Assembly (NCBI GenBank): GCA_038145705.1
Contig: JAYQQF010000011.1
Location: forward strand, 43,753-107,752
Origin: Alphaproteobacteria bacterium
GTDB taxonomy: Bacteria > Pseudomonadota > Alphaproteobacteria > SMXQ01
DNA: 64,000 bases
Reading direction: 5' to 3'
Part shown: piece after piece, positions 1-64,000 of the stretch
How positions within the stretch are numbered: the first letter of the stretch is position 1
How the letters are laid out: every line of letters starts with the position of its first letter
The notes under the pieces: generated by a model
What the model saw: only the letters and a program-made list of their open reading frames with translations
What the model was told of the DNA's origin: nothing
The model's database searches: none
Program-made: the position numbers and the translations under genes

Positions 1-670
1 GTTTGCGCACGCCGACCCAGTTGGGCTCTTCGACGATCTCGAAGTGCATCTTTTCGATCGGCCGGTAATAGTAGGTGCCCATGTCACCCTTGCCCTTCAG
101 AACAAGCGTATGGGCATGAAGGTAATAAGTGTGGCAGGGGTCGCAGGAGTTTTCCATCACCTGCAGCCAGTTGCAGTCGAGCAGCGGCAGGACGTCGATG
201 CGGCGCACCCCGTCCTTGCGCAGAAGCTGCGCCCAGCGCGGCAGTTCCGGAGCCTCACCGGGCCCCATATAGGTCCACAGCATGCCGCCCAGTTCGCGCA
301 CCGGGTAGGCGCGCTGGCGCACGTGGTTGATCAGCGTCGTGTCCTTGGGCTCGAACGGCATTTCGATGCACTTGCCGGTGCAGTCGAACTTCCACCCGTG
401 GTAGGGACAGCGCAAACCGTCGTCTTCGACGAACCCATACAGGAGCGAAGCGGACCGGTGGCAGCACTGTTCCTCCACCAGTCCGAAACGGCCCGAGCCG
501 TCGCGAAACAGGACCAGTTCTTCGCCCATCACGCGGATTTTCTTTTTCGGATTTTCCGCAGTAAGTTCCGCCGCGGGGCCGACCGGTTGCCAGTAGCGGC
601 GCATCAACTCACCCGCGGGCGTGCCCGCACCGACACGCGTCAACTCGGCATTCTGTTCGTGAGACAGCAT
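1..670 (-). CDS. Rieske [2Fe-2S] non-heme iron oxygenase alpha subunit (partial; C-terminus beyond window start)
   Basis: Minus-strand translation from ATG at 668-670: MLSHEQNAELTRVGAGTPAGELMRRYWQPV...CCHRSASL...CPYHGW Rieske CxH..CxxH motif; N-terminus parallels the two other Rieske proteins in the window. Absent from ORF track because it runs off the edge; the 44..736 plus ORF is its antisense. Confidence 0.8.
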   Translation of the reverse strand, partial: MLSHEQNAELTRVGAGTPAGELMRRYWQPVGPAAELTAENPKKKIRVMGEELVLFRDGSGRFGLVEEQCCHRSASLLYGFVEDDGLRCPYHGWKFDCTGKCIEMPFEPKDTTLINHVRQRAYPVRELGGMLWTYMGPGEAPELPRWAQLLRKDGVRRIDVLPLLDCNWLQVMENSCDPCHTYYLHAHTLVLKGKGDMGTYYYRPIEKMHFEIVEEPNWVGVRK

Positions 671-697
671 GGCTTCCTCCGTTCAGGCGCTTGCAGG

Positions 698-1456
698 CTA
701 GCCTTCGCCTGCCAGCGTCGCGTAGTAGCGCCATGACGACCGGACGTTACCCATCAGCGGCGGCATGGTGCCATCGGACGCGGTGTTTCCTCCACCTTCC
801 CGACCGTAACCCGGAATGAATGTTCTTATATCTTCGTCGGAAATCGGCCGGGGCGTACCCAAAAGATACGCCTCGTAATTCATTTCCGCCAGTTCGTTGA
901 TCTTGATCGCGGCGAGCGTCGCCTCTTCGACCGTGGGGCCAACGGTGGTGATGCCATGACCGCGCATCAGGCAGATGCGGGCGCGCCCCATGGCGGCGGC
1001 GAACTCCTCGCCCAGAAGATCGTTCTTTATCAAGATGGCGCGGTCATAAAGTGCCGGCCCTTCAACGGCAAGCCGCAGGCCCGTCGGGTCGTAAGCACCA
1101 AACACGGGTAAAATCTGTTTTTCCGTAATGGTAAAAAGCACCACGGTTTTCGGATGGACGTGAACGACGCTGTTCACCTCGGGCCGCATCCGGTAGAGCC
1201 AGGAATGGATGAACACTTCCTGCGGCGCCTTAAGGCCATCGGGACCGTCGAGCTTTTCGCCGTCGCCGTCGACACGGATGATTTCGCCCGCTGTCGTGTA
1301 GCGCACGCCCACTTCGTCGCGCCCGCGCGCGCGCACCAGGAAACCGCCGTCGCAACGGGCGCTGATGTGGCCCGTCGCCGCTTTCGTCAGGCCCAGATTG
1401 CCGATGATGCGGCAAGCCTTGGCGACCAGTTCGCGCTGTGCGGCGAATGCATCCAT
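698..1456 (-). CDS. class II aldolase/adducin family protein
   Basis: ORF 698..1630 trimmed to ATG giving MDAFAAQRELVAKACRIIGNLGL...; HVHP metal-binding motif typical of class II aldolase/adducin N-terminal domain. Confidence 0.75.
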   Translation of the reverse strand: MDAFAAQRELVAKACRIIGNLGLTKAATGHISARCDGGFLVRARGRDEVGVRYTTAGEIIRVDGDGEKLDGPDGLKAPQEVFIHSWLYRMRPEVNSVVHVHPKTVVLFTITEKQILPVFGAYDPTGLRLAVEGPALYDRAILIKNDLLGEEFAAAMGRARICLMRGHGITTVGPTVEEATLAAIKINELAEMNYEAYLLGTPRPISDEDIRTFIPGYGREGGGNTASDGTMPPLMGNVRSSWRYYATLAGEG

Positions 1457-1469
1457 CGCGTTCTCCGCC

Positions 1470-2111
1470 CTACTTCGGCAACGGCGTCCAGCCGTACAAC
1501 TCGATCGTCGACTTGCCCTGCTTGAGCGAGGCGATGGTGCGCGATTCCTTTTCTTCGCGCGACTGGGAGGCATCGAGGGCCGCCTTCGCCGCGCCCTGCG
1601 GGATGACGACGACGCCGTCGCGGTCGCCATTGATTATGTCGCCGGGCGCCACATCGACGTTACCGATGCGGATCACTTGCGCCAGAGAACCGCCTTCGTC
1701 CTTGGTCGTGCCCTGGATGGCGAGGCCCCGCGAAAACACGGGGAAGCCGATCTCTTCCAGAAGGTCGGCATCGCGCACGCAGGCATCGATCACCAGACCG
1801 GCGAGCCCGCGCTGCTGCGCGGCATGGGCCATGATTTCGCCGAAATAGCCCGCCTCATACCCGCCGCCGCAATCGACCACGAGGATGTCGCCGGGCTTCG
1901 CCTGGTAGATCGCGCGATGGATGTTGATGTTGTTGAAGGCCTTGGCCACCACGGTGAAGGCCGGCCCGCAGATCTTCCATGCGTTCGAGACCGGCTTGAT
2001 CGCCGCAGGCAAAGCGCCCTTGCGGCCCATAGCTTCATGAATGGTTGCCGAGGGAAACGTCGCCGCTCGCGCGATCGTCGCCGCGTCGGGCCGGGGAAAA
2101 TCGAAACTCAT
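1470..2111 (-). CDS. RraA-like protein (4-hydroxy-4-methyl-2-oxoglutarate aldolase / RNase E regulator family), paralog 1
   Basis: ORF 1470..2420 trimmed to MSFDFPRPDAATIARAATFPSATIHEAMG...; RraA/DlpA fold signature (SxxHEAxG, GDIxxGDxDGVVVIP). Confidence 0.75.
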   Translation of the reverse strand: MSFDFPRPDAATIARAATFPSATIHEAMGRKGALPAAIKPVSNAWKICGPAFTVVAKAFNNINIHRAIYQAKPGDILVVDCGGGYEAGYFGEIMAHAAQQRGLAGLVIDACVRDADLLEEIGFPVFSRGLAIQGTTKDEGGSLAQVIRIGNVDVAPGDIINGDRDGVVVIPQGAAKAALDASQSREEKESRTIASLKQGKSTIELYGWTPLPK

Positions 2112-2115
2112 GGCT

Positions 2116-2769
2116 CTACCTCTTTGTCTGGAGACTGTGATAGCCGTGCTTCTTGCGGGCATCGACCAGCTTCGCGCCCGCCCTGACCTCGGCGACGATG
2201 CGGGCCTCGGCCTCGGCGACCGCGGTGGCGATGTCGAGGACTTCCTTTTCCTTCTCGACCGGCACCACCAGCACGCCGTCGTCGGAGCCGACAAGGATAT
2301 CGCCCGGACGCACCTGAACATCGCCGAGGGACACGGTGACATTGGTGCCGTCGACCTCGACCCGGTCCTTGCCCGTGCGCATGAAGCGCCCGCGCGAGAA
2401 GATCGGGTAGCCGACCTCAAGCGAGCCGGCGACGTCGCGGCACACGCCGTGAATGACAGTGCCCGCGACCCCGCGCGCCTTGGCCGTCGTCGTCAGGATA
2501 TCGCCCCACACGGTGCAGTCGAGGCGGCCCGCATTGTCGAGCACCACGACGCCGCCCGGGGGCACGTCGTCGATGTAATCGCCGACCGTCCCCTTGACGA
2601 TCCCGCAGGGCCGGTATTTCAGAGTGAAGGCGCGGCCCACGACGTGATGGCCATTGGCGAGCGGCGCAAGCCCCTGTGCCATGCCGTGAATGCCGAGCCG
2701 GTCGAGCGCGTCGGAGATCGACGCGCTGGCCAGTTGCTTGAAACCTTCGATAACGGGATCGCTAGCCAT
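2116..2769 (-). CDS. RraA-like protein, paralog 2
   Basis: MASDPVIEGFKQLASASISDALDRLG...GDILVGSDDGVLVVP; same family; 4 nt from paralog 1. Confidence 0.8.
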   Translation of the reverse strand: MASDPVIEGFKQLASASISDALDRLGIHGMAQGLAPLANGHHVVGRAFTLKYRPCGIVKGTVGDYIDDVPPGGVVVLDNAGRLDCTVWGDILTTTAKARGVAGTVIHGVCRDVAGSLEVGYPIFSRGRFMRTGKDRVEVDGTNVTVSLGDVQVRPGDILVGSDDGVLVVPVEKEKEVLDIATAVAEAEARIVAEVRAGAKLVDARKKHGYHSLQTKR

Positions 2770-2770
2770 C

Positions 2771-3439
2771 TTATTTCTTGTCCTTGTTGAGCATCTGTTC
2801 GTAACCGCCGCTTTCCATCACATGGACGATGGATGCGCCGTTGCGCACGGCTTCGGCCATGCGCGCCTCGCGGGCAGCGATTTCCTCGCCCTTGGCGATG
2901 ACCTCTTCGGCGCGCGCCTGCGGAACGATGATCGTGCCGGAACCGTCGGCAACCACGTAATCGCCGGGGTGAACCTGCACGCCCGCGAACTGGATTTCCT
3001 CGTTCACGCTGTCCTGAATGACGCGCCCGCGCGCGGTGATCGGCACCACGCCCTTGGCGTAAACGGGGAATTTTGCCGCCGCCGAATCGTCGATGTCGCG
3101 ACACGCCCCGTCGATGACGATGCCGGCCAAGCCCTTGGTCGCCGCGGCAAGCGACAGCAGCCCGCCCCAGCCAGGCACGTCGGTGCGCCCGGCCAGTTCC
3201 ATCACCAGCACGTCGCCCGGCGCCGCCGCCTCGATCGCCTCGGTGCCGAGGTGACGGGTGGGCTTTTCCACCCCCTGCGGCTTCAGCTTCACCGTGACCG
3301 CGCGCCCGGCGATGCGCGGGCACGGCCACTGCGGGCGAATGCCGAGCGTCGCGCCCTTGAGGCCCAGCGCATCGAGCGCGTCCGACACCGTGCAGGCATC
3401 CAGTTTCGAAAGGCGCTCGACCAGCGCATCACGTGCCAT
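2771..3439 (-). CDS. RraA-like protein, paralog 3
   Basis: MARDALVERLSKLDACTVSDALDALG...GDYVVADGSGTIIVP; same family; 1 nt from paralog 2. Confidence 0.8.
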   Translation of the reverse strand: MARDALVERLSKLDACTVSDALDALGLKGATLGIRPQWPCPRIAGRAVTVKLKPQGVEKPTRHLGTEAIEAAAPGDVLVMELAGRTDVPGWGGLLSLAAATKGLAGIVIDGACRDIDDSAAAKFPVYAKGVVPITARGRVIQDSVNEEIQFAGVQVHPGDYVVADGSGTIIVPQARAEEVIAKGEEIAAREARMAEAVRNGASIVHVMESGGYEQMLNKDKK

Positions 3440-3495
3440 TTGGCAATCTCCCCCAGATCAAAAACCGATTTTGACGATACTACAGGACGGCGCGT

Positions 3496-5229
3496 TCACC
3501 GCAGCCCCGAAAATCCGAAACGGCGGCCGATCAGCCGCGCGATGATCGCCATGCATCCGGTCATCAGCACGATCAGCACGCCGACGACGGCGGCGGCCTC
3601 GAAGGTGCCGTCGACGATGTGATCGACCTGCAGCATGGCAAGCGGCCGGTTCTCGGCCGTCACCAGCATGGCGATGGTGGAAACGTTGCGCGCCGCCGAA
3701 ACGAAGGTAAGTAGTGCCACAGCAACCAGCACGGGACCGAGCAGCGGCAGCACGATGCGCCGGAACGTATAGGCCCAGGAGCCGCCCGCGATGAAGGAAG
3801 CCTCTTCCAGATCGCGACCGAGCTGCACCATGTTGCTTTTGACGAGCTGCACGCCCGTCGAAATGGAATTGAGGATACAGGCGACGATGAGCACGACGAG
3901 CGTGCCGTAAAGCGGCTGAAACAGATCGACGTTGAGGAACACCCACAGAAGTGCCAGGCCGAGGATGATCCCGGGCAGGCTGGCGGGCAGCCACGACAGG
4001 AAATCGAGAACCCCGCGCGCGGCATAACGCGTGCGCACGGAAATATAGGCGACCAGCGAATACCAGAAGACGCCGATCAGGGCGGCGGAACCGCCCATGA
4101 GAAGCGTGTTCGTCGTCGCGCGCAGCATCGGCGGGTCGGTCAGGACTGTTTCCCAGTGCTCGAAGGTCCAGGCGTCCTCGAGGCCGAAATGGCCGTAAAG
4201 GCTCATGAAGGTGCCCATCAGCAGGAACACGATGGGCACCACCGTGATCAGCGTGCCGAAGGCCGCGATAATGCCGAACACCGGCCAGCGCCAGCCGCGC
4301 AGACGCAGGATGTTGAAGGTGAAGCTGGAGGTGACCGTGACGTAGCTGCGCTTGTGCGACAGGTACTGCTGCCAGAAGATCAGCGGCAGCATGCTGACCA
4401 GGATGGCGAGCCCCAGCACCGTCGAGACGCCGAACATCGGCGGATCTTCCTGAATGAACTGGTAGATCTTGGTCGAGAACACATAGAAGTTGTCGGGCGG
4501 CCCCAGAATCAGCTCGATCTCGAAGGATTCGAGCGAATGGATCAGCGAAATGCACAGCGTGATCATGAACGCCGGCATCAGCACGGGAATGACGATGCGC
4601 CGAAGCGTTCCGAGCGGACTTGCCCCCGAAATGCGCGAGGCTTCCTCCATCGCGCCGTCGAGGTTGCGAAAGGCCGGCGACAGGAAGATGTACTTCGCCG
4701 CCACCGAGCGCGCCGCGATATGGGCGAAGATGATGCCGGAGAAGCTGTAGATATTGAACGGCCCCTCCTCCATCCCGAACAGGGCGACGGCGGCCTGGTT
4801 GGCAAGACCGAACTGCGGATCGAAGAGCAGGATCCAGCCCATCAGCACCGGCAGGGCGGGCAGGAAGAAGGCGACCCAGAAGAACGCATCGATCAGCTTC
4901 TTGCCGGGAAGATCGGTGCGCGCCACCGCCCAGGCGATCAGGATCGCCGCCGGGAAGGCGATGATCTCGGTGGCGATCACGCGCTTGAAGGTATTGAGGA
5001 TGGAGGGGACCATGCCCGGCGCGCTCCACGCCGTGCGCCACAATTCCAACCCGTAGTACTTCTTGCCGTCGGCGCCCTCGACCAGGAAGCTCGCGTCGAT
5101 CAGCAGTGCCAGCGGATAGGCGACCAGCATCAGCATCACGAACAGCACGACGCTGGCGCCGACCGTGCCCGGACGCAGGCGCCGCAGGAAGCCCGGCTTT
5201 GCGGCCGGAGTGATGCCTACTTCGGCCAT
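3496..5229 (-). CDS. ABC transporter permease, fused two-domain iron(III)/spermidine-type (FbpB-like)
   Basis: ORF 3496..5340 trimmed to MAEVGITPAAKPGFLRRL...; about 12 TM segments, two EAA-type permease repeats; 13-nt overlap with upstream ATPase stop. Confidence 0.8.
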   Translation of the reverse strand: MAEVGITPAAKPGFLRRLRPGTVGASVVLFVMLMLVAYPLALLIDASFLVEGADGKKYYGLELWRTAWSAPGMVPSILNTFKRVIATEIIAFPAAILIAWAVARTDLPGKKLIDAFFWVAFFLPALPVLMGWILLFDPQFGLANQAAVALFGMEEGPFNIYSFSGIIFAHIAARSVAAKYIFLSPAFRNLDGAMEEASRISGASPLGTLRRIVIPVLMPAFMITLCISLIHSLESFEIELILGPPDNFYVFSTKIYQFIQEDPPMFGVSTVLGLAILVSMLPLIFWQQYLSHKRSYVTVTSSFTFNILRLRGWRWPVFGIIAAFGTLITVVPIVFLLMGTFMSLYGHFGLEDAWTFEHWETVLTDPPMLRATTNTLLMGGSAALIGVFWYSLVAYISVRTRYAARGVLDFLSWLPASLPGIILGLALLWVFLNVDLFQPLYGTLVVLIVACILNSISTGVQLVKSNMVQLGRDLEEASFIAGGSWAYTFRRIVLPLLGPVLVAVALLTFVSAARNVSTIAMLVTAENRPLAMLQVDHIVDGTFEAAAVVGVLIVLMTGCMAIIARLIGRRFGFSGLR

Positions 5230-6329
5230 AGGCTGAGCGCGTCCTTCGGAATGTGAAGCGGGACGGTATCGCCCTCGCGCAGACGTTCGGCACGCGGTAC
5301 GTAGACCAGCAGGTTCGCGCCACCGACGCGGACATGGCATTCAAAACGATCGCCCACGAACAGCAAGGTCTCGACCCGGCCTTCGAAGGCGTTGTGGTCG
5401 GCGCCCGCCGCAGCCCGGCCGATGCGCACGCTTTCGGGCCGGATGGCCGCCGTCAGCCTGGCGCCCGGAGCGGGAACGACCCCGCAGAAGGCGGAGGAAA
5501 CGAGCGAGATGCCGCCGTCACCGAGCCGGACCTCGGCCTCGGCGCCGTTCAGACCCGCGACTTCGATCTCGATGCGCGTCGACAGGCCGATGAAATCGCG
5601 CACGAAGGGATTGGCGGGATTTTCATAGAGATCCACCGGATCGCCTACCTGCTCGACCCGGCCCGCATCCATCACCGCGACGCGATCGGCAAGGGACAGG
5701 GCTTCGGACTGGTCATGGGTGACGAGAATGACCGTGACGCCGACCTGGCGCTGCAGTTGTTTCAGTTCCACGCGCATCTGCTCGCGCAGCTTGACGTCGA
5801 GGTTGCTGAACGGCTCGTCCAGCAACAGCACGTCGGGCTTGTAGACGAGCGCGCGCGCCAGTGCCACGCGCTGCTGCTGGCCGCCCGACAGCGTCGGCGA
5901 CGGCCGGTCCTCGAACCCGCCAAGGCCGACCTGGGCGAGGGTCTCGCGCACGGCGACCTCGATCTCCGCCGACGGCAGGTTGCGCAGGCGCAGTGGATAG
6001 GCCACGGTTTCCCCTACCGTCAGGTGCGGCCAGATCGCATAGGACTGGAACACCATGCCCATGTTGCGCTTCTGGGGCGGAACGAAAATGTCGTCCTCGG
6101 CCGAATAGAGAACATTGCCGTTGAGCGTGATGGTGCCCGTATCGGGGGAATCGAGGCCGGCGATCTGGCGCAGGGTCGTCGACTTGCCGCAGCCGGACGG
6201 CCCCAGAAGGGCAAAGACCTCGCCCTCAACGATGTCGAGGGTCAGGTCGTCGACTGCTCGGAAACTGCCGAACAGCTTGGAAATATGGGCAAGCCCGAGA
6301 AACGGCTTGCCGCGGTCCGCGGAAACGAT
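5217..6329 (-). CDS. ABC transporter ATP-binding protein (FbpC/PotA-like); start codon non-canonical or mutated
   Basis: Frame is open from stop at 6375-6377 through 5217. Walker A GPSGCGKST, LSGGQQQRV signature and C-terminal TOBE/MOP-like domain present. No ATG/GTG/TTG upstream of Walker A; SD GGGGAGG sits 6 nt before ATC at 6327-6329, which aligns with the paralog's (11136) N-terminus. Confidence 0.6.
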   Translation of the reverse strand: MVSADRGKPFLGLAHISKLFGSFRAVDDLTLDIVEGEVFALLGPSGCGKSTTLRQIAGLDSPDTGTITLNGNVLYSAEDDIFVPPQKRNMGMVFQSYAIWPHLTVGETVAYPLRLRNLPSAEIEVAVRETLAQVGLGGFEDRPSPTLSGGQQQRVALARALVYKPDVLLLDEPFSNLDVKLREQMRVELKQLQRQVGVTVILVTHDQSEALSLADRVAVMDAGRVEQVGDPVDLYENPANPFVRDFIGLSTRIEIEVAGLNGAEAEVRLGDGGISLVSSAFCGVVPAPGARLTAAIRPESVRIGRAAAGADHNAFEGRVETLLFVGDRFECHVRVGGANLLVYVPRAERLREGDTVPLHIPKDALSLWPK

Positions 6330-6515
6330 GACTGGCCTCCCCGGGCCGGGCTTTCCCGGCCTCGTGATTATCGGTCAAGGGGCACGGCCAGAGCCGAGAC
6401 CCACGCTTTCTTGACCCTCGATTTCGAGTTCCTTAGTCTAATATTCGAAAGCGATTTCCCAAATCAAAAAACAAGCGACCGGCAACCCGGCACTTGCGTC
6501 TGCGAGGACCGCCCC

Positions 6516-7796
6516 ATGACGACCCGTGAAGAAAACGAACTGATGTGCCGCGTCGGGCCGGAAACGCCCGGCGGCAAGATGATGCGCCGCTACTGGCTGC
6601 CCGTTGCCTTGTCCGAAGACCTGCCCCAGGGCGGGCGCCCCGTGCCGGTGACCCTGCTCGGCGAAAAGCTCGTGCTGTTTCGCGACGAAAAGGGCCGCCC
6701 CGGACTTTTGCAGCGCGGCTGCCCGCATCGCTGCACCGATCTGAGCTATGGCCGCATCGAGGACGGCGGGCTGCGCTGCCTCTATCACGGCTGGCTGTTC
6801 GACGTCGCCGGCAACTGCACGGAGCAGCCGGGCGAACCGCCCGAAAGCACATACAAGGACGAGGTCAAGGCGCGGTCCTACCCGCTCGTGGAAAAGGCGG
6901 GGATGATTTTTGGATACATGGGGCAGGACGCGCCGCCGGAATTTCCCGACTGGGAGTTTCTGAGAGCCGGCGAGGAAAACCGCTGCCTTCTGCGCTCCCA
7001 CATCGCCTGCAACTGGCTTCAGGCGCTGGAAGGCAATATCGACCCGGTGCATCTTTCCTACCTGCACCGCCCGCTCAAGCAGGTCGACACGCGGCCCGTG
7101 CCGGGCAGCGAGAAATCCGCCGACCAGTTCTACGGCGACGACCGGCGGCCGAACCTCGATCTGGAACAGACCGATTACGGCATCCGCATCTATTCGATCC
7201 GCCGCGCCCCCGATGACAAGCAATACGTGCGCATCACCAACTTCATCATGCCGTGCCAGGCGGCCATCGTCGGCAATGAAGGCCGGGTGAACGAGGGGTA
7301 CTCGGTGCACTGGCATGTGCCCATCGACGACTACAACAACATGCGCTTCGACTTCGTCTACAACCGCGTGCGTCCGGTCGACAAGGAGAAGTACCGCAAG
7401 CGGCTCGGCAACCTGACCGGCCCTGACGGCGTGACGAAGCGCAGTCTCGAAAACCGCTATTTCCAGGATCCCGTCGCCATGCAGACGGAAAACTTCACCG
7501 GCATGGGCGGCTCGTTCAACATCCATGACGCCTTCGCCACCGAAAGCATGGGGCCGATCAGCGACCGCACCCAGGAGCATCTCGCCACCAGCGACCGCAT
7601 CATCGTGCGCGCCCGCCGGCAGGTGCTGGAAGCGATCGCCGACGTCGCCGAAGGCAAGGAGCCGCGCGGCGTGATCCGCGATCCCGCGGGGCGCGACCGC
7701 TCCCACGTCGTCGTGCTGTCGGAGGTTATCCCCCGCGACGTCGATCCCAAGGAACACTGGAAAACACGCGTTCAACGGCGTCAGGCCGCCGAATAG
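6516..7796 (+). CDS. Rieske [2Fe-2S] non-heme iron oxygenase alpha subunit (alpha-only, GbcA/Stc2/VanA-like size class)
   Basis: ORF 5253..7796 trimmed to MTTREENELMCRVGPETPGGKMMRRYWLPV...; CPHR..CLYHGW Rieske motif; 426 aa; the 5' part of the long ORF is antisense of the ABC ATPase. Confidence 0.85.
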   Translation: MTTREENELMCRVGPETPGGKMMRRYWLPVALSEDLPQGGRPVPVTLLGEKLVLFRDEKGRPGLLQRGCPHRCTDLSYGRIEDGGLRCLYHGWLFDVAGNCTEQPGEPPESTYKDEVKARSYPLVEKAGMIFGYMGQDAPPEFPDWEFLRAGEENRCLLRSHIACNWLQALEGNIDPVHLSYLHRPLKQVDTRPVPGSEKSADQFYGDDRRPNLDLEQTDYGIRIYSIRRAPDDKQYVRITNFIMPCQAAIVGNEGRVNEGYSVHWHVPIDDYNNMRFDFVYNRVRPVDKEKYRKRLGNLTGPDGVTKRSLENRYFQDPVAMQTENFTGMGGSFNIHDAFATESMGPISDRTQEHLATSDRIIVRARRQVLEAIADVAEGKEPRGVIRDPAGRDRSHVVVLSEVIPRDVDPKEHWKTRVQRRQAAE

Positions 7797-7837
7797 GCCG
7801 CACGGCCCGGCTTCATAACGATAAGGGAGACTTCACG

Positions 7838-8959
7838 ATGACCGATTCCAACAAGCTCTGGCCGCTGAGCCGGCGCGACTTCGCCCTCGGCCTCGCGGGA
7901 ACCGCCGCCGCCACCTCGCTTCTGCGCGGCATGCCCGCTTTTGCCCAGGACTGGAAGGCGCGCTGGGATCAGGTCGTCGCCGCCGCCAACAAGGAAGGCG
8001 GGCTCGACGTCGCGGGCCCGTCGGGGCGCCAGTGGCAGCAGCTGCTGACGGATTTCGGCAAGGAATATCCGAAGATCAAGATCCGGGTGACGCCCTTCGA
8101 CAGCCGTGACTTCTGGCCGCGCATCCTGAAGGAACGGGAAGTCGGCAAGCACCTGTGGGATATCCGCGTCGGCGGCGCCGATACCCAGGTCTATCCGCTG
8201 GCGAAGGAAGGCGGGCTCGCCGATGTGCGCGCCATGTTCATCCTGCCCGATGTCGCCGATGAGTCGAACTGGTACGGCGGCTTCGACCACATGTTCCTCG
8301 ACAATGCCAAGAAATACGTGCCGAGCTTCGGCGCCTACGAAAGCCCGCTCGCGCATACCAACAAAGCCTTCATCAAGGACGGCGAGATCAAGGACATCAA
8401 GGAACTGCTGCTGCCGAAGTGGAAGGGAAAGATCGCCATGGCCAATCCGCGCGGCGGCTCAACCGCCGTCAGCATGGCGCTACTCCACAAGAAATTCGGG
8501 GCGGACTTCATCCGCGAACTGTTCACCAAGCAGCAGCCGGTCGTCGTGAAGAATTCGCGTCAGCTGATGGACTGGTTCGTATCCGGCAAGTACCCCATCG
8601 GCATCGGCCTGCCCAATTCGCAGATCGTCGCCTACCGCAAGCGCGGCGTGAAGATCGACATGGGCAAGGTTTCCGGCCTCGACATCTGGTCGGTCGGCGT
8701 CGCCGGCATCCAGGTCCTGCAGCCGCGCCCGCACCCCAACGCGACGATCGTCTTCGTCAACTGGCTGCTGAGCAAGAAGGGCCAGGAACACGTCATGCCT
8801 AAGGTGCAGATCAACAGCCGGCGCAAGGACATCCCTGTCGTCGACAAGCACCGCGAGCTTGACTGGAAGGACTACAAGAGCGCCGTTTCCGGCCAGACGG
8901 AAGAATTCACCGCCGCCATGATGGAAGCCAAGCAACTGATTCGCGAGTTGGTGAAATAG
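7838..8959 (+). CDS. ABC transporter periplasmic substrate-binding protein (family 1, iron(III)-type) with twin-arginine signal
   Basis: MTDSNKLWPLSRRDFALGLAGTAAATSLLRGMPAFAQD: SRRxFxLG Tat motif; homologous to SBP at 9996. Confidence 0.8.
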   Translation: MTDSNKLWPLSRRDFALGLAGTAAATSLLRGMPAFAQDWKARWDQVVAAANKEGGLDVAGPSGRQWQQLLTDFGKEYPKIKIRVTPFDSRDFWPRILKEREVGKHLWDIRVGGADTQVYPLAKEGGLADVRAMFILPDVADESNWYGGFDHMFLDNAKKYVPSFGAYESPLAHTNKAFIKDGEIKDIKELLLPKWKGKIAMANPRGGSTAVSMALLHKKFGADFIRELFTKQQPVVVKNSRQLMDWFVSGKYPIGIGLPNSQIVAYRKRGVKIDMGKVSGLDIWSVGVAGIQVLQPRPHPNATIVFVNWLLSKKGQEHVMPKVQINSRRKDIPVVDKHRELDWKDYKSAVSGQTEEFTAAMMEAKQLIRELVK

Positions 8960-8981
8960 CAGCGGCCGCAGCCGCCGGGAT

Positions 8982-9890
8982 TCAGGCGGCAGCGTCCCAG
9001 ACGGCGAACCCCATGGCGCAGCCCACCCCTTGCGGGCTGCGGTAGCAGGGTACGTAATCGACCATGGCGCCGCCCGCGCCCGCCGCCGCCGCCGCGATCA
9101 TCCAGTTGCGGATTTCGGAAGTGCCCGCGGTCAGGTCCTCGTCGCGCATGGCGGCCATGAAATCGAGATCGCCCTTTTCCAGCGCGGCGATGAAGTCGCG
9201 GTCGAGCTTCTCGTCGATCTTGGTGTGGCTCAACCCGCCGGAACCGATGAAGACGACGCGCCCTGCCGCCTTCGATGCGCGCGCAGCTGCACCAAGAACC
9301 CGACCGAAGGCGACGCAGCGCGCCGCTGTCGGCGCCGGCGGAAAATAGGTGTTTACCATCACCGGCAGGATCGGCACGTCCGCCTTCGGCAGAACGAATT
9401 CCAGCACGCGCCCGAAGGCATGGCCGAGACCGCCTTCCATCCGCGTCTTTTTCGACCATGACGGATCGAAGCCTGCGGCCATCAGCGCACCCAGCATTTC
9501 CTTTGCCAGTGCGCCATTGGCCTTGTAGTGACGAGACTGGTTTTCGATGGACGTGCCGAAGTACCGGTACTTGCGCGTCGCGTCCACCTCGTCCTCGATA
9601 AAGAGCGTGAACGGCGGCATGTTGTCGTCGAGCATGTTTTCGTGCTGGTCGTCGCCGATGATGACGATAGTGTCGGGCCGCCACGATTCGAGCTTTTCGC
9701 GCAATGTGGCGATGGCGGCCTTGCAGCGGGCTTCGTGGGCGCGCATCGCCTCGGGCGTGATTTCTTCCTCGATCCCTTGTTTGGGACTGAAGGGGCCGCG
9801 CGCGCGGCCCGGAAGTTCCGCCCATTTCTCCGCGGGCGTCAACAATTGCGGGCTATGGGACAGGGCCATGCAGCCGACGATCTTCGCCAT
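8982..9890 (-). CDS. extradiol ring-cleavage dioxygenase, class III, LigB-family catalytic subunit
   Basis: 302 aa, MAKIVGCMALSHSPQLL...GSGGLSH...; LigB/AmnB/DODA family hallmarks. Confidence 0.75.
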   Translation of the reverse strand: MAKIVGCMALSHSPQLLTPAEKWAELPGRARGPFSPKQGIEEEITPEAMRAHEARCKAAIATLREKLESWRPDTIVIIGDDQHENMLDDNMPPFTLFIEDEVDATRKYRYFGTSIENQSRHYKANGALAKEMLGALMAAGFDPSWSKKTRMEGGLGHAFGRVLEFVLPKADVPILPVMVNTYFPPAPTAARCVAFGRVLGAAARASKAAGRVVFIGSGGLSHTKIDEKLDRDFIAALEKGDLDFMAAMRDEDLTAGTSEIRNWMIAAAAAGAGGAMVDYVPCYRSPQGVGCAMGFAVWDAAA

Positions 9891-9995
9891 TCTCTCTTTA
9901 CCTCCCGATGAAGCAACATCACCATGTTCGACAAAATCGACAAAGCGCGATAGTGTTTTCGAAATTTAGAAACGATTTCTGCAGGGAGACGAAAA

Positions 9996-11123
9996 ATGAA
10001 TTTCGCAAAATTCATCGTCGCGATTTCCGCTGTTCTTGGCTTTTTCCCGGGCACCGTCGCCGCGCAGGCACTGGGCGACTGGAATACCGTCCTTGCCAAG
10101 GCAAAGCAGGAGGGAATTGTCGTCGTCCACGGCGCGCCGGGCAAGCGCTATGCCGAGGCCCTGGTCGGCGCCTTCAACAAGAAATATCCCGACATCAAGG
10201 TGCAGTTTTCCGGCGCCTCCAACCGCACCGACGTGCCGAAGCTGTTGCGCGAACGCAAGGCCAACATCTTTGCCTGGGACGTCTGGGTTTCGGGCCCGTC
10301 GACGGCGGTCGGGCGCCTCAAGCCGCTCGGCGTGTTCCAGCCCCTCCAGCCCTTCCTGACCAAGGACACGATGGACGACCGCCACTGGCATGACGGTTTC
10401 GACGCAGGCTGGATGGATATCGAGAAAAAGTTCTTCTATTCCTTCGACGGCACAACCCAGAACCCGATCCAGGTCAATTACGACTTCATCAAGAAGGGCT
10501 CGATCACCTCGATCAAGGACCTGCTGAAGCCGGAATTCGCGGGCAAGATCGTGTGGGACGATCCGCGCTTCAACGGCTCGGGCAACGGCTCGTCGCAAAC
10601 GATATTCGAAAACATGGGCGAGGATTTCCTGCGTCAGCTCTACAAGCAGCAGATCGTCTACACGGCGAACCGCCGCCAGCTTGCCGAGTGGGTCGTACGC
10701 GGGCGTTATCCGATCGGCCTTGGCGTCGGCGAAAACGATCTTACCGTGTTCCAGAATCAGGGCCTTGGCAAGAACGTCGAGCCGCTGCCCGACAGCGCCT
10801 ACAAGGTCCAGCAGCTGAGCTCGGGCTTCGGCGCGCTCGGCATCGTCGACCGCGCGCCGCACCCGAATGCGGCCGCGGTTTATGTCAACTGGCTGTTGAG
10901 CAAGGACGGTCAGGAAGCCTGGGCCGGCGTGCCGCGCAACTCGCGCCGCGTCGACGTGAAGCCCGGCGACCCCAGTCTCGCGCCGCGTCCCGGCATCAAA
11001 TACTTCAACGGCCAGGCGGAGCAGTTCTTCAAGACACGCGCCCGCCTGATGGACATAGCGAAGGAAACCATCACCGCCGAGATGCCGAAGAAAAAGAAGA
11101 AGCGTTCCGAGAAAAAGGAATAG
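9996..11123 (+). CDS. ABC transporter periplasmic substrate-binding protein (family 1), Sec signal peptide, poly-Lys C-terminal tail
   Basis: MNFAKFIVAISAVLGFFPGTVAAQA signal; paralog of 7838 SBP; ends ...EMPKKKKKRSEKKE. Confidence 0.8.
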   Translation: MNFAKFIVAISAVLGFFPGTVAAQALGDWNTVLAKAKQEGIVVVHGAPGKRYAEALVGAFNKKYPDIKVQFSGASNRTDVPKLLRERKANIFAWDVWVSGPSTAVGRLKPLGVFQPLQPFLTKDTMDDRHWHDGFDAGWMDIEKKFFYSFDGTTQNPIQVNYDFIKKGSITSIKDLLKPEFAGKIVWDDPRFNGSGNGSSQTIFENMGEDFLRQLYKQQIVYTANRRQLAEWVVRGRYPIGLGVGENDLTVFQNQGLGKNVEPLPDSAYKVQQLSSGFGALGIVDRAPHPNAAAVYVNWLLSKDGQEAWAGVPRNSRRVDVKPGDPSLAPRPGIKYFNGQAEQFFKTRARLMDIAKETITAEMPKKKKKRSEKKE

Positions 11124-11135
11124 TCACGGCGCAAC

Positions 11136-12227
11136 ATGAGCAACCCGATCATTGAAATAGAGGGCCTCGGCAAATCCTTCGGCAGCGTGCGCGCGCTCGA
11201 CGGCGTCGGCTTTGCCATCGCCAAGGGCGAGGTCTTCACGCTGCTCGGCCCGTCGGGCTGCGGCAAATCGACCACCCTGCGCATCGTCGCCGGACTGGAA
11301 GATGCCAGCGAAGGCGAGATCCGCCTGTCGGGGCGCACTATTTATTCCTCGACACGGCGCATCAACCTGCCGCCGGAAAAGCGCAACATGGGCATGGTGT
11401 TCCAGTCCTACGCCATCTGGCCGCACATGACAGTGGCAGAAAACGTGGGCTACCCGCTGAAACTCCGTCGCCTGCCCGCGGCGGAAATCCGCGACCGCGT
11501 CGCCCGCGCCCTCAAGGCGGTCGAACTGGAGGCACAGGCCGACCGCGACGCACCGAAACTGTCTGGCGGGCAGCAGCAGCGTGTGGCGCTGGCGCGCGCG
11601 CTGGTCTACGAGCCGGAAGTGCTGCTGCTGGACGAACCGCTGTCGAACCTCGACGTCAAGCTGCGCGAGCAGATGCGCTTCGAGCTGAAACTTCTGCAGG
11701 AACGGCTCAACCTCACCATCATCTACGTCACCCACGACCAGTCGGAAGCGCTGAGCCTGTCGGATCGCATCGCACTGATGAACTTCGGCAGGATCGAACA
11801 GGTCGGCACCCCGTTCGAGCTGTATGAAAAGCCGAAGACGGAATTCGTGCGCGACTTCCTCGGCAAGACCATCACCCTGTCGGGCCGCCTTATCGATGTC
11901 GAAGGCGGCCGCGCGCGCATCGCCCTTCCCGGCACCTCGGGACCGCTGTCCTGCCCTGCGGGCGAGCGCACCTTGCCGTCTGCGGGCAGCGATATCGTCG
12001 TCGCCATACGGCCCGAACGGGTCCGCCTCGTTCTCGACGGGCAGGCGCCGACAAACCTCCAGGGGCGCATCGAGACCGTGCTTTACCAGGGCGAGCGGAC
12101 GGAATGCCTGGTGCGCGTCGGCGAGCAGATCGTCACCGTCTACGGGCCGCCCGAGACGGCCGGGCTGCGCCAGCGCGACGTTGCCCTCCTTCTGCCGGAA
12201 GAGGCGATCAGCCTGTGGCCGAGATAG
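11136..12227 (+). CDS. ABC transporter ATP-binding protein (FbpC/PotA-like)
   Basis: Walker A GPSGCGKST, LSGGQQQRVALARAL, Walker B LLLDEP, C-terminal TOBE domain; paralog of 5217..6329. Confidence 0.9.
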   Translation: MSNPIIEIEGLGKSFGSVRALDGVGFAIAKGEVFTLLGPSGCGKSTTLRIVAGLEDASEGEIRLSGRTIYSSTRRINLPPEKRNMGMVFQSYAIWPHMTVAENVGYPLKLRRLPAAEIRDRVARALKAVELEAQADRDAPKLSGGQQQRVALARALVYEPEVLLLDEPLSNLDVKLREQMRFELKLLQERLNLTIIYVTHDQSEALSLSDRIALMNFGRIEQVGTPFELYEKPKTEFVRDFLGKTITLSGRLIDVEGGRARIALPGTSGPLSCPAGERTLPSAGSDIVVAIRPERVRLVLDGQAPTNLQGRIETVLYQGERTECLVRVGEQIVTVYGPPETAGLRQRDVALLLPEEAISLWPR

Positions 12228-13942
12228 CCTTGCCAGAAGCGGGCTCGCGCGCCCGCCGCCTCTTTGAATTCCGCACGCTGCTGTTCGCGGCGGTGCTGCT
12301 GACGACGCTGTTCCTCGTCCTCTATCCCGTCGTCCTGATCGTCTTTTACAGTTTTTCCGCAGCGGAAACCGGCGCCGATTTCGTCTTCGGGCTGGACGCC
12401 TGGCAGCGCGCCCTGCGCGAGCCGGCGATGTTCGGCACCATCATCAATACCGTGAAGCTGCTGGTCGCCATCAACCTGATTTCCTTTCCCGTCGCCATCG
12501 TCATTTCATGGGTGCTGGCTCGCACGGATATCCCGTGGCGCGGCGGGCTGGAGTTCATGTTCTGGATTTCGTTCTTCCTGCCGTCGCTCTCGGTGACGCT
12601 CGGCTGGATCATGTGCCTTGACCCCGAATACGGGCTCTTGAACAAGCTGGTGATGTTCATCTTCCCCTTCATCGAGGAAGCGCCGTTCAACATCTATTCG
12701 TTCTGGGGCATCGTGTGGGCGCATCTCGGCGCCAATGCCATCGCGGTCAAGGTGATGCTGCTGACGCCGACCTTCCGCAACATCGATTCCTCGCTCGAGG
12801 AAGCTTCGCGGGTGGCAGGCGCCGGCCGTCTCGGCACCCTTGCGCGTATCGTCGTGCCCGCCATGGCGCCGGCGCTGATCGCCATCCTGCTGATGGCGAT
12901 GATCCGCGCCATGCAGTCCTTCGAAATCGAGTTGGTTCTGGGACCGGCGTTCCAGTTCTACGTCTATTCGACGAAGGTCTATACCCTGATCGCGCAGGAG
13001 CCGCCGGAATTCGGCTCCGCCTCCGCGCTTGCAACGCTGGGCCTCGCCGCCATCCTGCCGCTGATCTTCGCCCAGCGCTGGATCACCTCGCGCCGCCAGT
13101 ACGCGACGCTGACAGGCAAGCTGCAGACCCAGCCCGTCCGGCTCGGGCCGTGGCGTATACCGGTATTCCTCGCCGTGCTCACGGTCGTGCTGCTGCTGAC
13201 CGTGGTGCCGCTGGTCTTCGTCGGGCTGGCCTCGACCATGAAGCTGTTCGGCTTCTTCAACATTCCCGATCCCTACACCTTCGATCACTGGGTCACGGTG
13301 CTGACCGACGAAACCTTCGGTCAGTCGGTGACGAACACGCTGGGCATGGCGGGCGGGGCCGGAATCCTGTCGGTCGTGCTTTTCTCGCTGGTCGCCTATT
13401 TCACCGTACGCACCACTTTCAAGGCGCGCGCCGTTCTCGACTTCGTGTCCTGGCTGCCCTTCGCTGTCCCCGGCATCCTGTTCGGCGTCGGCCTCTTGTT
13501 CGTGTTCCTGGAATCGCCGCTGTTCCGGCCGCTTTACGGCACCATGTGGCTGCTGATCCTTGCCACCGTCATCAGTTCGATGACGCTCGGCGTCCAGATC
13601 ATCAAGTCGAACATGATGCAGCTCGGCAACGAGCTGGAAGAAGCCTCGCGCGTCGCAGGCGCTACCTGGTGGCATACCTTTACCCGCGTCGTGCTGCCGA
13701 TCATGGTGCCGGTGCTGCTGCTGGTCGGCATCATGAACTTCATTTCGGCGGCGCGCGACATCGCCTCGGTGGCGCTGGTGGCGACGGCGGAAACCAAGAC
13801 CCTCGCCCTTCTGCAGCTCGACTACATGGTGGAGGGCCGCTACGAGGCGGCCTCGGTCGCATCCTTCGTCGTCATCGTCCTGTCGACGGGGATCGCCCTT
13901 CTCGCCCGCGCGCTTGGCTTGCGCATCGGCATTCGCAACTAG
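12215..13942 (+). CDS. ABC transporter permease, fused two-domain (FbpB-like)
   Basis: ORF 12104..13942; GTG at 12215 gives (M)AEIALPEAGSRARRL, mirroring MAEVGITPAAKPGFLRRL of paralog 3496..5229, with the same 13-nt overlap with the ATPase stop. Confidence 0.75.
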   Translation: MAEIALPEAGSRARRLFEFRTLLFAAVLLTTLFLVLYPVVLIVFYSFSAAETGADFVFGLDAWQRALREPAMFGTIINTVKLLVAINLISFPVAIVISWVLARTDIPWRGGLEFMFWISFFLPSLSVTLGWIMCLDPEYGLLNKLVMFIFPFIEEAPFNIYSFWGIVWAHLGANAIAVKVMLLTPTFRNIDSSLEEASRVAGAGRLGTLARIVVPAMAPALIAILLMAMIRAMQSFEIELVLGPAFQFYVYSTKVYTLIAQEPPEFGSASALATLGLAAILPLIFAQRWITSRRQYATLTGKLQTQPVRLGPWRIPVFLAVLTVVLLLTVVPLVFVGLASTMKLFGFFNIPDPYTFDHWVTVLTDETFGQSVTNTLGMAGGAGILSVVLFSLVAYFTVRTTFKARAVLDFVSWLPFAVPGILFGVGLLFVFLESPLFRPLYGTMWLLILATVISSMTLGVQIIKSNMMQLGNELEEASRVAGATWWHTFTRVVLPIMVPVLLLVGIMNFISAARDIASVALVATAETKTLALLQLDYMVEGRYEAASVASFVVIVLSTGIALLARALGLRIGIRN

Positions 13943-14925
13943 GTATCGCGGAACTCCGGCAGAAACAGGTCATCGACGGGGATTTCCCTGTCGGTAAAGC
14001 CCTGCTCGTGCATGTAGCGCACCAGCGTCGCCAGAGTCTTGCGGTTGGCGGCGAGACCATAGGGCCATGGATCGCTGCCGAACAGGCGCTCGATCTCCGC
14101 CAGATCGTCGAGCAGCCACGGCAGCATCACGTGCTGGCCGTTCTGGGAGGCAAGCCTTCGCCGCGCCTCGGCCTTGGCGCGCCCGCAGGCGTCAAAAAAA
14201 CGCGCCGCCAGCCACGGGTTGGCCTCGTGCATGGCGCGGCGAATAACGACGAGATGCATGATCGGGAAAATTCCGGTGCGGCGGAAATAGTCGGCCTCGC
14301 GCGCCCGGAAATCGGGGAAGAGCCGCACGATTTCGGGATGCGCCGCGACCGCTTCGTCAACGAAGGTACCGAGAATGGCGTCGATTTCCCCCGCCGCCAG
14401 CAGTTCGGCCAGGGAACGCCCGCTGTCGTTCGCCTCGATCGCGGGCGGATGGCGCATGGGGCTTGCCGACGGATCGCCATGCCCGCCCGGCTGCATGACG
14501 GAACCTTCGATCCAGCGGAAGCTCGCGCAATCGACGCCGTATTCATCGGCAAGCATGCCGCGAATCCAGATCGCCGCGGTCTGGGTATAGAGCGGCACGC
14601 CGACGCGCCGGCCTTCCAGATCGCGGGGCTCGCGCACCGGGCCGTCCCTGCGCACGCAGATGAAGCCGTGGCGGAACATCCGCGACGGGAAAACCGGCAA
14701 CGCGACGAAGGGTTCCTTTCCCCAGTCGCGCAGCGCAATGAACTCGGAGCAGGAGAATTCGGACACGTCGAAGTCATCGCCGCCCGCCAGCCGGTCGAAA
14801 ATGAGCCGCGGCGGCCACATGGTCTCGCCCGCGATCTCGACCCCTTCGATACGCACGGAGCCGTCATGCAACCCCTCGAACCTGTCGTAGGGCCCGGAAG
14901 CGAAGTTCAGGCGAAGCGGCGGCAT
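13939..14925 (-). CDS. 4,5-dihydroxyphthalate decarboxylase-like protein (PhtD-like, PBP/NMT1 fold), paralog 1
   Basis: 328 aa, no signal peptide; conserved PVFPSRMFRH and GEIDA blocks shared with paralogs at 35064 and 37855; family assignment from recall, not searched. Confidence 0.5.
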   Translation of the reverse strand: MPPLRLNFASGPYDRFEGLHDGSVRIEGVEIAGETMWPPRLIFDRLAGGDDFDVSEFSCSEFIALRDWGKEPFVALPVFPSRMFRHGFICVRRDGPVREPRDLEGRRVGVPLYTQTAAIWIRGMLADEYGVDCASFRWIEGSVMQPGGHGDPSASPMRHPPAIEANDSGRSLAELLAAGEIDAILGTFVDEAVAAHPEIVRLFPDFRAREADYFRRTGIFPIMHLVVIRRAMHEANPWLAARFFDACGRAKAEARRRLASQNGQHVMLPWLLDDLAEIERLFGSDPWPYGLAANRKTLATLVRYMHEQGFTDREIPVDDLFLPEFRDT

Positions 14926-15013
14926 CGGCGGCGGTACTCCCTGTTGGCGGCGCCAGCATAAGGGCGCGCGCCGCTGCTTGCCAGCGGGAGGGGCGCTGGA
15001 CTAGGCTGCCCCC

Positions 15014-15883
15014 ATGTCCCTGACCGCAGCCAGCAACGCCGACGCCCCCTTCTCGATCGAGCCCATCGGGCCGACCATCGGGGCGGAGATTCACGGCCTC
15101 GACCTCCGCCAGCCGCTCAATGGGGCCACCTTCGCGGCACTTGAGGCGGCGCTGATCGAACAGAAGGTCATCTACCTGCGCGACCAGGCCATGACCACCG
15201 CCGAGCACGTCGCCTTCGGCCGTCGCTTCGGCGACCTGGAAGTTCATCCCTTCCGCCCGGAAGGCGAATTTCCGGAAATCATGGTGCTGGACAACCACAA
15301 GGACAACCCGGTGCTGTCCACCGACGTCTGGCATTCGGACACCACGTTCCGCGAATGCCCGACCAAGTATTCGATCCTGCGCTGCCTGCGCATGCCCGCC
15401 GTCGGCGGCGATACCCTGTGGGCGGACATGTGCGCGGCCTATGACGGGCTCAGCCCCGCCATCAGGAAGCTGATCGACGGCCTCGAAGCCGTCCACGATT
15501 TCCAGAATTTCCGCGCGCTTTACGGCAAGGACGAAGAGAGCCAGAAGAAGCTGCGCCGGATGGAAGAGCTTTACCCGAACCCGACCCATCCCGTGGTGCG
15601 CACGCATCCCGTGAACGGGCGCAAGGTGCTCTACGTCAATCCGCAGTTCACGCTTTACATCAAGGGCATGAACGAGGGCGAGAGCAAGGCCCTGCTGGAA
15701 TTGCTCTACGAGCAGACCCACGTGCCGGAATACCAGTTCCGCCTGCGCTGGCGGCCGGGCACCATCGTGCTGTGGGACAACACGTCGACCCAGCACTACG
15801 CGGCCAACGACTATTATCCGAACCGCCGCACCATGGAGCGCGTCGCCGTCATCGGCGACAGGCCCTTCTACCGGCCGTCCTGA
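15014..15883 (+). CDS. TauD/TfdA-family Fe(II)/2-oxoglutarate-dependent dioxygenase
   Basis: 289 aa; HxD...H facial triad context (VWHSDTTF, RVAVIGDRPFY), typical taurine dioxygenase-like length. Confidence 0.75.
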   Translation: MSLTAASNADAPFSIEPIGPTIGAEIHGLDLRQPLNGATFAALEAALIEQKVIYLRDQAMTTAEHVAFGRRFGDLEVHPFRPEGEFPEIMVLDNHKDNPVLSTDVWHSDTTFRECPTKYSILRCLRMPAVGGDTLWADMCAAYDGLSPAIRKLIDGLEAVHDFQNFRALYGKDEESQKKLRRMEELYPNPTHPVVRTHPVNGRKVLYVNPQFTLYIKGMNEGESKALLELLYEQTHVPEYQFRLRWRPGTIVLWDNTSTQHYAANDYYPNRRTMERVAVIGDRPFYRPS

Positions 15884-15892
15884 CTTCCGGTT

Positions 15893-16669
15893 CTAGCGCT
15901 GTCGCAGGGGCACGCGTTCGCGGGCAAACAGCGGGTTGCCCGCGCCTTCGGCGCGGGCGAGCTTGCGGCAGTAATAATCGTAGAGAACCTGTCCGCCGAC
16001 GATGGCCGGATCGAGCTGGGTGCCTTCTTCCAGCTTGTGGGCCAGTTCGCTTTCCGGCGGCGTCGTGAACTTCAGGTTCGAGCCGTTGATGATCAGACTT
16101 TCCTGGCACATTTTCTCGACGGCGATGGCAATCAGCACCGGGTCCTTGATCGTCGGGCCACAGGTGACCAGCCCGTGGTTGCGCAGCAGCACCGCGTGGT
16201 GGGGACCCATGACCTCGACCATTTCGCACGCCATTTCCTGGGTGCCGACCAGGCCCGAGGAATCTTCGAAGCGCGGCGTGCGCAGGGGCTGCGTCGTTGC
16301 CCGCGGCACGATGGTGGCAAGCGGCTCTTCCGATGCCGAATAAATGGACGCATAGAACGGATGGGTGTGCGCGGTGGCGTCGATATCGGGGCGCAGGCGC
16401 ATCAGCTCCGAATGGATTGGCCATTCGCCGTGCGGCTTGCCGTCGCCCGCGAGCTGGCGGCCCTCGAAGTCGAGCAGCACGAAATCGCGGCGATCGACCA
16501 CCTCGCCGAGAGCGATGCCGGCGCGCTTCATCCACAAGCCACGGCCTTCGGGGTCGCGCAGCGCCATGTGGCCGACGACTCGGTCGCCATGGCCTTCGAG
16601 CTCCAGCACCCGGCAGGCCCGCGCCAGTTCATCGAGATCTGCGGCGAGCGCGTTGCTCATCTCGGCCAT
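15893..16669 (-). CDS. class II aldolase/adducin family protein (paralog of 698..1456)
   Basis: ORF 15893..16768 trimmed to MAEMSNALAADLDELARACRVLELEGHGD...; HTHP metal site. Confidence 0.75.
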   Translation of the reverse strand: MAEMSNALAADLDELARACRVLELEGHGDRVVGHMALRDPEGRGLWMKRAGIALGEVVDRRDFVLLDFEGRQLAGDGKPHGEWPIHSELMRLRPDIDATAHTHPFYASIYSASEEPLATIVPRATTQPLRTPRFEDSSGLVGTQEMACEMVEVMGPHHAVLLRNHGLVTCGPTIKDPVLIAIAVEKMCQESLIINGSNLKFTTPPESELAHKLEEGTQLDPAIVGGQVLYDYYCRKLARAEGAGNPLFARERVPLRQR

Positions 16670-16782
16670 CGGTGTCTCTCCTCCATTTTCCGACCCGCAC
16701 GCTAGCGGCGGGGGCCGGACCTGTCCAGTGCGGCGGTTTGCCGCGAACGAAGGCTGGGATATGCTCATCAGGCAGGGAGAAA

Positions 16783-18375
16783 ATGACCAAAAAACCCAAC
16801 TTCGTTCTGTTCATCACCGACCAGCACCGGGCCGATCACCTCGGCTGCTACGGCAATAAACTGCTGCGCACGCCCGCCATCGACGCGCTCGCGGCGCGCG
16901 GCACGCGCTTCGACAATTTCCATGTCGCCAGCCCCGTCTGCATGCCCAACCGCGCCTCCCTGATGACGGGACGGATGCCGTCGCTGCATGGCGTGCGGCA
17001 CAACGGCATTCCGCTCTCCTTCGAGCACGTCACCTTCGTCGAACTGCTGGCTGCGGCAGGCTATGCAACGGCGCTCGCCGGCAAGTCGCACCTGCAGAAC
17101 TTCACCGGCCGGGCGCCCAATTTCGATTTCAAGGAACGCCCCGGCTACGCCGCCCCGCCGCCCGACCTGCGCGAAGCGGACAGGCGCCAGCGCCGGGGCG
17201 CGCCATACGAATCGGAAAACGACGCGCTCTGGCGCGAGGGCGGCCACGGGGTGGCGCTGCCTTTTTACGGCTTCGCCCGCGCCGATATCTGCACCGGCCA
17301 CGGCGACCAGGTCGGCGGCGATTACCGCAACTGGCTGGCCGCACGCCACCCCGACCCCGACAGCCTGACCGGTCCCGCCAATGCCCTGCCCGCAGGCAAC
17401 CGTAAAGCGCCGCAGTGCTGGCGCACCCGCGTGCCCGAGGAACTTTACCCGACGGCCTATGTCGAGGACCGCGCCGCGGATTTCCTGCGCATCCATGCCA
17501 CAGCGGACGATGGACGACCGTTCTTTCTGCAGGTGTCCTTTCCCGACCCCCATCATCCGTTCACGCCGCCCGGCCGGTTCTGGGACATGTATGATCCGCG
17601 CGATATCGAATTGCCCGAAAATTTCTCCTCGGGCGACGTGGCACCGCTCAAGCATTTGCGCGCCGAACTTGCCGCGGGCAGCGCCGTGCGCGACCAGCCG
17701 ACCCTGCCTTGGGCGGCGACGGAAGATGAAGCGCGCGTCATCATCGCCGCCACCTACGGCATGATCGCCATGGTAGACGAAGCCATCGGCCGCCTGACGG
17801 CGCTGATCAACGAGCTTGGCTTCGGCGACGACACGGTAGTGATGTTCACCGCCGATCACGGCGATTACATGGGCGATCACGGGCTGATGACCAAGTACCT
17901 GCTGCACTACCGCAGCCTGACGCGGGTGCCGTTCATCGTTGCCGATCCGGGCCGCAAGGCCGGCGACACGCGTGGCGATCTCGCCTCCACCCTCGACATT
18001 CCGGCCTCGATCCTTGGCCGCGCCGGTCTGCAGCCGTTCAACGGATTGCAGGGGCGCGATCTGTTCGACGGTGCCGTGGGCGCGCCGGACAGCCTGTTGA
18101 TCGAGGAGGACGCCTCGCTGCCGATGTTCGGAGAAAACAGTCGCGAGCGCGTGCGCACGCTGGTCACGGGCCGCTGGCGGCTGACGCACCATCAGGGGGC
18201 AGTCCCGGATGCCGCGTGGTGGGAGCTTTACGACCTCGCGATCGATCCCGGCGAAAGCCGCAATCTGTGGAATGATCCATCAGCCCAACAAGTCGCCCGC
18301 GAGCTGATGGCGCGCATGATCGCGCGCATGACCGAACTGCAGGACACGAGCCCGCTGCCCACGGGCCGTGCCTGA
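16783..18375 (+). CDS. Cys-type sulfatase (arylsulfatase family, formylglycine-dependent)
   Basis: ORF 16297..18375 trimmed to ATG 16783 (RBS AGGGAGA): MTKKPNFVLFITDQHRADHLGCYGN...; CMPNRASLMTGR = CxPxR FGly motif; FTADHGD metal site. Confidence 0.8.
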   Translation: MTKKPNFVLFITDQHRADHLGCYGNKLLRTPAIDALAARGTRFDNFHVASPVCMPNRASLMTGRMPSLHGVRHNGIPLSFEHVTFVELLAAAGYATALAGKSHLQNFTGRAPNFDFKERPGYAAPPPDLREADRRQRRGAPYESENDALWREGGHGVALPFYGFARADICTGHGDQVGGDYRNWLAARHPDPDSLTGPANALPAGNRKAPQCWRTRVPEELYPTAYVEDRAADFLRIHATADDGRPFFLQVSFPDPHHPFTPPGRFWDMYDPRDIELPENFSSGDVAPLKHLRAELAAGSAVRDQPTLPWAATEDEARVIIAATYGMIAMVDEAIGRLTALINELGFGDDTVVMFTADHGDYMGDHGLMTKYLLHYRSLTRVPFIVADPGRKAGDTRGDLASTLDIPASILGRAGLQPFNGLQGRDLFDGAVGAPDSLLIEEDASLPMFGENSRERVRTLVTGRWRLTHHQGAVPDAAWWELYDLAIDPGESRNLWNDPSAQQVARELMARMIARMTELQDTSPLPTGRA

Positions 18376-18415
18376 AAAACAAGAAGGGCGTCGAACACCA
18401 GAGGGGGAGCCGCTC

Positions 18416-19714
18416 ATGCTGTCATCGGAACTGAACGATCTGATTACCCTGACCGGGCCCGGCACGCCGGGCGGCAACATGTTTCGCCGCTTCTGGATAC
18501 CCGCCTGCCTGTCGAAGGAAGTGGCCGAGCGCGAGGGCCCGCCCGTGCGCGTACGCCTGCTGGGCGAAAAGCTCGTCGCCTTCCGCGGCCGCGACGGCCG
18601 CGTAGCACTCATCGGCGAGCACTGCCCGCACAGGGGCGCCTCGCTCTATTTCGGGCGAAACGAGGACGGCGGCCTGCGCTGCCTCTATCATGGCTGGCTG
18701 GTCAACGCCGAGGGCCGCGTGACCGATGCCCCCGCCGAACCCGATCCTTCCGTCATCTGCCGCGACGCGCGGGGCATCGCCTATCCCACCCATGAAGTGG
18801 CGGGGATGGTTTTCACCTACATGGGCCCGCCCGAGAAAAAACCGCTGTTCCCGGCCTACCGCTTCACCACCGCGCCCGAAAATCACATGTACGTCACCAA
18901 GTCGCTGCAGGACTGCAATTACCTGCAGGGGCTGGAAGGGGAATGCGATTCGGCACATCTGTCCTTCCTGCACCGGGCGCTGCGCGGCCCGCTCGCCAAC
19001 CGCACCATCTTCACCAGCCGCAAGCCGCAGTATTCATATGAGCGCACCGACTTCGGCATCCGCCTGATCGCCACCCGCGAAACCGACGATGACCGGCTTT
19101 ACGTCCGGATATCGTCCTTCGTGCTGCCCTATGGCTGCTGGGTACCGGCGCGCAACCGCGAACTTCATATGCACGTGCCCGCCGACGACACCCACAGCTG
19201 GCGCTTCGATCTGGGGGTGCTCGATCACCCTGTTTCCGAGACTCCCAGCATCGACGACCGCGACCAGTTTCTGGACGAGGATTTCCGCAAGATTCCCAAC
19301 ATGTCGAACGATTACCTGCAGGACCGCGAGGTCCAGAAGCTCGACAATTTTTCAGGCATGAAAGGGTTTCTCGCGCAGGATTCGGCGGTCACCGAAAGCA
19401 TGGGGCCGCGCTTCGACCGCTCGCAGGAGTACCTCGGCCAGAGCGATGCCGGCATCGTCGCCGTGCGCAACCTGATGGTGAAGACCATTCGCGATCTGGA
19501 AAAGGGTATCGAGCCGCCGCAGGTGGTGACGAGGGCCGAAGACAACGTCTTCACCCATGTCGATACCTGTCAGGTCACCATCGACAAGGGCGAGGACTGG
19601 CGCAGGCACCTGCCCCATGTCGCCGCACCCAAGGCGGTGCCGGGGGCGCCATTGCCGCCCTTCCGCGATCCCGAGGGCAGCCTCAGGCGCGAAACCGGGA
19701 CCCACGTGCGTTAG
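18416..19714 (+). CDS. Rieske [2Fe-2S] non-heme iron oxygenase alpha subunit (alpha-only), paralog 3
   Basis: ATG 18416 preceded by GAGGGGGAG SD; MLSSELNDLITLTGPGTPGGNMFRRFWIP...CPHRGASL...CLYHGW; 40 nt downstream of sulfatase stop. Confidence 0.85.
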   Translation: MLSSELNDLITLTGPGTPGGNMFRRFWIPACLSKEVAEREGPPVRVRLLGEKLVAFRGRDGRVALIGEHCPHRGASLYFGRNEDGGLRCLYHGWLVNAEGRVTDAPAEPDPSVICRDARGIAYPTHEVAGMVFTYMGPPEKKPLFPAYRFTTAPENHMYVTKSLQDCNYLQGLEGECDSAHLSFLHRALRGPLANRTIFTSRKPQYSYERTDFGIRLIATRETDDDRLYVRISSFVLPYGCWVPARNRELHMHVPADDTHSWRFDLGVLDHPVSETPSIDDRDQFLDEDFRKIPNMSNDYLQDREVQKLDNFSGMKGFLAQDSAVTESMGPRFDRSQEYLGQSDAGIVAVRNLMVKTIRDLEKGIEPPQVVTRAEDNVFTHVDTCQVTIDKGEDWRRHLPHVAAPKAVPGAPLPPFRDPEGSLRRETGTHVR

Positions 19715-19721
19715 GGAAACC

Positions 19722-20441
19722 TCAGGCCTGGGCGCGGCGCAGCACGGCGTCGCCCGGCATCTGGCCGATGGCCTTGAACGACGAAATCGAGGCGTTCTCG
19801 ACATGGGCACGGGCCGCGGCACGGGCCGCCGTTATGTCGCGCGCCTCGATGGCGGCAACCAGCGCATCCACCTCGCCGATGCTTTCGGCCTTGCGCTCGG
19901 CGCGCGAGATGGACGCCGCGCGCATCGGACTGGTGCGCAGATGCAGCGTCATCAGCAGGTCGAAGGCCACCGGGTTGCGCGCACCTTCGCATAAGGCGTC
20001 GTAATAGATTTTCTTGGCGTCCAGGATAGCTTCCAGGTCGGCCAGCTGATAGGCGCGCTTGAGACCTTCGCCCGCTTCGCGGAATGCCGCGCAATCGGGC
20101 GCGCTCGCGCGTTCGATGAATTGTTCCGCGATCAGGGCTTCGAGCTCGGCGCGGATGCGATAGATGTTTTCGGCATCTTCCGTCGAAATCGGCGTGACCA
20201 TCAGCCCGCGTACGGTGGAATTGGAAATGACCCGCAGCGCCTCCAGCTCGCGCAGGGCTTCGCGCAGGCAGGTGCGGCTAACGCCGAGCTGCGCGCAGAG
20301 GTCCTTCTCGATCAGGCGTTCGCCCGGCTTGAGCACGCCCATTTCGATGGCCCGGCGCAGCGCCGTGATGATCTTCTGGCGCAGCGGCGCGAATTCGGTC
20401 TTGAGCGGCATCAGCTTGGTCGCAGCTTCGGATACGCTCAT
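19722..20441 (-). CDS. GntR-family transcriptional regulator (FadR/FCD subfamily)
   Basis: 239 aa; N-terminal wHTH (LKPGERLIEKDLCAQLGVSRTCLREALRELE) plus C-terminal FCD-like helical domain. Confidence 0.8.
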   Translation of the reverse strand: MSVSEAATKLMPLKTEFAPLRQKIITALRRAIEMGVLKPGERLIEKDLCAQLGVSRTCLREALRELEALRVISNSTVRGLMVTPISTEDAENIYRIRAELEALIAEQFIERASAPDCAAFREAGEGLKRAYQLADLEAILDAKKIYYDALCEGARNPVAFDLLMTLHLRTSPMRAASISRAERKAESIGEVDALVAAIEARDITAARAAARAHVENASISSFKAIGQMPGDAVLRRAQA

Positions 20442-20517
20442 GGTACGGGCCTTTCTTCGGGGGTTGAACGAAACGGCGTCCCGCCCCGGGGACGGGACGC
20501 CGCAATCACCTTGAAGA

Positions 20518-21621
20518 TCAGGACTTCTTGTCCTTGTTCTTCGACTTCTTCTTCACGTCACAGTTGACCTTGCAGTTCTTCTTGTAGCCCTTCATCGCTT
20601 CCTGGGCCTGTGCCACCAGATGCTTCGGCGTCCCCAGGGCTTCGCGGGTCATGGCATCGAGCGCCTCGCCCGTTTCGGGATCGATGTTGGCCTTCTGCTT
20701 CCCGGCATCGGCAAGGAAGCCCGCGTCCTTCGTCATCCTGGCGAAGCCGTCACGCAGGGCCTTCAGGCGGTCCGCGGGCAGGCCTTCCGGCGCGTTGAAT
20801 GCACGGCCGATGAAACCGCCGATCGACAGGAACTTCAGGATCTGCTGCTTTTCCTTGTCCTTGGTCAGTTCATGCATGAGGGGAAGGTTGGGCAGTTCCT
20901 TCTCGCGCTTGAGGCCGACCTGGACGATCGGGATCAGCTTGCCGGTCTTGAAGTCGTCGAAGTAACGGATGCGCCAGCTGGCCCAGGCGCTCGACTGTGC
21001 CTGGATTTCGCCACGGATCATCGCCAGCGTCTGCGCCGCCGAACCGCGGTAGCCGCAGATCATCTGGAAGTTGGCACCGAGCAGCGACATCATCGCGCGC
21101 GGCATGATGTAGCTCTGCGACCCCGCGCCTGTACAGCCGACAATGACCTTGGTTTTCTGTGCATCGGCGAAGGTCTTGACGTTGGCGTCACTGCGTACCG
21201 CAAAGACCGGATTGATCGGCGTAAAGCTGCCGATATAAGGCAGCTTGGCCGCGTCGAACTTGGCCTTCGACGGGAACAGGAGCTGGCTGACGGCCAGCGT
21301 GTCGGCGAACATGCCGATCATCGAGCCGTCCTTCGGCGCCACGTTGGCGAAGTAGTTGGCGGCCACCAGGCTGCCGGCGCCCGCCATGTTCTGAACGATG
21401 ACGTTGGGCTTGCCGGGGATGAACTTGCCGTAATGCCGTGCGGCGAGCTGGGCGTAGGCGGTGTAGGAACCCGCCGGCGGATAGCCGACGAGGATCTTCA
21501 TCGTCTTGCCCTTGTAGAAATCGGCAACCGAATCGGCCTTGGCCGGGGTGCCGGAAGCCGCGAAGGCCAGCGCCGCGACGGCGCCGATGGCGGCAGGTAC
21601 GAGATTTTTCAGACCACGCAT
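20518..21621 (-). CDS. TctC/Bug-family tripartite tricarboxylate transporter substrate-binding protein with Lys-rich, Cys-containing C-terminal tail
   Basis: ORF 20518..21921 trimmed to MRGLKNLVPAAIGAVAALAFAASGTPAKA (signal peptide, RBS GGGAG); TctC signature GKPNVIVQNMAGAGS; unusual tail ...KGYKKNCKVNCDVKKKSKNKDKKS. Confidence 0.75.
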   Translation of the reverse strand: MRGLKNLVPAAIGAVAALAFAASGTPAKADSVADFYKGKTMKILVGYPPAGSYTAYAQLAARHYGKFIPGKPNVIVQNMAGAGSLVAANYFANVAPKDGSMIGMFADTLAVSQLLFPSKAKFDAAKLPYIGSFTPINPVFAVRSDANVKTFADAQKTKVIVGCTGAGSQSYIMPRAMMSLLGANFQMICGYRGSAAQTLAMIRGEIQAQSSAWASWRIRYFDDFKTGKLIPIVQVGLKREKELPNLPLMHELTKDKEKQQILKFLSIGGFIGRAFNAPEGLPADRLKALRDGFARMTKDAGFLADAGKQKANIDPETGEALDAMTREALGTPKHLVAQAQEAMKGYKKNCKVNCDVKKKSKNKDKKS

Positions 21622-21755
21622 GATCAATCTCCCATTCTGTCCTGTTGATGTCCTCGATTCTGGCGCCCCTTGGTGGGGCTGTTGTATCGGGACCGGGTTG
21701 TTTGGGCCGGCAATGCCGGTACGCGTGCTGGTTACTCCTCCTCTGCTAGTGAATG

Positions 21756-23462
21756 TTACTTCGGATCGCCCTCCACCTCGCGACAGGGGGTCTCCGGAAT
21801 GATTCCCGAAGCGCGGCGCTGGGCCGTGCGACGGCCATTCTCGGCATAGTCGCCCTTGACCGCACGTTCGGCAGCGCGGTCCCAGGCCTCGAACCAGTCG
21901 CCGAGATCGTAGCCGTGCCACGGCGACTGGGCCTTGAGCTGCGGCAGGCCGAGCTTCTCCCAGAGCCGCTTCGCGCCTTCCATGTATTCCTTCTTCGGCA
22001 GCGCGAGCGGCGGCATGTCGCCCTTGAGGGTGGCGTCGATCAGCAGCGTGCCGTCCTCGTTGACGTTGCCCGATTTCGGCCCGTGGCCGCGCGGGCGATG
22101 GTGCAGGACCTCGATGTCGGTCAGCACGTTGGCGCGATAGGCCATCGCCCAGAACACCGCATCGCCGTCATCGGGATCGATGTCGTCGTTGACCGCGATC
22201 ACGTACTTGCCGCAGTCGGCGCGTAGTACGGCGGCGCCGTAAAGCGCGCGCCAGACCTCGGTGCGCGAGGTGGCTCGGTCCATGACCAGGAAGATCACCT
22301 TGCGGATATTGGTGAGCGGCTCGTGCAGCGCCACGCGCTTGACGCCGCGCAGGCCAAGCTGGTCGCGCAGGTGGGCCAGGAACATCGGCTCGTAGGCGAC
22401 GCGCTTGATGACGCTCGATTCGCTCGGCGTGACCTGCGAGATGATCGAGGCCAGCACCGGCTTCTTCTTCATGGTGATCGCCGTCACCTCGAAGATCATG
22501 TTGAAATCCTCGAGCGCGATATGGCCGTGGGATTCGCCGAAGGGGGCTTCCGGTTCAAGATAGGTGGTATCTACCTTGCCCTCGATCACCAGTTCGGCTT
22601 CCGCCGGCACCATCAGGTCGTTGGTCTTGCACTTGACCATGTTGATGGGCGCACCCGCGATGCCGCCGGCCACGTCGGCCTCGTCGCGGTGGGTGCCGAG
22701 CTTCTGCGGGCCGAGATAGGCAACAATGGGCGGCGCGCCGACGACGACGGCACACGGCATCGTCTTGGCGCCCTTCTTCTGGTACTTGAGCCAGTGCAGG
22801 TAGCCGCCGGCACCGCCTTCGCGGCTCGCCATGCGCACGGCGAGGCGGTTCGTCGCCTTGAGCCCGGCGCGATAAGTGCCCATGTTCTGCACGCCGGTTT
22901 CGGGATCGACGGTGACGACATTGGTCGCCGTGAAATAGGGTGCCGCGTCGAAACCAGGTGTGGAGATCGGCACCGGCAGGGCGTCGAGGCCCTTGTTGTC
23001 GCCGAGCAGGTCCTTGCCGGTCCACACCACTTCCTGGCAGGGCGCCGTCTTGACCACCTTGGGCGGGATCGGCTTCGCCATGCCGCGTTCCCAGCGCGCA
23101 CCGATCTCTTCAAGGGGCGCGTTCATGCCGATGGCATAGATATCCTGGTTGGCGGCCAGCGCGCCGACCACCACGGGCATGTCGAACTTGCGCCCACGCG
23201 CGTCGGTGACGTTGGTAAACAGGAAGGCCTTGCGCTCGCCCTCCTTGAGCCCGCCGCGGAACTGCCAGCGCACCAGCGGGTGCAACTCGGTGTCCTTGTT
23301 GACGGGCTCATCGATGGTGACAAGAAGCCCGGCCGCCTCGAGTGCCGCGAGGTGCTCCTGCAAATCGCGGTAGCCGCGCTTGGGCAGGGCGGGAATGCGG
23401 CCCTTGCCCGCCTTTGCGGACTTCGTCTTCTTGGTCTTGTCGAGCGCGGCTTTCTTCGCCAT
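21756..23462 (-). CDS. UbiD-family (prFMN-dependent) decarboxylase with Lys-rich N-terminal extension
   Basis: ORF 21756..23588 trimmed to MAKKAALDKTKKTKSAKAGKGRIPALPKRGYRDLQEHLAALEAAG...; UbiD core about 530 aa; no UbiX-like gene in window. Confidence 0.75.
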   Translation of the reverse strand: MAKKAALDKTKKTKSAKAGKGRIPALPKRGYRDLQEHLAALEAAGLLVTIDEPVNKDTELHPLVRWQFRGGLKEGERKAFLFTNVTDARGRKFDMPVVVGALAANQDIYAIGMNAPLEEIGARWERGMAKPIPPKVVKTAPCQEVVWTGKDLLGDNKGLDALPVPISTPGFDAAPYFTATNVVTVDPETGVQNMGTYRAGLKATNRLAVRMASREGGAGGYLHWLKYQKKGAKTMPCAVVVGAPPIVAYLGPQKLGTHRDEADVAGGIAGAPINMVKCKTNDLMVPAEAELVIEGKVDTTYLEPEAPFGESHGHIALEDFNMIFEVTAITMKKKPVLASIISQVTPSESSVIKRVAYEPMFLAHLRDQLGLRGVKRVALHEPLTNIRKVIFLVMDRATSRTEVWRALYGAAVLRADCGKYVIAVNDDIDPDDGDAVFWAMAYRANVLTDIEVLHHRPRGHGPKSGNVNEDGTLLIDATLKGDMPPLALPKKEYMEGAKRLWEKLGLPQLKAQSPWHGYDLGDWFEAWDRAAERAVKGDYAENGRRTAQRRASGIIPETPCREVEGDPK

Positions 23463-23521
23463 TTCGCTGGTGCTCCGGAACAAAAATGGGGATGGCCCCG
23501 GCAAGCCGGGGCTATCACATC

Positions 23522-25288
23522 TTACAGGTATTCCACCATGGGGCGGCGCACATATTCGGGCGCGACGCGGACGTCGAGCACGAAGCACTTACCCGCCTTC
23601 ACGGCAGCAAGCGCGCGCTTCAGGCCATCGGCAACGGCGGCGATGTCGTCGATGCGCTCACCTTCCCATCCTTGCGCGCGGGCGATGCCGACGAGATCGG
23701 CGTCCGGGCCCTCCATGCGCTGGCCGATCGGCGCGTTTTCTTCCGGCCGGCCGCGATGATGCGCGATGTGCTTCTGGTGTTCTTCGTCGTTGTAGTAGGA
23801 ACGGTTGTTGGCGACGACCAGCAGCATCGGGATCTTCTGGTTGGCCGCCGTCCACAGGGCGTTGACCCCCATCATGAAATCGCCGTCGCCCAGCACCGCG
23901 ACCGGGATGCGGCCGGGCGCCGTGTCGCGCAGCGCAAGCGCCGCGCCGACCGCCATGCCCGGGCCGGAGCCAACGCCGCCGCCGCCGTTCGAGCCGAGGA
24001 AATCGAGCGGGCCTTCGATGAAGTTGCCGTTGGGCGGCCAGCCCAGCGAACGCGACATGATGCTGATCGGCTCACCCTGGGTCACGGCCGCGAACACGCG
24101 GGCAAGGTCGTTGATGTTGACCGGGCCCGACTTGGCATCGGGTTCGGGAACCTCGGGCAGCGGACGCGCGGCTGGCTTCGGCTTCTTCGCCACGTTGGCG
24201 CGCGCGAGGCCTTCGAGCAGGCAGACGACCGCCGTTTCCGGCACCGTCGCCATCCACACATCGACGGCGGGCATGATCTCGTAATCCATGCTCCAGCCGT
24301 TGTGGATACGATAGTCGTTGCTGACGTTGATAACGACGGGGCCCTTGCCGGAGCCGGGCGGGAAGGCCTGCTGCACGGTACCGGCGGGATCGACCCAGTC
24401 GAGGCTGAGCACGACGTCGGCCTGTTTCACCAGTTCGACCAGCGACGGGCGCAGCTTCCAGCCGGTTTCACCGGCGTAAAGCGGATGGGAGGTCGGGAAG
24501 CTCGCCGCATCCTTGAGGCTGGTGAGAACCCGCGCCCCCAGCCATTCAGCCAGTTCCACGCGCTTGTCCCAGCCATCCTGGGAGCGCGAAACGCGGCCCG
24601 ACAGGATCAGCGGGTTCTTGGCCTTGGCGAGCGCGGCGACGGCCTGTTCGATGGCGCTGCGCGGCGGCTCGTTGTCGGCGGCGGGCTGGTAGCGCGAGAC
24701 GTCCTCGAACTTCGGCCACTCGTCCAGCTCCATTTCCTGGATCGCGGCGTCGAGGTTGATGTAGCAGGGGCCCGCGGGGCGCGCGCGCGCGATGGTGAAG
24801 GCGCGGCGGATCGATTCGACGGCAGCCGCAGGCGAGGCCGGCTGGTCGTCCCACTTCGTGTAGCCGCGCACCAGCGCGCCCTGGTCGGCGCAGGTGTGGA
24901 TCCAGTCGATCCACGGACGGCGCTTCATGGCGTCGACCGGGCCCGTGGCGCCCAGCAGCACCACCGGCATGCGGTTGCACCAGGCGTTGAAGACGGCCAT
25001 GCTGGCATGCATCAGCCCGACGTTGGAATGGACGATGGCGGCAAGCGGCGTGCCCGTGACCGTCGCCCAGCCGTGAGCCATGGCGACGGCGTGTTCTTCA
25101 TGCATGCAGACGATCATCTGCGGCGTCTTGTTGCCGAGAAAGTTAACGAGGCTGTCGTGCAGGCCACGGTAGCTGGCGCCGGGGTTGAGGCAGACGTAGG
25201 GCACATTTTGTTCCCGCAGCGCCTGGGCAATGACGTCGGACCCCCAAATCTTGTTGGCGTTCTTGGGGTCAGGACCGTGATCGGGCAT
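23522..25288 (-). CDS. thiamine diphosphate-dependent enzyme (acetolactate synthase/benzoylformate decarboxylase superfamily), paralog 1
   Basis: 588 aa; N-terminal Pyr domain (NPGASYRGLHDSL...MHEEHAVAMAHG), central domain, C-terminal PP domain with GDGDFMMG...NN TPP-binding motif. Confidence 0.8.
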   Translation of the reverse strand: MPDHGPDPKNANKIWGSDVIAQALREQNVPYVCLNPGASYRGLHDSLVNFLGNKTPQMIVCMHEEHAVAMAHGWATVTGTPLAAIVHSNVGLMHASMAVFNAWCNRMPVVLLGATGPVDAMKRRPWIDWIHTCADQGALVRGYTKWDDQPASPAAAVESIRRAFTIARARPAGPCYINLDAAIQEMELDEWPKFEDVSRYQPAADNEPPRSAIEQAVAALAKAKNPLILSGRVSRSQDGWDKRVELAEWLGARVLTSLKDAASFPTSHPLYAGETGWKLRPSLVELVKQADVVLSLDWVDPAGTVQQAFPPGSGKGPVVINVSNDYRIHNGWSMDYEIMPAVDVWMATVPETAVVCLLEGLARANVAKKPKPAARPLPEVPEPDAKSGPVNINDLARVFAAVTQGEPISIMSRSLGWPPNGNFIEGPLDFLGSNGGGGVGSGPGMAVGAALALRDTAPGRIPVAVLGDGDFMMGVNALWTAANQKIPMLLVVANNRSYYNDEEHQKHIAHHRGRPEENAPIGQRMEGPDADLVGIARAQGWEGERIDDIAAVADGLKRALAAVKAGKCFVLDVRVAPEYVRRPMVEYL

Positions 25289-25404
25289 GATGTCTCCGTT
25301 CGGATGGGGTGTTGTATATGACGATCATAATGTATTACTAAAACCAGTCCACCTTGTGGACCCCCACAGTCACGATCACCGCAAATTTTTCAGATAGGCC
25401 GAAG

Positions 25405-27819
25405 ATGCCCAAGGACGCCCATCACGCGAGCCTCGAAACCGAACTCGACACTCCCGACGCGGAAGGCTTCCGCGCCATCGGCCAGCCGATCCGCCGCAAG
25501 GAAGACGAGCGGCTGCTGACCGGCAAGGGGCGCTTCTCTGACGATTTTGCCCTGCCCGGACAGACCTACGCGGTGATGGCGCGCTCGCCCTACCCGCACG
25601 CGCGCATCAAGGAAATCCGCAAGGAGAGCGTCGCCAGCATGCCTGGCGTACTCGGCGTGTTCACGGGCAAGGATGTGCTGGCGGAAAACATCGGCCCCAT
25701 CCCGCACGACCCGGTGCCTTCGACCAAGTACGACATGAAGCTGACGGCGCCCGACGGCACCCGCAACGTCTTCATCGGCCCCCATTACCTGCTGCCCGCC
25801 GACCGCGCCCGACATGTCGGCGAGGCCGTCGCCATGGTCGTCGCCGAAACCCGCGACCAGGCGCAGGATGCGGCGGAAGCCCTCGATATCGTTTACGAGG
25901 AACTGCCTTTCGTTGCGGGGACCGCGGCGGCGGCGGAACCCGGCGCGCCCGCCGTCTGGGACGAGGTTCCCGACAACGTCTTCATCGACACCTGGTTCGG
26001 CGACAAGGACGCTACCGACCGCGCCTTCACCCGCGCCGATCACGTGTTTTCGATGGATTTCCATATTGACCGCGTCACCGGCGTACCGATGGAACCGCGC
26101 GCGGCGCTGGCCGCGCTCGACGAGCGGACCGGCAACTTCACCCTGTGGGCGGGATCAGGCGGCGCCGTGCGCCAGAAGCGCGAGCTCGCAAGCATCCTCG
26201 GCATCCCGCAGGACAAGCTGCGCGTGCTGTCCTTCGATGTCGGCGGCAACTTCGGCACGCGCAACCGCGTCTATGTCGAGTTCGGCCTCGTGCTGTGGGC
26301 GGCGCGCACGCTCAAGCGCCCGGTCAAGTTCACCGCGACGCGGTCCGAAGCCTTCCTGTCGGACTACCAGGGCCGCGACCTTGTCACCAAGGTGTCGCTG
26401 GCGATGGATAAGTCGGGGAAGTTCCTCGCCATGCGGGCCGACAACATTTCCAATGTCGGCGCGCGCTGCGTGTCGCTGTCGCCGCTCGGCAAGGGTTCAG
26501 CGCTGATTACCGGCTCCTACGACATTCCGGTGGCGAGCCTTCATGCCCGCGCCGTGTTCACCAACACCATGTGCACCCAGGCCTACCGTTCATCGGGACG
26601 GCCGGAGGTGAACTTCGCGCTCGAACGCCTGATCGATACGGCGGCGCGCGAGCTGGGCTTCGACCGCATCGATCTGCGCCGCAGGAATTTCGTGCCGCCC
26701 GCGAAGATGCCCTACATGAACCCGGTCGGCGCCCAGTACGACAGCGGCACCTATGAAGCCAACCTCGATCTTTCGATGAAGATCGCGGACTGGGACGGCT
26801 TCGCCGCGCGGCGCAAGGAAAGCGAAGCGCGCGGGCGCCTGCGCGGCCTCGGCCTCGGCCATTACGTCGAATCCTCGATCGGCTCGCCGAAGGAACGCGC
26901 CGACATCTCGGTGCACGGGGAAGGCACGGTGACCGTGGTCATCGGCACCCAGCCCTCGGGCCAGGGCCACGAAACCAGCTTTTCGCAGGTAGTGGCGGAC
27001 CGCCTCGGCGTGCCGTTCTCCGCCGTGCGCATCGTCATCGGCGACACCGACGTGGTGAAGGCGGGCGGCGGCAGCCATTCGGGCCGCTCCATGCGCCATG
27101 CCGGCACGGTGATGAGCATGGCGTCGAACGACCTGATCGCCAAGGGCAAGCGCATCGCGGCGGTGCTGTGGAACGTGCCCGCCGACACGGTCATGTGGGA
27201 AGACCATCGCTTCACCCTGCCCGGCACCAACCATGCGCTCAACGTGTTCGACCTTGCGCGCGAGGCGGCCAAGGCGTCGCTGCCCGACGACCTTGCCGAC
27301 GGGCTTGCGGTCAGCCGCGAAAACGAAATGCACGACCCGGTATTCCCCAACGGCTGCGCCATCTGCGAGGTCGAGGTTGACCCCGAGACCGGCCGCGTCG
27401 ACCTGGTGCGCTATACCTCCATCGACGACGTCGGGCGCTGCATCAATCCGCTGATCGTCCACGGCCAGACCCATGGCGGCGTGGCGCAAGGCGTCGGCCA
27501 GGCGATGTGGGAACAGTGCGTCATCGATCCCGATTCGGGCCAGCCGATGATCGGCACCTTCATGGACTACGGCATGCCGCGGTCCGACAACATCCCCTCG
27601 ATCACCTCCGAAATCGTCGAAGTGCTGTCGCCGACCAACCCGCTCGGCATCAAGGCAGGCGGCGAAGGCGGCACGACGCCCGCCCTTTCGGTCGTCACCA
27701 ACGCCGTCATCGACGCGCTGTGGCCGCTCGGCGTGCGCGACATCAAGATGCCGCTGACCCCCATTACCGTATGGCGCGCCATTCAGGCCGCGAAGAAGAA
27801 AGGGAATATCGGAAAATGA
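25405..27819 (+). CDS. xanthine dehydrogenase/CoxL-family molybdopterin-binding large subunit (molybdenum hydroxylase)
   Basis: ORF 25354..27819 trimmed to MPKDAHHASLETELDTPDAEGFRAIGQPIRRKEDERLLTGKGRFSDD...; about 804 aa aldehyde oxidase/xanthine dehydrogenase a/b hammerhead + MoCo-binding domains; no FeS small or FAD medium subunit gene adjacent. Confidence 0.8.
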   Translation: MPKDAHHASLETELDTPDAEGFRAIGQPIRRKEDERLLTGKGRFSDDFALPGQTYAVMARSPYPHARIKEIRKESVASMPGVLGVFTGKDVLAENIGPIPHDPVPSTKYDMKLTAPDGTRNVFIGPHYLLPADRARHVGEAVAMVVAETRDQAQDAAEALDIVYEELPFVAGTAAAAEPGAPAVWDEVPDNVFIDTWFGDKDATDRAFTRADHVFSMDFHIDRVTGVPMEPRAALAALDERTGNFTLWAGSGGAVRQKRELASILGIPQDKLRVLSFDVGGNFGTRNRVYVEFGLVLWAARTLKRPVKFTATRSEAFLSDYQGRDLVTKVSLAMDKSGKFLAMRADNISNVGARCVSLSPLGKGSALITGSYDIPVASLHARAVFTNTMCTQAYRSSGRPEVNFALERLIDTAARELGFDRIDLRRRNFVPPAKMPYMNPVGAQYDSGTYEANLDLSMKIADWDGFAARRKESEARGRLRGLGLGHYVESSIGSPKERADISVHGEGTVTVVIGTQPSGQGHETSFSQVVADRLGVPFSAVRIVIGDTDVVKAGGGSHSGRSMRHAGTVMSMASNDLIAKGKRIAAVLWNVPADTVMWEDHRFTLPGTNHALNVFDLAREAAKASLPDDLADGLAVSRENEMHDPVFPNGCAICEVEVDPETGRVDLVRYTSIDDVGRCINPLIVHGQTHGGVAQGVGQAMWEQCVIDPDSGQPMIGTFMDYGMPRSDNIPSITSEIVEVLSPTNPLGIKAGGEGGTTPALSVVTNAVIDALWPLGVRDIKMPLTPITVWRAIQAAKKKGNIGK

Positions 27820-28739
27820 CCGATCTTAAACTCATCTGCTTTCCCGGCGCGCCCAACCTGCCGATCTTCGCCGCCATCGAAAAGGGCTGGTTTGCCGCGA
27901 ACGGCGTCAACGTCAAGCTGACGACGACGCCTTCTTCCGCCTTTCAGGCCGAGAACCTCGCCAACGGCACGTTTGACATCGCCGGCACCGCTTTCGACAA
28001 CGTCGTCGCCTACCGCGAAAAGCAGGGCGCGGTGATGATCGACCCGGTTCCCGATTTCTTCGCCTTCATGGGCGCGACGCAGATTGAACTGGCGCTGGTC
28101 GCGGCCAAGGACGTGAAGTCCGTTGCCGATCTCAAGGGCCGCTCTGTGGCGCTCGATGCGCTGGCGACGGGCTTCGCCTTCGTGCTTTACGAAATGCTGG
28201 AACGTGCCGGCCTCAAGCAGGCGGACGTCGAAATGGCCGCCGTCGGCGCCACGCCCCTGCGCTGGGAATCGGTGCGCGCGGGCACCCATGCGGCGACGCT
28301 GACCATCGAGCCGTTCACCTCGATCGCCCGCGCCCAGGGCTTCAACGTGGTCGAAACCAGCACCAACATGTTCGCCGCCTACCAGGGTGGCTCTTTCGCC
28401 GCCCGCTATTCCTGGGCATCGGCCAACGCCGACGCGGTCAAGGGCTTCATCCGGGGCTACCTCAAGGGCCTCGACTGGACGCTCGATCCCGCCAACAAGG
28501 ACGAGGCGGTGAAGCTGCTTCTCGCCAACATGGACGGCATCAAGCCGGAAGTCGCGCCCAAGGTCGTCGCCAACCTCGTCAACCCGCGCTCGGGCCTGAC
28601 GCCCAAGGCGGCCTTCCTGCCCGACGGCGTGGCGACGGTGCTGGAACTGCGCCGGCGCTACGGCGGCGGCAAGGCCAATGCCGACCCGGCCCGCTACATC
28701 GACACCAGCTTCTACGACGACGCCGTCAAGGGCGTCTGA
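27816..28739 (+). CDS. NMT1/THI5-like (SsuA/TauA-like PBP fold) protein without signal peptide
   Basis: MTDLKLICFPGAPNLPIFAAIEKGWFAANGVNVKL...; ATG overlaps Mo-hydroxylase stop (ATGA), so translationally coupled; no export signal, so likely cytoplasmic. Confidence 0.7.
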   Translation: MTDLKLICFPGAPNLPIFAAIEKGWFAANGVNVKLTTTPSSAFQAENLANGTFDIAGTAFDNVVAYREKQGAVMIDPVPDFFAFMGATQIELALVAAKDVKSVADLKGRSVALDALATGFAFVLYEMLERAGLKQADVEMAAVGATPLRWESVRAGTHAATLTIEPFTSIARAQGFNVVETSTNMFAAYQGGSFAARYSWASANADAVKGFIRGYLKGLDWTLDPANKDEAVKLLLANMDGIKPEVAPKVVANLVNPRSGLTPKAAFLPDGVATVLELRRRYGGGKANADPARYIDTSFYDDAVKGV

Positions 28740-28760
28740 CACGCATCAGGGGGAAAGATC

Positions 28761-29234
28761 ATGGAAATTCGCCGCGTCGTTATCGGCCACGACAAGGACG
28801 GCAAGGCCGTCGTCGAACAGGACGCCCTGATGTCTAACGTCAAGGTCATGCCGTCGGGCCATTCGGGCTGCGTCATGTGGGCGACCGACGGTTCGCCCGC
28901 CGATCCCGACGTGGCCGAGGACCCCGCCGCCAAGGACCGCCCCCTGCCGCCGCCCGAAAACGGCACCGTGCTCCGCATCCTCCAGCTGGTGCCGCACAAG
29001 CCCGCCTTCATGCATCGCACCGACACGGTCGATTACTGCATCGTCCTTGAGGGCGAATGCTTCATGAAGATGGACGACGACAAGGAAGTGAAGCTGAAGC
29101 AGGGCGACATCCTGATCCAGAAGGGCACCTGGCACGGCTGGGAAAACCGCTCGGACGCGACCTGCCGGCTGGCCTTCGTGCTGATCGACGGCAAGGCGCC
29201 GGCCAAGACCCTGCACCCGACGCTCGGGCACTAG
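28761..29234 (+). CDS. cupin domain protein
   Basis: 157 aa; GTWHGWEN cupin motif. Confidence 0.7.
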   Translation: MEIRRVVIGHDKDGKAVVEQDALMSNVKVMPSGHSGCVMWATDGSPADPDVAEDPAAKDRPLPPPENGTVLRILQLVPHKPAFMHRTDTVDYCIVLEGECFMKMDDDKEVKLKQGDILIQKGTWHGWENRSDATCRLAFVLIDGKAPAKTLHPTLGH

Positions 29235-29238
29235 GTTT

Positions 29239-30042
29239 TTATTTCACGAGCTTGCGAAGGCTGGCGACCTCGGCGCTGGCGGCCTGCTGCAGCAGCACGC
29301 CGTCGACGCGGCCCATGAGGAAACGTCCGCCCATTTCCACCACCTGGTTCAGAACCGGGCCTTCCTTGATGCCGCCGACGCCGAGCGCCTTGCCGTGCCT
29401 GCGGCAGGCCTCCGCCGTGCGGCGATAGGCGTCAAGCACCTTCGGATCGTCGAGCTTGCCGGGAATGCCCATCTCGGCACAAAGATCGTTGGTGCCGATC
29501 AGGAGCATGTCGACGCCCTCGACGGCGGCGATGGCATCGGCATTGTCGATCGCTTCGGGGCTTTCCAGCATGGTCACGAGAACCGTGTTGGCGTTGATCA
29601 GTCGGTAGGATTCCTCGATACCGACGGACAGCCCAGCGAGCGGCCCGTAGCCCGCGAGCGAGCGGTTGCCGAGCGGCGGATAGCGGCAGGCCGCGACGCA
29701 GGCGCGCGCCGTTTCGGCATCGTCCACATGGGGGACGATGACGCCATGACAGCCGCCATCGAGCACGCGGCTGATCCAGTCGTGATCGTGGGACGGAACG
29801 CGGGCCATCGGCACCACGCCCGCAAGGGCCGCCGCCTGGGCGATCTGGGCGACATGATCGAGGGAGAGCGTCGAATGTTCGAGGTCGCAATAGAGCGCGT
29901 CGTAGCCCGCCAGCCGGACGATCTGGGCGATTTCGACCGTGCGCGAGAACCGCACCGTGGCGCAGAGCGTCAGCGCGCCGGCGGCAAGCCGCGCCTTCAT
30001 CTGCGCGCCGAGAAGTCCCGGAATGTCCTTTGCGTCCGCCAT
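29239..30042 (-). CDS. HpcH/HpaI-family 2-keto-3-deoxy-acid (pyruvate) aldolase
   Basis: 267 aa; HpcH/HpaI aldolase/citrate-lyase fold hallmarks (LGNRSL, IGTNDL). Confidence 0.75.
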   Translation of the reverse strand: MADAKDIPGLLGAQMKARLAAGALTLCATVRFSRTVEIAQIVRLAGYDALYCDLEHSTLSLDHVAQIAQAAALAGVVPMARVPSHDHDWISRVLDGGCHGVIVPHVDDAETARACVAACRYPPLGNRSLAGYGPLAGLSVGIEESYRLINANTVLVTMLESPEAIDNADAIAAVEGVDMLLIGTNDLCAEMGIPGKLDDPKVLDAYRRTAEACRRHGKALGVGGIKEGPVLNQVVEMGGRFLMGRVDGVLLQQAASAEVASLRKLVK

Positions 30043-30099
30043 CGCGTCCCCCTGTCTATTTCCCGTGGCCGTTTTCCTGCTTATAGCAGCCCGGGAAGC

Positions 30100-30132
30100 G
30101 AAAAAAAGGGCCGGGTTGACCCGGCCCTTTTC
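30100..30132 (-). terminator. intrinsic (rho-independent) terminator, bidirectional hairpin
   Basis: AAAAAAA-GGGCCGGG-ttga-CCCGGCCC-TTTT immediately after TctC gene stop (30152) on the minus strand; A-run/T-run on both sides. Confidence 0.7.
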
Positions 30133-30151
30133 CGTTTCGGATACCCGAAAC

Positions 30152-31159
30152 CTACTTGATCGCCGCGGCCGCCTTCGGAATCAGGTTCTTGGGCGTGGCG
30201 TAGAGCTTTTCGACCATCTTGGCGACATCCTCGCCGCGCAGGGGATCGATGATGCCGCGCTTGGTCTTGATCGATTCGTCGATCAGGGCCTTGTCGTGGA
30301 TCGTCTTCCAGAACGACTCGCGCAGCACCGCAACCTTGTCCATCGGCACCTTGCTGGACACGATGAAGGGCCGGAAGATCAGGTTGTGGGTGGTCACCAG
30401 ATCGATGATCTGCTTCTGCTCGTCGTTGGCGAACTCGCTGATGTGCGGGATGCCCTTGAGCTCCGGCACGTTGACCTTGGAGATGCGGATGAAGATGTTG
30501 GTCTTTTTCTCCGCAAGCCAGTGCGGCGGCACGCTTTCCCACGTGCCGCAGTCGCCGTCCAGCTCGCCGCGCTCGACCGCGAGGCGCTGCTCGGTGGCGC
30601 CCGGATAGCCGACGATCTGCTTGATCTTGGCGCCGAACACGTTCTTCAGGATCGCTGCATCGAGGTAGGTCGAAGCGGAATTGCCCGTGTGGCCGGTGGA
30701 GAACTGGCTCTTCTTCAGGAGATCCTGGAAGGTCTTCACTCCCGTCGTGTGCCAGGCATGGCAGACGCGGGCATCGGCGGTGGCGCTGCCGATGAAGTGG
30801 ACGTCCTTGGAAAAGTCCGCCTTGACCTTGTTGGGCGTCAGCAGCGAGCCCAGCACCAGGCCGGGATTGAACAGCACGATGTAGGTGCCGTCGGTCGGCG
30901 CAGCCTTGAGGGACTGCACCGCCTTGAACGAACCGGCGCCCGGCATGTTGCTGACGACGATGCTGGGCTTGCCCGGGATATGGGCGCCCAGGTGACGGCC
31001 GACCATGCGGCCGAAGGCATCGAAGCCCGCACCCGCCGACGAACCGACGACGATGCGCATGTTCTTGCCGCCCGAGAAGCTCTCGGCGGCGAAGGACGAG
31101 GTCGCGGCAACCACGCCCGCGACCAACGCCAGACCCGGGAAAACGCCAGCAATCTTCAT
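30152..31159 (-). CDS. TctC/Bug-family substrate-binding protein, paralog 2
   Basis: ORF 30152..31240 trimmed to MKIAGVFPGLALVAGVVAATSSFAAES (signal); FSGGKNMRIVVGSSAGAGFDAFGR; GKPSIVVSNMPGAGS. Confidence 0.8.
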   Translation of the reverse strand: MKIAGVFPGLALVAGVVAATSSFAAESFSGGKNMRIVVGSSAGAGFDAFGRMVGRHLGAHIPGKPSIVVSNMPGAGSFKAVQSLKAAPTDGTYIVLFNPGLVLGSLLTPNKVKADFSKDVHFIGSATADARVCHAWHTTGVKTFQDLLKKSQFSTGHTGNSASTYLDAAILKNVFGAKIKQIVGYPGATEQRLAVERGELDGDCGTWESVPPHWLAEKKTNIFIRISKVNVPELKGIPHISEFANDEQKQIIDLVTTHNLIFRPFIVSSKVPMDKVAVLRESFWKTIHDKALIDESIKTKRGIIDPLRGEDVAKMVEKLYATPKNLIPKAAAAIK

Positions 31160-31178
31160 GGGAAAGGTCTCCTGTAGG

Positions 31179-32186
31179 TTATTCGACCGCCTTGGCCGAA
31201 ACCGCGACCAGCTTGGCCGGGGTCTTGTAAAGTTCTTCAATCATCTTCTCGACGTCCTCGCCCTTCATCGGCGAGATGACCGTGCGGCCGGACCGCTTGG
31301 CGTCATCGAGGAACGGCTTGCCGTTGACCATGTCCCACATCGCCTTGCGCAGGGTGGCGAGCTTGCCCGCCGGGGTCTGCTTGGAGACGATGATCGGACG
31401 GAAGATGTCGCTGTGCGCCGTCAGCAGGTTGACGATCTGGCGCTTTTCGCCGGTCACGAGGTTGCCGACAAAGGGAACGTTGCCGATTTCCGGCATGGTG
31501 ACGCTGGAAACGCGGGCGAAGATGTTGATCTTCTTGTCCTTGATCCAGTTCTCCGGAATGCTGTCGTAGGAACCGCAGTCGCCGTCCAGCTCGCCCTTTT
31601 CGACGGCAAGACGCTGCTCGGCGGAACCGGGGTAACCGACGATCTGCTTCAGGTTGGCGCCGAACACGTTCTTCAGCACGGCGGCGTCGATGTAGTTGCT
31701 GGCGTTCTTGCCGGTGTGGCCGGTGGCGAACTGCTTGCGCTTGAGCAGGTCATCGAGCGTCTTGACGCCGACCGTGTGCCACGAATAGCAGACGCGCGCA
31801 TCGGCGGTCAGGCTGGCGACGAAGCTCACCTCGGTGAACTTCATTTTGACCTTCTTCGGCACGACCAGCGAATTCAGGACCTGGCCCGGGTTGAACATCA
31901 CCATGTAGGTGCCGTCGGCAGGCTGCGCCTTCAGCGACTGCACCGACTTCATCGAGCCCGCGCCCGGCAGGTTGCTGACGACGATATTGGGCTTGCCCGG
32001 CAGGTACTGGCCGAGGTTGCGCCCGGCGAGACGCCCGAACGCATCGAACCCGCCGCCGGCGGACGATCCCACCACGATGCGGACGTTCTTGCCGCCTGAA
32101 AAATCCTGGGCCGCGGCAACGCCCGCGAAGCCCGTCAGGGTGGAAAGGACGACTGCAGCAGTCAGGACACGATGATTGGTCTTCAT
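31179..32186 (-). CDS. TctC/Bug-family substrate-binding protein, paralog 3
   Basis: MKTNHRVLTAAVVLSTLTGFAGVAAAQD signal; FSGGKNVRIVVGSSAGGGFDAFGR; tandem with paralog 2 (19-nt spacer). Confidence 0.85.
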   Translation of the reverse strand: MKTNHRVLTAAVVLSTLTGFAGVAAAQDFSGGKNVRIVVGSSAGGGFDAFGRLAGRNLGQYLPGKPNIVVSNLPGAGSMKSVQSLKAQPADGTYMVMFNPGQVLNSLVVPKKVKMKFTEVSFVASLTADARVCYSWHTVGVKTLDDLLKRKQFATGHTGKNASNYIDAAVLKNVFGANLKQIVGYPGSAEQRLAVEKGELDGDCGSYDSIPENWIKDKKINIFARVSSVTMPEIGNVPFVGNLVTGEKRQIVNLLTAHSDIFRPIIVSKQTPAGKLATLRKAMWDMVNGKPFLDDAKRSGRTVISPMKGEDVEKMIEELYKTPAKLVAVSAKAVE

Positions 32187-32411
32187 GTGACACTCCGGAT
32201 TTTATTATGGGAGGGTGGCCGTTGACGGCCGACGTATTATTGTATTATCGGCAATATGCTAGCATCCCCCCGAGCCGGTCAACTCGAATTGACAGTGGTG
32301 AAAACGGGGGTTTTCCGGCGCTTTGGAACATGCCGAGACCGCAAAAAAAGATGTTTCCGGGCAGAAATTCCCGCAATCGACGGAATTCCCGGGAGCAGCA
32401 TAGGGGGGACC

Positions 32412-33227
32412 ATGACGGCGGCCATATCGGCAGACCGTATCCGTATCGGCGGGCGCGCGCTCAACTACCGCATCGAGGGCGCTGGTCCCGGTGCACCCTG
32501 GCTCACCTTCAGCAACTCCCATGCCACCGATCTTCACCTTTGGGATGAGCAAGCCCCCCTGTTTGCCCGGAACTTCCGCATCCTGCGCTACGACACGCGC
32601 GGCCACGGTTTGAGCGCGGCGGGCTTGGGTCCCTGCGACATGGCCGCCCTTGCCGGCGACGTCGTCGCGCTGTGGGATGTGCTCGCCATCGAGCGCTCGC
32701 ACGTCATCGGGCTGTCGCTCGGCGGCACGACCGGCCTCGAGCTTGCCGCCCGCCATCCCGGCCGCGTCCTGTCGCTGATCGCCTGCGACTGCCGCCACAC
32801 ATCGGGGGCCGAATTCGCCGCGGGCTGGCTGCCGCGCATCGCGCTCGCGCGCGACAAGGGCATGGAAGCACTTGTGTCCTCGACCATCGAACGCTGGTTC
32901 ACCGAAAGCTACCGCGCCAAGAATCCGCCCGACCTCGATCGCGTGCGAGACATGATCCGCGGCACGTCGGTGGCAGGCTATATCGCCTGCGCCGAGGCGC
33001 TGATGGGCATCGACAGCATCGAACGGCTGGGCAGCATCCGCTGTCCGGTGCTTGCCATCGGCGGCGCCTTCGATCCGCCGGCGCCGCCCGCCCTGATGGC
33101 CGACATGGCCGCGCGCATCAAGGGTGCCCGCCACGAAATCATCGCCGATGCCAGCCACATGGCCGTCATCGAACAACCCTCTTCCTTCAACCGTGCCGCC
33201 GCCGCCTTTCTGGCGTCGGTTGCATGA
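32412..33227 (+). CDS. alpha/beta-fold hydrolase (3-oxoadipate enol-lactonase/PcaD-like)
   Basis: ORF 32256..33227 trimmed to ATG 32412 (SD GGGGGGA): MTAAISADRIRIGGRALNYRIEGAG...; GLSLGG nucleophile elbow. Confidence 0.75.
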   Translation: MTAAISADRIRIGGRALNYRIEGAGPGAPWLTFSNSHATDLHLWDEQAPLFARNFRILRYDTRGHGLSAAGLGPCDMAALAGDVVALWDVLAIERSHVIGLSLGGTTGLELAARHPGRVLSLIACDCRHTSGAEFAAGWLPRIALARDKGMEALVSSTIERWFTESYRAKNPPDLDRVRDMIRGTSVAGYIACAEALMGIDSIERLGSIRCPVLAIGGAFDPPAPPALMADMAARIKGARHEIIADASHMAVIEQPSSFNRAAAAFLASVA

Positions 33228-33255
33228 TCTTCCCTTCCTGACAGGAGACAACAGC

Positions 33256-35049
33256 GTGGCTTCCAAGACCCCCGCCAATCGCCCCGGCACCGCCAAGCTC
33301 GACGCCATCGACCGCCCCGCCGACATCGGCAACCCGCAGATGGGTTGGAATTCCGACGCCGTCGCGGAAATGATCCGCCGTCTCGACCTCAAGTACATCG
33401 CGCTGGTGCCGGGCGCGAGTTACCGCGGCCTGCACGACAGCCTGGTGAACTACCTCGGCAACACCAATCCGCAGATGCTCGTCTGCCTGCACGAGGAACA
33501 CGCCGTTGCCATCGCCCACGGCTATGCCAAGGTGACGGACCAGCCGATGGCGGTCGCGCTGCATACCAACGTCGGCCTGATGCACGCCTGCATGGCGGTG
33601 TTCAACGCCTGGTGCGACCGCAAGCCGATGATCATGTTCGGTGCCAACGGCCCCCATGACGCCGACAAGCGCCGGCCGTGGATCGAATGGATTCATACTT
33701 CCGCCGACCAGGGCGCCGTGGTGCGCGACTACACCAAGTGGGACGACAGCCCGCGTTCGGTGCCCGCCGCCCTAGAATCCATCCTGCGTGCCAACCAGAT
33801 CACGCGCACGGCGCCCATGGGCCCGACCTACATCTGCCTCGACGAGGAACTGCAGGAAGCGAAGATCGAAAAGGACATCGCCTTCCCCGACCCGGCGCGC
33901 TACGCCCCTGCCCGCCCTGCCGCACCACGCCCCGACGAGGTGCGCGAGGCGGCCGATATCCTGCTTGCCGCCAAGCGCCCGCTGATCATGGCGGGCCGGG
34001 GCCTGCGCGACCAGCAGGCCTTCGACAACCGCGTGCGGCTGGCCGAGGCGCTGGGCGCACTGGTGGTGACGGACCTGCACAATTCGGCGGCCTTCCCGTC
34101 CGATCATCCGCTGCACGTGCTGGAGCCCCGCTTCCACCCGCGCGACCAACACATGGACGCCTTCAAGCAGGCCGACGCGATCCTCAGCCTCGACTGGATG
34201 GATGTCGGCGGCTGGGTCAAGCGCGCGGGCGGCCCCGACAAGGTGCCGGCCAAGGTCGTCCACGTATCGGTCGATCAATACGTGCACCGCGGCTGGTCGA
34301 TGGACTATCACATCCTGCCGGTGGCCGACATGCGGGTGCTGGCGACGCCCGATGCCTTCGTCGCCGCCCTGCTGGAAGAACTCACCCGGCGCGGCGCCGA
34401 CAAGGCCCGCCCGCTCGGCCTCAAGATCGAAAACAAGAACCCCGACAAGAAGACGCCGATCGCCAGCGGCAAGATGGCGCTGCGCGACATGGCGCTGATC
34501 TGGCGGGCGTTCCGCGACAGCCGCGACGATGTCAGCCTGATTTCGATGCCACTCGGCTGGCCGGGCGACTGCGTCGGCATCGACGGGCCGCTCGACTTCT
34601 TCGGCTCGAACGGTGGTGCTGGCATCGGCGCGGGGCCAGGTATCGCAGTGGGTGCCGCGCTTGCGCTCAAGGGCACCGGGCGGCTTCCGGTGGCGCTGGT
34701 CGGCGACGGCGACTTTTCCATGGGCGCCACGGCGCTGTGGACGGCATCCCACATGGATATCCCGCTGCTTGTCGTGATCGCCAACAATCAGGCCTATTTC
34801 AACGACGTCGTCCACCAGGACCAGGTCGCGGTGAAGCGCGGCCGCCCGCGCGAGAACAAGTGGGTCGGCCAGTTCATGACCGGCCCCGCCGTCGATCAGC
34901 TTCATATCGCGGCAGCCTACGGCTTCGACGGGCGCCGGGTGGATGACGCGGCCGACCTGCGTACCGCGCTGGAAACCGCGGCGCGCGACGTACTCGCGGG
35001 CAAGCGCGTGCTGCTCGACGTCGCGGTGACGCCGGGCTACGCGGAATAG
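33256..35049 (+). CDS. thiamine diphosphate-dependent enzyme, paralog 2 of 23522..25288
   Basis: ORF 33124..35049; GTG 33256 preceded by AGGAGA (alternative ATG 33340, MGWNSDAVAEM...); VPGASYRGLHDSLVNYLGN...GDGDFSMG TPP motif. Confidence 0.75.
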   Translation: MASKTPANRPGTAKLDAIDRPADIGNPQMGWNSDAVAEMIRRLDLKYIALVPGASYRGLHDSLVNYLGNTNPQMLVCLHEEHAVAIAHGYAKVTDQPMAVALHTNVGLMHACMAVFNAWCDRKPMIMFGANGPHDADKRRPWIEWIHTSADQGAVVRDYTKWDDSPRSVPAALESILRANQITRTAPMGPTYICLDEELQEAKIEKDIAFPDPARYAPARPAAPRPDEVREAADILLAAKRPLIMAGRGLRDQQAFDNRVRLAEALGALVVTDLHNSAAFPSDHPLHVLEPRFHPRDQHMDAFKQADAILSLDWMDVGGWVKRAGGPDKVPAKVVHVSVDQYVHRGWSMDYHILPVADMRVLATPDAFVAALLEELTRRGADKARPLGLKIENKNPDKKTPIASGKMALRDMALIWRAFRDSRDDVSLISMPLGWPGDCVGIDGPLDFFGSNGGAGIGAGPGIAVGAALALKGTGRLPVALVGDGDFSMGATALWTASHMDIPLLVVIANNQAYFNDVVHQDQVAVKRGRPRENKWVGQFMTGPAVDQLHIAAAYGFDGRRVDDAADLRTALETAARDVLAGKRVLLDVAVTPGYAE

Positions 35050-35063
35050 AAGGGGGATACGCG

Positions 35064-36059
35064 ATGACCGTCACGCAACTGCAACTCAACATCGCCACGG
35101 CCGATTACGACCACGTGCGCGACATCGCCCTTGGCCGCATACCGGTGGACGGGGCGATCCTCAATTACCAGATCAACCCGATCGAGGAGACGTTCTACCG
35201 CTTCACCCAGTACCGCGAGTGGGACGTTTCGGAAATGTCCTTCGCCAAGTTCGTCTCGATCATGTCGGGGGACGCGCCCGACATCATCGGCCTGCCGGTG
35301 TTTACCTCGCGCATGTTCCGGCTGGCCTCGATCTATGTCCGCGAGGGTGGGCCGGTGAAGACCGGGGCCGATCTCGCAGGCAGGCGCATCGGCGTGCCCG
35401 AATGGGCGCAGACGGCGGCGATCTATACGCGCGGCTGGATGACCGACGAACTTGGCATCCCGCTTTCGGGCGTAACCTGGGTACAGGCGGGGCTGAACGA
35501 GGCGGGACGGCGCGAACAGGTCAAGCTGAAGCTGCCCGACGGCATCAACCTTGTCGCCGAGCAGGAAAAATCCCTGCGCGACATGCTGCGCGACGGCGAC
35601 ATCGATGCCTTCTTTTCGGCCCGCCCGCCCGCCGGCATCCACGGTCCCTACGCGATGATCAGGCCGCTGTTCCCCGATGCGCGGGCGGTGGAAACCGAGT
35701 ACTTCCAGCGCACCGGCGTGTTCCCGATCATGCACACCATCGCCATCCGGCGTCCGGTCTACGAGCGCAACCCGTGGCTCGCGCAGAATCTCTACAAAGC
35801 GTTCCATGCGGCGCGCGCATCGAGCCTCGCGCGCATCTTCGACCGCCAGGCCTCGCGCCTGTTCGTCCCGTGGATCGCCGAATACGCGGAAGAAACCCGC
35901 AAGGTGCTGGGCAAGGACTTCTTCCCTTACGGCATTGAGGAAAACCGTCGCACGCTGGAGGTCTACCTCAAATGGTGCTTCGAGCAGGGCATCGCCCGGC
36001 GCCAGCTGAAGCCCGAAGACCTGTTCGCCCCGGAAACGCGCACGGCCTTCCGCGTTTGA
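35064..36059 (+). CDS. 4,5-dihydroxyphthalate decarboxylase-like protein (PhtD-like), paralog 2
   Basis: 331 aa; LPVFTSRMFRL, GDIDAFF blocks; 14 nt after TPP enzyme stop. Confidence 0.5.
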   Translation: MTVTQLQLNIATADYDHVRDIALGRIPVDGAILNYQINPIEETFYRFTQYREWDVSEMSFAKFVSIMSGDAPDIIGLPVFTSRMFRLASIYVREGGPVKTGADLAGRRIGVPEWAQTAAIYTRGWMTDELGIPLSGVTWVQAGLNEAGRREQVKLKLPDGINLVAEQEKSLRDMLRDGDIDAFFSARPPAGIHGPYAMIRPLFPDARAVETEYFQRTGVFPIMHTIAIRRPVYERNPWLAQNLYKAFHAARASSLARIFDRQASRLFVPWIAEYAEETRKVLGKDFFPYGIEENRRTLEVYLKWCFEQGIARRQLKPEDLFAPETRTAFRV

Positions 36060-36060
36060 T

Positions 36061-37680
36061 TCAAGCGGGCGCCGGTGCGGTGCGGCCCAGCACCATGTCG
36101 GCGCCCTTTTCCGCCATCATGATGACGCAGGCGTTGATGTTGCCCGAAACGAGATCGGGCATGGCCGCGGCGTCGATGACGCGGAGCGCCTCCATCCCGC
36201 GCACGCGCAGCTCACCATCGACGACCGCCTCTTGGCCCGTGCCCATCGGGCAGGTGCAGGACGGATGATGGGCGGTCAACGCACGCGACCGGATCCAGGC
36301 ATCGACCTCGGTGACCGACTGGCGATCGGGACCTGGCGCGGTTTCCCGGCCGCGGAAACGATCCATCGATTTTTCCGCCAACAGGGCGCGCGCCCGGCGC
36401 ACGCCCTCGCGCAAGACCGCGATGTCGTTGGGCTCGGCGAAGAAATTCTGGCGAATCTCGACGCGCGCCAGCGGGTCGGTCGAGCGCAGGCGCACGGTGC
36501 CCCGGCTTTCGGGATGCAGCAGGATGGGCCGCACGCCGCAGCGGTCGGGTTCGGGCTTGCGAATGCCCGGGAACCACAGGTGCGGTGCCGCCGACACGCC
36601 GCGGTAGATGAACTGGATGTCGGGAACGTCGATGTCGGAGCGCGTGCGGATGTAGCCGTGCAACCCGCTCGGCAGCACCGTCGCCGGGCCGGTGCCGAAC
36701 AGGTAGGCGCGCACGACGCTGACCGGCATGCGGTCGGCGCGCAGCTCGCGCACGAAGGGGCCCGGTTCCAGCCGTTCGGCGCCGACGACGACGCCGATGT
36801 GATCCTGCAGGTTGCCGCCGACGCCGGGCAAGTCATGCACCGGCGCGATGCCGACGGATTTCAGATGATCGGCGGGGCCGATGCCCGACAGCATCAGGAG
36901 CTGGGGTGAATTGAACACGCCGCCCGACAGGATGACCTCGCGCGCGGCATGGGCGATATGCTCGCGCCCGCCGCGCACATAAGCGATACCGGTGGCACGC
37001 GTGCCGTCCAGCACGATGCGCGTCGCATGGGCGCGCGTCAGCAGCGTCACGTTGCCGCGCGCCAGCGCCGGACGCAGGTAGGCTACCGCCGCCGACTGCC
37101 GCCGGCCGCGCCAGATGCAGGACTGGCTGCGGCTGACGCCTTCCTGGCGGGCGCCGTTGTGATCGGGGGTGAAGGGGTAGCCCTGGGCCTCCGCCGCTTC
37201 GCGGTAGGCATCGAACACCGGGTCCGTGGTGCGCGCGCCCTGCACCCGGATCGGCCCGTCGCCGCCGCGCCATTCGTCGGCGCCGCCTTCCCATGATTCG
37301 CAGCGCCGGAAATAGGGCAGCACCTCGCGATAGGACCAGCCGGCGAGGCCCGCGCGCGCCCAGCGGTCGTAATCGCCCGGGTTGCCCCGCACCCAGCTCA
37401 TGTGATTGATGGCGCTGGAGCCACCCACGACCTTGCCGCGCATCGCCTCGATCGCGCGCCCGCCGAGGCCGGGTTCCGATTCGGTATCATAGCCCCAGTC
37501 GTGGCTGCGCCGTTCGTGCATCACGCCGATGCCGAGCGGCACGTGGATCAGCGGATCGCGATCGGGCCCGCCCGCCTCCAGCACCAGGATTTTCGCCTCG
37601 GGCGCGCCTTCGGAAAGGCGCAGGGCCAATACGCAGCCGGCCGACCCGGCGCCGACGATGATGTAATCGTATTCGGACAT
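36061..37680 (-). CDS. GMC-family FAD-dependent oxidoreductase (choline dehydrogenase-like)
   Basis: ORF 36061..38046 trimmed to MSEYDYIIVGAGSAGCVLALRLSE (GxGxxG FAD fold)...; C-terminal HHPSCTCPMG active-site region. Confidence 0.85.
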   Translation of the reverse strand: MSEYDYIIVGAGSAGCVLALRLSEGAPEAKILVLEAGGPDRDPLIHVPLGIGVMHERRSHDWGYDTESEPGLGGRAIEAMRGKVVGGSSAINHMSWVRGNPGDYDRWARAGLAGWSYREVLPYFRRCESWEGGADEWRGGDGPIRVQGARTTDPVFDAYREAAEAQGYPFTPDHNGARQEGVSRSQSCIWRGRRQSAAVAYLRPALARGNVTLLTRAHATRIVLDGTRATGIAYVRGGREHIAHAAREVILSGGVFNSPQLLMLSGIGPADHLKSVGIAPVHDLPGVGGNLQDHIGVVVGAERLEPGPFVRELRADRMPVSVVRAYLFGTGPATVLPSGLHGYIRTRSDIDVPDIQFIYRGVSAAPHLWFPGIRKPEPDRCGVRPILLHPESRGTVRLRSTDPLARVEIRQNFFAEPNDIAVLREGVRRARALLAEKSMDRFRGRETAPGPDRQSVTEVDAWIRSRALTAHHPSCTCPMGTGQEAVVDGELRVRGMEALRVIDAAAMPDLVSGNINACVIMMAEKGADMVLGRTAPAPA

Positions 37681-37854
37681 TTTTCCCCCATGTGCGGGCC
37701 CCGTGTCCCGCAGCCTTTTTCTAGCACGCAAGCGGCCGCGCGGGCCAAGATTCGGCGCGACCACAGGGAACCGAGCGGCTAGGATAAGATCAGAAAAATG
37801 CCCCGGCCACGGCCCCTTCGGGCCATCCATCCGGGCACGTCCATCGGGGGAGCC

Positions 37855-38865
37855 ATGACCGACATCGACATCACCATCGCCGGCGGCGATTACGACCGCA
37901 CACGGCCCATCGCCGACGGGCGCGTCAAGGTTGACGGCTGCCGGGTGACCTACCTGAAGATCCAGCCGGCGGAACTGTTCTTCCGCGCCATGCGCTACGC
38001 GGAGTTCGACGTCACCGAGCTGTCGATCTCGAGCTACATGCTGCAACTGCAGCAGGGCATTTCCCCCTACACGGCGATACCCGTGTTCCTGTCACGCAGC
38101 TTCCGCCACAACAACCTGTTCATCCGCACCGACCGCGGCATCAAGTCGCCCGCCGACCTCAAGGGCAAGACGGTGGGCTGCCCCGAATACCAGCTGACCG
38201 CGGCCGTCTGGCTGCGCGGCCTGCTGAAGGACGAACACGGGGTCGAGTCGTGGGAGATGAAGTGGCGCACCGGCGGGCTCGAGGTGCCGGGCCGCGAGGA
38301 ACGCACGCCCATCAAGCTGCCGCCCAAGTACGATTACGCCTCCATCGGCAACCGGACGCTTTCGGACATGCTGGAAAAGGGCGAGATCGACGCGCTGATG
38401 AGCCCGCACGATCCCAGCTGCTACAAGCGCGGTGCGCCCAACGTCGCGCGCATGTGGCCCGACTACAAATCGGAAGAACAGGCCTATTACAAGCGCACCG
38501 GCCTGTTCCCGGTGATGCACCTTGTCGCCATCAAGAAGGTGCTGGTGGAAAAGTACCCGTGGCTGCCGCTGGCACTCAGCAAATCCTTCGCCAGGGCCAA
38601 GGACATGGCCATCGAGGACCTCAAGTTCCGCACGGTCGCGACGTCCACCCTGCCCTGGCTGCAGGCCGAGGTCGAAGCGACCGAGGCCAGCATGGGCAAG
38701 GACTACTGGCCCTATGGTTTCACCAAGAACCGCGAGGTTCTGGAAAAGCTGATCCGCTATTCGGCCGAACAGCACCTGACGGAACCCGGCCTCAAGCCCG
38801 AGGACCTGTTCCACGAAACGACGCTTGCCCCGGTGCCGGGCACCGGCGGGCAGGCGGCGCCGTAA
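37855..38865 (+). CDS. 4,5-dihydroxyphthalate decarboxylase-like protein (PhtD-like), paralog 3
   Basis: ORF 37798..38865 trimmed to ATG 37855 (SD GGGGGAG): MTDIDITIAGGDYDRTRPIADGRVKVDG...IPVFLSRSFRH...GEIDALMS. Confidence 0.5.
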   Translation: MTDIDITIAGGDYDRTRPIADGRVKVDGCRVTYLKIQPAELFFRAMRYAEFDVTELSISSYMLQLQQGISPYTAIPVFLSRSFRHNNLFIRTDRGIKSPADLKGKTVGCPEYQLTAAVWLRGLLKDEHGVESWEMKWRTGGLEVPGREERTPIKLPPKYDYASIGNRTLSDMLEKGEIDALMSPHDPSCYKRGAPNVARMWPDYKSEEQAYYKRTGLFPVMHLVAIKKVLVEKYPWLPLALSKSFARAKDMAIEDLKFRTVATSTLPWLQAEVEATEASMGKDYWPYGFTKNREVLEKLIRYSAEQHLTEPGLKPEDLFHETTLAPVPGTGGQAAP

Positions 38866-38877
38866 AGGGGGGCCGCG

Positions 38878-39708
38878 ATGAGCGAAAACTGGCAGATCCT
38901 GAAACAATGGCCGGAACTGATCCTCGACCGGCTGGCCGATGCGGGCGTGGCGCGCATCACCCTCAACCGGCCGGAAAAGCGCAACGCCTGGAACGAGGCG
39001 ATGGTCGAGGCGTTCTTCGAATCCCTTGAGATCGTACGCGCCGACCGCGAGTTGAAAGTCGTCATCACCCGGGGCGCGGGGCCGTTGTTTTCGTCTGGCC
39101 TCGATCTCTACTTCCTGAAGGAGGCCAATGCCTCCCCGCGCGACTGGGACCGGCCGACGCCGACGGTGGCGCTGGCCGAGGCGCTGCGCACCTTCCCCCG
39201 CGTCATGATGGCGCAGGTACACGGCTATTGCCTGGGTGGCGCGCTCGGCATCATGAACTGCCATGATTTGGTGATTGCCGCCGACGACGCGCAGTTCGGC
39301 ATGCCTGAAGTGCTGCGCGGCTCCTTCGGCCAGTTGGTGACCTCTACGCTGCTGCATGGCGGCGTACCGGTGAAGAAGGTGGTGTGGATGCAGATGGTCG
39401 GCCGCAACATTTCGGGTGTGGAGGCCGAGCGCCTCGGCATCGTCTCCCATGTCGTGCCCGCGGCGGAGCTGGAAGCGACGACGATCGAGACCGCGCGCGC
39501 CATCGCATCGCGTCACCTGGCGCCGCTTGAACACGCCAAGATCACCGTGCAGATGGGCCGCGATCTCAGCCTCAGCCAGGCGATTGCCCTTGACCAGCTG
39601 GTCGGCCAGCGCCTGCGCCGCGCCGTCGATCCGACGGGCGACGTGGAAAATTACCTGAAGTCCCAGAAGGGTGGGCCGAACCCCAATTACAAGCGGCCCG
39701 ACGTCTAG
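38878..39708 (+). CDS. enoyl-CoA hydratase/isomerase (crotonase) family protein
   Basis: 276 aa; ARITLNRPEKRNAW, oxyanion-hole GGALG motif. Confidence 0.8.
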   Translation: MSENWQILKQWPELILDRLADAGVARITLNRPEKRNAWNEAMVEAFFESLEIVRADRELKVVITRGAGPLFSSGLDLYFLKEANASPRDWDRPTPTVALAEALRTFPRVMMAQVHGYCLGGALGIMNCHDLVIAADDAQFGMPEVLRGSFGQLVTSTLLHGGVPVKKVVWMQMVGRNISGVEAERLGIVSHVVPAAELEATTIETARAIASRHLAPLEHAKITVQMGRDLSLSQAIALDQLVGQRLRRAVDPTGDVENYLKSQKGGPNPNYKRPDV

Positions 39709-39711
39709 GCG

Positions 39712-40302
39712 TCAGTCGATCGGCAGCACGGGCGCGTCGGGTGGCGGCTGGTTGTCGAAGACGCACAGGAGCGTCGCCGTCGCCATGTAATTGCCGATCA
39801 GCCCCATCAGGTCGACGAGCTGCTTCGCCCCGAACTGCTTGATCGCACGCTGGTAGGTTTCCGGGGACACCTTGTGCCTGCCCATCGCCTCGCGTCCCAG
39901 ATCGATGATCACCGCCTCGTCCTCGGGCAGGCCGGCTGTCGGCTTGCGGAACTTGATGATGTCGATGGTCGCCTGGCTGACGCCCCGGCGCAGGCCTTCA
40001 GGCTCGTGCGCCGCCCATTCGAAGCGCGAATCCATCTCGCGCGCGGTGATCAGGATGGCGATCTCGCGGTGCTTGTGGGAAAGACCGGTGTCGAAGCGCA
40101 GGTACTTGGCGACGGGTCGCAGAAGCGCGGACAGCGTCGGGCTATGCAGACGCACCCCGCCCGGGCCGCGCAGGCCCGCGAGCGAATCGGTGCCCGGCGC
40201 CACGTGGTGGTCGAAGACCTTCTTACCGGCCTCGTCGAGGTCCTCGCGGCGCACCAGCGGCAGCCGGCAGCCGGAATCCGAATGAATGTCGCTTGCGGTC
40301 AT
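39712..40302 (-). CDS. carboxymuconolactone decarboxylase (AhpD-like) family protein
   Basis: ORF 39712..40338; internal SD GGGGAGG places start at MTASDIHSDSG (40302); CMD-family helical domain. Confidence 0.65.
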   Translation of the reverse strand: MTASDIHSDSGCRLPLVRREDLDEAGKKVFDHHVAPGTDSLAGLRGPGGVRLHSPTLSALLRPVAKYLRFDTGLSHKHREIAILITAREMDSRFEWAAHEPEGLRRGVSQATIDIIKFRKPTAGLPEDEAVIIDLGREAMGRHKVSPETYQRAIKQFGAKQLVDLMGLIGNYMATATLLCVFDNQPPPDAPVLPID

Positions 40303-40373
40303 GGTGCCTCCCCAGAAGCCGTGTTCTCGTTGCGCCAAAGCTAACAGGCTTTGGCGGCGCGGGTAAGAGGGGG

Positions 40374-40562
40374 CTATTTGCGCCGCGTGTGTTCGGGCAG
40401 GCGCTTGCTGGCCGTCGCGGCGTAATCGTGAAGCTGCTTTTCGGTCATGGTGTCGAACATCTCGCGCGCGGCGCCTTTCAGCTTGCGCGGATCGATCTCG
40501 CCCCTTTTGGCCGCCAGCGCCATGCCGGCGGCGCGCTGCTGGGCCTTCGAGATCGCGGGCAT
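40374..40562 (-). CDS. small conserved protein (DUF3008-like)
   Basis: MPAISKAQQRAAGMALAAKRGEIDPRKLKGAAREMFDTMTEKQLHDYAATASKRLPEHTRRK; 62 aa; family call from recall. Confidence 0.5.
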   Translation of the reverse strand: MPAISKAQQRAAGMALAAKRGEIDPRKLKGAAREMFDTMTEKQLHDYAATASKRLPEHTRRK

Positions 40563-40572
40563 GGCGCCCCTA

Positions 40573-41550
40573 TTACGCCGCGCCGGCGCGGTTCTGGGCG
40601 TGGTTGCTGTCGCCCACCGCACCCTTCGGGCAGATGGCAGCGATGCGCGAGATATCCTCGGCAGACAAGGCAAGATCCAGCGCCTTGATGTTCTGCTCCA
40701 GGTGCCGGCGGCTCTTCGACGACGGGATGGGAATGACCTGCCCCGGCTGGTGCATCAGCCAGGCCAGCACCAACGCCGAAACGGCGACGCCCTTTTCCGC
40801 CGCCATGTCGGCAAGGGCCTTCACCATCTTGGCGTTCGCCTCGAAATTGCCGGGCGCGTAGCGGGCGTCGTCCAGCCGTTCGTCGCCCGCCGGGATATCG
40901 GCGCGCGAGCCGAAAAGCCCGGCAAGGATGCCGCGGCCGAGCGGCGCGAAGGCCATGAAGGCCATGCCGTGGGAGCGCGCCGAAGCCAGCAGCTTTTCCT
41001 CCGGCACGCGCACGAACAGCGAATATTCGTCCTGCATCGAGGCGACCGGATGCACCTTCCAGGCGCGGTCCAGCAGTTCCGGCGTCAGGCCCTTGGAAAT
41101 GCCGATGTTGCGCGTTTTGCCTTCCTTGACCAGTTCGGCCATGAAGCCGACCGAGTCCTCGACCGGGATATGGAGATCGACGCGCGAGATGCAGATCGCA
41201 TCGAGGCAGTCGATGCCGAGCCGCTTGAGCGCGCCTTCGGTCGAATTGCGGATATGCTCGCGCGAGCCGGCGACCTGGGTCTTGCCGTCGGGACGAACGG
41301 TGCCGAGCTTCGAATGGATCACGTACCTGTCGCGCTTGCCCTTGATGGCGCGCGCGATCAGCTGGTGATTGTGACCCTTGCCGTAGTTGGACGAGGTGTC
41401 GAGCAGGTTGACCCCGCCGTCGAGCGCAGCATGGATCGTCGCCACGCATTCATCGTCGTCCTGTGCGCCATAGCAGCCCGACATGCTCATGCAGCCGAGC
41501 CCCATGGGCGAGACCATCAGGTCGCTGGTGCCGAATTTTACCCGTTTCAT
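40573..41550 (-). CDS. aldo/keto reductase
   Basis: 325 aa; MKRVKFGTSDLMVSPMGLGCMSMSG...DTSSNYG AKR hallmarks. Confidence 0.85.
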   Translation of the reverse strand: MKRVKFGTSDLMVSPMGLGCMSMSGCYGAQDDDECVATIHAALDGGVNLLDTSSNYGKGHNHQLIARAIKGKRDRYVIHSKLGTVRPDGKTQVAGSREHIRNSTEGALKRLGIDCLDAICISRVDLHIPVEDSVGFMAELVKEGKTRNIGISKGLTPELLDRAWKVHPVASMQDEYSLFVRVPEEKLLASARSHGMAFMAFAPLGRGILAGLFGSRADIPAGDERLDDARYAPGNFEANAKMVKALADMAAEKGVAVSALVLAWLMHQPGQVIPIPSSKSRRHLEQNIKALDLALSAEDISRIAAICPKGAVGDSNHAQNRAGAA

Positions 41551-41576
41551 CGCTCTCCTCCCCGGCGCAAAGACGC

Positions 41577-43292
41577 CTAGTTGTGGCAGAGCGGCCCGCG
41601 CATCAGGCGGCCCGCATACGCGCCGGTATGCTCGTTGTCGTTCATGAAGCGCTGGCCGTTGACGATGGTGTGCCTGATGCCGTCGGTCTTCTGGATGATG
41701 CGCGGCGCGCCCGCGGGCAGGTCGCGCACCAGGTTGGGCATGGCGGGCGCCACCGTTTCGGGGTCGAACACGCAGACATCGGCGTAGTTGCCTTCGCGCA
41801 GCCAGCCGCGGCCTTCGAGGCCGAAGAAGGACGCGACATCGAAGCTGATCTTGCGCACCGCCGCTTCCAGCGTCATCGCGCCTTCGTTGCGCACCCAGTG
41901 GCCGAGAAGATGCCCGTGGATCGGGTTGATCGTCGTCGCCACATGGGCGCCCGCATCGGAGAAGGTGACGGCGGTCGCCGGGTGGCTGATCAGCGCGCGG
42001 ACGAAATCCTGGTCCTCGTTGTTGCTGGGCTGGATGAAGAACAGCTTCAGGTGCCGCTCGAGCGCCAGGTCGATAAAAACATCGACGGGGTCGTGCCCGC
42101 GTTCGCGCGCAATATCGGCGACCGAGGGGAACGGCGGCAGCGTACGGGTCAGCGGGAAGATCCAGTCCCAGTCGACGGGGCGCTGGAACAGGTTGGGCAA
42201 CGCCGGGTCCGGCTTGTGCCGGTGGGCATGGACGGCATCGACCAGTTTCGCCCGCATGGCCGGATCGCGCAGGCCCTTGTCCTGTTCTTCCAGGGGCAGC
42301 TTGCGGAAGGTCTTCCAGACCGGCAGCACGTCATAGGGCGTGCGCGTCTCGAAGGACCGAAGCGACACGTTCCACGTCGCGGTGCCCTGGATCATCATGC
42401 GAGCACCTTCGGAAATGGCCTGATCGACCATGCCGATCTGGCTGCGCCAGTGATCGGGATGGGTGCGACGGTAGAACGAACTGCCGAAGGTAAACGGCAC
42501 GCCGGTATCGACGGCAAGGCGACGGATGCTGTCCTGTTCGGCGCGGAATTCGTCGGGGTCGTCGATGCCGTTCTGGCGCGCGATCTCGACGATGCCGGTA
42601 CCCAGCTCGCCCAGCAGGCCGACGAGGCCGGCAAACTCGTCCCAGCTCGCCATGCGGCTTGCGACCGGCTTGCCGAGCGGCGTGCGATGCGCGTTGGTGC
42701 GCGAGGTCGAGAACCCGACCGCGCCCGCGCGCATGCTGGCTTCCAGCTCGCGCTTGAGCGCCGCGTAATCGTCGGCATCGGCTTCCTCTTCCATCGCGCG
42801 TTCGCCCATGACATGGGTGCGCAAAGCGGAATGGCCGACATAGCAGGCATAGTTGATGCCCTTGGGCAGCGCATCGACGACATCGAGATATTCGGGGAAG
42901 GTATCCCACTGCCAGGGAATGCCCGCTTCCATCGCCTCGATGGGGATGTCCTCGGCGCGCTCGAAGTTATGCAGCACGAGGGACTTCTGCGCCTCGGAGC
43001 ACGGCGCCAGCGTGAAGCCGCAATTGCCCATCACCACAGACGTCACCCCCGCCCAGCAGGAATTGCCGCCGAGATGATCCCAGAACACCTGGGCGTCCAT
43101 GTGGGTGTGGCCATCGACGAAGCCGGGCGACACGGTGAGCCCGTCGGCATCGATGGTGTCCTTTGCGCTTTCGCCCTTCAGGTTGCCGATGGCGGCGATG
43201 CGGTCGTCGCTGATGCCGACGTCGGCGCGGAAGCCCGGCAGCCCGGTACCATCGACCACGGTGCCGCCCTTGATGAGAATATCGTAGGCCAT
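41577..43292 (-). CDS. N-acyl-D-amino-acid deacylase (D-aminoacylase) family amidohydrolase
   Basis: ORF 41577..43460 trimmed to MAYDILIKGGTVVDGTGLPGFRADVGISDDRIAAIG (SD GGGGAGG); PGFVDGHTHMD metal site. Confidence 0.8.
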   Translation of the reverse strand: MAYDILIKGGTVVDGTGLPGFRADVGISDDRIAAIGNLKGESAKDTIDADGLTVSPGFVDGHTHMDAQVFWDHLGGNSCWAGVTSVVMGNCGFTLAPCSEAQKSLVLHNFERAEDIPIEAMEAGIPWQWDTFPEYLDVVDALPKGINYACYVGHSALRTHVMGERAMEEEADADDYAALKRELEASMRAGAVGFSTSRTNAHRTPLGKPVASRMASWDEFAGLVGLLGELGTGIVEIARQNGIDDPDEFRAEQDSIRRLAVDTGVPFTFGSSFYRRTHPDHWRSQIGMVDQAISEGARMMIQGTATWNVSLRSFETRTPYDVLPVWKTFRKLPLEEQDKGLRDPAMRAKLVDAVHAHRHKPDPALPNLFQRPVDWDWIFPLTRTLPPFPSVADIARERGHDPVDVFIDLALERHLKLFFIQPSNNEDQDFVRALISHPATAVTFSDAGAHVATTINPIHGHLLGHWVRNEGAMTLEAAVRKISFDVASFFGLEGRGWLREGNYADVCVFDPETVAPAMPNLVRDLPAGAPRIIQKTDGIRHTIVNGQRFMNDNEHTGAYAGRLMRGPLCHN

Positions 43293-43445
43293 GTTGTCCT
43301 CCCCGGATGCGGAACCGGGCCTCGGGCAATCCGCCACGGGCCGCTTTTCTTGTTGCGGGTGCGTTTGCCCGCCGTTCCTTGGGGATAGCCTACCCCCTCG
43401 CGCCGCCGACCGGCAACCGCCGAAGGCCCCGCTGACCGGCGGCCG

Positions 43446-44192
43446 TTGAAATACGCCCACCCCCGGTGTCTACTGGCGGGGATGCTACGCGCGCTTGTCC
43501 TTACGGTATTTATGGTCTTGTCGCTCACCGGTGCCGCCCGGGCCCAGGAGAAGGTCGATCTCGAACTGATCCTGATGGCCGACGTGTCGGGCAGCGTCAA
43601 TTACGAGGAATTTCGCCTGCAACGGCTGGGCTACGCGCAGGCTCTGCGCAACCCGCGCGTCCTGTCCGCCATCCGCAACGGACCCATAGGGCGCATCGCT
43701 GTTTCCTACGTCGAGTGGAGCGGCCATTTCCTGAAATCGGTGATCGTGCCGTGGACCGCCGTACGCGATCCGGCCGATGTCGAGAAAATCGCCCAGTTGC
43801 TGGAAACAGTGCCGCGCGAAATCTACGGCGGCGGCACCGCGGTCGGCAGCGCCATCCTCTACGGCGCCCAGTCGATCAACAACAACGCCTTCGATGGCAC
43901 GCGCAAGGTCGTCGATCTGTCCGGCGACGGCCCCGACAAGGACGGCCTGCCCGCAGCGGTCGGCCGCGACCAGGCGGTGGCGCAGGGTGTGACCGTCAAC
44001 GGGCTGCCGATCCTGGGCGACTTCCCGGGCCTCGACGTGTTCTTTCTCGATCACGTCATCGGCGGGCCGGGCGCCTTTTCCATCCCCGCGCGCGACTTCA
44101 AGGATTTCCAGTCGGCGATCCTGACCAAGCTGATCCGCGAAATCGCCGGCATCAACGACCCCGACGCGCCGCAGGCGGCCGAACGGCCCTAA
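43446..44192 (+). CDS. DUF1194 (vWA-like) domain secreted protein
   Basis: Signal peptide MLRALVLTVFMVLSLTGAARA (start TTG 43446 or ATG 43482); LILMADVSGSVNYEEF MIDAS-like motif. Confidence 0.65.
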   Translation: MKYAHPRCLLAGMLRALVLTVFMVLSLTGAARAQEKVDLELILMADVSGSVNYEEFRLQRLGYAQALRNPRVLSAIRNGPIGRIAVSYVEWSGHFLKSVIVPWTAVRDPADVEKIAQLLETVPREIYGGGTAVGSAILYGAQSINNNAFDGTRKVVDLSGDGPDKDGLPAAVGRDQAVAQGVTVNGLPILGDFPGLDVFFLDHVIGGPGAFSIPARDFKDFQSAILTKLIREIAGINDPDAPQAAERP

Positions 44193-45649
44193 GCGGCCGA
44201 GCGCCGCCCCATGCGCACCAGCATGGTGACGAAAACCACCGCCAGCACCAGCGGCAACAGGTTGAACGCATAAACCAGCGTCACCGCGCGGCCGACGTTT
44301 TCGGGCTCGGTCGCATCGCCAAGTCCGGCCATCGTCGAAATGCCGCCCGCGACGGCGGCGCCGAAGGCGGTGCCGAGCGAGCGCATGGAAGGCACGGCCG
44401 CCGACGTGATGCGTTCCTCGCCCTTGCGGGCATGGCCGATGGTGCGGGCAACGATATGCACGTTGTGGATGCCGACACCGATGCCGAGCACGAAGGCGGC
44501 GATCGCCAGGAATCCGAGCATCGGCTTCGCCGCAATCAGCGCCATGGTGCCGATGCCGACGAACATCAGGATGGGCCCCGCGCGCAGCGCCCAATCCTCG
44601 CGCCGGCCGGACCAGCCCGATACGGCGAAGGTGCCGAGCGTCCAGCCGAACGAAATGATGATGGCGATGAAGCTGATGAACAACGGCGTCACGCCGTGGA
44701 CGACCTGAAGCAGCAACGGCATGAACAGGTTCACCGAGGTCTGCGCCATGCCGCCCGTGAACAGCACCAGAAGCCCGAGCCCGACGGGCGAGCGCGGCGA
44801 AAAGGCCGCCGTCGGATAGAGCCGGTTGGCAGAGCGCGAATCGAGGCGCAGGGTCAGCCAGACGAGTGCGGCGGCGAGCACAAACAGCGCGATGCGCGGG
44901 GCAAGGTCATGAACCGGCCCCGACAGGCCGATGGCGAAAACGCCGGCCGCCAGCAGCGAAAGCCGCAGGAAGGGAATGGCCTGGGTGCGCGGAGGCTCGC
45001 CCGATGGCTCTTCCTCCGGAACGCGAAACCAGACGAGCGCCATGAAGATGAGCGCCAGAGGCACCATCGACCAGAACGAGCCGCGCCACCAGCCCAGTTC
45101 CGCGAAGCCGCCGCCGAGCGCGGGGCCGAGCAACTGGGCGATCATCCAGATGCCCTGCTGGGCGGCGATGATCCGTCGGCGCAAGGTTTCGTGAAACAGG
45201 CCCGCGATCAGGGCCATGCCGCCGCCGAAGATCAGCCCGCCGCCGTAACCCTGCACAAGGCGTGCGGCGCAAAGGGCGAACATGTTGGGCGCTAGCGCGC
45301 AGGCAATGGTGGCGACGAGGAAGATCGCCGCCGAAATAACGGTACCCCCGCGCCGCCCGCAGGCCGCCCACAACGGGCCGACGCTCGCCGTGCCGACAAT
45401 GGCGCCGACGGTGTAGAGCATGGAAGGCCAGGTGTAAAAATCGGCGCCGCCCACATCGGCGACGACGGTGGGCATGATGATGACGACGACGAGGATCTGC
45501 AGGGCGTGAACGATCACGCCCAGCATGACGATGGACGAATAAATGGCACGGCCGTCGCGGAACAGATCGCCCCAGGGGGCGGCCTGGGACGCGGACTTGG
45601 ACGTGGACTGGGCGGCGGATTCGCCTTTGTTTTCCGGTGTCTGGGTCAT
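44189..45649 (-). CDS. MFS transporter (DHA2/EmrB-like, 14 TM)
   Basis: 486 aa, multiple hydrophobic TM segments, MFS motif GRRGG-like loops. Confidence 0.8.
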   Translation of the reverse strand: MTQTPENKGESAAQSTSKSASQAAPWGDLFRDGRAIYSSIVMLGVIVHALQILVVVIIMPTVVADVGGADFYTWPSMLYTVGAIVGTASVGPLWAACGRRGGTVISAAIFLVATIACALAPNMFALCAARLVQGYGGGLIFGGGMALIAGLFHETLRRRIIAAQQGIWMIAQLLGPALGGGFAELGWWRGSFWSMVPLALIFMALVWFRVPEEEPSGEPPRTQAIPFLRLSLLAAGVFAIGLSGPVHDLAPRIALFVLAAALVWLTLRLDSRSANRLYPTAAFSPRSPVGLGLLVLFTGGMAQTSVNLFMPLLLQVVHGVTPLFISFIAIIISFGWTLGTFAVSGWSGRREDWALRAGPILMFVGIGTMALIAAKPMLGFLAIAAFVLGIGVGIHNVHIVARTIGHARKGEERITSAAVPSMRSLGTAFGAAVAGGISTMAGLGDATEPENVGRAVTLVYAFNLLPLVLAVVFVTMLVRMGRRSAA

Positions 45650-45762
45650 GGGCCGGCGCAGTTTGCCACGGGGGCGCGCAAAACAGCATCACTTTCCGCA
45701 AACAGGCCCGGACGCTAAACTGCATCCCGGCCCGGCAGCGGGCCCAAACGAGGGAGGCCGCC

Positions 45763-46584
45763 ATGCCCGATTCAGACCGCGCACCGCGTTTCGTCGAGGC
45801 CGATATGGCCTATATCGTCGAAGGCGAGGAAAAGCCGGAATCGCGCAGCTTCGGCGACGCCAGTTCCCTGCACACCCATACCGGCACCTACGAACAGCAC
45901 CGGGTGCGCATCGAAAACGGCCGCGGCATGGAGTTCGTGCTCGATCGCGAGGGTTTTCGCCTCGCGTCCCATCCCACGCAAATGCGCGACTTCTATGACG
46001 AAGACGAAGTCCGCGGCGTTTATTTCGGCGAACTCGAAGACCTGGTGAAGCGCGAAACGGGATGCGCGCGCGTTCACATCTTCGACCACACGCGACGCGC
46101 CGGCGACGAGGAAACCCGCGAAGCGCGCAAGGTCAAAGGCCCCGTGCGCCACGTGCACAACGACTACACCGAATGGTCGGGCCCCCAGCGCGTGCGCGAT
46201 CTTCTGCCCGCAGAGGCCGATGAATTGCTGAAGCATCGTTTCCAGGTCGTGCAGGTCTGGCGCGCCGTGCGCGGGCCGATCCTGTCGTCGCCGCTTGGCA
46301 TCTGCGATGCGCGCTCGATCGCGCCACGCGACCTGATCGCCACAGCGCGGGTCTATCCCAACCGGCGCGGCGAGATCTACCACGTCGCCTACAACCCCGC
46401 GCACAAGTGGTTTTATTTTCCGGAAATGACGCGCGACGAGGCGCTGGTCTTCAAGTGCTACGATTCGCGCAACGACGTGGCGCGCTTCACCATCCATTCG
46501 GCCTTCGCCGATCCGACGACGCCCGCGGGCGCGCCGCCGCGCGAAAGCATGGAAGCGCGGCTGCTCTGCTTCTTCGACGACTGA
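45763..46584 (+). CDS. hypothetical protein, possibly CmcJ/NvfI-family oxidoreductase
   Basis: ORF 45637..46584 trimmed to ATG 45763 (SD GGGAGG): MPDSDRAPRFVEADMAYIVEGEEKPE...; RVHIFDHTRR and VRHVHNDYT His-rich motifs; family from recall only. Confidence 0.45.
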   Translation: MPDSDRAPRFVEADMAYIVEGEEKPESRSFGDASSLHTHTGTYEQHRVRIENGRGMEFVLDREGFRLASHPTQMRDFYDEDEVRGVYFGELEDLVKRETGCARVHIFDHTRRAGDEETREARKVKGPVRHVHNDYTEWSGPQRVRDLLPAEADELLKHRFQVVQVWRAVRGPILSSPLGICDARSIAPRDLIATARVYPNRRGEIYHVAYNPAHKWFYFPEMTRDEALVFKCYDSRNDVARFTIHSAFADPTTPAGAPPRESMEARLLCFFDD

Positions 46585-46593
46585 AGCGCCGCG

Positions 46594-47733
46594 CTATTCG
46601 GCGGCGGCCTTGTAGGTGCAGAACGGGTGGTATCCCCCCATCCTGCAATCGGCCCCGGCGGTCTTGAGGGATTTTTCGAACTCTTTGTGAATATTGGGAT
46701 TTTCGTCGACGAACTCGATCTGGCTGCCGCCTTCCTTGATGCTGGTGAAGGTCTCGTTGCGCCGCTTGGCCGATTTCATGAAACGGAAGCGCCAGTTGTT
46801 CCAGCGCAGCGCCAGGTAACGCGCGGGCTTCGCACCCGAATTGAAATGCTGGTGGAACCACTGGTCGGGCGGCACCACGACGCTGCCCGGGCCCCAGTCG
46901 ACCCGGCGAGGCTCTTCGCCGTCGCGCCACAGGATCGAGTAGCCCTGGCCCGACACGATGATGACATGGGCGCCCGGGCCATGACGGTGGCCCTTCTTGT
47001 AGGTGCCGACCGGGAATTCCGAGATATGCGCGCCCATCGTGTTGCCGGCGAGATCGAACTTCATGTTCGTCGACCCCTTGCCGCGCTCGGAGTAATCAGC
47101 GAGATGCAGGGTCTTGAGATCCGGCACGAAGTTGGTCGTCATGAAGAAGCGGCCGAAGATTTCCTGCTTGCCGAAATATTCGTCCTCATTCGCGTTGAAG
47201 CGGTCCTTGAAGACGTAATCGCTGTTGAAGATGAAATCGGGGCTGTGAAACAGGTTCATCACGAAACAGCAATTCGTCACCGCGTAATAGCGCACGACGT
47301 CGCTGCCCGACGAATTGAAGTGCTGGTAGTTGGCGTTGATGGGGATGGAGAACAGGCTGCCCGGCCCCCATTCGAACGTATGCTTGCGCCCGTCGCGCTG
47401 CCAAACCGTGGTCGCCCCCTGCCCCTTGGTGACGTAGACGGTTTCCTCATAGAGGTGCTTCTGAGGCTTCGTCTTGCCGCCCGCCGGAATTTCGCAGATG
47501 TAGGCGTCGTTGGTGTCGCCCGCCCCGTCGAGGATGACGAAGGCCGCGGGAACGCCCTTGAGGTCCCAGTGGCCGAGTTCGACCGCGTTGATGTCCTTGA
47601 TGAAGAAATCGGTGATGACGGGAATGCCCTGGGCATTGCGCCATTCAAGGAACGTGTCGATGGGCAGCGGCTGCCAATCCTTGTCCTTGGGGTCGGCGCC
47701 CTTGGCGGCCTTCGGGAAGGGAAGCTGCGACAT
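46594..47733 (-). CDS. bicupin dioxygenase-like protein (gentisate 1,2-dioxygenase-like)
   Basis: ORF 46594..48180 trimmed to MSQLPFPKAAKGADPKDKDW (SD GGAGGA); two cupin halves, GHRHGPGAHVIIVSGQG metal motif. Confidence 0.6.
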   Translation of the reverse strand: MSQLPFPKAAKGADPKDKDWQPLPIDTFLEWRNAQGIPVITDFFIKDINAVELGHWDLKGVPAAFVILDGAGDTNDAYICEIPAGGKTKPQKHLYEETVYVTKGQGATTVWQRDGRKHTFEWGPGSLFSIPINANYQHFNSSGSDVVRYYAVTNCCFVMNLFHSPDFIFNSDYVFKDRFNANEDEYFGKQEIFGRFFMTTNFVPDLKTLHLADYSERGKGSTNMKFDLAGNTMGAHISEFPVGTYKKGHRHGPGAHVIIVSGQGYSILWRDGEEPRRVDWGPGSVVVPPDQWFHQHFNSGAKPARYLALRWNNWRFRFMKSAKRRNETFTSIKEGGSQIEFVDENPNIHKEFEKSLKTAGADCRMGGYHPFCTYKAAAE

Positions 47734-47848
47734 GGTCCTGTATCCTCCGGTTTCCGGCACAAAGAAGTGAAATCCTAGTCCCGCTTCGGCCGCACGATAA
47801 GCGCGCCCGCGCGCAAAACAGACTTGCCCAAAGTTCGGGGCCTGAAAT

Positions 47849-49543
47849 TCAGGCCTTGTGGCCGTAATCGCGCGCGGCCGCCGCGGCTGAGACATAGCCG
47901 CGGGCAACGTCGCGGGCGATGGCGTCGCGCGACCGTTCGGCCGGGTCGCCCCAACCGCCGCCGCCGCCCGTCTCCAGAACGACACGGTCACCGGCCTCAA
48001 GACGATAACCCTTGGCCTTGCAGACCGTCTCGGGTGCGCCGCCCGCCTTGCGATAGACCGTGACGCAACCGGGCAGCGCATCCTTGCCGCCGGCGACGCC
48101 CCAGGGCGCGAACTTGGTGCGATCGAGGTTGGTCTGCAGCAGGCAGGGCGAAATGATGTCATAGACCTTGCGGAAGCCAAGCCCGCCGCGATAGCGCCCG
48201 GCCCCCGCCGAATCCTGGCGCAGGGTAAACTCGCGGATGCGGATGGGCAGGATCGTTTCCTGCAGTTCCAGCGGGATCAGACGCGTATCGCCATGGGCCA
48301 TGGTGCGGAACGGCCCGGCACCGTCGCCGAAGGCCGATGCGCCCCAGCCGCCGTGGCCGCTGTCGTGACCGTTGAAGGGCCTGCCGTCGGGCCATTTGCC
48401 GTAAAGGCGGAAGCCCGAATGGGTGGCGAAATGGCCGCCGGTGGCGAGCTCCGGCACCGCCTTGCCGAGCGCGCGGATCACCGTGTCGATCACGGTCGGG
48501 AACGGCATCGAGTAATTGCCCATCGGCGCCGTCGCATCGGCGCTGAGGATGGTGCCCTCGGGCAGCACCAGCCTGAGCGGGCGGAAGATGCCTTCGTTCG
48601 CCGGCTCGTTCGGCATGATCAGGTACTTGAAGGCGACGCGCGCCGTCGTCACGCCGCCGCCGAAATAGCCCGAATTGACGCAGCCCTTCTGCTGGGGTGC
48701 GAGGCCCGAGTAATCCACCGTCACCTCGTCGCCCGCGATCACCACCCTGACGCGGACCGGGATCGGCGTATCGTTGTCGCCGTCGTTGTCGAGGAAGGTT
48801 TCGGCCTCGTAGGTGCCGTCGGGAAGCTCGCGGATGCGGGCGCGGGCCGCCGCCTCGCCCTGGTCGAGGATTGTCTCGACCGCGCCGAAGAAGGTCGACA
48901 AGCCGTAGCGGTCGGCGAGCGCCGCGACATGATCGCGCCCCAAAATGCAGCCCGCGAGCTGGGATTCGATGTCGCCCAACAGGTCCACGGGAAAGCGCGT
49001 GTTGCTTTCGATGATGCGATAGACCTCTTCGATCGGCTCGCCCTTCGACCACAGCTTGATGCTGCGCAGCTGCAGGCCTTCCTCGAAAATGTCCGAAGAC
49101 CGCGGTGTCGAGCCGCCGATGTCGATCCAGTGCACGTTGATGGCGAAGAACCCGATCAGCGTGGCGCGCTCGGGCCCCGCATAGATCGGCGTGTACATCA
49201 CCGTGTTGTTGAGGTGCTGGCCCTGCACCGCGGCATGGTTGCACACGATGACGTCGCCATGGTGCAGGCGGTCGCGCCCATAGACCTTGAGGCCGTCGCG
49301 CACCGCCGTACCGACCGAATCGGCGACGAAGGGCGGCATGCCGCCCTTGCATTGGGCCATCAGGTTGCCGTCGGCGGTGACGATGCCGACGGCGAAGTCC
49401 TTGTATTCGTAGATATAGGGGCTGAAGGCCGTGCGCGTGATATTGGCGTCGATCTGGTCGGTGATCGAGATCAGGCCATGACGGATGACCTCAAGGGTGA
49501 TCGGATCGATGCCGGTCCCGGGCTTGTCTTTCGTCGCGTCCAT
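47849..49543 (-). CDS. hyuB: hydantoinase B/oxoprolinase family protein (HyuB)
   Basis: ORF 47849..49612 trimmed to MDATKDKPGTGIDPITLEVIRHGL...; HyuB family conserved blocks. Confidence 0.85.
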   Translation of the reverse strand: MDATKDKPGTGIDPITLEVIRHGLISITDQIDANITRTAFSPYIYEYKDFAVGIVTADGNLMAQCKGGMPPFVADSVGTAVRDGLKVYGRDRLHHGDVIVCNHAAVQGQHLNNTVMYTPIYAGPERATLIGFFAINVHWIDIGGSTPRSSDIFEEGLQLRSIKLWSKGEPIEEVYRIIESNTRFPVDLLGDIESQLAGCILGRDHVAALADRYGLSTFFGAVETILDQGEAAARARIRELPDGTYEAETFLDNDGDNDTPIPVRVRVVIAGDEVTVDYSGLAPQQKGCVNSGYFGGGVTTARVAFKYLIMPNEPANEGIFRPLRLVLPEGTILSADATAPMGNYSMPFPTVIDTVIRALGKAVPELATGGHFATHSGFRLYGKWPDGRPFNGHDSGHGGWGASAFGDGAGPFRTMAHGDTRLIPLELQETILPIRIREFTLRQDSAGAGRYRGGLGFRKVYDIISPCLLQTNLDRTKFAPWGVAGGKDALPGCVTVYRKAGGAPETVCKAKGYRLEAGDRVVLETGGGGGWGDPAERSRDAIARDVARGYVSAAAAARDYGHKA

Positions 49544-49553
49544 CGGCTTCCCC

Positions 49554-51605
49554 CTATTTCGCCCCGCACCGGATGCGGATTTCGCGCATCTTGCCCACCT
49601 CGAAACTGTCACCGGGTGCGACGATGGTGGTCGAGCCGTATTCCTCGATCACCGCCGGGCCTTCGGCCGCGAACCCTGCCGGCAGGCTGTCGCGCTCATA
49701 GACGCGCGTCTCGACCATGCCGCCCGCAGCGCCGAAATAGACGGGCCGTCTCGCCTGCGGGCCCGCGGCCACCGCCCTGCGCGGCAGGCGGGCGGTATCG
49801 GGGCGCTGGCGGCGCGCGAAGGCCGACAGGTGCAGGGCCTGGAACTCGGCTTGCGCCTTGTCGTCGGCATGGCCGTAGCGGCGCTTGTAGTCGTGCTGGA
49901 AGGCGGCGCGGATGGCGGCGACATCGGCAAGCCCCGTCACCGGCACCTTGATGTTGTGGCGCTGGCCGCGATAGCGCATTTCGGCGTGATGCTCGAAGCT
50001 GATATCGGTGGTGCCGAACTCGGCGGCGAGCGCCGCGGCTGCTTCCTTTTCCATCTCCTCGAAGCGGCCGCGGATCGCGGCGACGGTATCGGGGCCAAGC
50101 ACGCCCGTGAAAGTCACCGAGGTATCGAGGCGGGCATCGGCCAGCAGCATGCCGATGGCGGAGAAGTTGCCGGGTTCCGGCGGGATGATCACGGTCGGAA
50201 TGGACAGTTCGCGCGCCAGTGCGGACGCGTGCAGCGGCCCGCCGCCGCCATAGGCGAAGAGCGCGAAGTCGCGCGGATCGAGGCCGTGCTCGACGGAGAC
50301 GCGCCGTATCGCGCCGGCCATGATGACCGTGGCGATAGACAGGATTCCCTCGGCCATGCGGATGAGGCCGTCCTCACCATCAAAGCCGAGCGGGCCGGCG
50401 ATCTTCCCGGCGATGGCGCGCCGCGCCGCTTCGGTGTCGAGGCCGAGCTCGCCGCCCAGAAAATGCGAAGGATTGAGGCGGCCCAATACAAGATTCGCAT
50501 CGGTCACGGTCGGCGCCTCGCCGCCGCGCCCGTAGCAGACGGGACCCGGCGTCGAGCCTGCGCTTTCCGGGCCGACATGCAGGCGCTTCTGGTCGTCGAG
50601 CCAGGCGATGGAGCCGCCGCCCGAGCCCACTTCGACGATGTCGATGACCGGCGACTTGATCGGGAAGCCCTTGATGTAGCCGTTGGCGTAATAGACCGAT
50701 TCGACCGAGAAGCGGCCGTTTTCCACCAGCGCGCACTTGGCCGTGGTACCGCCCATGTCGAAGGCGACGACGTTGTCGATACCGAGCGCCTCGGCATAGG
50801 CGCCGGCGCCGATGCAGCCGCCGATCGGCCCCGATTCGACCAGCGCGATGGGCTGGCGGCAGGTGCGCTCCACCGACAGGAGGCCGCCGTTCGATCCCAT
50901 CATGAACAGCGAGCCGTCGAAACCCTTGTCCTGCATTTCGGCCTCGAGGCGGCGAATGTAGGTATTCACCTGCGGGCCGACATAGGCGTTGGCGGCGACG
51001 GTGGCGCAGCGCTCGTATTCGTACCATTCCCGCGTCAGTTCCGTCGAAACGGTGACGTAAGCTTCGGGCAGCAGGCGGCGCAGGATTTCGGCGGCGCGGT
51101 CTTCGTGGGCAGGATTGAGGTAGGAGTTCATGAAGAAGATGCCGACCGCTTCGACCCCCAGGCCGCGCAGTTCCCCGGCCAGCTTTTCGAGCGCCCCTTC
51201 GTCGAGCGGCGTGATCACCTGGTTTCCGGCGTCGATGCGCTCGGCGACCTCGAGGCGCAGGTCGCGGGGGATCAGCGCCTCATCGCGCTGGTAGTAGAGG
51301 TCGAAGGGATCGGGCCGGTTGCCGCGCGCGATTTCGAGCACGTCGCGAAAGCCCTCGGTCGTCACCAGCGCCGTCCTGGCGCCCTTGCGCTGAATCAGCG
51401 AATTGATGACCAGCGTCGTGCCGTGGTTGAGGAACGTCGCCGAAGCAGGCGCCACTTTCGCCTTGGCGAAACAGTCGAGAATGCCGTCGACGAAATTGCC
51501 GTAGGTCGTCGGGCTCTTGGTATAGAGGACGCTCTGGCGTTCGTGATCGAAAGCGACAAGATCGGTAAAGGTTCCGCCGATATCGACGGCAACGACGTAA
51601 GCCAT
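49554..51605 (-). CDS. hyuA: hydantoinase A/oxoprolinase family ATP-dependent protein (HyuA)
   Basis: 683 aa; MAYVVAVDIGGTFTDLVAF ATPase (ASKHA) N-terminus. Confidence 0.9.
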   Translation of the reverse strand: MAYVVAVDIGGTFTDLVAFDHERQSVLYTKSPTTYGNFVDGILDCFAKAKVAPASATFLNHGTTLVINSLIQRKGARTALVTTEGFRDVLEIARGNRPDPFDLYYQRDEALIPRDLRLEVAERIDAGNQVITPLDEGALEKLAGELRGLGVEAVGIFFMNSYLNPAHEDRAAEILRRLLPEAYVTVSTELTREWYEYERCATVAANAYVGPQVNTYIRRLEAEMQDKGFDGSLFMMGSNGGLLSVERTCRQPIALVESGPIGGCIGAGAYAEALGIDNVVAFDMGGTTAKCALVENGRFSVESVYYANGYIKGFPIKSPVIDIVEVGSGGGSIAWLDDQKRLHVGPESAGSTPGPVCYGRGGEAPTVTDANLVLGRLNPSHFLGGELGLDTEAARRAIAGKIAGPLGFDGEDGLIRMAEGILSIATVIMAGAIRRVSVEHGLDPRDFALFAYGGGGPLHASALARELSIPTVIIPPEPGNFSAIGMLLADARLDTSVTFTGVLGPDTVAAIRGRFEEMEKEAAAALAAEFGTTDISFEHHAEMRYRGQRHNIKVPVTGLADVAAIRAAFQHDYKRRYGHADDKAQAEFQALHLSAFARRQRPDTARLPRRAVAAGPQARRPVYFGAAGGMVETRVYERDSLPAGFAAEGPAVIEEYGSTTIVAPGDSFEVGKMREIRIRCGAK

Positions 51606-51648
51606 CCCCTGCTCCGGCTGAGGCGTTAAGTACTGCAGGACGCAGGTA

Positions 51649-52815
51649 TCATTGCGCCTTTTTCTTCTTCTTCGGTCCCGGGCCGCCCGCGGCCAGCCAG
51701 TACTTGTTCCATTCCTCGATCACGCGCTTCGACAGCTCCTCGGCATTGTCGTCCAGCACGGCGATCTTCTTGCCGGCGACGGCTTCGGGATAGAACAGGA
51801 ATTCCTTGCGCAGCAGCTCTTTGTGCGACGGGGGCGAATAGTTGCCCCAGTACTGGGCGATCTGGCCTTCCTTGGACAGGAACCAGTTGACGAAGACCTT
51901 GGCGGCGTTGGTATGCGGGCTGTTCTTGACGATCGCCATGTCGGAAATCGTGTAGGGCACGGGTTCCGGACAATGGAAGGCGACGGGGGCGCCCTTCTGC
52001 GCTTCCGGCCCGACGCGCATCATGGCCGACGGCACCGCCGCGCTGGCCTCGCCGAGCGAAACAAGGTTGATGCCGGCGTTCAGGCCTTCCTTGCGCAACT
52101 GCGGCGACAGTTTGCCGAACAGGTCGCGCGTGTAGGCCTTGCCCCAGTCGTCACCCTTCGCCGTCCAGACGTTCAGCAGCCACAGGTTGGCGCGGTTGAG
52201 CAGCGCCAGGTTCTTGTCGGCGAATTTCGGATTCGTCAACAGGTCGTCCCAGGTTTTGGGCAGGTCCGCCTTGCTGATCTTCTTGGTGTTGTAGGACATG
52301 CACCAGTAGCGCGAGCGCACGGCGACGGCGATGTGGTCCTTCTGGCGCACCTCGGCCGGGAAGTTGGCATAGCCGGGCAGGTCATCGAGCGGAATCAGGG
52401 CGCCCGCCTCGCGGAATTTGTAGACGCTGCCCGACATGTCCATGATCACGTCGGCGATCACGCGGCCTTGGGTGAAGGCGGCGAGCGGGCGCACCCAGCG
52501 GCGCTCGGCCGTGTTGACTTCCTCGTGGCGGAAATTGATGCCGGGATACCGTTCCTTCAGGACACCGGCGATTTTGGCCCAGGCCTTCGGCCGGGTAGAG
52601 GTGTAGATCACCACCTCCTTTTCCTTCCTGGCGGCATCGAGCCAGGCCTGCGGCACGGCCAGTTCCTTGTCGAGGCCCGACAGGATCGAGGCGTCGAGCT
52701 TGAGCGCGGCCAGCATCTTCTGCGTCGCCTGCGGCAGTTCCGCCCCCTGGGCAGGCACGGCGAAAGCGGCGGCAGCAAGCACGCAGGCGCGAAGGATCGC
52801 GGATTTTCCGGTCAT
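51649..52815 (-). CDS. orphan ABC transporter periplasmic substrate-binding protein (family 1) with poly-Lys C-terminus
   Basis: MTGKSAILRACVLAAAAFAVPAQGAE signal; homologous to SBPs at 7838/9996; ends GGPGPKKKKKAQ; no permease/ATPase adjacent. Confidence 0.8.
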   Translation of the reverse strand: MTGKSAILRACVLAAAAFAVPAQGAELPQATQKMLAALKLDASILSGLDKELAVPQAWLDAARKEKEVVIYTSTRPKAWAKIAGVLKERYPGINFRHEEVNTAERRWVRPLAAFTQGRVIADVIMDMSGSVYKFREAGALIPLDDLPGYANFPAEVRQKDHIAVAVRSRYWCMSYNTKKISKADLPKTWDDLLTNPKFADKNLALLNRANLWLLNVWTAKGDDWGKAYTRDLFGKLSPQLRKEGLNAGINLVSLGEASAAVPSAMMRVGPEAQKGAPVAFHCPEPVPYTISDMAIVKNSPHTNAAKVFVNWFLSKEGQIAQYWGNYSPPSHKELLRKEFLFYPEAVAGKKIAVLDDNAEELSKRVIEEWNKYWLAAGGPGPKKKKKAQ

Positions 52816-52896
52816 TTCTCTCTCCCCAGTATTATTCCGGCGCTTGCGCCGTTTTGTGCATTTTCGAATATCGCAAAGGGATGCGAAAGCAAAAAT

Positions 52897-53949
52897 TCAA
52901 CCGAGCCCGTAGAGCGCCCGGGCATTGTCCCAGAGAATCTTGCGCACGGACGTCTCCGAAAGGCCCTTCTTGCCCTTGAGGTTACGGATCGCCTCGATCT
53001 CGCTCGAAAAATCGGCATGGCCGTAATCGGTGCCGATCACGAGGTTGTCCTCGCCCGCGACCGAAATCACGTGCTCGAGGTCATCATAGGTCTGGCAGGT
53101 GACGTAGACGCGATTGGCGGCCAGCAGGTTTTCCGGCAGCCGCCTGCCCTGCTTGAGAAAGCGCTGGCGCACGTCGGCAACGAGGAACGGCACCCAGTCG
53201 GCGCTGGCCTCGATGATGCCCCAGCGCAGCCTCGGGAACTTCGCGGGCGTGCCCGCCATCAGCAGAGAATGCAGCGCGCCGATCATCGGCAGCTTGAACT
53301 TGGTGAAGGTCGTGTCGCGCGTGTAGAAGTCATGAACCTGGAAACTGCCGTTCCCCAGATGCACGCAGATGGCGAGGTCGAGCTCCTGCGCCAGTTCGTA
53401 CATGGGATGGAAATAAGGGTCCGACAGCGGCAGTTCGCATTCGAGCGGGCGCATGAACACCGCGCAGGCGCCGTTGTCGCGCGCAAAGCGCAGCTCCTCA
53501 CCCACCCGGTCCATGTCGGAAAGAGGCGGCACGGCAGCCCAGCGCAGGCGGTCGGGCGCCTGCTTCCAGATTTCGGCGAGCCAGCGGTTGTAACTCTTGG
53601 ATAAGGCGTGATCGAGGCGCGGGTTGTTGGCGATCGGGCGCAGCAGCAGGGTCGGAAAAAGAATCTGGATTTCGACGTCGAGCTCGTCCATGTGGCGCAG
53701 GCGGGCAGAAACATCGCGCATTTCGCGCGAGTCCTCGGGCGTATTCGAGCCGAGGTTGCGGTCCCGGTTGTGGACGCGGCCATTGATCACCCAGAACTGC
53801 TGCTGGACGCGGCCCTCGCTGTTGCGGATTTCGCGGCCCGACACGCGCTCGGTGATCATCGGCATCAGGTCGGGCGCCTCGCGCGCGACCGTGTCCCAGG
53901 TGGCCATGGTTTCGATGACATGGGCATCGGCATCTATGGCGCGCATCAC
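52897..53949 (-). CDS. amidohydrolase-2 family protein (ACMSD/LigW/LigI-like metal-dependent hydrolase/decarboxylase)
   Basis: 350 aa; MMRAIDADAHVIE N-terminal HxH metal motif; ...HLGNGS..., DYGHAD C-terminal His/Asp. Confidence 0.75.
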   Translation of the reverse strand: MMRAIDADAHVIETMATWDTVAREAPDLMPMITERVSGREIRNSEGRVQQQFWVINGRVHNRDRNLGSNTPEDSREMRDVSARLRHMDELDVEIQILFPTLLLRPIANNPRLDHALSKSYNRWLAEIWKQAPDRLRWAAVPPLSDMDRVGEELRFARDNGACAVFMRPLECELPLSDPYFHPMYELAQELDLAICVHLGNGSFQVHDFYTRDTTFTKFKLPMIGALHSLLMAGTPAKFPRLRWGIIEASADWVPFLVADVRQRFLKQGRRLPENLLAANRVYVTCQTYDDLEHVISVAGEDNLVIGTDYGHADFSSEIEAIRNLKGKKGLSETSVRKILWDNARALYGLG

Positions 53950-54084
53950 TTCCTCCCCCTGCTTGGCGGCGCCATTCTTCGCGGCGCTCGCCTCCTTTAT
54001 ACGCGCGCCCGGTCCAACCGTGAAGGCGGCCAGAAGCTTTTCGAGCTTGTTCTGCCCGCCCCGGAGGATGACAATGTTTCCACA

Positions 54085-54969
54085 ATGACGTTAACGGCCA
54101 CGCCCCTTCATCCCCTGTTCGCTGCCCGCATTTCCGGGCTCGACATGCATCATGCGACCGATCCGGCGACGCTCGCCGAACTGGTCGCCCTGATGGACCG
54201 CTTTGCCGTCTGCGCCGTCGGCCACGACCGGCCACTCAGCAACGAAGAGCACATCGCCTTCAGCCTGCAGCTCGGCCCCATGGATCGCGGCAAGTCGCCC
54301 AAGATCGCGGGCACCGGCATCCGCATCCCCCATAACGAGATCGTCGACCAGAGCAACATGGACCAGGACGGCGCCATCTATGCCGAAGGCGACCGGCGAC
54401 TTGCCTTCAAGCGCGCCAACCGCCTGTGGCACACGGACATGTCGTTCCGCCAGGTGCGCGCCACCTATTCGCTGCTGTCGGCCCATGTCGTGCCGCCTGA
54501 AGGCGGGGATACCGACTTCATCGACATGCGCGTGGTCTATGACGCGCTGCCCGAAGCGACGAAGGCGCGCCTCGACGGCCTGGTCGCCGAACACAGCTAC
54601 TGGTATTCGCGCAAGCTCGGCGGCGGCCCCGACCCGACCGAGACCGAGCGCGCCTCGCGCCCGCCCGCCCGCCACCCGGTGGTCTATGTCTGCCCGCGCA
54701 CCGGGCGGAAGTCGCTCTATATCGCTTCGCACGTCTCGGGCATCGTCGGCTGGCCCGCAGACGAAGCACGCTCGCTGATCGACGAGCTGATGGCCTTCGC
54801 AACGCAGCCCGAATATGTCTACAGCCACAAGTGGCGCGCGGGCGACGTGGTGATCTGGGACAACCTGATCACGCTGCACCGCGCAACACCCTTCGACGAC
54901 ACGCGCTACCGCCGCGACATGCGTCGGGCCACCTGCCGCGAGGCCCCGGTCCATTCGGTTCCCGCCTGA
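54085..54969 (+). CDS. TauD/TfdA-family Fe(II)/2-oxoglutarate-dependent dioxygenase (TfdA-like)
   Basis: ORF 53608..54969 trimmed to MTLTATPLHPLFAARISGLDMHHA...; LWHTDMSF (HxD), HRATPFDD. Confidence 0.75.
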   Translation: MTLTATPLHPLFAARISGLDMHHATDPATLAELVALMDRFAVCAVGHDRPLSNEEHIAFSLQLGPMDRGKSPKIAGTGIRIPHNEIVDQSNMDQDGAIYAEGDRRLAFKRANRLWHTDMSFRQVRATYSLLSAHVVPPEGGDTDFIDMRVVYDALPEATKARLDGLVAEHSYWYSRKLGGGPDPTETERASRPPARHPVVYVCPRTGRKSLYIASHVSGIVGWPADEARSLIDELMAFATQPEYVYSHKWRAGDVVIWDNLITLHRATPFDDTRYRRDMRRATCREAPVHSVPA

Positions 54970-55054
54970 TCCCGCAATGTTGATGGACGCGGGTAGGCGC
55001 CGCGCCTAATCTTCCCGTTACCGCCGGCAACAAGGCGGATCGGAGGAGACGTTC

Positions 55055-56074
55055 ATGCTGCTCGGCGCGCTTTTCGCCGTATTGTCCTCGGCTACCTTTG
55101 CCCTCAACGGCGTCTCGGTCCGGCGCGGCGTGCTCACCGGCTCCGTCGCCCAGGCGATGGCTATTACCGTGCCGATGGGCGTGCCCATCTTCTTCGTTGC
55201 AGCGCTTGCCACCGGCGGCCTCGGCGCGCTGTTCGATTTTTCCGGCCTGGCGCTTTTTTATCTCGCGCTGGCCGGCGTGTTCCACTTCGTCTGGGGGCGC
55301 TACTGCAACTACCGCGCCACCAAGGCCATCGGCGGCAACGCGGTGACGCCGCTGCAGCAGCTCGACTTCCCGCTCAAGCTGGCGCTTGCCATGATCTTCC
55401 TTGGCGAAAAGCTGACCGTGCTCAGCCTCGTCGGCATCGCCCTCATCTTCCTTGGCGGCGCCGTCGCCATCAAGCCGCGCGGCAAGCGCGCCGCCCAGAA
55501 GGAAGAAAAGAAGGAAGAAAAGAAGGAAGCCCCGAAAGAGGGATCGGCCCCGGTTTTCGTCCCCCAGTATGTCGAGGGCTATACCTTCGCCCTGCTGTCG
55601 ATCACCGGCTATGGGGTGAGCCCCTTGTTCATTCGCCTTGCGCTTGAGGACGCGGGCATCGCCGCAAGCCTCGCCGGCGGGCTTGTGTCCTACATGGCGG
55701 CGACCGTCGTCATCATCGCCATGGCCTGCCTGCCCGGACGCTTCGCCCATATCCGTTCGATCAACACGGTATCGGCGCGCTGGTTCATGGCGTCCTCGCT
55801 GTTCGTCGGCGTGTCGCAGATCTTCCGCTACATGGCGCTGGCGCTGGCGCCGGTCATCGTCGTCGCCACCGTGATGCGCGGGGCAGGCCTGTTCAAGCTG
55901 CTGTTCAACTGGTTCGTCAACCGCCAGTACGAAATCTTCGAGGCGCGCCTGCTGGTCGGCATTTTCATCTCGATTGCGGGCGGCGTCGCCATGACCATAA
56001 GCCCGGCCTTCGTCGCGGAAATCCTGCCGCTTCCGGCATCGGCCCTTGGTACGCTCGAGTGGCGCTGGCCCTAG
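55055..56074 (+). CDS. DMT-superfamily (EamA-like) membrane transporter with KE-rich inter-domain linker
   Basis: 339 aa, two 5-TM EamA-like halves separated by KRAAQKEEKKEEKKEAPKEGSAP. Confidence 0.7.
   Translation: MLLGALFAVLSSATFALNGVSVRRGVLTGSVAQAMAITVPMGVPIFFVAALATGGLGALFDFSGLALFYLALAGVFHFVWGRYCNYRATKAIGGNAVTPLQQLDFPLKLALAMIFLGEKLTVLSLVGIALIFLGGAVAIKPRGKRAAQKEEKKEEKKEAPKEGSAPVFVPQYVEGYTFALLSITGYGVSPLFIRLALEDAGIAASLAGGLVSYMAATVVIIAMACLPGRFAHIRSINTVSARWFMASSLFVGVSQIFRYMALALAPVIVVATVMRGAGLFKLLFNWFVNRQYEIFEARLLVGIFISIAGGVAMTISPAFVAEILPLPASALGTLEWRWP
55498..55529 (+). repeat. tandem 12-nt repeat (gaaggaagaaaa) x2.7 within DMT transporter gene
   Basis: gaaggaagaaaagaaggaagaaaagaaggaag read directly; encodes EEKKEEKKE. 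Confidence 0.8.
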
Positions 56075-56083
56075 GCCACGCAG

Positions 56084-57055
56084 CTACTTCACTGCCCGGC
56101 GCACGCCTTCCTTGATGCGATCGACATTGGGGGTCACGTAGTCCTCGATCGGCTGGCTGTAGCCGACCGGCACGTCCGGCCGCGCCACGCGCACGGGCGG
56201 CGATTTCAGGGGCACGCCCTCTTCCGCCACCAGCGCCACGATTTCCGACGCGATCGAGCAGGTTACCGAAGCCTCGTCGAGCGCCACCAACCGCCCGGTC
56301 TTGCGGACCGAGGCGAAGATCGTTTCGCGGTCGAGCGGTACCACCGTGCGCGGATCGACAACTTCCACGTCGATGCCTTCGCCTGCAAGATCGTCTGCGG
56401 CCGCGAGCGCGCGCTGCACCATCAGCCCGTTGGCGACGACGGTGACGTCCTTGCCCTTGCGCTTGACGTCGGCCTGGCCGAAGGGAATGGCGAAGTCGCC
56501 GTCGGGCACTTCGCCTTCCAGCCCCTGCAGCTTGACGTGGTTGATCAGCACCGTCGGGTTCGGGCTCTTGAAGGCGGTGCGCAACAGGCCCTGCATGTCG
56601 GCGGGCGATGCCGGCATGACCAGCTGCAGGCCCGGCGAGTTGGCAAAGGCCGACTGCGGGCTCTGGCTGTGCTGGACGCCGCCCGAACCGCGGATCCCTG
56701 AAAACATGTGGAAGATCACCGGCACCTGCATCTGGCCGCCGGACATGAAATGGGCGTTGGCCGCTTCGTTGACCATCTGGTTCCACGCCTCAAAGGCGAA
56801 GGTGGACGTGCCGAAGTTGACGAAGGGCCGCAAGCCCGCCATCGCCGCACCCGCGCCGAGCGAGGCAATCGCGCTTTCGGAAATGGGCGGCTGCAACAGG
56901 CGGTTCTTGTAGGTCTCGAAGAAGGCCTTCTTGGTGTCGTCGCGCAGCGGACGGCCCGCGGCAAAATGTGGGCCGACGACGCGGGTCGTCGGGTCCGTCT
57001 CGAAGGAATAGACGATGGCGTCCATCATCGCCTGGATGAAGCTTTTCTTTGCCAT
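56084..57055 (-). CDS. TPP-dependent 2-oxoacid dehydrogenase E1 component beta subunit (transketolase-like pyrimidine-binding/C-terminal domains)
   Basis: ORF 56084..57766 trimmed to MAKKSFIQAMMDAIVYSFETDPTTRVVG...; acetoin/pyruvate dehydrogenase E1-beta-like. Confidence 0.8.
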   Translation of the reverse strand: MAKKSFIQAMMDAIVYSFETDPTTRVVGPHFAAGRPLRDDTKKAFFETYKNRLLQPPISESAIASLGAGAAMAGLRPFVNFGTSTFAFEAWNQMVNEAANAHFMSGGQMQVPVIFHMFSGIRGSGGVQHSQSPQSAFANSPGLQLVMPASPADMQGLLRTAFKSPNPTVLINHVKLQGLEGEVPDGDFAIPFGQADVKRKGKDVTVVANGLMVQRALAAADDLAGEGIDVEVVDPRTVVPLDRETIFASVRKTGRLVALDEASVTCSIASEIVALVAEEGVPLKSPPVRVARPDVPVGYSQPIEDYVTPNVDRIKEGVRRAVK

Positions 57056-57066
57056 GGCGCAATTCC

Positions 57067-58068
57067 TCAGGCGAAGACGCCGGAAAGCGCGCTTTCCGGC
57101 TTCGGGTATGGACTGTTGTCGGCAAACTCGCGCGCGGCCTTGATCCTGGCGGCCACTCGCGCGTCGGCCGCCTGCAGGGCTGCGGCATCGGCCGCCTTGT
57201 CGGCGAGCAGCCTGCGCGCGAAAGCCAGCACCGGATCGTATTTCGCGATCCATTCGGCATGCGTCCCCGCAATGCGCGCGGGCTCCCACGCCATGGCGAC
57301 ATCGGTCACGCCGGTGACGAAATCGGGTTTGGCCTGGTGCGAGCCGGGCCAGCGCTCGAGCCGGGATTCGAGGAATACCGGCTCGCCCTTGCGCACAGAC
57401 TTGAGCGCTTCCATGGTTGCGGCATAGACCGCATCGGCATCGTGGCCGTCGACGGTGACGACCGGGATGCCAAGCGCACGCGGCACGTCGCCCAGCTGCT
57501 GGGCGGCAAGGCGCGAGGTTTCGTGGGCGCCTTCCTTGCTGTTGTTTTCGCAGACGAACAGCACCGGCAGTTCGTAGCGCGAGGCGAAGTTCATCGCCTC
57601 GTAGCTGATGCCTTCGTCCAGTACGCCGTCGCCGAAGAAGGCGACGGAAACGTTGTCGGTGCCGAGTTCGCGCGTCGCCCAGCCGCCGCCGATGGCGAGC
57701 CCGATGCTGCCGCCGACCATGGCCGAAGTGGACTGGATGCCCGCCGCGCGGTCGCACAGGTGCCACGTGCCGCCGCGCCCGCGGTTGAGCCCGCCCTCGC
57801 GCCCCATGATCTCGGCCAGCGCCTTGCCCGGATCGGCGCCGCGCCCGATGACGTGGCCGTGGTTGCGGTGGGTGGTGTGCACGAGGTCGCCCTGCTTGAG
57901 CGCGGCCAGCACCGCCGCCCCGGTCGCCTCGTGACCTATATATAGGTGGTTGCGGCCGATATCCTTGTGAACGGCGGCGGCATGGATGATTTCTTCCTCG
58001 AAGCGGCGCATCAGCAGCATGCGCTCGAACAGCGCAAGGCGCGCGGCATCGGACAGCCTTTCGGCCAT
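57067..58068 (-). CDS. TPP-dependent 2-oxoacid dehydrogenase E1 component alpha subunit
   Basis: 333 aa; GDG...NN TPP-binding motif (FFGDGVLDEG...CENN). Confidence 0.8.
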   Translation of the reverse strand: MAERLSDAARLALFERMLLMRRFEEEIIHAAAVHKDIGRNHLYIGHEATGAAVLAALKQGDLVHTTHRNHGHVIGRGADPGKALAEIMGREGGLNRGRGGTWHLCDRAAGIQSTSAMVGGSIGLAIGGGWATRELGTDNVSVAFFGDGVLDEGISYEAMNFASRYELPVLFVCENNSKEGAHETSRLAAQQLGDVPRALGIPVVTVDGHDADAVYAATMEALKSVRKGEPVFLESRLERWPGSHQAKPDFVTGVTDVAMAWEPARIAGTHAEWIAKYDPVLAFARRLLADKAADAAALQAADARVAARIKAAREFADNSPYPKPESALSGVFA

Positions 58069-58254
58069 GATCGTTCCCCCCGGTTCGTTTTTCTGCGCCC
58101 GGCCTCGGCCCGGCGCCTGTTATGCCGATATCGTGGCCCGGCCCGCCATTCCGGGCAAGCCTGCATTCGCGCCAATTTCACGCCAAAGGCGGTTGCCGGG
58201 CGCGCAGCGGGGAGTAAGATTTTCACAATCGAACACCAGCAGAAGGAACAGGCC

Positions 58255-58578
58255 ATGATCATCAGGACCGTCATCGGGCTCGCCGCCGCCGCCATCGTTT
58301 CTGCCGTCGTTGCGACGGGCGCCTTCGCCCAGGGCGCACCGGACAGCCGCGGCCTCGACCGCGCCATCGAACGCGCCAATCCGAAGGCCCAGGATCAGCT
58401 GCGCGAAAACAGAGAGCGCAAGAAGTCGCGCGAGGCGGAGAAGGCGCGCAAGCGCTCCGAACGCGACGCCCGCAAGGCCCGCGAGAAATCCGAAGAGATG
58501 AAGGAAAAAGGCAAGCGCAAGGCCAAGGGAAAAGGCAAGGGCAAGAAGCGCGAGCGCGACGAAAAGAAGTCGGACTGA
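58255..58578 (+). CDS. small secreted, highly charged (K/R/E-rich) hypothetical protein
   Basis: MIIRTVIGLAAAAIVSAVVATGAFAQGA signal then ...ERKKSREAEKARKRSERDARKAREKSEEMKEKGKRKAKGKGKGKKRERDEKKSD; RBS AAGGAA upstream. Confidence 0.6.
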   Translation: MIIRTVIGLAAAAIVSAVVATGAFAQGAPDSRGLDRAIERANPKAQDQLRENRERKKSREAEKARKRSERDARKAREKSEEMKEKGKRKAKGKGKGKKRERDEKKSD

Positions 58579-58603
58579 CGCGAGCCGTCAGGCCGTTAGG
58601 CAC

Positions 58604-59563
58604 TCAGGCCGGCATCTTCTCGTTACGCCGGATCTGGGTGAGCCCGACACCCTTCAGCTTGCCGAAATCCGCCCGCAACCGCGCCATGCTGGCCTCATGC
58701 AGGGGCGGGCTGAGCAGCGAGGCGACGTTGGCCTCCAGGTGGTCCGGATTGCCGGTGCCGAACAGGACGACATCGGCGCCCGAGGCATGGCGGGCAAAAC
58801 GGTAGGCGGCATCGAGAAGATTTTTGGCACCACCGTCGCGCATCAGGAAGCCAAGCGGATCATCGGTTTCGCCGATCGCCGCCGGCAGCTTGCCTTCCGC
58901 CGCCAGCGTCTTGAGCGCTTCCGCCAGCCGGTCGGGCGTGCCGACCTGGCAACGCGCCGGCGCCATGATCAGCGTGCCGACGCCGCGCCTGCGCGCCTCC
59001 GGCAGGACATGGTCGAGCGCGCCCTGATGCATCATGTTGAAGGACACCATGATGACATCCCAGAAATCTTCCTTCAGCGCGCGCGTCAGCATCACGTGCT
59101 CAAGATCATGGGCGGTTCCTTCGGTAATGCCCAGAAACCGGAACTTGCCGCGCTCGCGCTCGCGCAGCAGGATCGGCACGAGCACATCGACGGCATGGTC
59201 ATAATGATCGGGCAGGACACCATGCAGATGAAAGACATCGAGATAATCGGTGTCCATGGTGCGTAGCGCATTGTCGAGCGCGTCTACGATCTCGCCCGCC
59301 GAAACGTCTTCGGCGTGGTATTTGGTCGACAGGACCACAGAATCGCGCGGCACCAATTTCACCGCCGCGCCGACGACCCCTTCGGTTCCGTAATTTTCCG
59401 CGGTGTCGAAAAAATTGATCCCGAGATCGATGGCGTGGCGAATCAGGGCAACACCCTGGTCCTTTTCCACTCCCTTTTTCCGGCCCAGCCGGCTGGGTCC
59501 GCCCGACCCCATCCCGGCGACGCTGACCTTCAGCCCCGTCCGCCCCAGTGTCGTGAATTCCAT
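58604..59563 (-). CDS. aldo/keto reductase
   Basis: 319 aa; MEFTTLGRTGLKVSVAGMGSGG...FDTAENYG. Confidence 0.85.
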   Translation of the reverse strand: MEFTTLGRTGLKVSVAGMGSGGPSRLGRKKGVEKDQGVALIRHAIDLGINFFDTAENYGTEGVVGAAVKLVPRDSVVLSTKYHAEDVSAGEIVDALDNALRTMDTDYLDVFHLHGVLPDHYDHAVDVLVPILLRERERGKFRFLGITEGTAHDLEHVMLTRALKEDFWDVIMVSFNMMHQGALDHVLPEARRRGVGTLIMAPARCQVGTPDRLAEALKTLAAEGKLPAAIGETDDPLGFLMRDGGAKNLLDAAYRFARHASGADVVLFGTGNPDHLEANVASLLSPPLHEASMARLRADFGKLKGVGLTQIRRNEKMPA

Positions 59564-59782
59564 GCAACGCCTCTTACAAAATCTTGAAAAAACCAGGATA
59601 CGACGGCGCGGCCTTCTTAATGAACCCGACCGCCCGCGCCAAGCGTTCGCGGACCATAGCGACGTCTGCGCGAATCATCAAATGCACCAACGCAACAAGG
59701 CCCGTCGCGGAAGGCCTTCGTCACGGACCCTCTTCCACCCCTGCCTGAACGAGCCCATGCGAACGAAGGCAAACGCCCTGGC

Positions 59783-60526
59783 TCAATCGCCGCGCGCGCT
59801 AGCGGCACTGCTTGCGAGATTGCGCAGATACTCCGTTGCCGTGCCGATAGAAATGACATCGCCATATTTCTGGTGCATGTCGAAAAGGTTGATGGCATGG
59901 CACGCTTCGTGGCGATCGAATACGCAGTCCTCGACGATCTGTACGCGGAACCGGTGGCTGGCAGCATCTACCACCGTGGCACGTACGCAGCCGCTCGTGC
60001 TCTCGCCCGCAACCAGGATCGTGTCGACCCCGCGACGGATGAGCTCGGCCACAAGCGGAGTACCCCAGAACGCACTAGGTGCGGTCTTTCGCACGACCAC
60101 GTCCCCCTCCTGCGGCGAGACCTCGTCGATGATGTCGTACCGTCGGGCGAAACGCTCGCGCGCATCGGGATCGGCAAGGTCAAACCGGCGTGGTGAGCCT
60201 GAGTGAATGGCCTGCGACCAGCCGGGAATTCCGGATTCTTCGTCAAGCAGCCCTGTGGCATGACAGATGGGAACGCCTGCTTCCCGCGCTGCGCGGATCA
60301 AGGCCTGGACGTGGGGGATCGTGCTCCAGCCTGCCGGGCCACAGTAGCCCGGCCAGTTCTTGACGCCCTCAAGAAGCGGCAGGTTTTCATCGCCAAATAC
60401 GCCGCGATAAATGTCGATGGTGAGGACGGCAGGCCGCTGGCCGAACCCGACGCGCCGATCGCCCCGCCTTTGGGCGAGGTGGGCCTTGTCTTGTGCAGTA
60501 AGGAAACGGTCCCAGACGCGATTCAT
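59783..60526 (-). CDS. isochorismatase-family cysteine hydrolase
   Basis: ORF 59783..60544 trimmed to MNRVWDRFLTAQDKAHL... (SD GGGGGG); VLTIDIYRG (catalytic Asp) and VAGESTSGCVRATV (catalytic Cys). Confidence 0.8.
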   Translation of the reverse strand: MNRVWDRFLTAQDKAHLAQRRGDRRVGFGQRPAVLTIDIYRGVFGDENLPLLEGVKNWPGYCGPAGWSTIPHVQALIRAAREAGVPICHATGLLDEESGIPGWSQAIHSGSPRRFDLADPDARERFARRYDIIDEVSPQEGDVVVRKTAPSAFWGTPLVAELIRRGVDTILVAGESTSGCVRATVVDAASHRFRVQIVEDCVFDRHEACHAINLFDMHQKYGDVISIGTATEYLRNLASSAASARGD

Positions 60527-60672
60527 CGTCAACCCCCCGGTCATTTTATGAAAGCTTGAGGGGCACTATAGCAATCCGGCGCGGAGCTTGCAGTCACGGC
60601 GCCTTCGAGCCGATGGGGCGGATTGCCCAGGAAACATGCGGCGCGGCCGATTCTTTTCGGGGCGTGGGGAAA

Positions 60673-60762
60673 TGGCGGTGGGGGTGGGATTCGAACCCAC
60701 GGTACCCTTACGGGCACAACGGTTTTCGAGACCGCCCCGATCGACCGCTCCGGCACCCCACC
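60673..60762 (-). tRNA. tRNA-Ser (anticodon CGA), class II with long variable arm, encoded CCA
   Basis: Reverse complement GGTGGGGTGCCGGAGCGGTCGATCGGGGCGGTCTCGAAAACCGTTGTGCCCGTAAGGGTACCGTGGGTTCGAATCCCACCCCCACCGCCA: 7-bp acceptor stem, anticodon loop CTCGAAA, T-loop GGTTCGAATCC. Confidence 0.85.
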
Positions 60763-60986
60763 GTCGGGGCCTCCCCTATATAAAGGCGGGGCGGCCCGGG
60801 TCTTCGACGCCCGGCCTTTTAAACCCGAAGGGTTAATATAAGGTGGCGGGCGCAACGGGAGCCGGAAACTAGCCCACCGCCCGTCCCCTTGCAAGGCCCG
60901 GAATCCGCCGGACCCCGCAGCTTTCGGGGCCCGGGGCCCCCGCCGCCGGGTCCCGCCGAAACGGGCGGAAAACCGGGCAAAAACCG

Positions 60987-61014
60987 TTGACAGGGGCGCG
61001 TCTGGCGCTATATT
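60987..61014 (+). promoter_or_regulatory. sigma70-type promoter upstream of rplU-rpmA (TTGACA-16 nt-TATATT)
   Basis: ccgTTGACAggggcgcgtctggcgcTATATTccg about 55 nt upstream of rplU ATG; followed by GGCGGC-ttg-GCCGCC hairpin in the leader. Confidence 0.6.
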
Positions 61015-61069
61015 CCGCGCTTCCGGCGGCTTGGCCGCCTTCCTGTATTTGCAAGAGCGAGAGAGCGTC

Positions 61070-61552
61070 ATGTACGCCGTCATCCGCACGGGCGGAAAAC
61101 AATACAAGGTTGCCGAGAACGACGTCGTTGCGGTCGAGAAGATCGAAGGCGAAGCCGGCAGCGAGCTGACCTTCTCCGAGGTCCTGGCGCTTCACAACGG
61201 TTCGCAGGCCAAGATCGGCGCTCCGCTGGTCGAAGGCGCGCAGGTGATCGCCGACGTGCTGGAACAGCGCAAGGGCGAGAAGGTCATCATCTTCAAGAAG
61301 AAGCGGCGCCAGAACTATCGCCGCAAGAACGGCCATCGCCAGCTCGAGACCGTGGTGCGCATCACCGCCATCCTCGATGCCGGCCAGCCGCGCCCCGAGC
61401 GCAAGGCCGCCGCCGAAAAGCCGAAGGCCGCGCCCAAGGCGAAGAAGGCTCCGGCCAAGAAGGCCGCGCCGAAGCGCGCCGCGCCCAAGTCCGCCGCTAA
61501 GAAGAAGCCGGCGAAGAAGGCCGCGGCCAAGAAGTCCGCGAAGAAGGAGTAG
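61070..61552 (+). CDS. rplU: 50S ribosomal protein L21 with alphaproteobacterial Lys/Ala-rich C-terminal extension
   Basis: [30 protein letters not shown]... then [24 protein letters not shown]... tail. Confidence 0.95.
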
Positions 61553-61558
61553 TCGTCC

Positions 61559-61816
61559 ATGGCTCACAAAAAAGCAGGCGGTTCATCCCGTAACGGTCGC
61601 GACTCCGCGGGCCGTCGCCTCGGCGTGAAGAAGTTCGGCGGCGAACAGGTCATCGCCGGCAACATCCTCGTCCGCCAGCGCGGCACCAAGTTCCATCCGG
61701 GCCCCAACGTCGGCATCGGCAAGGACCACACGCTGTTCGCCCTCATCGACGGCGAAGTGCGTTTCGCCCGCAAGGAAGGCGGACGGTCCTTCGTATCGGT
61801 GGAGCCGCGCGACTGA
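61559..61816 (+). CDS. rpmA: 50S ribosomal protein L27
   Basis: [31 protein letters not shown]... Confidence 0.95.
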
Positions 61817-61843
61817 CGACGCAACGCCATTTCCGAATCCGAG

Positions 61844-61877
61844 AAAGGGGAATGGCGAACATTCCCCTTTTTCTTTG
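61844..61877 (+). terminator. intrinsic terminator/attenuator between rpmA and obg
   Basis: GGGGAAT-ggcgaac-ATTCCCC followed by TTTTTCTTT. Confidence 0.65.
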
Positions 61878-61905
61878 GACACCCTTTTGACGGTCACCGA
61901 CGACG

Positions 61906-62958
61906 ATGCAGTTCCTCGATGAAGCCAAGATCTACGCCAAGGCGGGCGACGGCGGCGGCGGCAGCGCCAGCTTCCGGCGCGAGAAGTTCATCGAGTTCGG
62001 CGGGCCCGACGGCGGCAACGGCGGACGCGGCGGCTCGGTGATCGCGGTCGCGGTCGACGGCCTCAACACGCTGATCGATTTCCGCTTCCGCCAGCATTTC
62101 GTCGCCAAGAACGGCCGCGGCGGTTCGGGGCGCAACAAGACCGGCGCCGATGCCGAAGACATCGTGCTGGAGGTTCCCGCCGGCACCCTGATCCTGGCCG
62201 AAGACAAGGAAACCGTTCTCGCCGATCTCGCCACCGTCGGCAGCCGCTACGTCATCGCCAAGGGCGGCGACGGCGGCTTCGGCAACGCCCATTACAAGAG
62301 TTCAACCAACCAGGCGCCGAGGCGCGCCGATCCCGGCTGGCCCGGCGGCGAATGCTGGATATGGCTGCGCCTCAAGGTGCTGGCCGACGTCGGCCTCGTC
62401 GGCCTGCCCAACGCGGGCAAGTCGACGCTGCTGGCCGCAAGCTCGCGCGCGCGGCCCAAGATCGCCGACTACCCCTTCACCACCCTGTCGCCCCAGCTTG
62501 GCGTCGTCTATGTCGACGACAGCGAATTCGTCATGGCCGACATTCCCGGCCTGATCGAGGGCGCCCACGAAGGCGTCGGGCTGGGCACGCGCTTCCTCGG
62601 CCATGTGGAACGCTGCGGCGTGCTGCTGCATCTCGTCGACGGCACTCAGGACGACATCGCCGGCGCCTATCGCACGGTGCGCCGCGAACTTGCCGAATAC
62701 GGCGAAGGCCTTGCCGACAAGCCCGAAATCCCGGTGCTGACCAAATGCGACGCGATGGATGAAGCGGAAGTCACGGCACGGGCCAAGAAGCTCGCCCGCG
62801 CGGCCAAGTGCAAGCTGGCCGAGGTGCACCGGATTTCCGGTGTCACCGGCGCCGGCGTCATCGAACTTATGCGCGCGGCCTTCACCCATGTGAAGGCGAA
62901 ACGCGCCCGCGACGCCGAGGCCGCGGGCATCGCGCCCGCCGACGGGGACTGGCGATGA
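61906..62958 (+). CDS. obgE: GTPase Obg/CgtA
   Basis: [43 protein letters not shown] (Obg fold Gly-rich) + G-domain [22 protein letters not shown]. Confidence 0.95.
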
Positions 62959-64000
62959 CCCAATCGATTTCCGCTTCGAAGCGGCTGGTCGTCAAGATCG
63001 GCTCGGCCCTGCTTGCCGACGAACGCAAGGGACAGGTGCGCACGCGCTGGCTCGGCGCGCTGGCGCGCGACGTCGCCGCACTGAAAGCGCGCGGCACCCA
63101 GGTCGTGCTGGTGTCGTCGGGCGCGGTCGCCATCGGGCGCGGGCTTCTGGGCCTCGACCGGCCCAAGCTGCGTCTTGAGGAAAAGCAGGCGGCGGCGGCG
63201 GCCGGCCAGATCAAACTGGCCCACGCCTATCAGGCGGCCCTTGCGCGGCACGGCGTTTCCGTCGCGCAAGTGCTGGTGACCCTGGAAGACACCGAGGAAC
63301 GGCGGCGCTATCTCAACGCGCGCTCGACCATCGAAACCCTGCTCAAGCTCGGCGCCGTGCCGGTCATCAACGAAAACGACACAGTCGCCACCAACGAAAT
63401 CCGCTACGGCGACAATGATCGCCTCGCCGCCCGCGTCGCCGCCATGATCAGTGCCGACACGCTGGCGCTGTTTTCCACCATCGACGGTCTTTACACCGCC
63501 GATCCGGGCAGCGACCCCGACGCCGAATTCATTCCCGAGGTGCGCAAGCTCACACCGCAGATCATGGCCATGGCGGGAGACGCACCGCCGGGCTATTCGT
63601 CGGGCGGCATGGTGACGAAGCTGGAAGCCGCGCGCGTGGCGCTTGGCGCCGGCTGCCGCATGGTCATTGCCGACGGCCGCAAGGCGCATGTGCTACGCGA
63701 TCTCGACAAGGCGCCACGCAAGACCTGGTTCGTGCCCGAGGGCAGCCCGCGGGCCGCGCGCAAGCACTGGATCGAGGCCTCCCTGAAGCCGGCCGGCACA
63801 CTCACCGTCGACGACGGCGCGCTCAAGGCGCTGCGCGACGGCAAGAGCCTGCTGCCCGCCGGCGTGACGAAGGTGGAGGGCCGCTTCGACCGCGGCGATG
63901 CCGTCATCGTGCGCGACCGCACCGGGCGCGAGGTGGCGCGCGGCCTGATCGCCTATGCGGACGCCGATGCGCGCCTGCTGGCGGGGCATAAAAGCCGTGA
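62955..64000 (+). CDS. proB: glutamate 5-kinase (partial; C-terminus beyond window end)
   Basis: ATG overlaps obg stop (ATGA); [26 protein letters not shown]...[23 protein letters not shown]; not in ORF track because it runs off the edge. Confidence 0.9.

What the first reader, a model, noticed from the sequence alone, without database searches (positions are those of the whole stretch)
1..6377. Seven-gene minus-strand operon: ABC importer - three tandem RraA-like paralogs - class II aldolase - Rieske oxygenase
Three distinct RraA/DlpA-fold genes sit head-to-tail with 1-4 nt spacers. Upstream is an ABC ATPase/permease pair; downstream are a class II aldolase/adducin-fold gene and an alpha-only Rieske oxygenase. 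RraA-fold proteins are either HMG/CHA pyruvate aldolases or RNase E regulators and form trimers/hexamers. Three tightly coupled non-identical paralogs suggest a hetero-oligomeric enzyme or a three-step set of aldol/decarboxylation reactions on an imported oxidised aromatic. I do not recall this arrangement as a described pathway.
Basis: partly seen in the sequence, partly recalled or inferred. Interest (0 to 1): 0.6.

Follow-up and report, generated by a model that had tools for sequence, protein, structure and literature searches.

The report
Conserved three-paralog RraA-fold enzyme module
Three different RraA/aldolase-fold genes sit head to tail in an aromatic-acid degradation operon; this set recurs across distant bacteria, and two of its members are fused into one protein in many fungi, so it is probably an uncharacterised multi-subunit or multi-step enzyme rather than a chance duplication.

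Summary
On the minus strand lie an ABC ATPase (6329..5217), a fused double permease (5229..3496), three RraA-like genes (g1 3439..2771, g2 2769..2116, g3 2111..1470; spacers 1 and 4 nt), a class II aldolase-fold gene (1456..698) and a Rieske oxygenase cut by the window edge (670..1).

- The paralogs are 30-36% identical. Each is under purifying selection (dN/dS 0.07-0.35) and keeps the catalytic G101/R123/D124/E199 core.
- g3 is a LigK-type HMG/CHA aldolase. g1 and g2 match no curated family.
- The g1->g2 order recurs in MAGs labelled Alphaproteobacteria, Binatia and Deltaproteobacteria, and in Bradyrhizobium, Novosphingobium, Rhizobium and Rhodococcus plasmids. Common neighbours are LigY/LigJ-like amidohydrolases, RidA, LigB-type dioxygenases and LigXa-type Rieske oxygenases.
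- Natural fusions exist: g1~g2 in bacteria and about 90 ascomycete-type proteins, g3~g1, and RidA~g1.
- I found no paper or solved structure describing a heteromeric or tandem RraA-fold enzyme.

Best reading: this is the lower-pathway module of a ring-cleavage route. g1/g2 are probably physically associated and do Mg-enolate chemistry (hydration, tautomerisation or decarboxylation) that feeds the g3 aldolase. The hetero-oligomer and the substrate are inferred, not shown. The operon also runs past the window edge, and its binding protein is encoded divergently.

The parts
5217..6329 (-). ABC transporter ATP-binding subunit (PotA/PhnT2-like, TOBE_2 C-terminus). It probably starts at a non-canonical ATC.
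   Evidence: Pfam ABC_tran 2e-35 and TOBE_2 6e-14. NCBIfam best hit is PhnT2 at 339 bits, below its 457.7 cut-off. No ATG/GTG/TTG lies between the in-frame stop at 6377-6375 and the Walker A motif. GGGAGG is followed 6 nt later by ATC; orthologs carry ATC/ATA-GTG or ATC-ATT.
3496..5229 (-). Fused double-domain ABC permease (2 x BPD_transp_1).
   Evidence: Pfam PF00528 with two stretches. Best NCBIfam hit is PhnU2 at 159 bits, far below its cut-off. Overlaps the ATPase stop by 13 nt.
2771..3439 (-). RraA1 = 'g1' type RraA-fold protein, 222 aa. Catalytic core kept, D102->G, distal pocket changed.
   Evidence: PF03737 3e-38. No NCBIfam cut-off reached. Nearest PDB entry is 3k4i. G102 in 126 of 127 orthologs; R123/D124/E199 invariant or nearly so; T145->R, K147->R, R195->I/V. 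dN/dS 0.07-0.11.
2116..2769 (-). RraA2 = 'g2' type RraA-fold protein, 217 aa, 1 nt after g1. Core kept; H75->G, D119->H, D173->S/T.
   Evidence: PF03737 1e-35. No NCBIfam cut-off reached. Nearest PDB entry is 3k4i, 169 bits. Residue table. dN/dS 0.07-0.13.
1470..2111 (-). RraA3 = 'g3', a LigK/ProA-type HMG/CHA aldolase / oxaloacetate decarboxylase homolog, 213 aa, 4 nt after g2.
   Evidence: NF006731 at 191.8 bits, above its 179 cut-off. TIGR02798 at 181.7 bits, below 304.5. Nearest PDB entry is 3noj, 122 bits. Keeps R40, H75, G101, R123, D124, G144, T145, K147, R195 and E199 (residue roles from PMC5065237).
698..1456 (-). Class II aldolase/adducin-fold protein, most like PhtC-type aromatic-acid decarboxylases.
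   Evidence: PF00596 7e-37. NF053537 (3,4-dihydroxyphthalate decarboxylase) at 190.3 bits against a 200 cut-off; the next family scores 81 bits. HxH and GHG metal motifs are visible in the translation. Co-inherited with the triplet in L001, L004, L008, L010-15, L025 and L027.
1..670 (-). N-terminal 223 aa of an alpha-only Rieske oxygenase (phthalate-dioxygenase / LigXa type). The gene runs off the window.
   Evidence: PF00355 1e-21. The full 391-aa gene in L001 has Rieske + LigXa_C. Nearest solved structures are the phthalate 4,5-dioxygenase alpha subunits 7fhr and 7fjl, 208 and 195 bits.
6330..6515 (.). Divergent intergenic region between the minus-strand operon and the plus-strand Rieske/binding-protein unit. 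Presumed promoter region.
   Evidence: Gene coordinates. The consensus scan found no sigma-70-like site and nothing above shuffled expectation, so this role is inferred from position only.
6516..7796 (+). Second LigXa-type Rieske oxygenase, 426 aa, divergently transcribed.
   Evidence: PF19301 LigXa_C 8e-40 and PF00355 2e-18.
7838..8959 (+). Periplasmic solute-binding protein (SBP_bac_1/8/11 type). Candidate partner of the ATPase and permease.
   Evidence: Pfam. 36-41% identical to binding proteins that sit next to g1-g2 in L004 and next to the g1~g2 fusion in L030.
8982..9890 (-). Single-subunit LigB-family (class III) extradiol dioxygenase.
   Evidence: PF02900 9e-21. 30-36% identical to LigB-like genes next to g1-g2 in Bradyrhizobium (L022), Rhodococcus (L029) and L008. 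Nearest PDB entry is MhpB-type 8k04.

Best explanation
The three RraA-fold genes form one conserved, co-inherited enzyme module. It finishes an extradiol ring-cleavage pathway for imported, oxygenated aromatic carboxylates.

Upstream steps, inferred from the families present:
- uptake by the ABC system;
- oxygenation or O-demethylation by phthalate-dioxygenase/LigXa-type Rieske enzymes;
- decarboxylation by the PhtC-like class II aldolase-fold protein;
- ring opening by a LigB-type or bicupin dioxygenase.

Within the module:
- g3 (RraA3) is the terminal Mg2+-dependent HMG/CHA-type aldolase / oxaloacetate decarboxylase. It releases pyruvate.
- g1 and g2 (RraA1, RraA2) are an ancient partner pair that most likely associates physically. 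One candidate architecture is a g1 trimer stacked on a g2 trimer, possibly also docking g3.
- g1/g2 would use the same metal-bound 2-oxo-acid enolate chemistry on the polycarboxylated ring-fission product just before aldol cleavage. Candidate reactions are hydration or keto-enol tautomerisation of a 2-hydroxy-dienoate / 2-oxo-enoate (such as the products of LigY- or LigI-type enzymes), or vinylogous decarboxylation.

Status of each step:
- Shown: gene order, conservation, purifying selection, an intact catalytic core, fusions, and recurrent neighbours.
- Inferred: the hetero-oligomer, the reaction type, and the substrate.
For: (1) Anatomy. Spacers are 1 and 4 nt, with Shine-Dalgarno-like sequences inside the preceding gene.

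(2) The paralogs are old (30-36% identity) yet all constrained. Against four orthologous loci, dN/dS is 0.07-0.11 for g1, 0.07-0.13 for g2 and 0.11-0.35 for g3.

(3) Catalytic residues. G101, R123 (enolate-stabilising, essential), D124 and E199 (metal ligands) are invariant or nearly so in about 127 g1, 128 g2 and all g3 sequences. Residue roles come from PMC5065237.
- g3 also keeps the distal pocket R40/H75/G144/T145/K147/R195.
- g1 and g2 replace it with more cationic residues (T145->R/K, K147->R, R195->I/V).
- g1 has lost D102 in 126 of 127 sequences.

(4) g3 passes the NCBIfam CHA-aldolase model NF006731 (191.8 > 179). g1 and g2 pass none.

(5) Synteny.
- The full triplet in the same order occurs in Alphaproteobacteria MAGs (L010-15, L017), Binatia (L004), a Deltaproteobacteria MAG (L008), two Mb-scale contigs (L025, L027) and Rhizobium etli (L024).
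- The g1->g2 pair occurs in Bradyrhizobium CB82, Novosphingobium pNL1 and pLA1, and Rhodococcus koreensis.

(6) Rosetta-stone fusions, typed with my own g1/g2/g3 HMMs.
- g1~g2: P0241 and P0242 clusters in bacteria, and about 90 ascomycete-type proteins of 450-460 aa. All 120 fusions keep G101/R123/D124 in both halves.
- g3~g1 followed by a separate g2 gene (P0244, L031).
- Degenerate g1~g3 (P0304).
- RidA~g1 (P0250, P0262, P0278).

(7) AlphaFold2 of the natural g1~g2 fusion with only 11 sequences gives pLDDT 84.6 and pTM 0.72. I read this as hinting at a defined inter-domain arrangement.

(8) Recurrent neighbours.
- An orthologous Amidohydro_2 (36-67% identity between loci). Its nearest solved relatives are the meta-cleavage hydrolase LigY (273 bits) and the 4-oxalomesaconate hydratase LigJ (about 200 bits).
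- LigB-type dioxygenases, LigXa-type Rieske oxygenases and LigC-like GFO_IDH dehydrogenases.

(9) FlDet shows that the RraA fold can catalyse dehydration plus decarboxylation of a 4-hydroxy-2-oxo acid (PMC8563752).
Against: - No direct evidence of a complex. The tools model only single chains, and pTM 0.72 on a shallow alignment is weak.
- g1-type genes at 67-91% identity occur without an adjacent g2 in L006/7, L016, L018 and L020.
- The g2-type protein 3k4i crystallised on its own, with three chains.
- Fusions and operon coupling also arise between consecutive enzymes that do not form obligate complexes.
- The window itself lacks the LigY/LigJ-like amidohydrolase and RidA seen elsewhere, so pathway context transferred from other loci may not apply here.
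- No neighbour reaches a curated equivalog cut-off, so the substrate is unknown.
- The choice among hydratase, tautomerase and decarboxylase rests on chemical analogy only.
Confidence: 0.55

Rival explanations
1. Three independent homo-oligomeric enzymes. Each paralog forms its own trimer or hexamer and catalyses a separate consecutive or parallel reaction (for example hydratase, decarboxylase, aldolase). Tight linkage and fusions reflect co-regulation or channeling of one pathway, not an obligate heteromer.
For: - All characterised or solved RraA-fold proteins are homo-oligomers. The PDB hits of a natural g1~g2 fusion model are all single-domain chains, TMq <= 0.45.
- The g2-type protein 3k4i crystallised alone.
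- Solo g1-type genes exist.
- Each paralog has a complete R123/D124/E199 core, so each could be active by itself.
Against: - The fixed g1->g2 order holds across phyla with 1-nt spacers or 4-nt overlaps.
- g1 and g2 have near-identical evolutionary rates.
- g1~g2 fusions arose in at least three sequence types, including a large fungal family.
- g1 almost never keeps both D102 and E199 (1 of 247), which suggests a specialised, possibly non-autonomous site.
Confidence: 0.33
2. Redundant isozymes. All three are 4-hydroxy-2-oxo-acid pyruvate aldolases with different substrate ranges, serving the several ring-cleavage routes encoded around them.
For: - The family's best-known activity is aldol cleavage, and the catalytic core is kept in all three.
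- The locus encodes several oxygenases, decarboxylases and two kinds of ring-cleavage dioxygenase.
Against: - g1 and g2 lack the distal pocket of HMG/CHA aldolase (H75 in g2; T145, K147 and R195 in both) and score far below both aldolase models (87-104 bits against cut-offs of 179 and 304.5).
- Isozymes would not be expected to keep a fixed order, travel as a pair without g3 (L022, L023, L028), or fuse to each other.
Confidence: 0.08
3. Non-enzymatic RraA-type regulators of RNase E or of other proteins, or decaying tandem duplicates.
For: Automatic annotations call many homologs 'regulator of RNase E activity RraA'.
Against: - RraA equivalog models score 46-74 bits against cut-offs of 136-241.
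- The aldolase-type metal and enolate residues are kept.
- The context is catabolic throughout.
- dN/dS is 0.07-0.35 and pairwise identity 30-36%, which excludes recent duplication and decay.
Confidence: 0.03

Closest known systems
HMG/CHA aldolase (LigK / ProA / GalC; PDB 3noj), last enzyme of the protocatechuate 4,5-cleavage and gallate pathways
   Same: - Same fold (PF03737).
- Same Mg2+/enolate core: G101, R123, D124, E199'.
- Same kind of genomic context (LigAB, LigC-like, LigJ/LigI/LigY-like genes).
- g3 keeps the whole pocket and passes NF006731.
   Different: - LigK acts as a homo-hexamer encoded by one gene. Here it is preceded by two further paralogs.
- Those paralogs change the distal pocket (T145->R/K, K147->R, R195->I/V; g1 D102->G; g2 H75->G).
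- They fail both aldolase models, travel as a fixed pair, and are fused to each other in other organisms.
PSPTO_3204 of Pseudomonas syringae (PDB 3k4i), an uncharacterised RraA-like structural-genomics target
   Same: Closest solved relative of g2 (169 bits) and g1 (119 bits). My HMMs type it as g2 (223 versus 156 bits).
   Different: It was crystallised alone (three chains) and has canonical D102, D119 and D173. No function is known. I did not examine whether it has a g1 partner.
FlDet, the RraA-family 2-keto-3-deoxy-glucarate dehydratase/decarboxylase of Flavobacterium sp. UMI-01 (PMC8563752)
   Same: It shows that the fold can dehydrate and decarboxylate a 4-hydroxy-2-oxo acid. That is the reverse or analogue of the chemistry proposed for g1/g2.
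   Different: A single-gene enzyme of uronate catabolism. It was not compared by sequence here because the sequence is not held. No partner paralog is reported.
4-oxalocrotonate decarboxylase / vinylpyruvate hydratase (XylI/XylJ) complex of the classical meta-cleavage pathway (from my own knowledge)
   Same: Two paralogous metal-dependent enzymes encoded side by side. They form a complex and act just before a pyruvate aldolase on a ring-fission 2-oxo/2-hydroxy-dienoate. This is the functional analogy for g1/g2 followed by g3.
   Different: A different fold (FAH family). No FAH-type genes lie in the g1/g2 operons examined; the only FAH-family gene seen (L029) is in a divergently transcribed neighbouring cluster. 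This is an analogy only and was not tested.
[quoted passage not shown]
   Same: The families around g1/g2 map onto it:
- LigXa_C Rieske oxygenases.
- Single-subunit LigB-type dioxygenases.
- An Amidohydro_2 whose best solved relative is LigY (273 bits).
- A decarboxylase.
- A LigK-type aldolase.
   Different: - No equivalog-level matches.
- The decarboxylase here is class II aldolase-fold, not LigW.
- SYK-6 is not known to use extra RraA paralogs.
- The window itself lacks the LigY-like gene.

Membership tests
RraA-like superfamily (Pfam PF03737) | Full-length match above the gathering score | tested here: met
   g1 131.7, g2 123.3 and g3 143.4 bits against a cut-off of 24.5, each covering profile positions 2-152 of 152.
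HMG/CHA aldolase (LigK/ProA/GalC) | Score above the curated equivalog cut-offs (NF006731 179 bits; TIGR02798 304.5 bits) | tested here: inconclusive
   g3 scores 191.8 on NF006731 (passes) but 181.7 on TIGR02798 (fails). g1 scores 104.1 and 96.6; g2 scores 92.2 and 87.2; both fail both models.
HMG/CHA aldolase (LigK/ProA/GalC) | Catalytic and metal residues G101, R123, D124 and E199' (3noj numbering) | tested here: met
   Invariant or near-invariant in 127 g1, 128 g2 and all g3 sequences, and in both halves of 120 fusions. Residue roles from PMC5065237.
HMG/CHA aldolase (LigK/ProA/GalC) | Distal substrate/phosphate pocket R40, H75, G144, T145, K147, R195, plus second-shell D102 (the D102 role is from my own knowledge of Wang et al. 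2010) | tested here: not met
   Met by g3, which has E at position 102. Not met by g1 (G102, A144, R145, R147, I/V195) or g2 (G75, K145, R147, I/V195). So g1 and g2 are not filed as HMG/CHA aldolases.
HMG/CHA aldolase (LigK/ProA/GalC) | Cleaves HMG/CHA to pyruvate and decarboxylates oxaloacetate | not testable with these tools
   Needs an enzyme assay.
RraA, regulator of RNase E | Score above the RraA equivalog cut-offs (NF006875 136 bits; TIGR02998 241 bits); about 160 aa without the C-terminal helical extension | tested here: not met
   54.0, 46.6 and 73.8 bits on NF006875. The proteins are 213-222 aa and carry the C-terminal helix that holds E199.
PhtC 3,4-dihydroxyphthalate decarboxylase (class II aldolase fold) | Score above the NF053537 cut-off (200 bits) | tested here: inconclusive
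   190.3 bits, just below the cut-off. The next family scores 81 bits. PF00596 membership is met, 127.6 against 22.2.
Phthalate-dioxygenase / LigXa-type alpha-only Rieske oxygenases | Rieske [2Fe-2S] domain plus LigXa_C catalytic domain, with no beta-subunit gene | tested here: met
   PF00355 and PF19301 in the full-length ortholog (L001) and in 6516..7796. Nearest structures are 7fhr and 7fjl. No beta-subunit ORF is adjacent. Substrate specificity was not tested.
Hetero-oligomeric enzyme (g1/g2, with or without g3) | Subunits physically associate and activity depends on the association | not testable with these tools
   Only indirect support: conserved adjacency and order, fusions, and pTM 0.72 for a natural fusion. 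Multimer modelling and biochemistry were not available.

The most novel reading that the evidence does not exclude
g1 and g2, possibly with g3, form an obligate hetero-oligomer. One candidate architecture is stacked g1 and g2 trimers; another is a mixed ring. To my knowledge this would be the first heteromeric member of the RraA / HMG-CHA aldolase superfamily. It would be conserved from bacteria to ascomycete fungi, where the two subunits are fused. It would catalyse a step with no assigned enzyme in these organisms, such as hydration or tautomerisation of a carboxylated 2-hydroxy-dienoate released by LigY/LigI-type enzymes, and channel the product to the aldolase subunit.
Probability: 0.35. 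Interest if true: 0.75.

Novelty: new variant of a known kind. Interest (0 to 1): 0.62.

Why it matters
- RraA-fold proteins are among the most mis-annotated bacterial proteins. They are labelled 'RNase E regulator', 'demethylmenaquinone methyltransferase' or 'DlpA'.
- Here a large, coherent sub-family pair (g1/g2) is inherited together, repeatedly fused, and embedded in aromatic ring-cleavage clusters. It is found in uncultured soil and water bacteria, in cultured Bradyrhizobium, Novosphingobium, Rhizobium and Rhodococcus, and as a fusion in Aspergillus, Penicillium, Fusarium and Trichoderma.
- Assigning its reaction would fill a gap in lower pathways for lignin-derived and phthalate-like aromatics. 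It would also correct thousands of annotations.
- If the heteromer is real, it would add a new quaternary architecture to a well-studied fold.
- The cultured carriers and the fungal fusions make this directly testable.

Tried and rejected
- **Recent duplication or pseudogenes:** rejected by 30-36% identity, dN/dS 0.07-0.35 and an intact catalytic core.
- **RNase E regulators:** rejected by model scores and context.
- **Genome-collection scan:** I ran it with a single protein, so it reached only close relatives (12 Alphaproteobacteria/Proteobacteria MAG loci). Plasmid tblastn and exact-protein contig look-ups partly made up for this.
- **Mixed alignment for AlphaFold:** MAFFT placed all single-domain g1 and g2 sequences on the C-terminal half of the fusion (alignment A1), so it was unusable. 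I used the 11-sequence fusion alignment A2 instead.
- **Foldseek of the fusion model against the PDB:** returned only single-domain homo-oligomer chains. It cannot judge domain packing.
- **Literature:** six searches for RraA with decarboxylase/lignin, heteromer/paralogs, gene cluster/catabolism, RidA/amidohydrolase, oxalomesaconate/hydratase and heterotrimer found no description of tandem or heteromeric RraA-like enzymes. A seventh, for the fungal 'demethylmenaquinone methyltransferase' name, and three fungal and Rid-family papers do not mention them. The 2010 structure paper is not held.
- **Promoter and terminator scan of 1..7000:** nothing above shuffled expectation.
- **NCBIfam on the neighbouring amidohydrolases, one of the two cupins and the GFO_IDH gene:** the amidohydrolases and that cupin had no hit, and the other cupin and the GFO_IDH gene scored far below every curated cut-off.
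- **A. oryzae locus of the fusion:** no obvious conserved catabolic cluster.

Full report
**Observation**

ORF listing, targeted translations and start-site inspection give the following map on the minus strand.

| Gene | Coordinates | Size or note |
|---|---|---|
| ABC ATPase | 6329..5217 | |
| Fused double permease | 5229..3496 | 13-nt overlap with the ATPase |
| RraA1 (g1) | 3439..2771 | 222 aa, after a 56-nt gap |
| RraA2 (g2) | 2769..2116 | 217 aa, 1-nt spacer |
| RraA3 (g3) | 2111..1470 | 213 aa, 4-nt spacer |
| Class II aldolase-fold gene | 1456..698 | 252 aa, 13-nt gap |
| Rieske oxygenase | 670..<1 | 27-nt gap; cut by the window edge |

Pfam confirms every family call: RraA-like at 3e-38, 1e-35 and 9e-42; Aldolase_II at 7e-37; Rieske at 1e-21; BPD_transp_1 twice; ABC_tran plus TOBE_2.

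- Contigs that carry the identical genes (L001/L002) show that the Rieske gene is 391 aa with a LigXa_C domain. Two bicupin genes and a 458-aa binding protein follow it, so 'seven genes' is a window-edge artefact.
- The binding protein that could serve the ATPase and permease is encoded divergently (7838..8959, +), behind a second LigXa-type Rieske gene (6516..7796, +). A LigB-family extradiol dioxygenase (9890..8982, -) and a second complete ABC set follow.
- The ATPase reading frame has no ATG, GTG or TTG between the in-frame stop at 6377-6375 and the Walker A motif. A GGGAGG box is followed 6 nt later by ATC at 6329. Orthologs have ATC/ATA-GTG or ATC-ATT at the same place.

**The three paralogs are old, constrained and catalytically intact**

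Pairwise identity is 36% (g1/g2), 30% (g1/g3) and 31% (g2/g3). Against orthologs in four related MAG contigs, dN/dS is 0.07-0.11 for g1, 0.07-0.13 for g2 and 0.11-0.35 for g3.

I aligned about 127 g1-type, 128 g2-type and several g3-type sequences with the P. putida HMG/CHA aldolase 3noj. Residue roles come from Mazurkewich and Seah 2016 (PMC5065237): R123 is essential and stabilises the pyruvate enolate; D124 and E199 are the acidic metal-binding residues; G101 lines the pyruvate pocket; R40, N71, H75, G144, T145, K147 and R195 line the distal or phosphate site.

- All three groups keep G101, R123, D124 and E199.
- g3 also keeps R40, H75, G144, T145, K147 and R195.
- g1 has D102->G (126 of 127), G144->A, T145->R, K147->R and R195->I/V.
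- g2 has H75->G, T145->K, K147->R, R195->I/V and, in the triplet-type orthologs, D119->H and D173->S/T.

So g3 is an ordinary LigK-type aldolase. It passes NCBIfam NF006731 (191.8 > 179) though not the stricter TIGR02798, and its nearest structure is 3noj. g1 and g2 keep the metal/enolate machinery but have a different, more cationic distal pocket. They reach no curated family cut-off. Their nearest structure is the uncharacterised PSPTO_3204, 3k4i.

**Conservation elsewhere**

RraA1 and RraA2 each have thousands of homologs (3,372 and 7,966 proteins at E <= 1e-10). The 120 best listed for each are 61-95% identical and come almost entirely from metagenomes.

Context look-ups and my tblastn typing find the full g1-g2-g3 triplet in the same order in these places:
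- Alphaproteobacteria MAGs (L010-L015, L017);
- a Binatia contig (L004);
- a Deltaproteobacteria MAG (L008);
- two megabase-scale contigs (L025, L027).

These loci repeatedly also carry a class II aldolase-fold gene, Amidohydro_2 genes, LigXa-type Rieske genes, cupins, LigA/LigB, a GFO_IDH (LigC-like) dehydrogenase and binding proteins.

Plasmid tblastn extends this to cultured organisms.
- Bradyrhizobium sp. CB82: LigB-like gene divergent from amidohydrolase-RidA-g1-g2.
- N. aromaticivorans pNL1: RidA-g1-g2, with g2 mis-annotated as 'diguanylate cyclase'.
- N. pentaromativorans pLA1: oxygenase alpha/beta subunits, then amidohydrolase-RidA-g1-g2.
- Rhodococcus koreensis: CHA aldolase, LigB-like, g1, g2, FAD enzyme, acyl-CoA synthetase, RidA, amidohydrolase.
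- Rhizobium etli: three RraA genes with 4-nt overlaps, then an aminotransferase, an amino-acid dehydrogenase and an alpha/beta hydrolase.

The amidohydrolases are mutually 36-67% identical. Their best solved relatives are the meta-cleavage hydrolase LigY (273 bits for the Bradyrhizobium one) and the 4-oxalomesaconate hydratase LigJ (about 200 bits).

In the close relative L011, this amidohydrolase sits directly upstream of g1, where the window has the ABC permease. The window itself has no such amidohydrolase and no RidA. The triplet therefore behaves as a cassette that recombines with different upstream partners.

Counter-examples exist. g1-type genes without an adjacent g2 occur in L006/7, L016, L018 and L020.

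**Fusions**

An exhaustive HMMER search of 1.84 billion cluster representatives with RraA1 returned two-domain proteins as its top hits.

- P0241 (436 aa), P0242 (454 aa) and P0243 (453 aa) are g1~g2 fusions.
- P0244 (442 aa) is g3~g1. A separate g2 gene follows it, overlapping by 4 nt (L031).
- P0304 is a degenerate g1 (RQ in place of RD) fused to g3.
- P0250, P0262 and P0278 are RidA~g1 fusions; PF01042 is confirmed.

The fusions are in frame, with linkers of about 12-45 residues. They recur in several samples and sources.

Searching with P0241 shows that g1~g2 fusions of 450-460 aa are widespread in Ascomycota, including Aspergillus, Penicillium, Fusarium, Trichoderma, Lasiodiplodia and Diaporthe. 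They are annotated 'demethylmenaquinone methyltransferase family', 'RraA family' or 'DlpA'. They also occur in bacteria, for example an Acidimicrobiales MAG. A further bacterial locus reads Amidohydro_2, RraA-like, RidA, g1~g2 fusion (L035).

In 120 fusions, both halves always keep G101, R123 and D124.

The g1 half comes in two states, G102 with E199 or D102 with Q199. Both acidic residues occur together in only 1 of 247 g1 sequences. From my own knowledge of the 3noj structure, D102 and E199' from the neighbouring subunit hold waters on the same Mg2+. If so, this pattern hints that g1 subunits neighbour each other, as in a g1 trimer. It may reflect only one or two evolutionary events, so I treat it as a lead.

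AlphaFold2 on P0241 with the 11-sequence fusion alignment gave mean pLDDT 84.6 and pTM 0.72, with a disordered linker at 209-219. I read this as higher than expected for two freely placed equal domains, but it is weak evidence. Foldseek against the PDB returns only single-domain homo-oligomeric RraA-fold chains with TMq <= 0.45. No tandem or heteromeric structure has been solved.

**Mechanism**

*Shown:* a conserved, translationally coupled, purifying-selected set of three RraA-fold genes with intact Mg/enolate cores. One is LigK-like. Two form a fixed-order pair that is often fused. Their habitual neighbours are enzymes of extradiol ring cleavage.

*Inferred:*
- The operon imports an aromatic carboxylate.
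- It oxygenates or demethylates it with phthalate-dioxygenase/LigXa-type Rieske enzymes (nearest structures 7fhr and 7fjl).
- It decarboxylates it with the PhtC-like protein (190 bits against a 200 cut-off).
- It opens the ring with the LigB-type or bicupin dioxygenases.
- g1/g2 then act on the polycarboxylated 2-oxo/2-hydroxy-dienoate product by metal-stabilised enolate chemistry: hydration, keto-enol or allylic tautomerisation, or vinylogous decarboxylation.
- g3 cleaves the resulting 4-hydroxy-2-oxo acid to pyruvate.

Two precedents support this kind of chemistry and organisation. FlDet is an RraA-family dehydratase/decarboxylase of a 4-hydroxy-2-oxo acid (PMC8563752). From my own knowledge, the XylI/XylJ decarboxylase-hydratase complex of the classical meta pathway is a pair of paralogs acting just before the aldolase.

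I rate the pieces as follows: module-level reading about 0.85, physical g1/g2 association about 0.55, specific reaction type about 0.3.

**Rivals**

- The main rival is three separate homo-oligomeric enzymes whose linkage and fusion reflect pathway coupling only. Solo g1 genes and the homomeric 3k4i crystal support it.
- Redundant aldolase isozymes are unlikely, given the altered pockets, the model scores and the pair's independence from g3.
- RNase E regulation and recent duplication or decay are effectively excluded.

**Comparison with what is known, and novelty**

The fold, the g3 enzyme, the Rieske and LigB families and the general logic of a meta-cleavage lower pathway are all known. New is the conserved multi-paralog (g1/g2, with or without g3) organisation with Rosetta-stone fusions spanning bacteria and fungi, in sub-families with no curated model, no assigned reaction and no solved heteromeric structure.

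Seven full-text searches and several targeted readings found no description. The library misses most subscription journals, so prior description cannot be fully excluded. I classify the finding as a new variant of a known kind.

**Wider context of the window**

The surrounding 64 kb is a catabolic island on a chromosome. L21, L27 and Obg-like genes lie at 61-63 kb, judged from their N-terminal sequences only. The island carries further ABC sets, a TauD-family dioxygenase, a second class II aldolase-fold gene, a third LigXa-type Rieske gene, a GntR regulator, a UbiD decarboxylase, a TPP enzyme and a molybdenum hydroxylase. This fits an uncultured alphaproteobacterium specialised on oxidised or carboxylated aromatics.

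Noticed in passing
window 6327-6377 (minus strand): The ABC ATPase gene lacks any ATG/GTG/TTG before its Walker A motif. A conserved GGGAGG box is followed by ATC here and in L010, ATC/ATA-GTG in L012 and L014, and ATC-ATT in L013. This suggests near-cognate (ATC/ATT) initiation, or recent loss of a GTG start.
   Followed up: partly
g1-type proteins in general (window 2771-3439; fusions P0241-P0514): g1 almost never carries both second-shell acidic residues. The state is G102+E199 in 126 of 127 unfused and about 26 fused sequences, or D102+Q199 in about 92 mostly fungal fusions and in R. etli. Both occur together in 1 of 247. In 3noj these residues, from adjacent subunits, share one Mg2+ site, which hints at a g1-g1' interface. 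It may reflect only one or two evolutionary events.
   Followed up: partly
P0243, P0395, P0408-P0512 (fungal proteins); L033/L034 (A. oryzae): g1~g2 fusions of about 455-460 aa are widespread in Ascomycota (Aspergillus, Penicillium, Fusarium, Trichoderma, Diaporthe and others). They are annotated as 'demethylmenaquinone methyltransferase family' or 'DlpA'. The A. oryzae neighbourhood shows no obvious conserved catabolic cluster; HpcH_HpaI, DAO and MFS genes are nearby.
   Followed up: partly
P0250, P0262, P0278; L022, L023, L028, L029, L035: RidA (PF01042) is fused to g1 in some metagenomic proteins. It also sits directly upstream of g1 in Bradyrhizobium, Novosphingobium and other loci, usually after a LigY/LigJ-like Amidohydro_2. 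Its role is unexplained; it could act as a tautomerase or as an enamine deaminase.
   Followed up: partly
L011 10670-11321: In a 94%-identical relative (an 839-kb MAG contig) g2 is split by an apparent frameshift. A LigY/LigJ-like amidohydrolase replaces the ABC permease directly upstream of g1. The split could be a sequencing error or a real pseudogene; I did not resolve this.
   Followed up: no
L023 1128-1796 and L028 10658-11314 (Novosphingobium plasmids); P0202: g2-type RraA-fold genes are annotated 'diguanylate cyclase' in RefSeq/GenBank records. By the g2 typing here (P0202 is a top hit of the RraA2 search) this is evidently a propagated mis-annotation.
   Followed up: partly
window 13939-14925 (-), 35064-36059 (+): Two ORFs of about 330 aa have N-termini that, from memory, resemble 4,5-dihydroxyphthalate decarboxylase-type proteins. 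The first has a weak NMT1 hit. NMT1_3 genes also lie near the triplet in L004 and L025.
   Followed up: no
window 15014-27819: Further catabolic genes: TauD-family dioxygenase (15014-15883), second class II aldolase-fold gene (15893-16768, -), third LigXa-type Rieske (18368-19714), GntR/FCD regulator (19722-20441, -), TctC-like receptor, UbiD-family decarboxylase (21756-23588, -), TPP enzyme (23522-25288, -) and a molybdenum hydroxylase large subunit (25354-27819).
   Followed up: partly
L004 3614-4399, L025 8415-9209, L027 8402-9196: A 261-264 aa 'Haem_oxygenas_2' (iron-containing redox enzyme) gene lies upstream of the triplet on the opposite strand in three distant loci (immediately upstream in L025 and L027). 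It is absent from the window. Function unknown.
   Followed up: no
window 16768-18192 (-): A 474-aa ORF between the class II aldolase-fold gene and the third Rieske gene has no Pfam hit at E <= 1e-4. It may be a spurious ORF in this GC-rich DNA, or an unknown protein.
   Followed up: no

What the first reader, a model, noticed from the sequence alone, without database searches (positions are those of the whole stretch)
1..19714. Three paralogous alpha-only Rieske oxygenases and no reductase/ferredoxin partner in 64 kb
All three (1..670 partial, 6516..7796, 18416..19714) share an N-terminal block (TxxGPGTPxGxxMRRYWxP) and CxH..CxxH. Their size (~430 aa) matches alpha3-type oxygenases (GbcA/Stc2/CntA/VanA-like) that need a separate FNR-type reductase. 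None is encoded nearby, so a shared distal reductase is implied. Their partners differ: an aldolase/RraA set, a family-1 SBP, and a sulfatase. This suggests one oxygenase scaffold recruited into three different catabolic routes.
Basis: partly seen in the sequence, partly recalled or inferred. Interest (0 to 1): 0.5.

Follow-up and report, generated by a model that had tools for sequence, protein, structure and literature searches.

The report
Three Rieske oxygenases lacking nearby reductase
An uncultured alphaproteobacterium carries three old, diverged copies of a phthalate-dioxygenase-type iron enzyme in one conserved gene cluster for breaking down aromatic acids, and their electron-supplying partner is encoded elsewhere in the genome, which is ordinary for this enzyme family.

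Summary
The three genes are RO1 (2..670, minus strand, cut by the window edge), RO2 (6516..7796) and RO3 (18416..19714). All encode alpha-only Rieske oxygenases (Pfam Rieske + LigXa_C). All metal ligands are intact, the proteins are 31-39% identical to each other, and each is under purifying selection (dN/dS 0.01-0.2).

Their nearest solved relatives are phthalate and isophthalate dioxygenases (E 1e-56 to 1e-78), not GbcA/Stc2/CntA/VanA. The phthalate-binding residues are not conserved. In an NJ tree the three fall into separate uncharacterised clades.

No ferredoxin, reductase or beta subunit is encoded in the 64 kb. None is encoded in the 5 kb beyond the left edge either, which I recovered from a 100% identical contig.

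The "three different routes" reading is weak:
- RO1 and RO2 are divergently transcribed and share one ABC transporter split between their operons.
- All three genes co-occur in the syntenic locus L001, and parts of the same cluster recur in several other metagenomic genomes.
- The sulfatase next to RO3 belongs to a lineage-specific four-gene block.

Relatives carry two to five such oxygenases per locus, and no RO1/2/3-type locus has a reductase. LigXa, whose ferredoxin and reductase genes are scattered, is the precedent. Verdict: new members of a known kind, low interest.

The parts
2..670 (-). RO1: N-terminal 223 aa of a 391-aa alpha-only Rieske oxygenase. It belongs to the RO1-type clade, which JGI auto-names '5,5'-dehydrodivanillate O-demethylase'. 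The gene runs off the left edge of the window.
   Evidence: Translation. Pfam Rieske E 1e-21. The full-length gene is on the 100% identical contig L022 at 5132-6307. Best PDB hits for the L001 orthologue are 7FHR at 1e-57 and 7FJL at 1e-55. dN/dS 0.013-0.2.
698..1456 (-). Class II aldolase-family protein, probably a dihydroxy-aromatic-acid decarboxylase (PhtC-like).
   Evidence: Pfam Aldolase_II E 7e-37. NCBIfam 3,4-dihydroxyphthalate decarboxylase NF053537 scores 190.3 bits against a cut-off of 200. Orthologues at 54-58% identity sit next to RO1/RO3-type genes in L020 and L021.
1470..2111 (-). RraA/LigK-like protein 1 (213 aa). My first gene call had the start at 2030, which was too short.
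   Evidence: Pfam RraA-like E 3e-40. NCBIfam 4-carboxy-4-hydroxy-2-oxoadipate aldolase PRK09262 scores 166 bits against a cut-off of 179. The start was corrected against the L001 orthologue.
2116..2769 (-). RraA-like protein 2 (217 aa).
   Evidence: Pfam RraA-like E 1e-35.
2771..3439 (-). RraA-like protein 3 (222 aa).
   Evidence: Pfam RraA-like E 3e-38. The RraA triplet recurs in L001, L022 and L025.
3496..5229 (-). Fused double-domain ABC permease of transporter 1.
   Evidence: Pfam BPD_transp_1, two stretches, 577 aa.
5217..6329 (-). ABC ATPase of transporter 1 (ABC_tran + TOBE_2). It probably starts at a non-canonical ATC codon.
   Evidence: Pfam E 2e-35. There is no ATG/GTG/TTG upstream of the Walker A motif, and GGAGG-N6-ATC is conserved in L006.
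6407..6472 (.). Conserved non-coding block in the divergent RO1-operon/RO2 control region. It contains TTGACC and TTCGAAAGCGATTTC, and is probably a promoter plus an operator.
   Evidence: The block is nearly invariant in the window, L001, L006 and L007, while the flanks diverge. The composite motif occurs only here and at 9958-9979 in the window, but the pattern was derived post hoc. No sigma-70 consensus match.
6516..7796 (+). RO2: 426-aa alpha-only Rieske oxygenase of the RO2-type clade.
   Evidence: Pfam Rieske + LigXa_C. PDB 7FJL at 4e-74, 36% identity to PDO_KF1. Metal ligands are conserved but the phthalate determinants are not. dN/dS 0.07-0.15.
7838..8959 (+). Family-1 solute-binding protein, the missing binding component of transporter 1.
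   Evidence: Pfam SBP_bac_8/SBP_bac_1. The RO2-SBP pair is also present in L001, L002, L003, L005 and the P0065 locus; the divergent permease/ATPase is present in L001, L004 and the P0065 locus.
8982..9890 (-). LigB-type (class III) extradiol ring-cleavage dioxygenase.
   Evidence: Pfam LigB E 9e-21. NCBIfam class III extradiol families all score below their cut-offs.
9996..13942 (+). ABC transporter 2: binding protein (9996-11123), ATPase (11136-12227) and fused permease (12215-13942).
   Evidence: Pfam. In L020 RO3 follows this transporter directly; in L001 one 324-aa SBP-like gene lies between them.
13939..18375 (.). Lineage-specific four-gene block: NMT1-like binding protein (13939-14925, -), TauD-family dioxygenase (15014-15883, +), class II aldolase (15893-16669, -) and sulfatase (16783-18375, +).
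   Evidence: Pfam. TauD scores 306.6 bits against 313 for taurine dioxygenase. Arylsulfatase PRK13759 scores 230 bits against 481. The block is present in L006, L007 and L019 and absent from L001 and L020.
18416..19714 (+). RO3: 432-aa alpha-only Rieske oxygenase of the RO3-type clade. It starts 40 bp after the sulfatase stop codon, with no plus-strand terminator between them.
   Evidence: Pfam Rieske + LigXa_C E 3e-41. PDB 9INA (IPDO) at 1.6e-78, 39% identity. dN/dS 0.05-0.12. Terminator scan.
19722..20441 (-). GntR/FCD-family regulator, conserved downstream of RO3.
   Evidence: Pfam GntR + FCD. It holds the same position in L019 and L020.

Best explanation
The three genes encode three anciently diverged subfamilies of alpha-only Rieske non-heme-iron oxygenases of the phthalate dioxygenase / isophthalate dioxygenase / LigXa clade. 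They belong to one conserved aromatic-acid catabolic cluster of about 25 kb in an uncultured alphaproteobacterium.

Shown:
- All three have intact Rieske and mononuclear-iron sites and are under purifying selection.
- They lie among two ABC uptake systems, PhtC-like decarboxylases, a LigB-type extradiol dioxygenase, three LigK/RraA-like proteins and bicupins.
- There is no beta subunit, ferredoxin or reductase within about 69 kb.

Inferred:
- Each oxygenase hydroxylates or O-demethylates a different but related anionic aromatic substrate brought in by the adjacent ABC systems.
- The products are funnelled through decarboxylation and extradiol cleavage to a LigK-type aldol split. This resembles the way Comamonas funnels the three phthalate isomers to protocatechuate.
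- NAD(P)H electrons reach the Rieske clusters through a partner encoded elsewhere and probably shared. That partner is either a PDR/VanB-type FMN-[2Fe-2S] reductase or a ferredoxin plus ferredoxin reductase, as for LigXa.
For: - Domain content and ligands.
- Closest solved relatives PDO_KF1, RO_CH34 and IPDO_KF1.
- Three separate clades in the NJ tree.
- dN/dS 0.01-0.2.
- Absence of partners: Pfam on all genes, motif scans and tblastn controls.
- Off-window extension from the identical contig L022.
- Synteny and recurrent co-clustering of RO1/2/3-type genes with PhtC-like decarboxylase, LigB, the RraA triplet, GFO_IDH_MocA and ABC systems, with no reductase within +-10 kb, in L001, L004, L005, the P0065 locus, L006/L007/L019, L020, L021, L025 and L027.
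- The only locus with an adjacent VanB-type reductase (L015) carries an oxygenase that groups with canonical PDO_KF1.
- Precedent: ligXa (SLG_07770), ligXc (SLG_08500) and ligXd (SLG_21200) are scattered in Sphingobium SYK-6 (PMC12997858; PMC6874591).
- PDO and IPDO need a dedicated reductase (PMC8649396; PMC12445078).
- The PhtC-like and LigK-like neighbours score just under their NCBIfam cut-offs.
Against: - No substrate is identified.
- There is no cis-dihydrodiol dehydrogenase (GFO_IDH_MocA) in the first 20 kb of the window, although relatives L004, L005, L020, L021, L025 and L027 have one. True dihydroxylation is therefore not assured, and monooxygenation or O-demethylation is equally possible.
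- The existence and type of the distal reductase could not be checked, because the rest of the genome is not available here.
- Co-regulation of all three genes is not shown. The shared motif links only the RO1/RO2 region to the LigB/transporter-2 region, it was found post hoc, and it is poorly conserved at the second site.
- RO3 now sits behind a sulfatase and may be expressed with it.
- The NJ tree has no support values and uses partial PDB sequences.
Confidence: 0.72

Rival explanations
1. One reading: one oxygenase scaffold was recruited independently into three unrelated catabolic routes (an aldolase/RraA route, a binding-protein-linked route and a sulfatase route), all served by one distal FNR-type reductase.
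For: The immediate neighbours do differ. The three proteins are only 31-39% identical and fall into three clades, so different substrates are likely. RO3 is 40 bp downstream of a sulfatase with no terminator between them.
Against: RO1 and RO2 share a divergent control region and one split ABC transporter. All three genes co-occur in syntenic locus L001, and RO1/2/3-type genes co-cluster in other combinations elsewhere. The sulfatase block is absent from L001 and L020. LigB and LigK-like lower-pathway genes lie between the oxygenases.
Confidence: 0.2
2. These subfamilies do not use a dedicated Rieske-oxygenase reductase. They draw electrons from a general cellular ferredoxin or flavodoxin, or from an unrecognised partner encoded in the cluster, which would explain why a reductase is absent from every RO1/2/3-type locus examined.
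For: No reductase lies within +-10 kb in any RO1/2/3-type locus. The sample covers roughly ten loci from alphaproteobacterial and unassigned metagenomic genomes. The one oxygenase with a linked reductase groups with PDO_KF1 instead.
Against: Unlinked partners are already documented for LigXa. No candidate electron-transfer protein recurs in the clusters. The Rieske domain and the bridging Asp are canonical. Absence from +-10 kb says nothing about the rest of the genome.
Confidence: 0.06
3. The genes are decaying or orphan remnants that no longer function because their reductase was lost.
For: No partner is encoded nearby. The ATPase of the adjacent transporter lacks a canonical start codon.
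Against: All reading frames are intact and all metal ligands are conserved. dN/dS is 0.01-0.2 against orthologues at dS 0.3-1.5. The cluster is conserved in several genomes.
Confidence: 0.02

Closest known systems
Phthalate 4,5-dioxygenase PDO_KF1 / PDO_DB01 (PhtA/OphA2; PDB 7FJL, 7V25, 7V28), a class IA two-component Rieske oxygenase
   Same: Alpha-only architecture. Rieske domain followed by an enlarged catalytic domain. The same N-terminal block. Conserved CxH/CxxH, D178, H181, H186 and D343. It is the best or second-best PDB hit for all three proteins (33-37% identity). Arg231 and Arg244 are retained in RO2 and RO3.
   Different: Arg207 has no counterpart in RO2 or RO3. Phe278 becomes Arg, Phe280 becomes Asp and Ser182 becomes Leu. 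RO1 (through its L001 orthologue) lacks Arg231 and Arg244. The proteins fall in separate clades. The cognate reductase PhtB is named as the enzyme's dedicated partner, but no reductase is encoded here.
Isophthalate dioxygenase IPDO_KF1 (PDB 9INA/9IOY)
   Same: It is the best PDB hit for RO3 (E 1.6e-78, 39% identity). It is an alpha3-only enzyme of similar size.
   Different: IPDO is encoded in the iph cluster together with its reductase, a transporter and a dehydrogenase. RO3 has no reductase and no dehydrogenase nearby. The two lie in different clades.
LigXa, the oxygenase of 5,5'-dehydrodivanillate O-demethylase in Sphingobium sp. SYK-6 (with LigXc ferredoxin and LigXd reductase)
   Same: The C-terminal domain is assigned to Pfam LigXa_C (137-142 bits for RO2 and RO3). 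RO1-type proteins are auto-named after LigXa by JGI. The oxygenase gene sits in a catabolic cluster without its redox partners, which are encoded at distant loci.
   Different: The neighbours differ: ABC transporters, an RraA triplet and PhtC-like decarboxylases here, against LigZ, LigY, DdvK and DdvT there. No DDVA pathway genes were identified.
RO_CH34 (PDB 7FHR), a PDO-like oxygenase of Cupriavidus metallidurans CH34 that does not turn over phthalate
   Same: It is the best PDB hit for the RO1 orthologue (E 1e-57). It is a PDO-like enzyme with altered phthalate-binding residues and an unknown substrate.
   Different: It lies in a different clade. Its genomic context was not examined.
VanA, GbcA, Stc2 and CntA
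   Same: They are alpha-only Rieske oxygenases that need a separate reductase.
   Different: They are much more distant. VanA_C scores 17 bits against a cut-off of 23.5. CntA scores E 3e-4 for RO2 and matches the Rieske domain only. DdmC scores 1e-16. GbcA, Stc2 and VanA sequences were not compared directly.

Membership tests
Rieske non-heme iron oxygenase, alpha (catalytic) subunit | Rieske [2Fe-2S] motif CxH-X(15-20)-CxxH and a Pfam PF00355 score above the gathering threshold. | tested here: met
   RO1 scores 77.1 bits, RO2 66.7 and RO3 64.3, against a cut-off of 20.3. The motif is found in the six-frame scan.
Rieske non-heme iron oxygenase, alpha (catalytic) subunit | Mononuclear iron 2-His-1-carboxylate triad and the bridging Asp next to the first His. 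| tested here: met
   D178, H181, H186 and D343 (PDO_KF1 numbering) are conserved in RO2, RO3 and the L001 orthologue of RO1. The window fragment of RO1 covers D178, H181 and H186.
PDO / IPDO / LigXa clade (alpha-only, class IA-like) | LigXa_C-type catalytic domain (PF19301), with nearest solved relatives PDO, IPDO and RO_CH34. | tested here: met
   PF19301 scores 137.3 bits (RO2) and 142 bits (RO3) against a cut-off of 27. The RO1 fragment scores only 16.4 bits, but the full-length gene on L022 carries PF19301 in the precomputed table. PDB E-values range from 1e-46 to 1e-78.
PDO / IPDO / LigXa clade (alpha-only, class IA-like) | No beta (small) subunit. | tested here: met
   No Ring_hydroxyl_B in any gene of the window or in L022.
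Canonical two-component PDO/IPDO systems | A cognate FMN-[2Fe-2S] reductase encoded in the same operon or cluster. | tested here: not met
   No Fer2/NAD_binding protein by Pfam, by motif scan, or by tblastn with the L015 reductase at E<=10. One search places the IPDO reductase in the iph cluster. One search names phtA and phtB as the PDO oxygenase and reductase.
Phthalate 4,5-dioxygenase sensu stricto | Substrate-binding residues Arg207, Arg244, Arg231, Ser179, Ser182, Phe278, Phe280 and Phe339 (PMC8649396). | tested here: not met
   In RO2 and RO3, Arg207 is absent, Phe278 is Arg, Phe280 is Asp and Ser182 is Leu, while Arg231, Arg244 and Phe339 are kept. The RO1 orthologue keeps Arg207 but lacks Arg231 and Arg244.
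LigXa (DDVA O-demethylase oxygenase) | Orthology to SLG_07770, a DDVA-pathway context (LigZ, LigY, DdvK/T), and a LigXc/LigXd-type ferredoxin and reductase. | not tested
   Only the Pfam domain name and JGI automatic names for RO1-type proteins are available. The neighbouring genes differ from the DDVA cluster described.
VanA / GbcA / Stc2 / CntA-type oxygenases | VanA_C (PF19112) or an equivalent catalytic domain above threshold, or close similarity to solved CntA or DdmC. | tested here: not met
   VanA_C scores 17.1-17.6 bits against a cut-off of 23.5. For RO2, CntA scores E 2.8e-4 over the Rieske domain only and DdmC scores 1e-16.

The most novel reading that the evidence does not exclude
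RO1-, RO2- and RO3-type enzymes are three uncharacterised, widespread subfamilies. In uncultured Alphaproteobacteria and other environmental bacteria they form multi-paralogue swarms of up to five genes per 21 kb. These swarms consistently lack a linked reductase and are coupled to Fbp-like ABC importers, PhtC-like decarboxylases and an RraA triplet. Together they could encode an undescribed pathway for an abundant natural pool of aromatic polycarboxylates or methoxylated or sulfonated aromatic acids, possibly driven by a non-dedicated electron donor.
Probability: 0.12. Interest if true: 0.5.

Novelty: new member of a known kind. Interest (0 to 1): 0.2.

Why it matters
If the reading is right, the locus adds three uncharacterised subfamilies to the phthalate-dioxygenase/LigXa clade. 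It also gives a defined gene set to test for substrates: importers, oxygenases, decarboxylases, a ring-cleavage enzyme and aldolases. That is useful for annotating aromatic-carbon turnover in uncultured aquatic and soil bacteria, and for finding new demethylases or dioxygenases for lignin or plasticiser conversion.

It does not challenge current understanding. Unlinked, shared redox partners for Rieske oxygenases are well documented, and paralogue-rich catabolic islands are common.

Tried and rejected
- **Fusion test.** The 847-aa ORF 5253..7796 looked like an N-terminal extension of RO2. Its upstream 421 aa have no Pfam hit, and the opposite strand encodes an ABC ATPase (E 2e-35). It is a shadow ORF.
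- **Source contig.** An exact look-up of RO2 found nothing. L022, found later through RO1, proved 100% identical to window 1..5801 and gave 5 kb of extra flank. The 343-kb contig listed for P0241 could not be retrieved.
- **Hidden small ferredoxin genes.** Six-frame scans for plant-type, adrenodoxin-type, CoxS-type, Rieske-type, 3Fe/4Fe and rubredoxin motifs in ORFs of 45 aa or more found only the three oxygenases and one low-complexity false hit at 32902-33117.
- **Weak tblastn hit.** The CoxS-type Fer2 query hit 27836-27898 at E 0.06. This lies inside the NMT1-like gene and is not a remnant.
- **Shared operator.** The composite TTCGAAA...CGATTTC occurs twice in the window against 0.01 expected. 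The pattern was derived from those two sites, and the second site is poorly conserved in L006, L007 and L001. I treat it as weak evidence.
- **Promoter scans.** Sigma-70 consensus scans found nothing.
- **NCBIfam.** It gave no informative equivalogue for the oxygenases, only far sub-threshold hits such as a methylsterol monooxygenase model.
- **Phthalate dioxygenase assignment.** The automatic JGI name for RO2/RO3-type proteins is rejected on active-site residues.


Full report

Yes. The window is about 65% G+C and dense with shadow ORFs, so I called genes with a codon-usage model.

The three oxygenase genes are:
- RO1, 2..670 on the minus strand. This is the N-terminal 223 aa; the gene runs off the left edge.
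- RO2, 6516..7796 on the plus strand, 426 aa.
- RO3, 18416..19714 on the plus strand, 432 aa.

Pfam finds a Rieske domain in all three. It finds a LigXa_C catalytic domain in RO2 and RO3 at E about 1e-40.

The Rieske ligands are present in all three. So are the bridging Asp and the 2-His-1-carboxylate iron site, shown for the C-terminal part of RO1 through its L001 orthologue.

It is shared with PDO_KF1, RO_CH34 and IPDO_KF1, so it marks the clade rather than these three genes.

Full-length identities are 34% (RO1-RO2), 31% (RO1-RO3) and 39% (RO2-RO3). These are old paralogues.

Against orthologues, dN/dS is 0.01-0.2 at dS 0.3-1.5. All three genes are maintained by selection.

**2. Is a partner really missing?**

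I ran Pfam on every called gene of the window. There is no Fer2, FAD_binding_6, NAD_binding_1, real Pyr_redox_2, Rieske ferredoxin or Ring_hydroxyl_B. Intergenic gaps are too short to hide a gene, apart from regions I checked by eye.

Six-frame motif scans for all common iron-sulfur ferredoxin types and for the GGxGxxP NAD site found only the three oxygenases.

The scan has a positive control. It picked up a reductase immediately downstream of a 39%-identical oxygenase in locus L015. Pfam confirms that protein as Fer2 + NAD_binding. tblastn with it finds nothing in the window even at E<=10. A CoxS-type Fer2 protein from L020 also has no counterpart.

The 847-aa ORF 5253..7796 is not a reductase fusion. 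The opposite strand encodes an ABC ATPase, and the plus-strand extension has no domain.

Contig L022 is 100.000% identical to window 1..5801 and extends 5,060 nt past the left edge. It carries the rest of RO1 (391 aa), two bicupins, a binding protein and a further partial cupin ORF. About 69 kb is therefore free of redox-partner genes.

**3. What family is it?**

The best solved relatives are:
- PDO_KF1 (7FJL): RO2 at 4e-74, RO3 at 2e-76.
- IPDO_KF1 (9INA): RO3 at 1.6e-78.
- RO_CH34 (7FHR): the RO1 orthologue at 1e-57.

The next tier (DdmC, SxtT, NdmA and carbazole dioxygenase) scores about 1e-12 to 1e-17. CntA scores 3e-4 for RO2. VanA_C is below its Pfam cut-off.

The genes therefore belong to the phthalate dioxygenase / LigXa clade, not to the GbcA/Stc2/CntA/VanA groups.

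They are not phthalate dioxygenases. Of the residues shown to bind phthalate (PMC8649396):
- RO2 and RO3 have no counterpart of Arg207.
- In RO2 and RO3, Phe278 is Arg, Phe280 is Asp and Ser182 is Leu.
- RO2 and RO3 keep Arg231, Arg244 and Phe339.
- The RO1 orthologue keeps Arg207 but lacks Arg231 and Arg244.

The retained arginines suggest anionic substrates. That is an inference.

I built an NJ tree from sampled homologues and the three PDB sequences. RO1-, RO2- and RO3-type proteins fall into three separate clades. PDO_KF1 groups with the L015 oxygenase, the only one with a linked reductase. IPDO and RO_CH34 lie apart. The tree has no support values and is only indicative.

**4. Genomic setting**

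The closest genomes are uncultured Alphaproteobacteria. In L006 (MAG SFB_Oligo_Co_118) RO2 is 95% identical at the protein level, and the DNA is 90.6% identical and collinear with window 3..17761. In L007, RO2 is 87% identical.

L001, a JGI metagenome contig at about 81% DNA identity, carries all three oxygenases in the same order.

The RO1 operon, reading from the window's left edge on the minus strand, holds:
- RO1
- a class II aldolase-family protein that scores 190 bits against the 200-bit cut-off for 3,4-dihydroxyphthalate decarboxylase
- three RraA/LigK-like proteins, the first scoring 166 bits against 179 for CHA aldolase
- a fused ABC permease
- an ABC ATPase

RO2 is transcribed divergently and is followed by the solute-binding protein that this transporter otherwise lacks. 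The two operons therefore share one importer.

The control region contains a roughly 65-nt block that is almost invariant in four genomes, while its flanks diverge.

A LigB-type extradiol dioxygenase and a second complete ABC system follow.

In L020 RO3 comes directly after that second transporter. In L001 one 324-aa SBP-like gene lies between them. In the window lineage (window, L006, L007, L019) a four-gene block has been inserted there: an NMT1-like binding protein, a TauD-family dioxygenase, a class II aldolase and a sulfatase. The sulfatase 'partner' of RO3 is thus lineage-specific.

**5. Wider pattern**

RO1-, RO2- and RO3-type genes recur together in other combinations:
- L004: two RO2-type genes.
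- L005: one RO2-type plus two RO1-type.
- L021: two RO1-type plus one RO3-type.
- L025 (a Rhodospirillales MAG): an RO1-type and a second LigXa_C oxygenase, with the RraA triplet, a cupin, a binding protein and a TauD.
- L027: five LigXa_C oxygenases in 21 kb.

Typical companions are PhtC-like decarboxylases, GFO_IDH_MocA dehydrogenases, LigB, and ABC or NMT1-type binding proteins.

None of these loci, nor the P0065 locus, has a reductase within +-10 kb.

The canonical PDO and IPDO systems work with a dedicated reductase. For IPDO that reductase is encoded in the same cluster. LigXa gives the Pfam domain its name. It is served by a ferredoxin and a reductase encoded at distant loci: SLG_07770, SLG_08500 and SLG_21200.

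**6. Most likely mechanism**

Shown: three intact, selected alpha-only Rieske oxygenases sit in one conserved uptake-and-catabolism cluster with no local redox partner.

Inferred:
- Each enzyme oxidises a different member of a related set of anionic aromatic compounds imported by the adjacent ABC systems. The reaction is dihydroxylation or O-demethylation.
- The products are decarboxylated by the PhtC-like class II aldolase-family proteins.
- The ring is cleaved by the LigB-type dioxygenase or the bicupins.
- The cleavage product is split by LigK-like enzymes.
- Electrons come from NAD(P)H through a partner encoded in trans and probably shared. That partner is either PDR/VanB-type or a ferredoxin plus reductase.

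One caveat applies. The window has no GFO_IDH_MocA-type dihydrodiol dehydrogenase near the oxygenases, which leaves monooxygenation or demethylation as likely as dihydroxylation.

**7. Verdict**

- The architecture is alpha-only.
- The paralogues are old.
- The partner is distal.

It is imprecise about the family. Its idea of three unrelated routes is not supported.

These are new, uncharacterised members of a known enzyme clade, arranged in a way that already has a documented precedent. The finding is sound annotation-level biology of low surprise. Its main value is as a defined target for substrate discovery.

Noticed in passing
window 5217-6374 (-): The ABC ATPase of transporter 1 has no ATG/GTG/TTG upstream of its Walker A motif. 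A strong GGAGG is followed 6 nt later by an in-frame ATC, in the window and in L006. L001 has GTG one codon further on. The gene probably uses a non-canonical ATC start.
   Followed up: partly
window 25405-27819 (+): A molybdopterin hydroxylase large subunit (804 aa, xanthine/CO/aldehyde dehydrogenase family) has no [2Fe-2S] small subunit or FAD subunit anywhere in the window. The related locus L020 keeps a CoxS-like Fer2+Fer2_2 gene (L020:12787-13269) between the GntR and TctC genes, which the window lacks. This is a second multi-component oxidoreductase here without its local electron-transfer partners.
   Followed up: partly
window 13939-18375: A four-gene block holds an NMT1-like binding protein, a TauD-family dioxygenase (306.6 bits against 313 for taurine dioxygenase), a class II aldolase and a sulfatase. 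It is present in the window, L006, L007 and L019 but absent from L001 and L020. It looks like an insertion between ABC transporter 2 and RO3. However, a TauD gene also sits inside the related catabolic cluster of L025, so it may not be a simple sulfur-scavenging module.
   Followed up: partly
window 6407-6472 and 9958-9979: A roughly 65-nt non-coding block upstream of RO2 is nearly invariant in four genomes. It contains TTCGAAAGCGATTTC. A similar TTCGAAA..CGATTTC lies in the LigB/transporter-2 intergenic region, where it is less well conserved. It may be a shared operator.
   Followed up: partly
window 13939-14925, 27816-28739, 35064-36059, 37855-38865; 20518-21627, 30152-31159, 31179-32186: There are many stand-alone periplasmic binding-protein genes (four NMT1-like, three TctC-like) with no adjacent membrane components. 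Some score below their Pfam cut-offs. Together with the UbiD, TPP-enzyme, bicupin, amidohydrolase and hydantoinase genes, most of the window (about 1-57 kb) reads as one large catabolic island.
   Followed up: no
L027:3311-18868; also L021, L005, L025: Relatives carry swarms of LigXa_C-type Rieske oxygenases: five in 21 kb in L027, three each in L021 and L005. They sit with GFO_IDH_MocA dehydrogenases and class II aldolases but no reductase. In L027 a nitroreductase-family gene abuts one oxygenase, and a Fer4 protein lies at the locus edge.
   Followed up: no
window 1470-3439 (-): Three tandem RraA/LigK-like paralogues (213, 217 and 222 aa) form a conserved triplet, also seen in L001, L022 and L025. 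This suggests a hetero-oligomeric aldolase or decarboxylase rather than redundancy.
   Followed up: no
window 53608-54969 (+) and 52897-53949 (-): A second TauD-family gene has its domain at residues 165-442 of a long ORF, so the real start is near 54100. It lies next to an Amidohydro_2 gene. The long upstream extension overlaps that neighbouring gene and is probably spurious.
   Followed up: no
window 60673-63998: tRNA-Ser(CGA) at 60673-60762 (-) is followed by L21, L27, Obg and ProB. The catabolic island therefore abuts core chromosomal genes, so the window is chromosomal rather than plasmid-borne.
   Followed up: no

What the first reader, a model, noticed from the sequence alone, without database searches (positions are those of the whole stretch)
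5217..6377. ABC ATPase gene with no canonical start codon; Shine-Dalgarno followed by ATC
The reading frame of the FbpC/PotA-like ATPase is open from the stop at 6375-6377. The first ATG/GTG/TTG lies after the Walker A motif (the ORF track therefore reports only MGMVFQ...). A strong GGGGAGG SD sits 6 nt upstream of an ATC codon at 6327-6329, exactly where the paralog at 11136 starts by alignment. Either a rare non-canonical ATC start, a point mutation ATG to ATC that silences this importer, or a sequencing error.
Basis: seen in the sequence. Interest (0 to 1): 0.5.

Follow-up and report, generated by a model that had tools for sequence, protein, structure and literature searches.

The report
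ABC ATPase gene lacking canonical start
An intact ABC-importer ATPase gene lost its ancestral GTG start codon (now GTT) yet is clearly still translated, most likely from the adjacent rare ATC codon behind a strong ribosome-binding site, and public annotations wrongly truncate it.

Summary
On the minus strand the ATPase frame is open from TGA 6377-6375. It has no ATG/GTG/TTG until ATG 6062-6060, which lies after the Walker A motif. GGGGAGG (6342-6336) sits 6 nt before ATC 6329-6327.

All eight outgroup loci carry GTG one codon downstream, where the window has GTT (6326-6324). So the ancestral start was GTG, not ATG at the ATC position. ATC already preceded GTG in the closest outgroups.

It is not a sequencing error. 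Two independent metagenome lineages (dS 0.34-0.46 from the window) share the identical GGGGAGGCCAGTCATCGTTTCC.

It is not a dead gene. Among the three GTT lineages, the 89 codons before the first canonical ATG carry at least 36 substitutions, 33 at third positions. Codons 16-89 have 30 changes, none altering the protein (dN/dS 0.014-0.033).

Best reading: near-cognate AUC initiation, weak in E. coli reporter assays. This is inferred, not shown. Public gene calls for this clade are truncated (281 or 288 aa, no Walker A) or over-extended (416 aa).

It is a new, evolutionarily supported member of a known kind, of moderate interest.

The parts
5217..6329 (-). Proposed full-length ABC importer ATPase CDS: 370 codons from ATC, plus the stop TAG at 5219-5217
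   Evidence: The reading frame is continuous. It matches ABC_tran plus TOBE_2 and COG3842-type families. It has the same length and register as the 369-aa orthologs that start with GTG.
6327..6329 (-). ATC, the proposed near-cognate (AUC) initiation codon
   Evidence: It lies 6 nt after GGAGG. It is invariant in the three GTT lineages. It was already present in front of GTG in the closest outgroups L094, L095, L083 and L096. Its use as the start is inferred, not shown.
6324..6326 (-). GTT, at the position of the ancestral GTG start codon
   Evidence: All outgroup loci (L083, L084, L085, L087, L089, L090, L094, L095, L096) have GTG here.
6336..6342 (-). Shine-Dalgarno sequence GGGGAGG
   Evidence: Read directly. 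It is the best anti-SD duplex in the region. It is conserved in all orthologs.
6344..6361 (-). 5'-UTR hairpin GGCCGGG-AAAG-CCCGGCC directly upstream of the SD
   Evidence: Folding predictions. An equivalent stem with a different loop is predicted in each of the orthologs folded.
6375..6377 (-). In-frame TGA that closes the frame upstream
   Evidence: It is also TGA in L081 but TGG in L092.
6177..6203 (-). Walker A motif (GPSGCGKST), upstream of the first canonical start
6060..6062 (-). First in-frame canonical start (ATG), used by the public 281-aa annotation P0121
   Evidence: P0121 is identical to this 281-aa ORF.
3496..5229 (-). Two-domain permease gene (577 aa). Its ATG overlaps the end of the ATPase gene by 13 nt, so it is probably translationally coupled.
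   Evidence: It has two BPD_transp_1 matches. Related assemblies differ at only 10-13 of 577 residues.
6516..7796 (+). Divergently transcribed Rieske/LigXa-like oxygenase gene. It shares the 186-nt intergenic region with the ATPase gene.
   Evidence: The same arrangement is seen in all related loci that include this side.
7838..8959 (+). Substrate-binding protein gene, presumably belonging to the same importer
   Evidence: Pfam SBP_bac_1 and SBP_bac_8 matches. It is syntenic in related loci.

Best explanation
The gene is an intact, functional ATPase subunit of an ABC importer: ATPase plus fused two-domain permease on the minus strand, binding protein across the divergent promoter region. In the ancestor, translation began at a GTG 9 nt after a GGAGG Shine-Dalgarno sequence. 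On the branch leading to the window's clade, that GTG became GTT and the next codon changed from AGT to TCC.

The protein is still made. Ribosomes recruited by the unchanged GGGGAGG most likely initiate with fMet-tRNA on the in-frame near-cognate AUC one codon upstream (6329-6327, 6 nt after the SD). That gives Met-Val-Ser-Ala-Asp..., one residue longer than the ancestral product. Because AUC is a weak initiator, the expected consequence is lower synthesis of the ATPase and of the translationally coupled permease.

Shown: absence of a canonical start, the ancestral GTG, sharing of the allele by three diverged lineages, and purifying selection on the codons upstream of the first canonical ATG. 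Inferred: that AUC, rather than GUU or another codon, is the initiation codon, and that output is reduced.
For: 1. No canonical start lies before Walker A, and SD-6 nt-ATC is present.
2. DNA alignments of 11 loci show GTG at the orthologous codon in every outgroup. ATC GTT appears only in the window, L081/L082 and L092. ATC GTG appears in the closest outgroups L083, L094, L095 and L096.
3. Among the three GTT lineages, the first 89 codons carry at least 36 substitutions, distributed 2/1/33 over codon positions 1/2/3. Codons 16-89 carry 30 substitutions, all synonymous. Pairwise dN/dS is 0.014-0.033 at dS 0.34-0.46. For the window-L081 pair, 24 synonymous against 3 non-synonymous differences gives a binomial p of 1e-11 against neutrality.
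4. The permease and binding protein are equally conserved in the same assemblies.
5. AUC is one of four near-cognate codons measured at 1-2% of AUG with sfGFP and 0.02-3% with NanoLuc in E. coli. N-terminal Met was confirmed by mass spectrometry for AUC (bioRxiv 10.1101/063800).
6. An ATC-started uORF gave weak translation and a Ribo-seq peak in the alphaproteobacterium Sinorhizobium meliloti (bioRxiv 10.64898/2026.05.12.723736). One ATC upstream start was found in E. coli N-terminomics (PMC13245402).
Against: - There is no direct evidence for the N-terminus: no proteomics, Ribo-seq or reporter data.
- Codons 1-15 show 3 non-synonymous and 3 synonymous changes among the three lineages. Selection therefore does not pin the start to ATC rather than GTT 6326, ATT 6284 or CTG 6275.
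- Invariance of ATC across only three lineages is not statistically significant. By my own rough estimate, chance would give this about 0.17 of the time.
- The SD is predicted to be largely base-paired with codons 2-3 in this clade, which would lower initiation further.
- The AUC efficiencies come from E. coli reporters, not from this organism.
- The shared allele could in principle have spread by recombination. That would shorten the time the gene has survived without a canonical start. However, the block conserved across all three is only about 46 nt, with variable sites on both sides.
Confidence: 0.65

Rival explanations
1. The gene is functional, but initiation is at another non-canonical codon. 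Candidates are the mutated ancestral site GUU (6326-6324, 9 nt after the SD, the ancestral spacing), a mixture of AUC and GUU, or the downstream AUU 6284 or CUG 6275.
For: GUU keeps the ancestral SD spacing. In E. coli reporter assays many non-near-cognate codons initiate at low but detectable levels. Codons 1-15 are weakly constrained, so a slightly shorter protein cannot be excluded from sequence alone.
Against: GUU differs from AUG at two positions and belongs to the lowest class in the 64-codon survey. AUU 6284 and CUG 6275 have no SD. Starting there would remove the conserved first strand PFLGLAH, which is kept in all orthologs.
Confidence: 0.17
2. The start-codon loss silenced the gene. 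It is a young pseudogene, and the importer is either dead or served by the paralogous ATPase at 11136-12227.
For: No canonical start is present. A 53%-identical paralog with an ATG start lies 5 kb away in a second, complete transporter operon. Public pipelines do not call a full-length protein.
Against: Three lineages that share GTT have since accumulated 30 synonymous and 0 non-synonymous changes in codons 16-89, with no frameshift or stop. dN/dS is 0.014-0.033, lower than in the rest of the gene. The SD, spacer and hairpin are invariant while the neighbouring intergenic DNA varies. The downstream permease and binding protein are conserved.
Confidence: 0.05
3. Sequencing or assembly error: the true sequence has GTG (or ATG) at the start.
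For: A single base would restore GTG.
Against: The identical GGGGAGGCCAGTCATCGTTTCC is found in contigs from two JGI samples and one ENA assembly. These differ from the window at many other sites. Truncated 281- and 288-aa calls come from three further contigs.
Confidence: 0.01
4. Translation starts at the out-of-frame TTG 6378-6376 and reaches the ATPase frame by a ribosomal frameshift. Alternatively, the real product is the 281-aa protein from ATG 6062, as annotated.
For: The frame opened by TTG 6378 stays open for about 50 codons across the SD and ATC (my own reading). The 281-aa ORF is what public annotation reports.
Against: There is no SD before TTG 6378, no recognisable slippery site, and outgroups lack this arrangement altogether. 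The third-position substitution pattern fits the ATPase frame from codon 16 on. A 281-aa product lacks Walker A and the A-loop and could not bind ATP (established ABC ATPase biochemistry). It also would not explain selection on the upstream codons.
Confidence: 0.02

Closest known systems
Bacterial genes that use near-cognate AUU, AUC, AUA or CUG start codons. The textbook cases are E. coli infC and pcnB with AUU (from my own knowledge). Also the AUC reporters of Hecht et al., the ATC-uORF upstream of hfq in S. meliloti, and the ATC upstream start seen in E. coli N-terminomics.
   Same: A single mismatch to AUG in the third position. A normal SD at normal spacing. Initiation with Met by initiator tRNA at low efficiency.
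   Different: Here AUC would be the sole start of a conserved transporter ATPase. It was reached by loss of the neighbouring GTG rather than by change of the start codon itself. The evidence is evolutionary (three lineages under purifying selection), not biochemical. There is no reason to expect IF3-type autoregulation as in infC.
ABC importer ATPases of the Fe3+/spermidine/putrescine type (COG3842: FbpC, PotA, PhnT, UgpC-like; PF00005 plus TOBE_2)
   Same: Full motif set and a C-terminal TOBE_2 domain. An operon with a fused two-domain FbpB-like permease and an SBP_bac_1/8 binding protein.
   Different: It scores below the curated cut-off of every named equivalog: PhnT2 339.5 against 457.7, PotA 321.9 against 482, FbpC 279.2 against 496. 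The substrate is therefore unknown. The genomic context (LigXa-like Rieske oxygenase, LigB, RraA-like proteins) points to an aromatic or related acid rather than iron or polyamines. That is an inference.
Start-codon-loss pseudogenes
   Same: The ancestral canonical start has been destroyed, and pipelines stop calling the full protein.
   Different: There is no relaxation of selection and there are no disabling mutations.

Membership tests
ABC transporter ATP-binding protein (PF00005 + TOBE_2, COG3842 type) | Walker A, Q-loop, LSGGQ signature, Walker B and H-loop in order, with a C-terminal TOBE_2 domain | tested here: met
   GPSGCGKST, MVFQSYA, LSGGQQQR, LLLDEP and VTHDQ are all present. NCBIfam matches have E-values of 1e-101 to 1e-83 and cover profile positions from about 3 to the end. 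Homologues carry PF00005 and PF08402.
Named equivalogs FbpC / PotA / PhnT2 | Score at or above the curated NCBIfam cut-off | tested here: not met
   Scores against cut-offs: 339.5 against 457.7 (PhnT2), 321.9 against 482 (PotA), 279.2 against 496 (FbpC). 'FbpC/PotA-like' is acceptable as a family description, not as a functional assignment.
Gene with a non-canonical (near-cognate) start codon | No ATG, GTG or TTG in frame upstream of an indispensable N-terminal domain | tested here: met
   The same is true in L081, L082 and L092.
Gene with a non-canonical (near-cognate) start codon | A near-cognate codon at functional distance from a Shine-Dalgarno sequence, at the orthologous initiation site | tested here: met
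   GGGGAGG, then 6 nt, then ATC. The orthologous GTG is the adjacent codon.
Gene with a non-canonical (near-cognate) start codon | Evidence that the codons upstream of the first canonical start are translated | tested here: met
   Substitutions fall 2/1/33 over codon positions 1/2/3. Codons 16-89 have 30 synonymous and 0 non-synonymous changes. dN/dS is 0.014-0.033.
Gene with a non-canonical (near-cognate) start codon | Direct identification of the N-terminus or initiating ribosome (N-terminal proteomics, Ribo-RET, toeprint, reporter mutagenesis) | not testable with these tools
   No expression data are available for this uncultured lineage.
Pseudogene by start-codon loss | Relaxed selection (dN/dS towards 1) and/or frameshifts or stops after the loss | tested here: not met
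   All three lineages have uninterrupted 370-codon frames.

The most novel reading that the evidence does not exclude
The replacement of GTG AGT by GTT TCC was not a tolerated accident but a selected down-tuning of this importer. It simultaneously removes the canonical start, leaving only AUC, and creates a GUUUCC stretch that pairs with the GGAGGC of the SD. This places AUC in an 8-nt loop, a structure predicted only in this clade. If true, this would be a natural and long-maintained case in which a conserved bacterial transporter depends solely on an AUC start inside an SD-occluding hairpin. Such an arrangement could be condition-responsive, for example to IF3 level or temperature.
Probability: 0.12. 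Interest if true: 0.6.

Novelty: new member of a known kind. Interest (0 to 1): 0.4.

Why it matters
1. It is a clean natural example, supported by comparative evidence, of a conserved gene surviving loss of its canonical start codon, apparently by using a neighbouring near-cognate AUC. Such cases are rarely documented outside reporter assays.

2. It exposes a systematic annotation failure. Every public gene call found for this clade is truncated to 281 or 288 aa without Walker A, or over-extended to 416 aa. An apparently complete aromatic-catabolism importer would therefore be scored as lacking a functional ATPase.

3. It gives a simple, testable system for how much AUC initiation an alphaproteobacterial ribosome allows: ATC against GTG, with or without the SD-pairing codons.

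Tried and rejected
- Exact look-ups of the window's own 281-aa ORF and Rieske protein, and of P0121, returned no contig. The source assembly could not be named. Cluster tables only show it is in NCBI and IMG on a 343,116-bp contig.
- The metagenome DNA-pattern scan for the conserved N-terminal coding block returned only 2 contigs, one of them already known. The sample of GTT-clade lineages therefore stayed at three with DNA, plus three known only from truncated protein calls.
- The genome-contig scan found nothing closer than 71% identity, so no GTDB representative belongs to the clade.
- The sigma-70 consensus scan found no promoter in 6200-6600. Hand-read candidates (TTGATT-18-TATTAG, or TTGAC/GATAAT) were not used as evidence.
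- Rfam found nothing in the 5' region or near it.
- RNAalifold on the UTR gave an ambiguous consensus because MAFFT misaligned the 3' arm. Single-sequence folds were used instead.
- Full-length versions of the protein with Met at ATC or at GTT are absent from the 15-billion-protein collection.
- The idea that the ATC is a mutated ATG was rejected from the ortholog DNA.
- Upstream in-frame ATA 6371 and ATC 6368 were rejected. They have no SD, and the few substitutions there include second-position changes.
Full report
**What is in the sequence**

On the minus strand, an ABC-transporter ATPase frame runs from an in-frame TGA (6377-6375) to TAG (5219-5217). A codon-by-codon listing shows no ATG, GTG or TTG until ATG 6062-6060. 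That ATG lies 42 codons after the Walker A motif GPSGCGKST (6203-6177). The mechanical ORF list therefore reports only a 281-aa ORF, 5217-6062.

GGGGAGG occupies 6342-6336, followed by CCAGTC and then ATC at 6329-6327 and GTT at 6326-6324. This GGGGAGG is the strongest anti-SD match between 6270 and 6400. Its 6-nt spacing is like that of neighbouring genes, whose GGGAG-type SDs sit 6-10 nt before ATG. All ABC motifs and a TOBE_2 domain are intact.

The only inexact detail concerns the paralog at 11136. Its Met1 aligns with residue 6 of the ATC-started protein, not residue 1.

**What relatives show**

A protein search returned full-length orthologs at 78-83% identity. They begin with V or M nine residues before the conserved Phe of PFLGLAH. 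It also returned a 94%-identical cluster whose representative is only 288 aa.

The DNA of these loci was fetched and aligned:

| Loci | Source | Sequence at the start |
|---|---|---|
| L083, L094, L095 | JGI 3300042987; MAG assemblies GCA_041255765.1 and GCA_046052465.1 | GGGGGAGGCCTGTC ATC GTG AGT |
| L096 | Logan SRR28892716 | ...TTTC ATC GTG AGG |
| L084, L090 | JGI 3300037761; Ga0055460 | ACA GTG ACC / ACT |
| L085, L087 | JGI metagenomes | ATA GTG ATC |
| L089 | ENA ERZ28668946 | TTC GTG ACG |
| window, L081/L082, L092 | source not identified (NCBI and IMG); JGI 3300021961 and 3300021962; ENA ERZ27257201 | GGGGAGGCCAGTC ATC GTT TCC |

The ancestral start is therefore GTG at the codon that is GTT in the window. 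ATC is the codon in front of it and was already there in the two closest outgroup lineages.

**Not an error**

L081/L082 and L092 come from other projects. They differ from the window at many sites: dS is 0.34-0.46 in the N-terminal part and 0.35-0.49 in the rest of the gene. Yet all carry the identical SD-spacer-ATC-GTT-TCC block.

The 90%-identity protein cluster holds six different public gene calls:
- 281 aa: P0121, identical to the window's ORF, from NCBI and IMG, on a 343,116-bp contig.
- 281 aa: P0122.
- 288 aa: P0006, P0123 and P0124, called from a GTG at VPPQKRN.
- 416 aa: P0125, from L092. There the upstream TGA is TGG, and the caller ran back to a TTG inside the intergenic region.

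No full-length 370- or 369-aa version exists in the collection.

**Not a dead gene**

All three GTT lineages keep an uninterrupted 370-codon frame. Counts for the 89 codons between ATC and the first canonical ATG:

| Measure | Result |
|---|---|
| Window vs L081 | 24 synonymous, 3 non-synonymous differences |
| Window vs L081, dN/dS and dS | 0.033 and 0.46 |
| Window vs L081, binomial p against the neutral synonymous fraction | 1e-11 |
| Other two pairs, dN/dS | 0.030 and 0.014 |
| Minimum substitutions across the three lineages, codon positions 1/2/3 | 2 / 1 / 33 |
| Codons 16-89 | 30 substitutions, all at third positions, none changing the protein |

This segment includes the A-loop and Walker A. 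It is at least as constrained as the rest of the gene, where dN/dS is 0.07-0.10. The permease and binding protein in the same assemblies are equally conserved, with 10-13 differences in 577 residues. Hence the region upstream of the first canonical start is translated in lineages that have no canonical start.

**Which codon starts**

This step is inferred.

ATC 6329-6327:
- It is the only near-cognate codon with an SD at functional spacing (6 nt).
- It lies at the orthologous initiation site.
- It is invariant in the clade.

GTT keeps the ancestral 9-nt spacing but mismatches AUG at two positions. ATT 6284 and CTG 6275 lack an SD and would delete the conserved first strand. ATA 6371 and ATC 6368 lack an SD as well.

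Published measurements:
- In E. coli, AUC, AUA, AUU and CUG initiate at about 1-2% of AUG with sfGFP and 0.02-3% with NanoLuc. N-terminal Met was shown by mass spectrometry for AUC (10.1101/063800).
- An ATC-uORF is weakly translated and has a Ribo-seq peak in the alphaproteobacterium S. meliloti (10.64898/2026.05.12.723736).
- One ATC upstream start was seen in E. coli N-terminomics (PMC13245402).

Codons 1-15 carry 3 synonymous and 3 non-synonymous changes among the three lineages. Selection alone therefore cannot place the start more exactly. I put 0.65 on AUC as the main start, and about 0.85 on 'functional gene, non-canonical initiation at 6329-6324'.

**Context and likely consequence**

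The ATPase is the first gene of its operon. The permease ATG (5229-5227) overlaps the ATPase end by 13 nt and has no good SD of its own. A weak ATPase start should therefore lower both proteins.

Across a 186-nt intergenic region lie:
- a LigXa-like Rieske oxygenase gene (6516-7796, +);
- the binding-protein gene (7838-8959, +);
- a LigB-type dioxygenase (8982-9890, -);
- a second complete paralogous importer (9996-13942, +).

Two RraA-like genes follow the permease (2116-3439, -). This looks like an aromatic-acid catabolic island. The transporter's substrate is unknown, and no NCBIfam equivalog cut-off is reached.

**RNA structure**

A 7-bp hairpin (6361-6344) abuts the SD. A comparable stem with a different loop is predicted in each of the orthologs folded.

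Only in the GTT clade do the new codons 2-3 (GUUUCC) pair with GGAGGC. This puts AUC in an 8-nt loop, and the SD is predicted to be almost fully paired. This may be chance in GC-rich RNA. Or the same mutational event may have lowered translation in two ways. I list that as the most novel reading, at probability about 0.12.

**Comparison with what is known, and verdict**

Mechanistically this is near-cognate initiation, a known phenomenon. E. coli infC and pcnB use AUU (my own knowledge), and reporter and N-terminomics data exist for AUC.

It is a new member of that kind, with unusually good comparative support. It has a slightly different origin: the real start was lost next to a pre-existing in-frame AUC.

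It is not a pseudogene and not an artefact. Its practical importance is the annotation error in all public calls of this clade. Interest is moderate (0.4).

Noticed in passing
L093 1-2776 (ENA ERZ27275788 k141_1549607); junction at L093 ~678-681, equivalent to window ~6058: This contig is 99.5% identical to L092 from the MGMVFQSYAIWPH motif onward. Upstream it carries the N-terminus of a different ABC ATPase (61-69% identity, ATG start, protein P0002) and unrelated, visibly AT-richer upstream DNA. It is either a chimeric assembly at a conserved motif or a real recombinant that restores a canonical start.
   Followed up: partly
window 6344-6361 (-), and the equivalent positions in L081, L084, L089, L094 and L096: A GC-rich hairpin (GGCCGGG / CCCGGCC) sits directly 5' of the Shine-Dalgarno sequence. 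It is predicted in each of the orthologs folded, with different loop sequences (AAAG, GAAG, GCAUA, AAUGGAA and others). It may be an mRNA 5' stabiliser or a regulatory element. There is no Rfam match.
   Followed up: partly
window 6318-6343 (-): In the GTT clade only, codons 2-3 (GUUUCC) are complementary to GGAGGC of the SD. The AUC sits in the 8-nt loop, and the predicted probability that the SD is unpaired is mostly below 0.05 in the window. In outgroups the SD is partly free.
   Followed up: partly
window 6330-6515 (intergenic), compared with L084, L089, L094 and L096: The ATPase-Rieske intergenic region is 186 nt in the window's clade and 254-267 nt in outgroups. About 75 nt between the conserved block and the hairpin are missing, and the sequence there (…TTGACCGATAATC…) is clade-specific.
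   Followed up: no
window ~6397-6468 (read on the minus strand): The block TTTTTTGATTTGGGAAATCGCTTTCGAATATTAGACTAAGGAAC…GGGTCAAGAAA is conserved in all orthologous loci, even at 78% protein identity. It is probably the shared promoter/operator of the two divergent operons. The consensus promoter scan found nothing.
   Followed up: no
L092 ~3090-3100 (equivalent to window 6375-6377): The in-frame upstream TGA is TGG in this lineage. The gene caller therefore produced a 416-aa protein (P0125) starting at a TTG inside the conserved intergenic block. This is an over-extension, not a real N-terminus.
   Followed up: yes
window 2116-13942: This stretch looks like an aromatic-catabolism island: two RraA-like (aldolase-family) genes, a LigXa-like Rieske oxygenase, a LigB-type extradiol dioxygenase, and two paralogous FbpABC-type importers (ATPases 53% identical). 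Public names such as 'iron(III) transport' are probably misleading.
   Followed up: partly
window 60673-60762 (-): tRNA-Ser (CGA), the only RNA gene found in the window by ARAGORN and Rfam.
   Followed up: no
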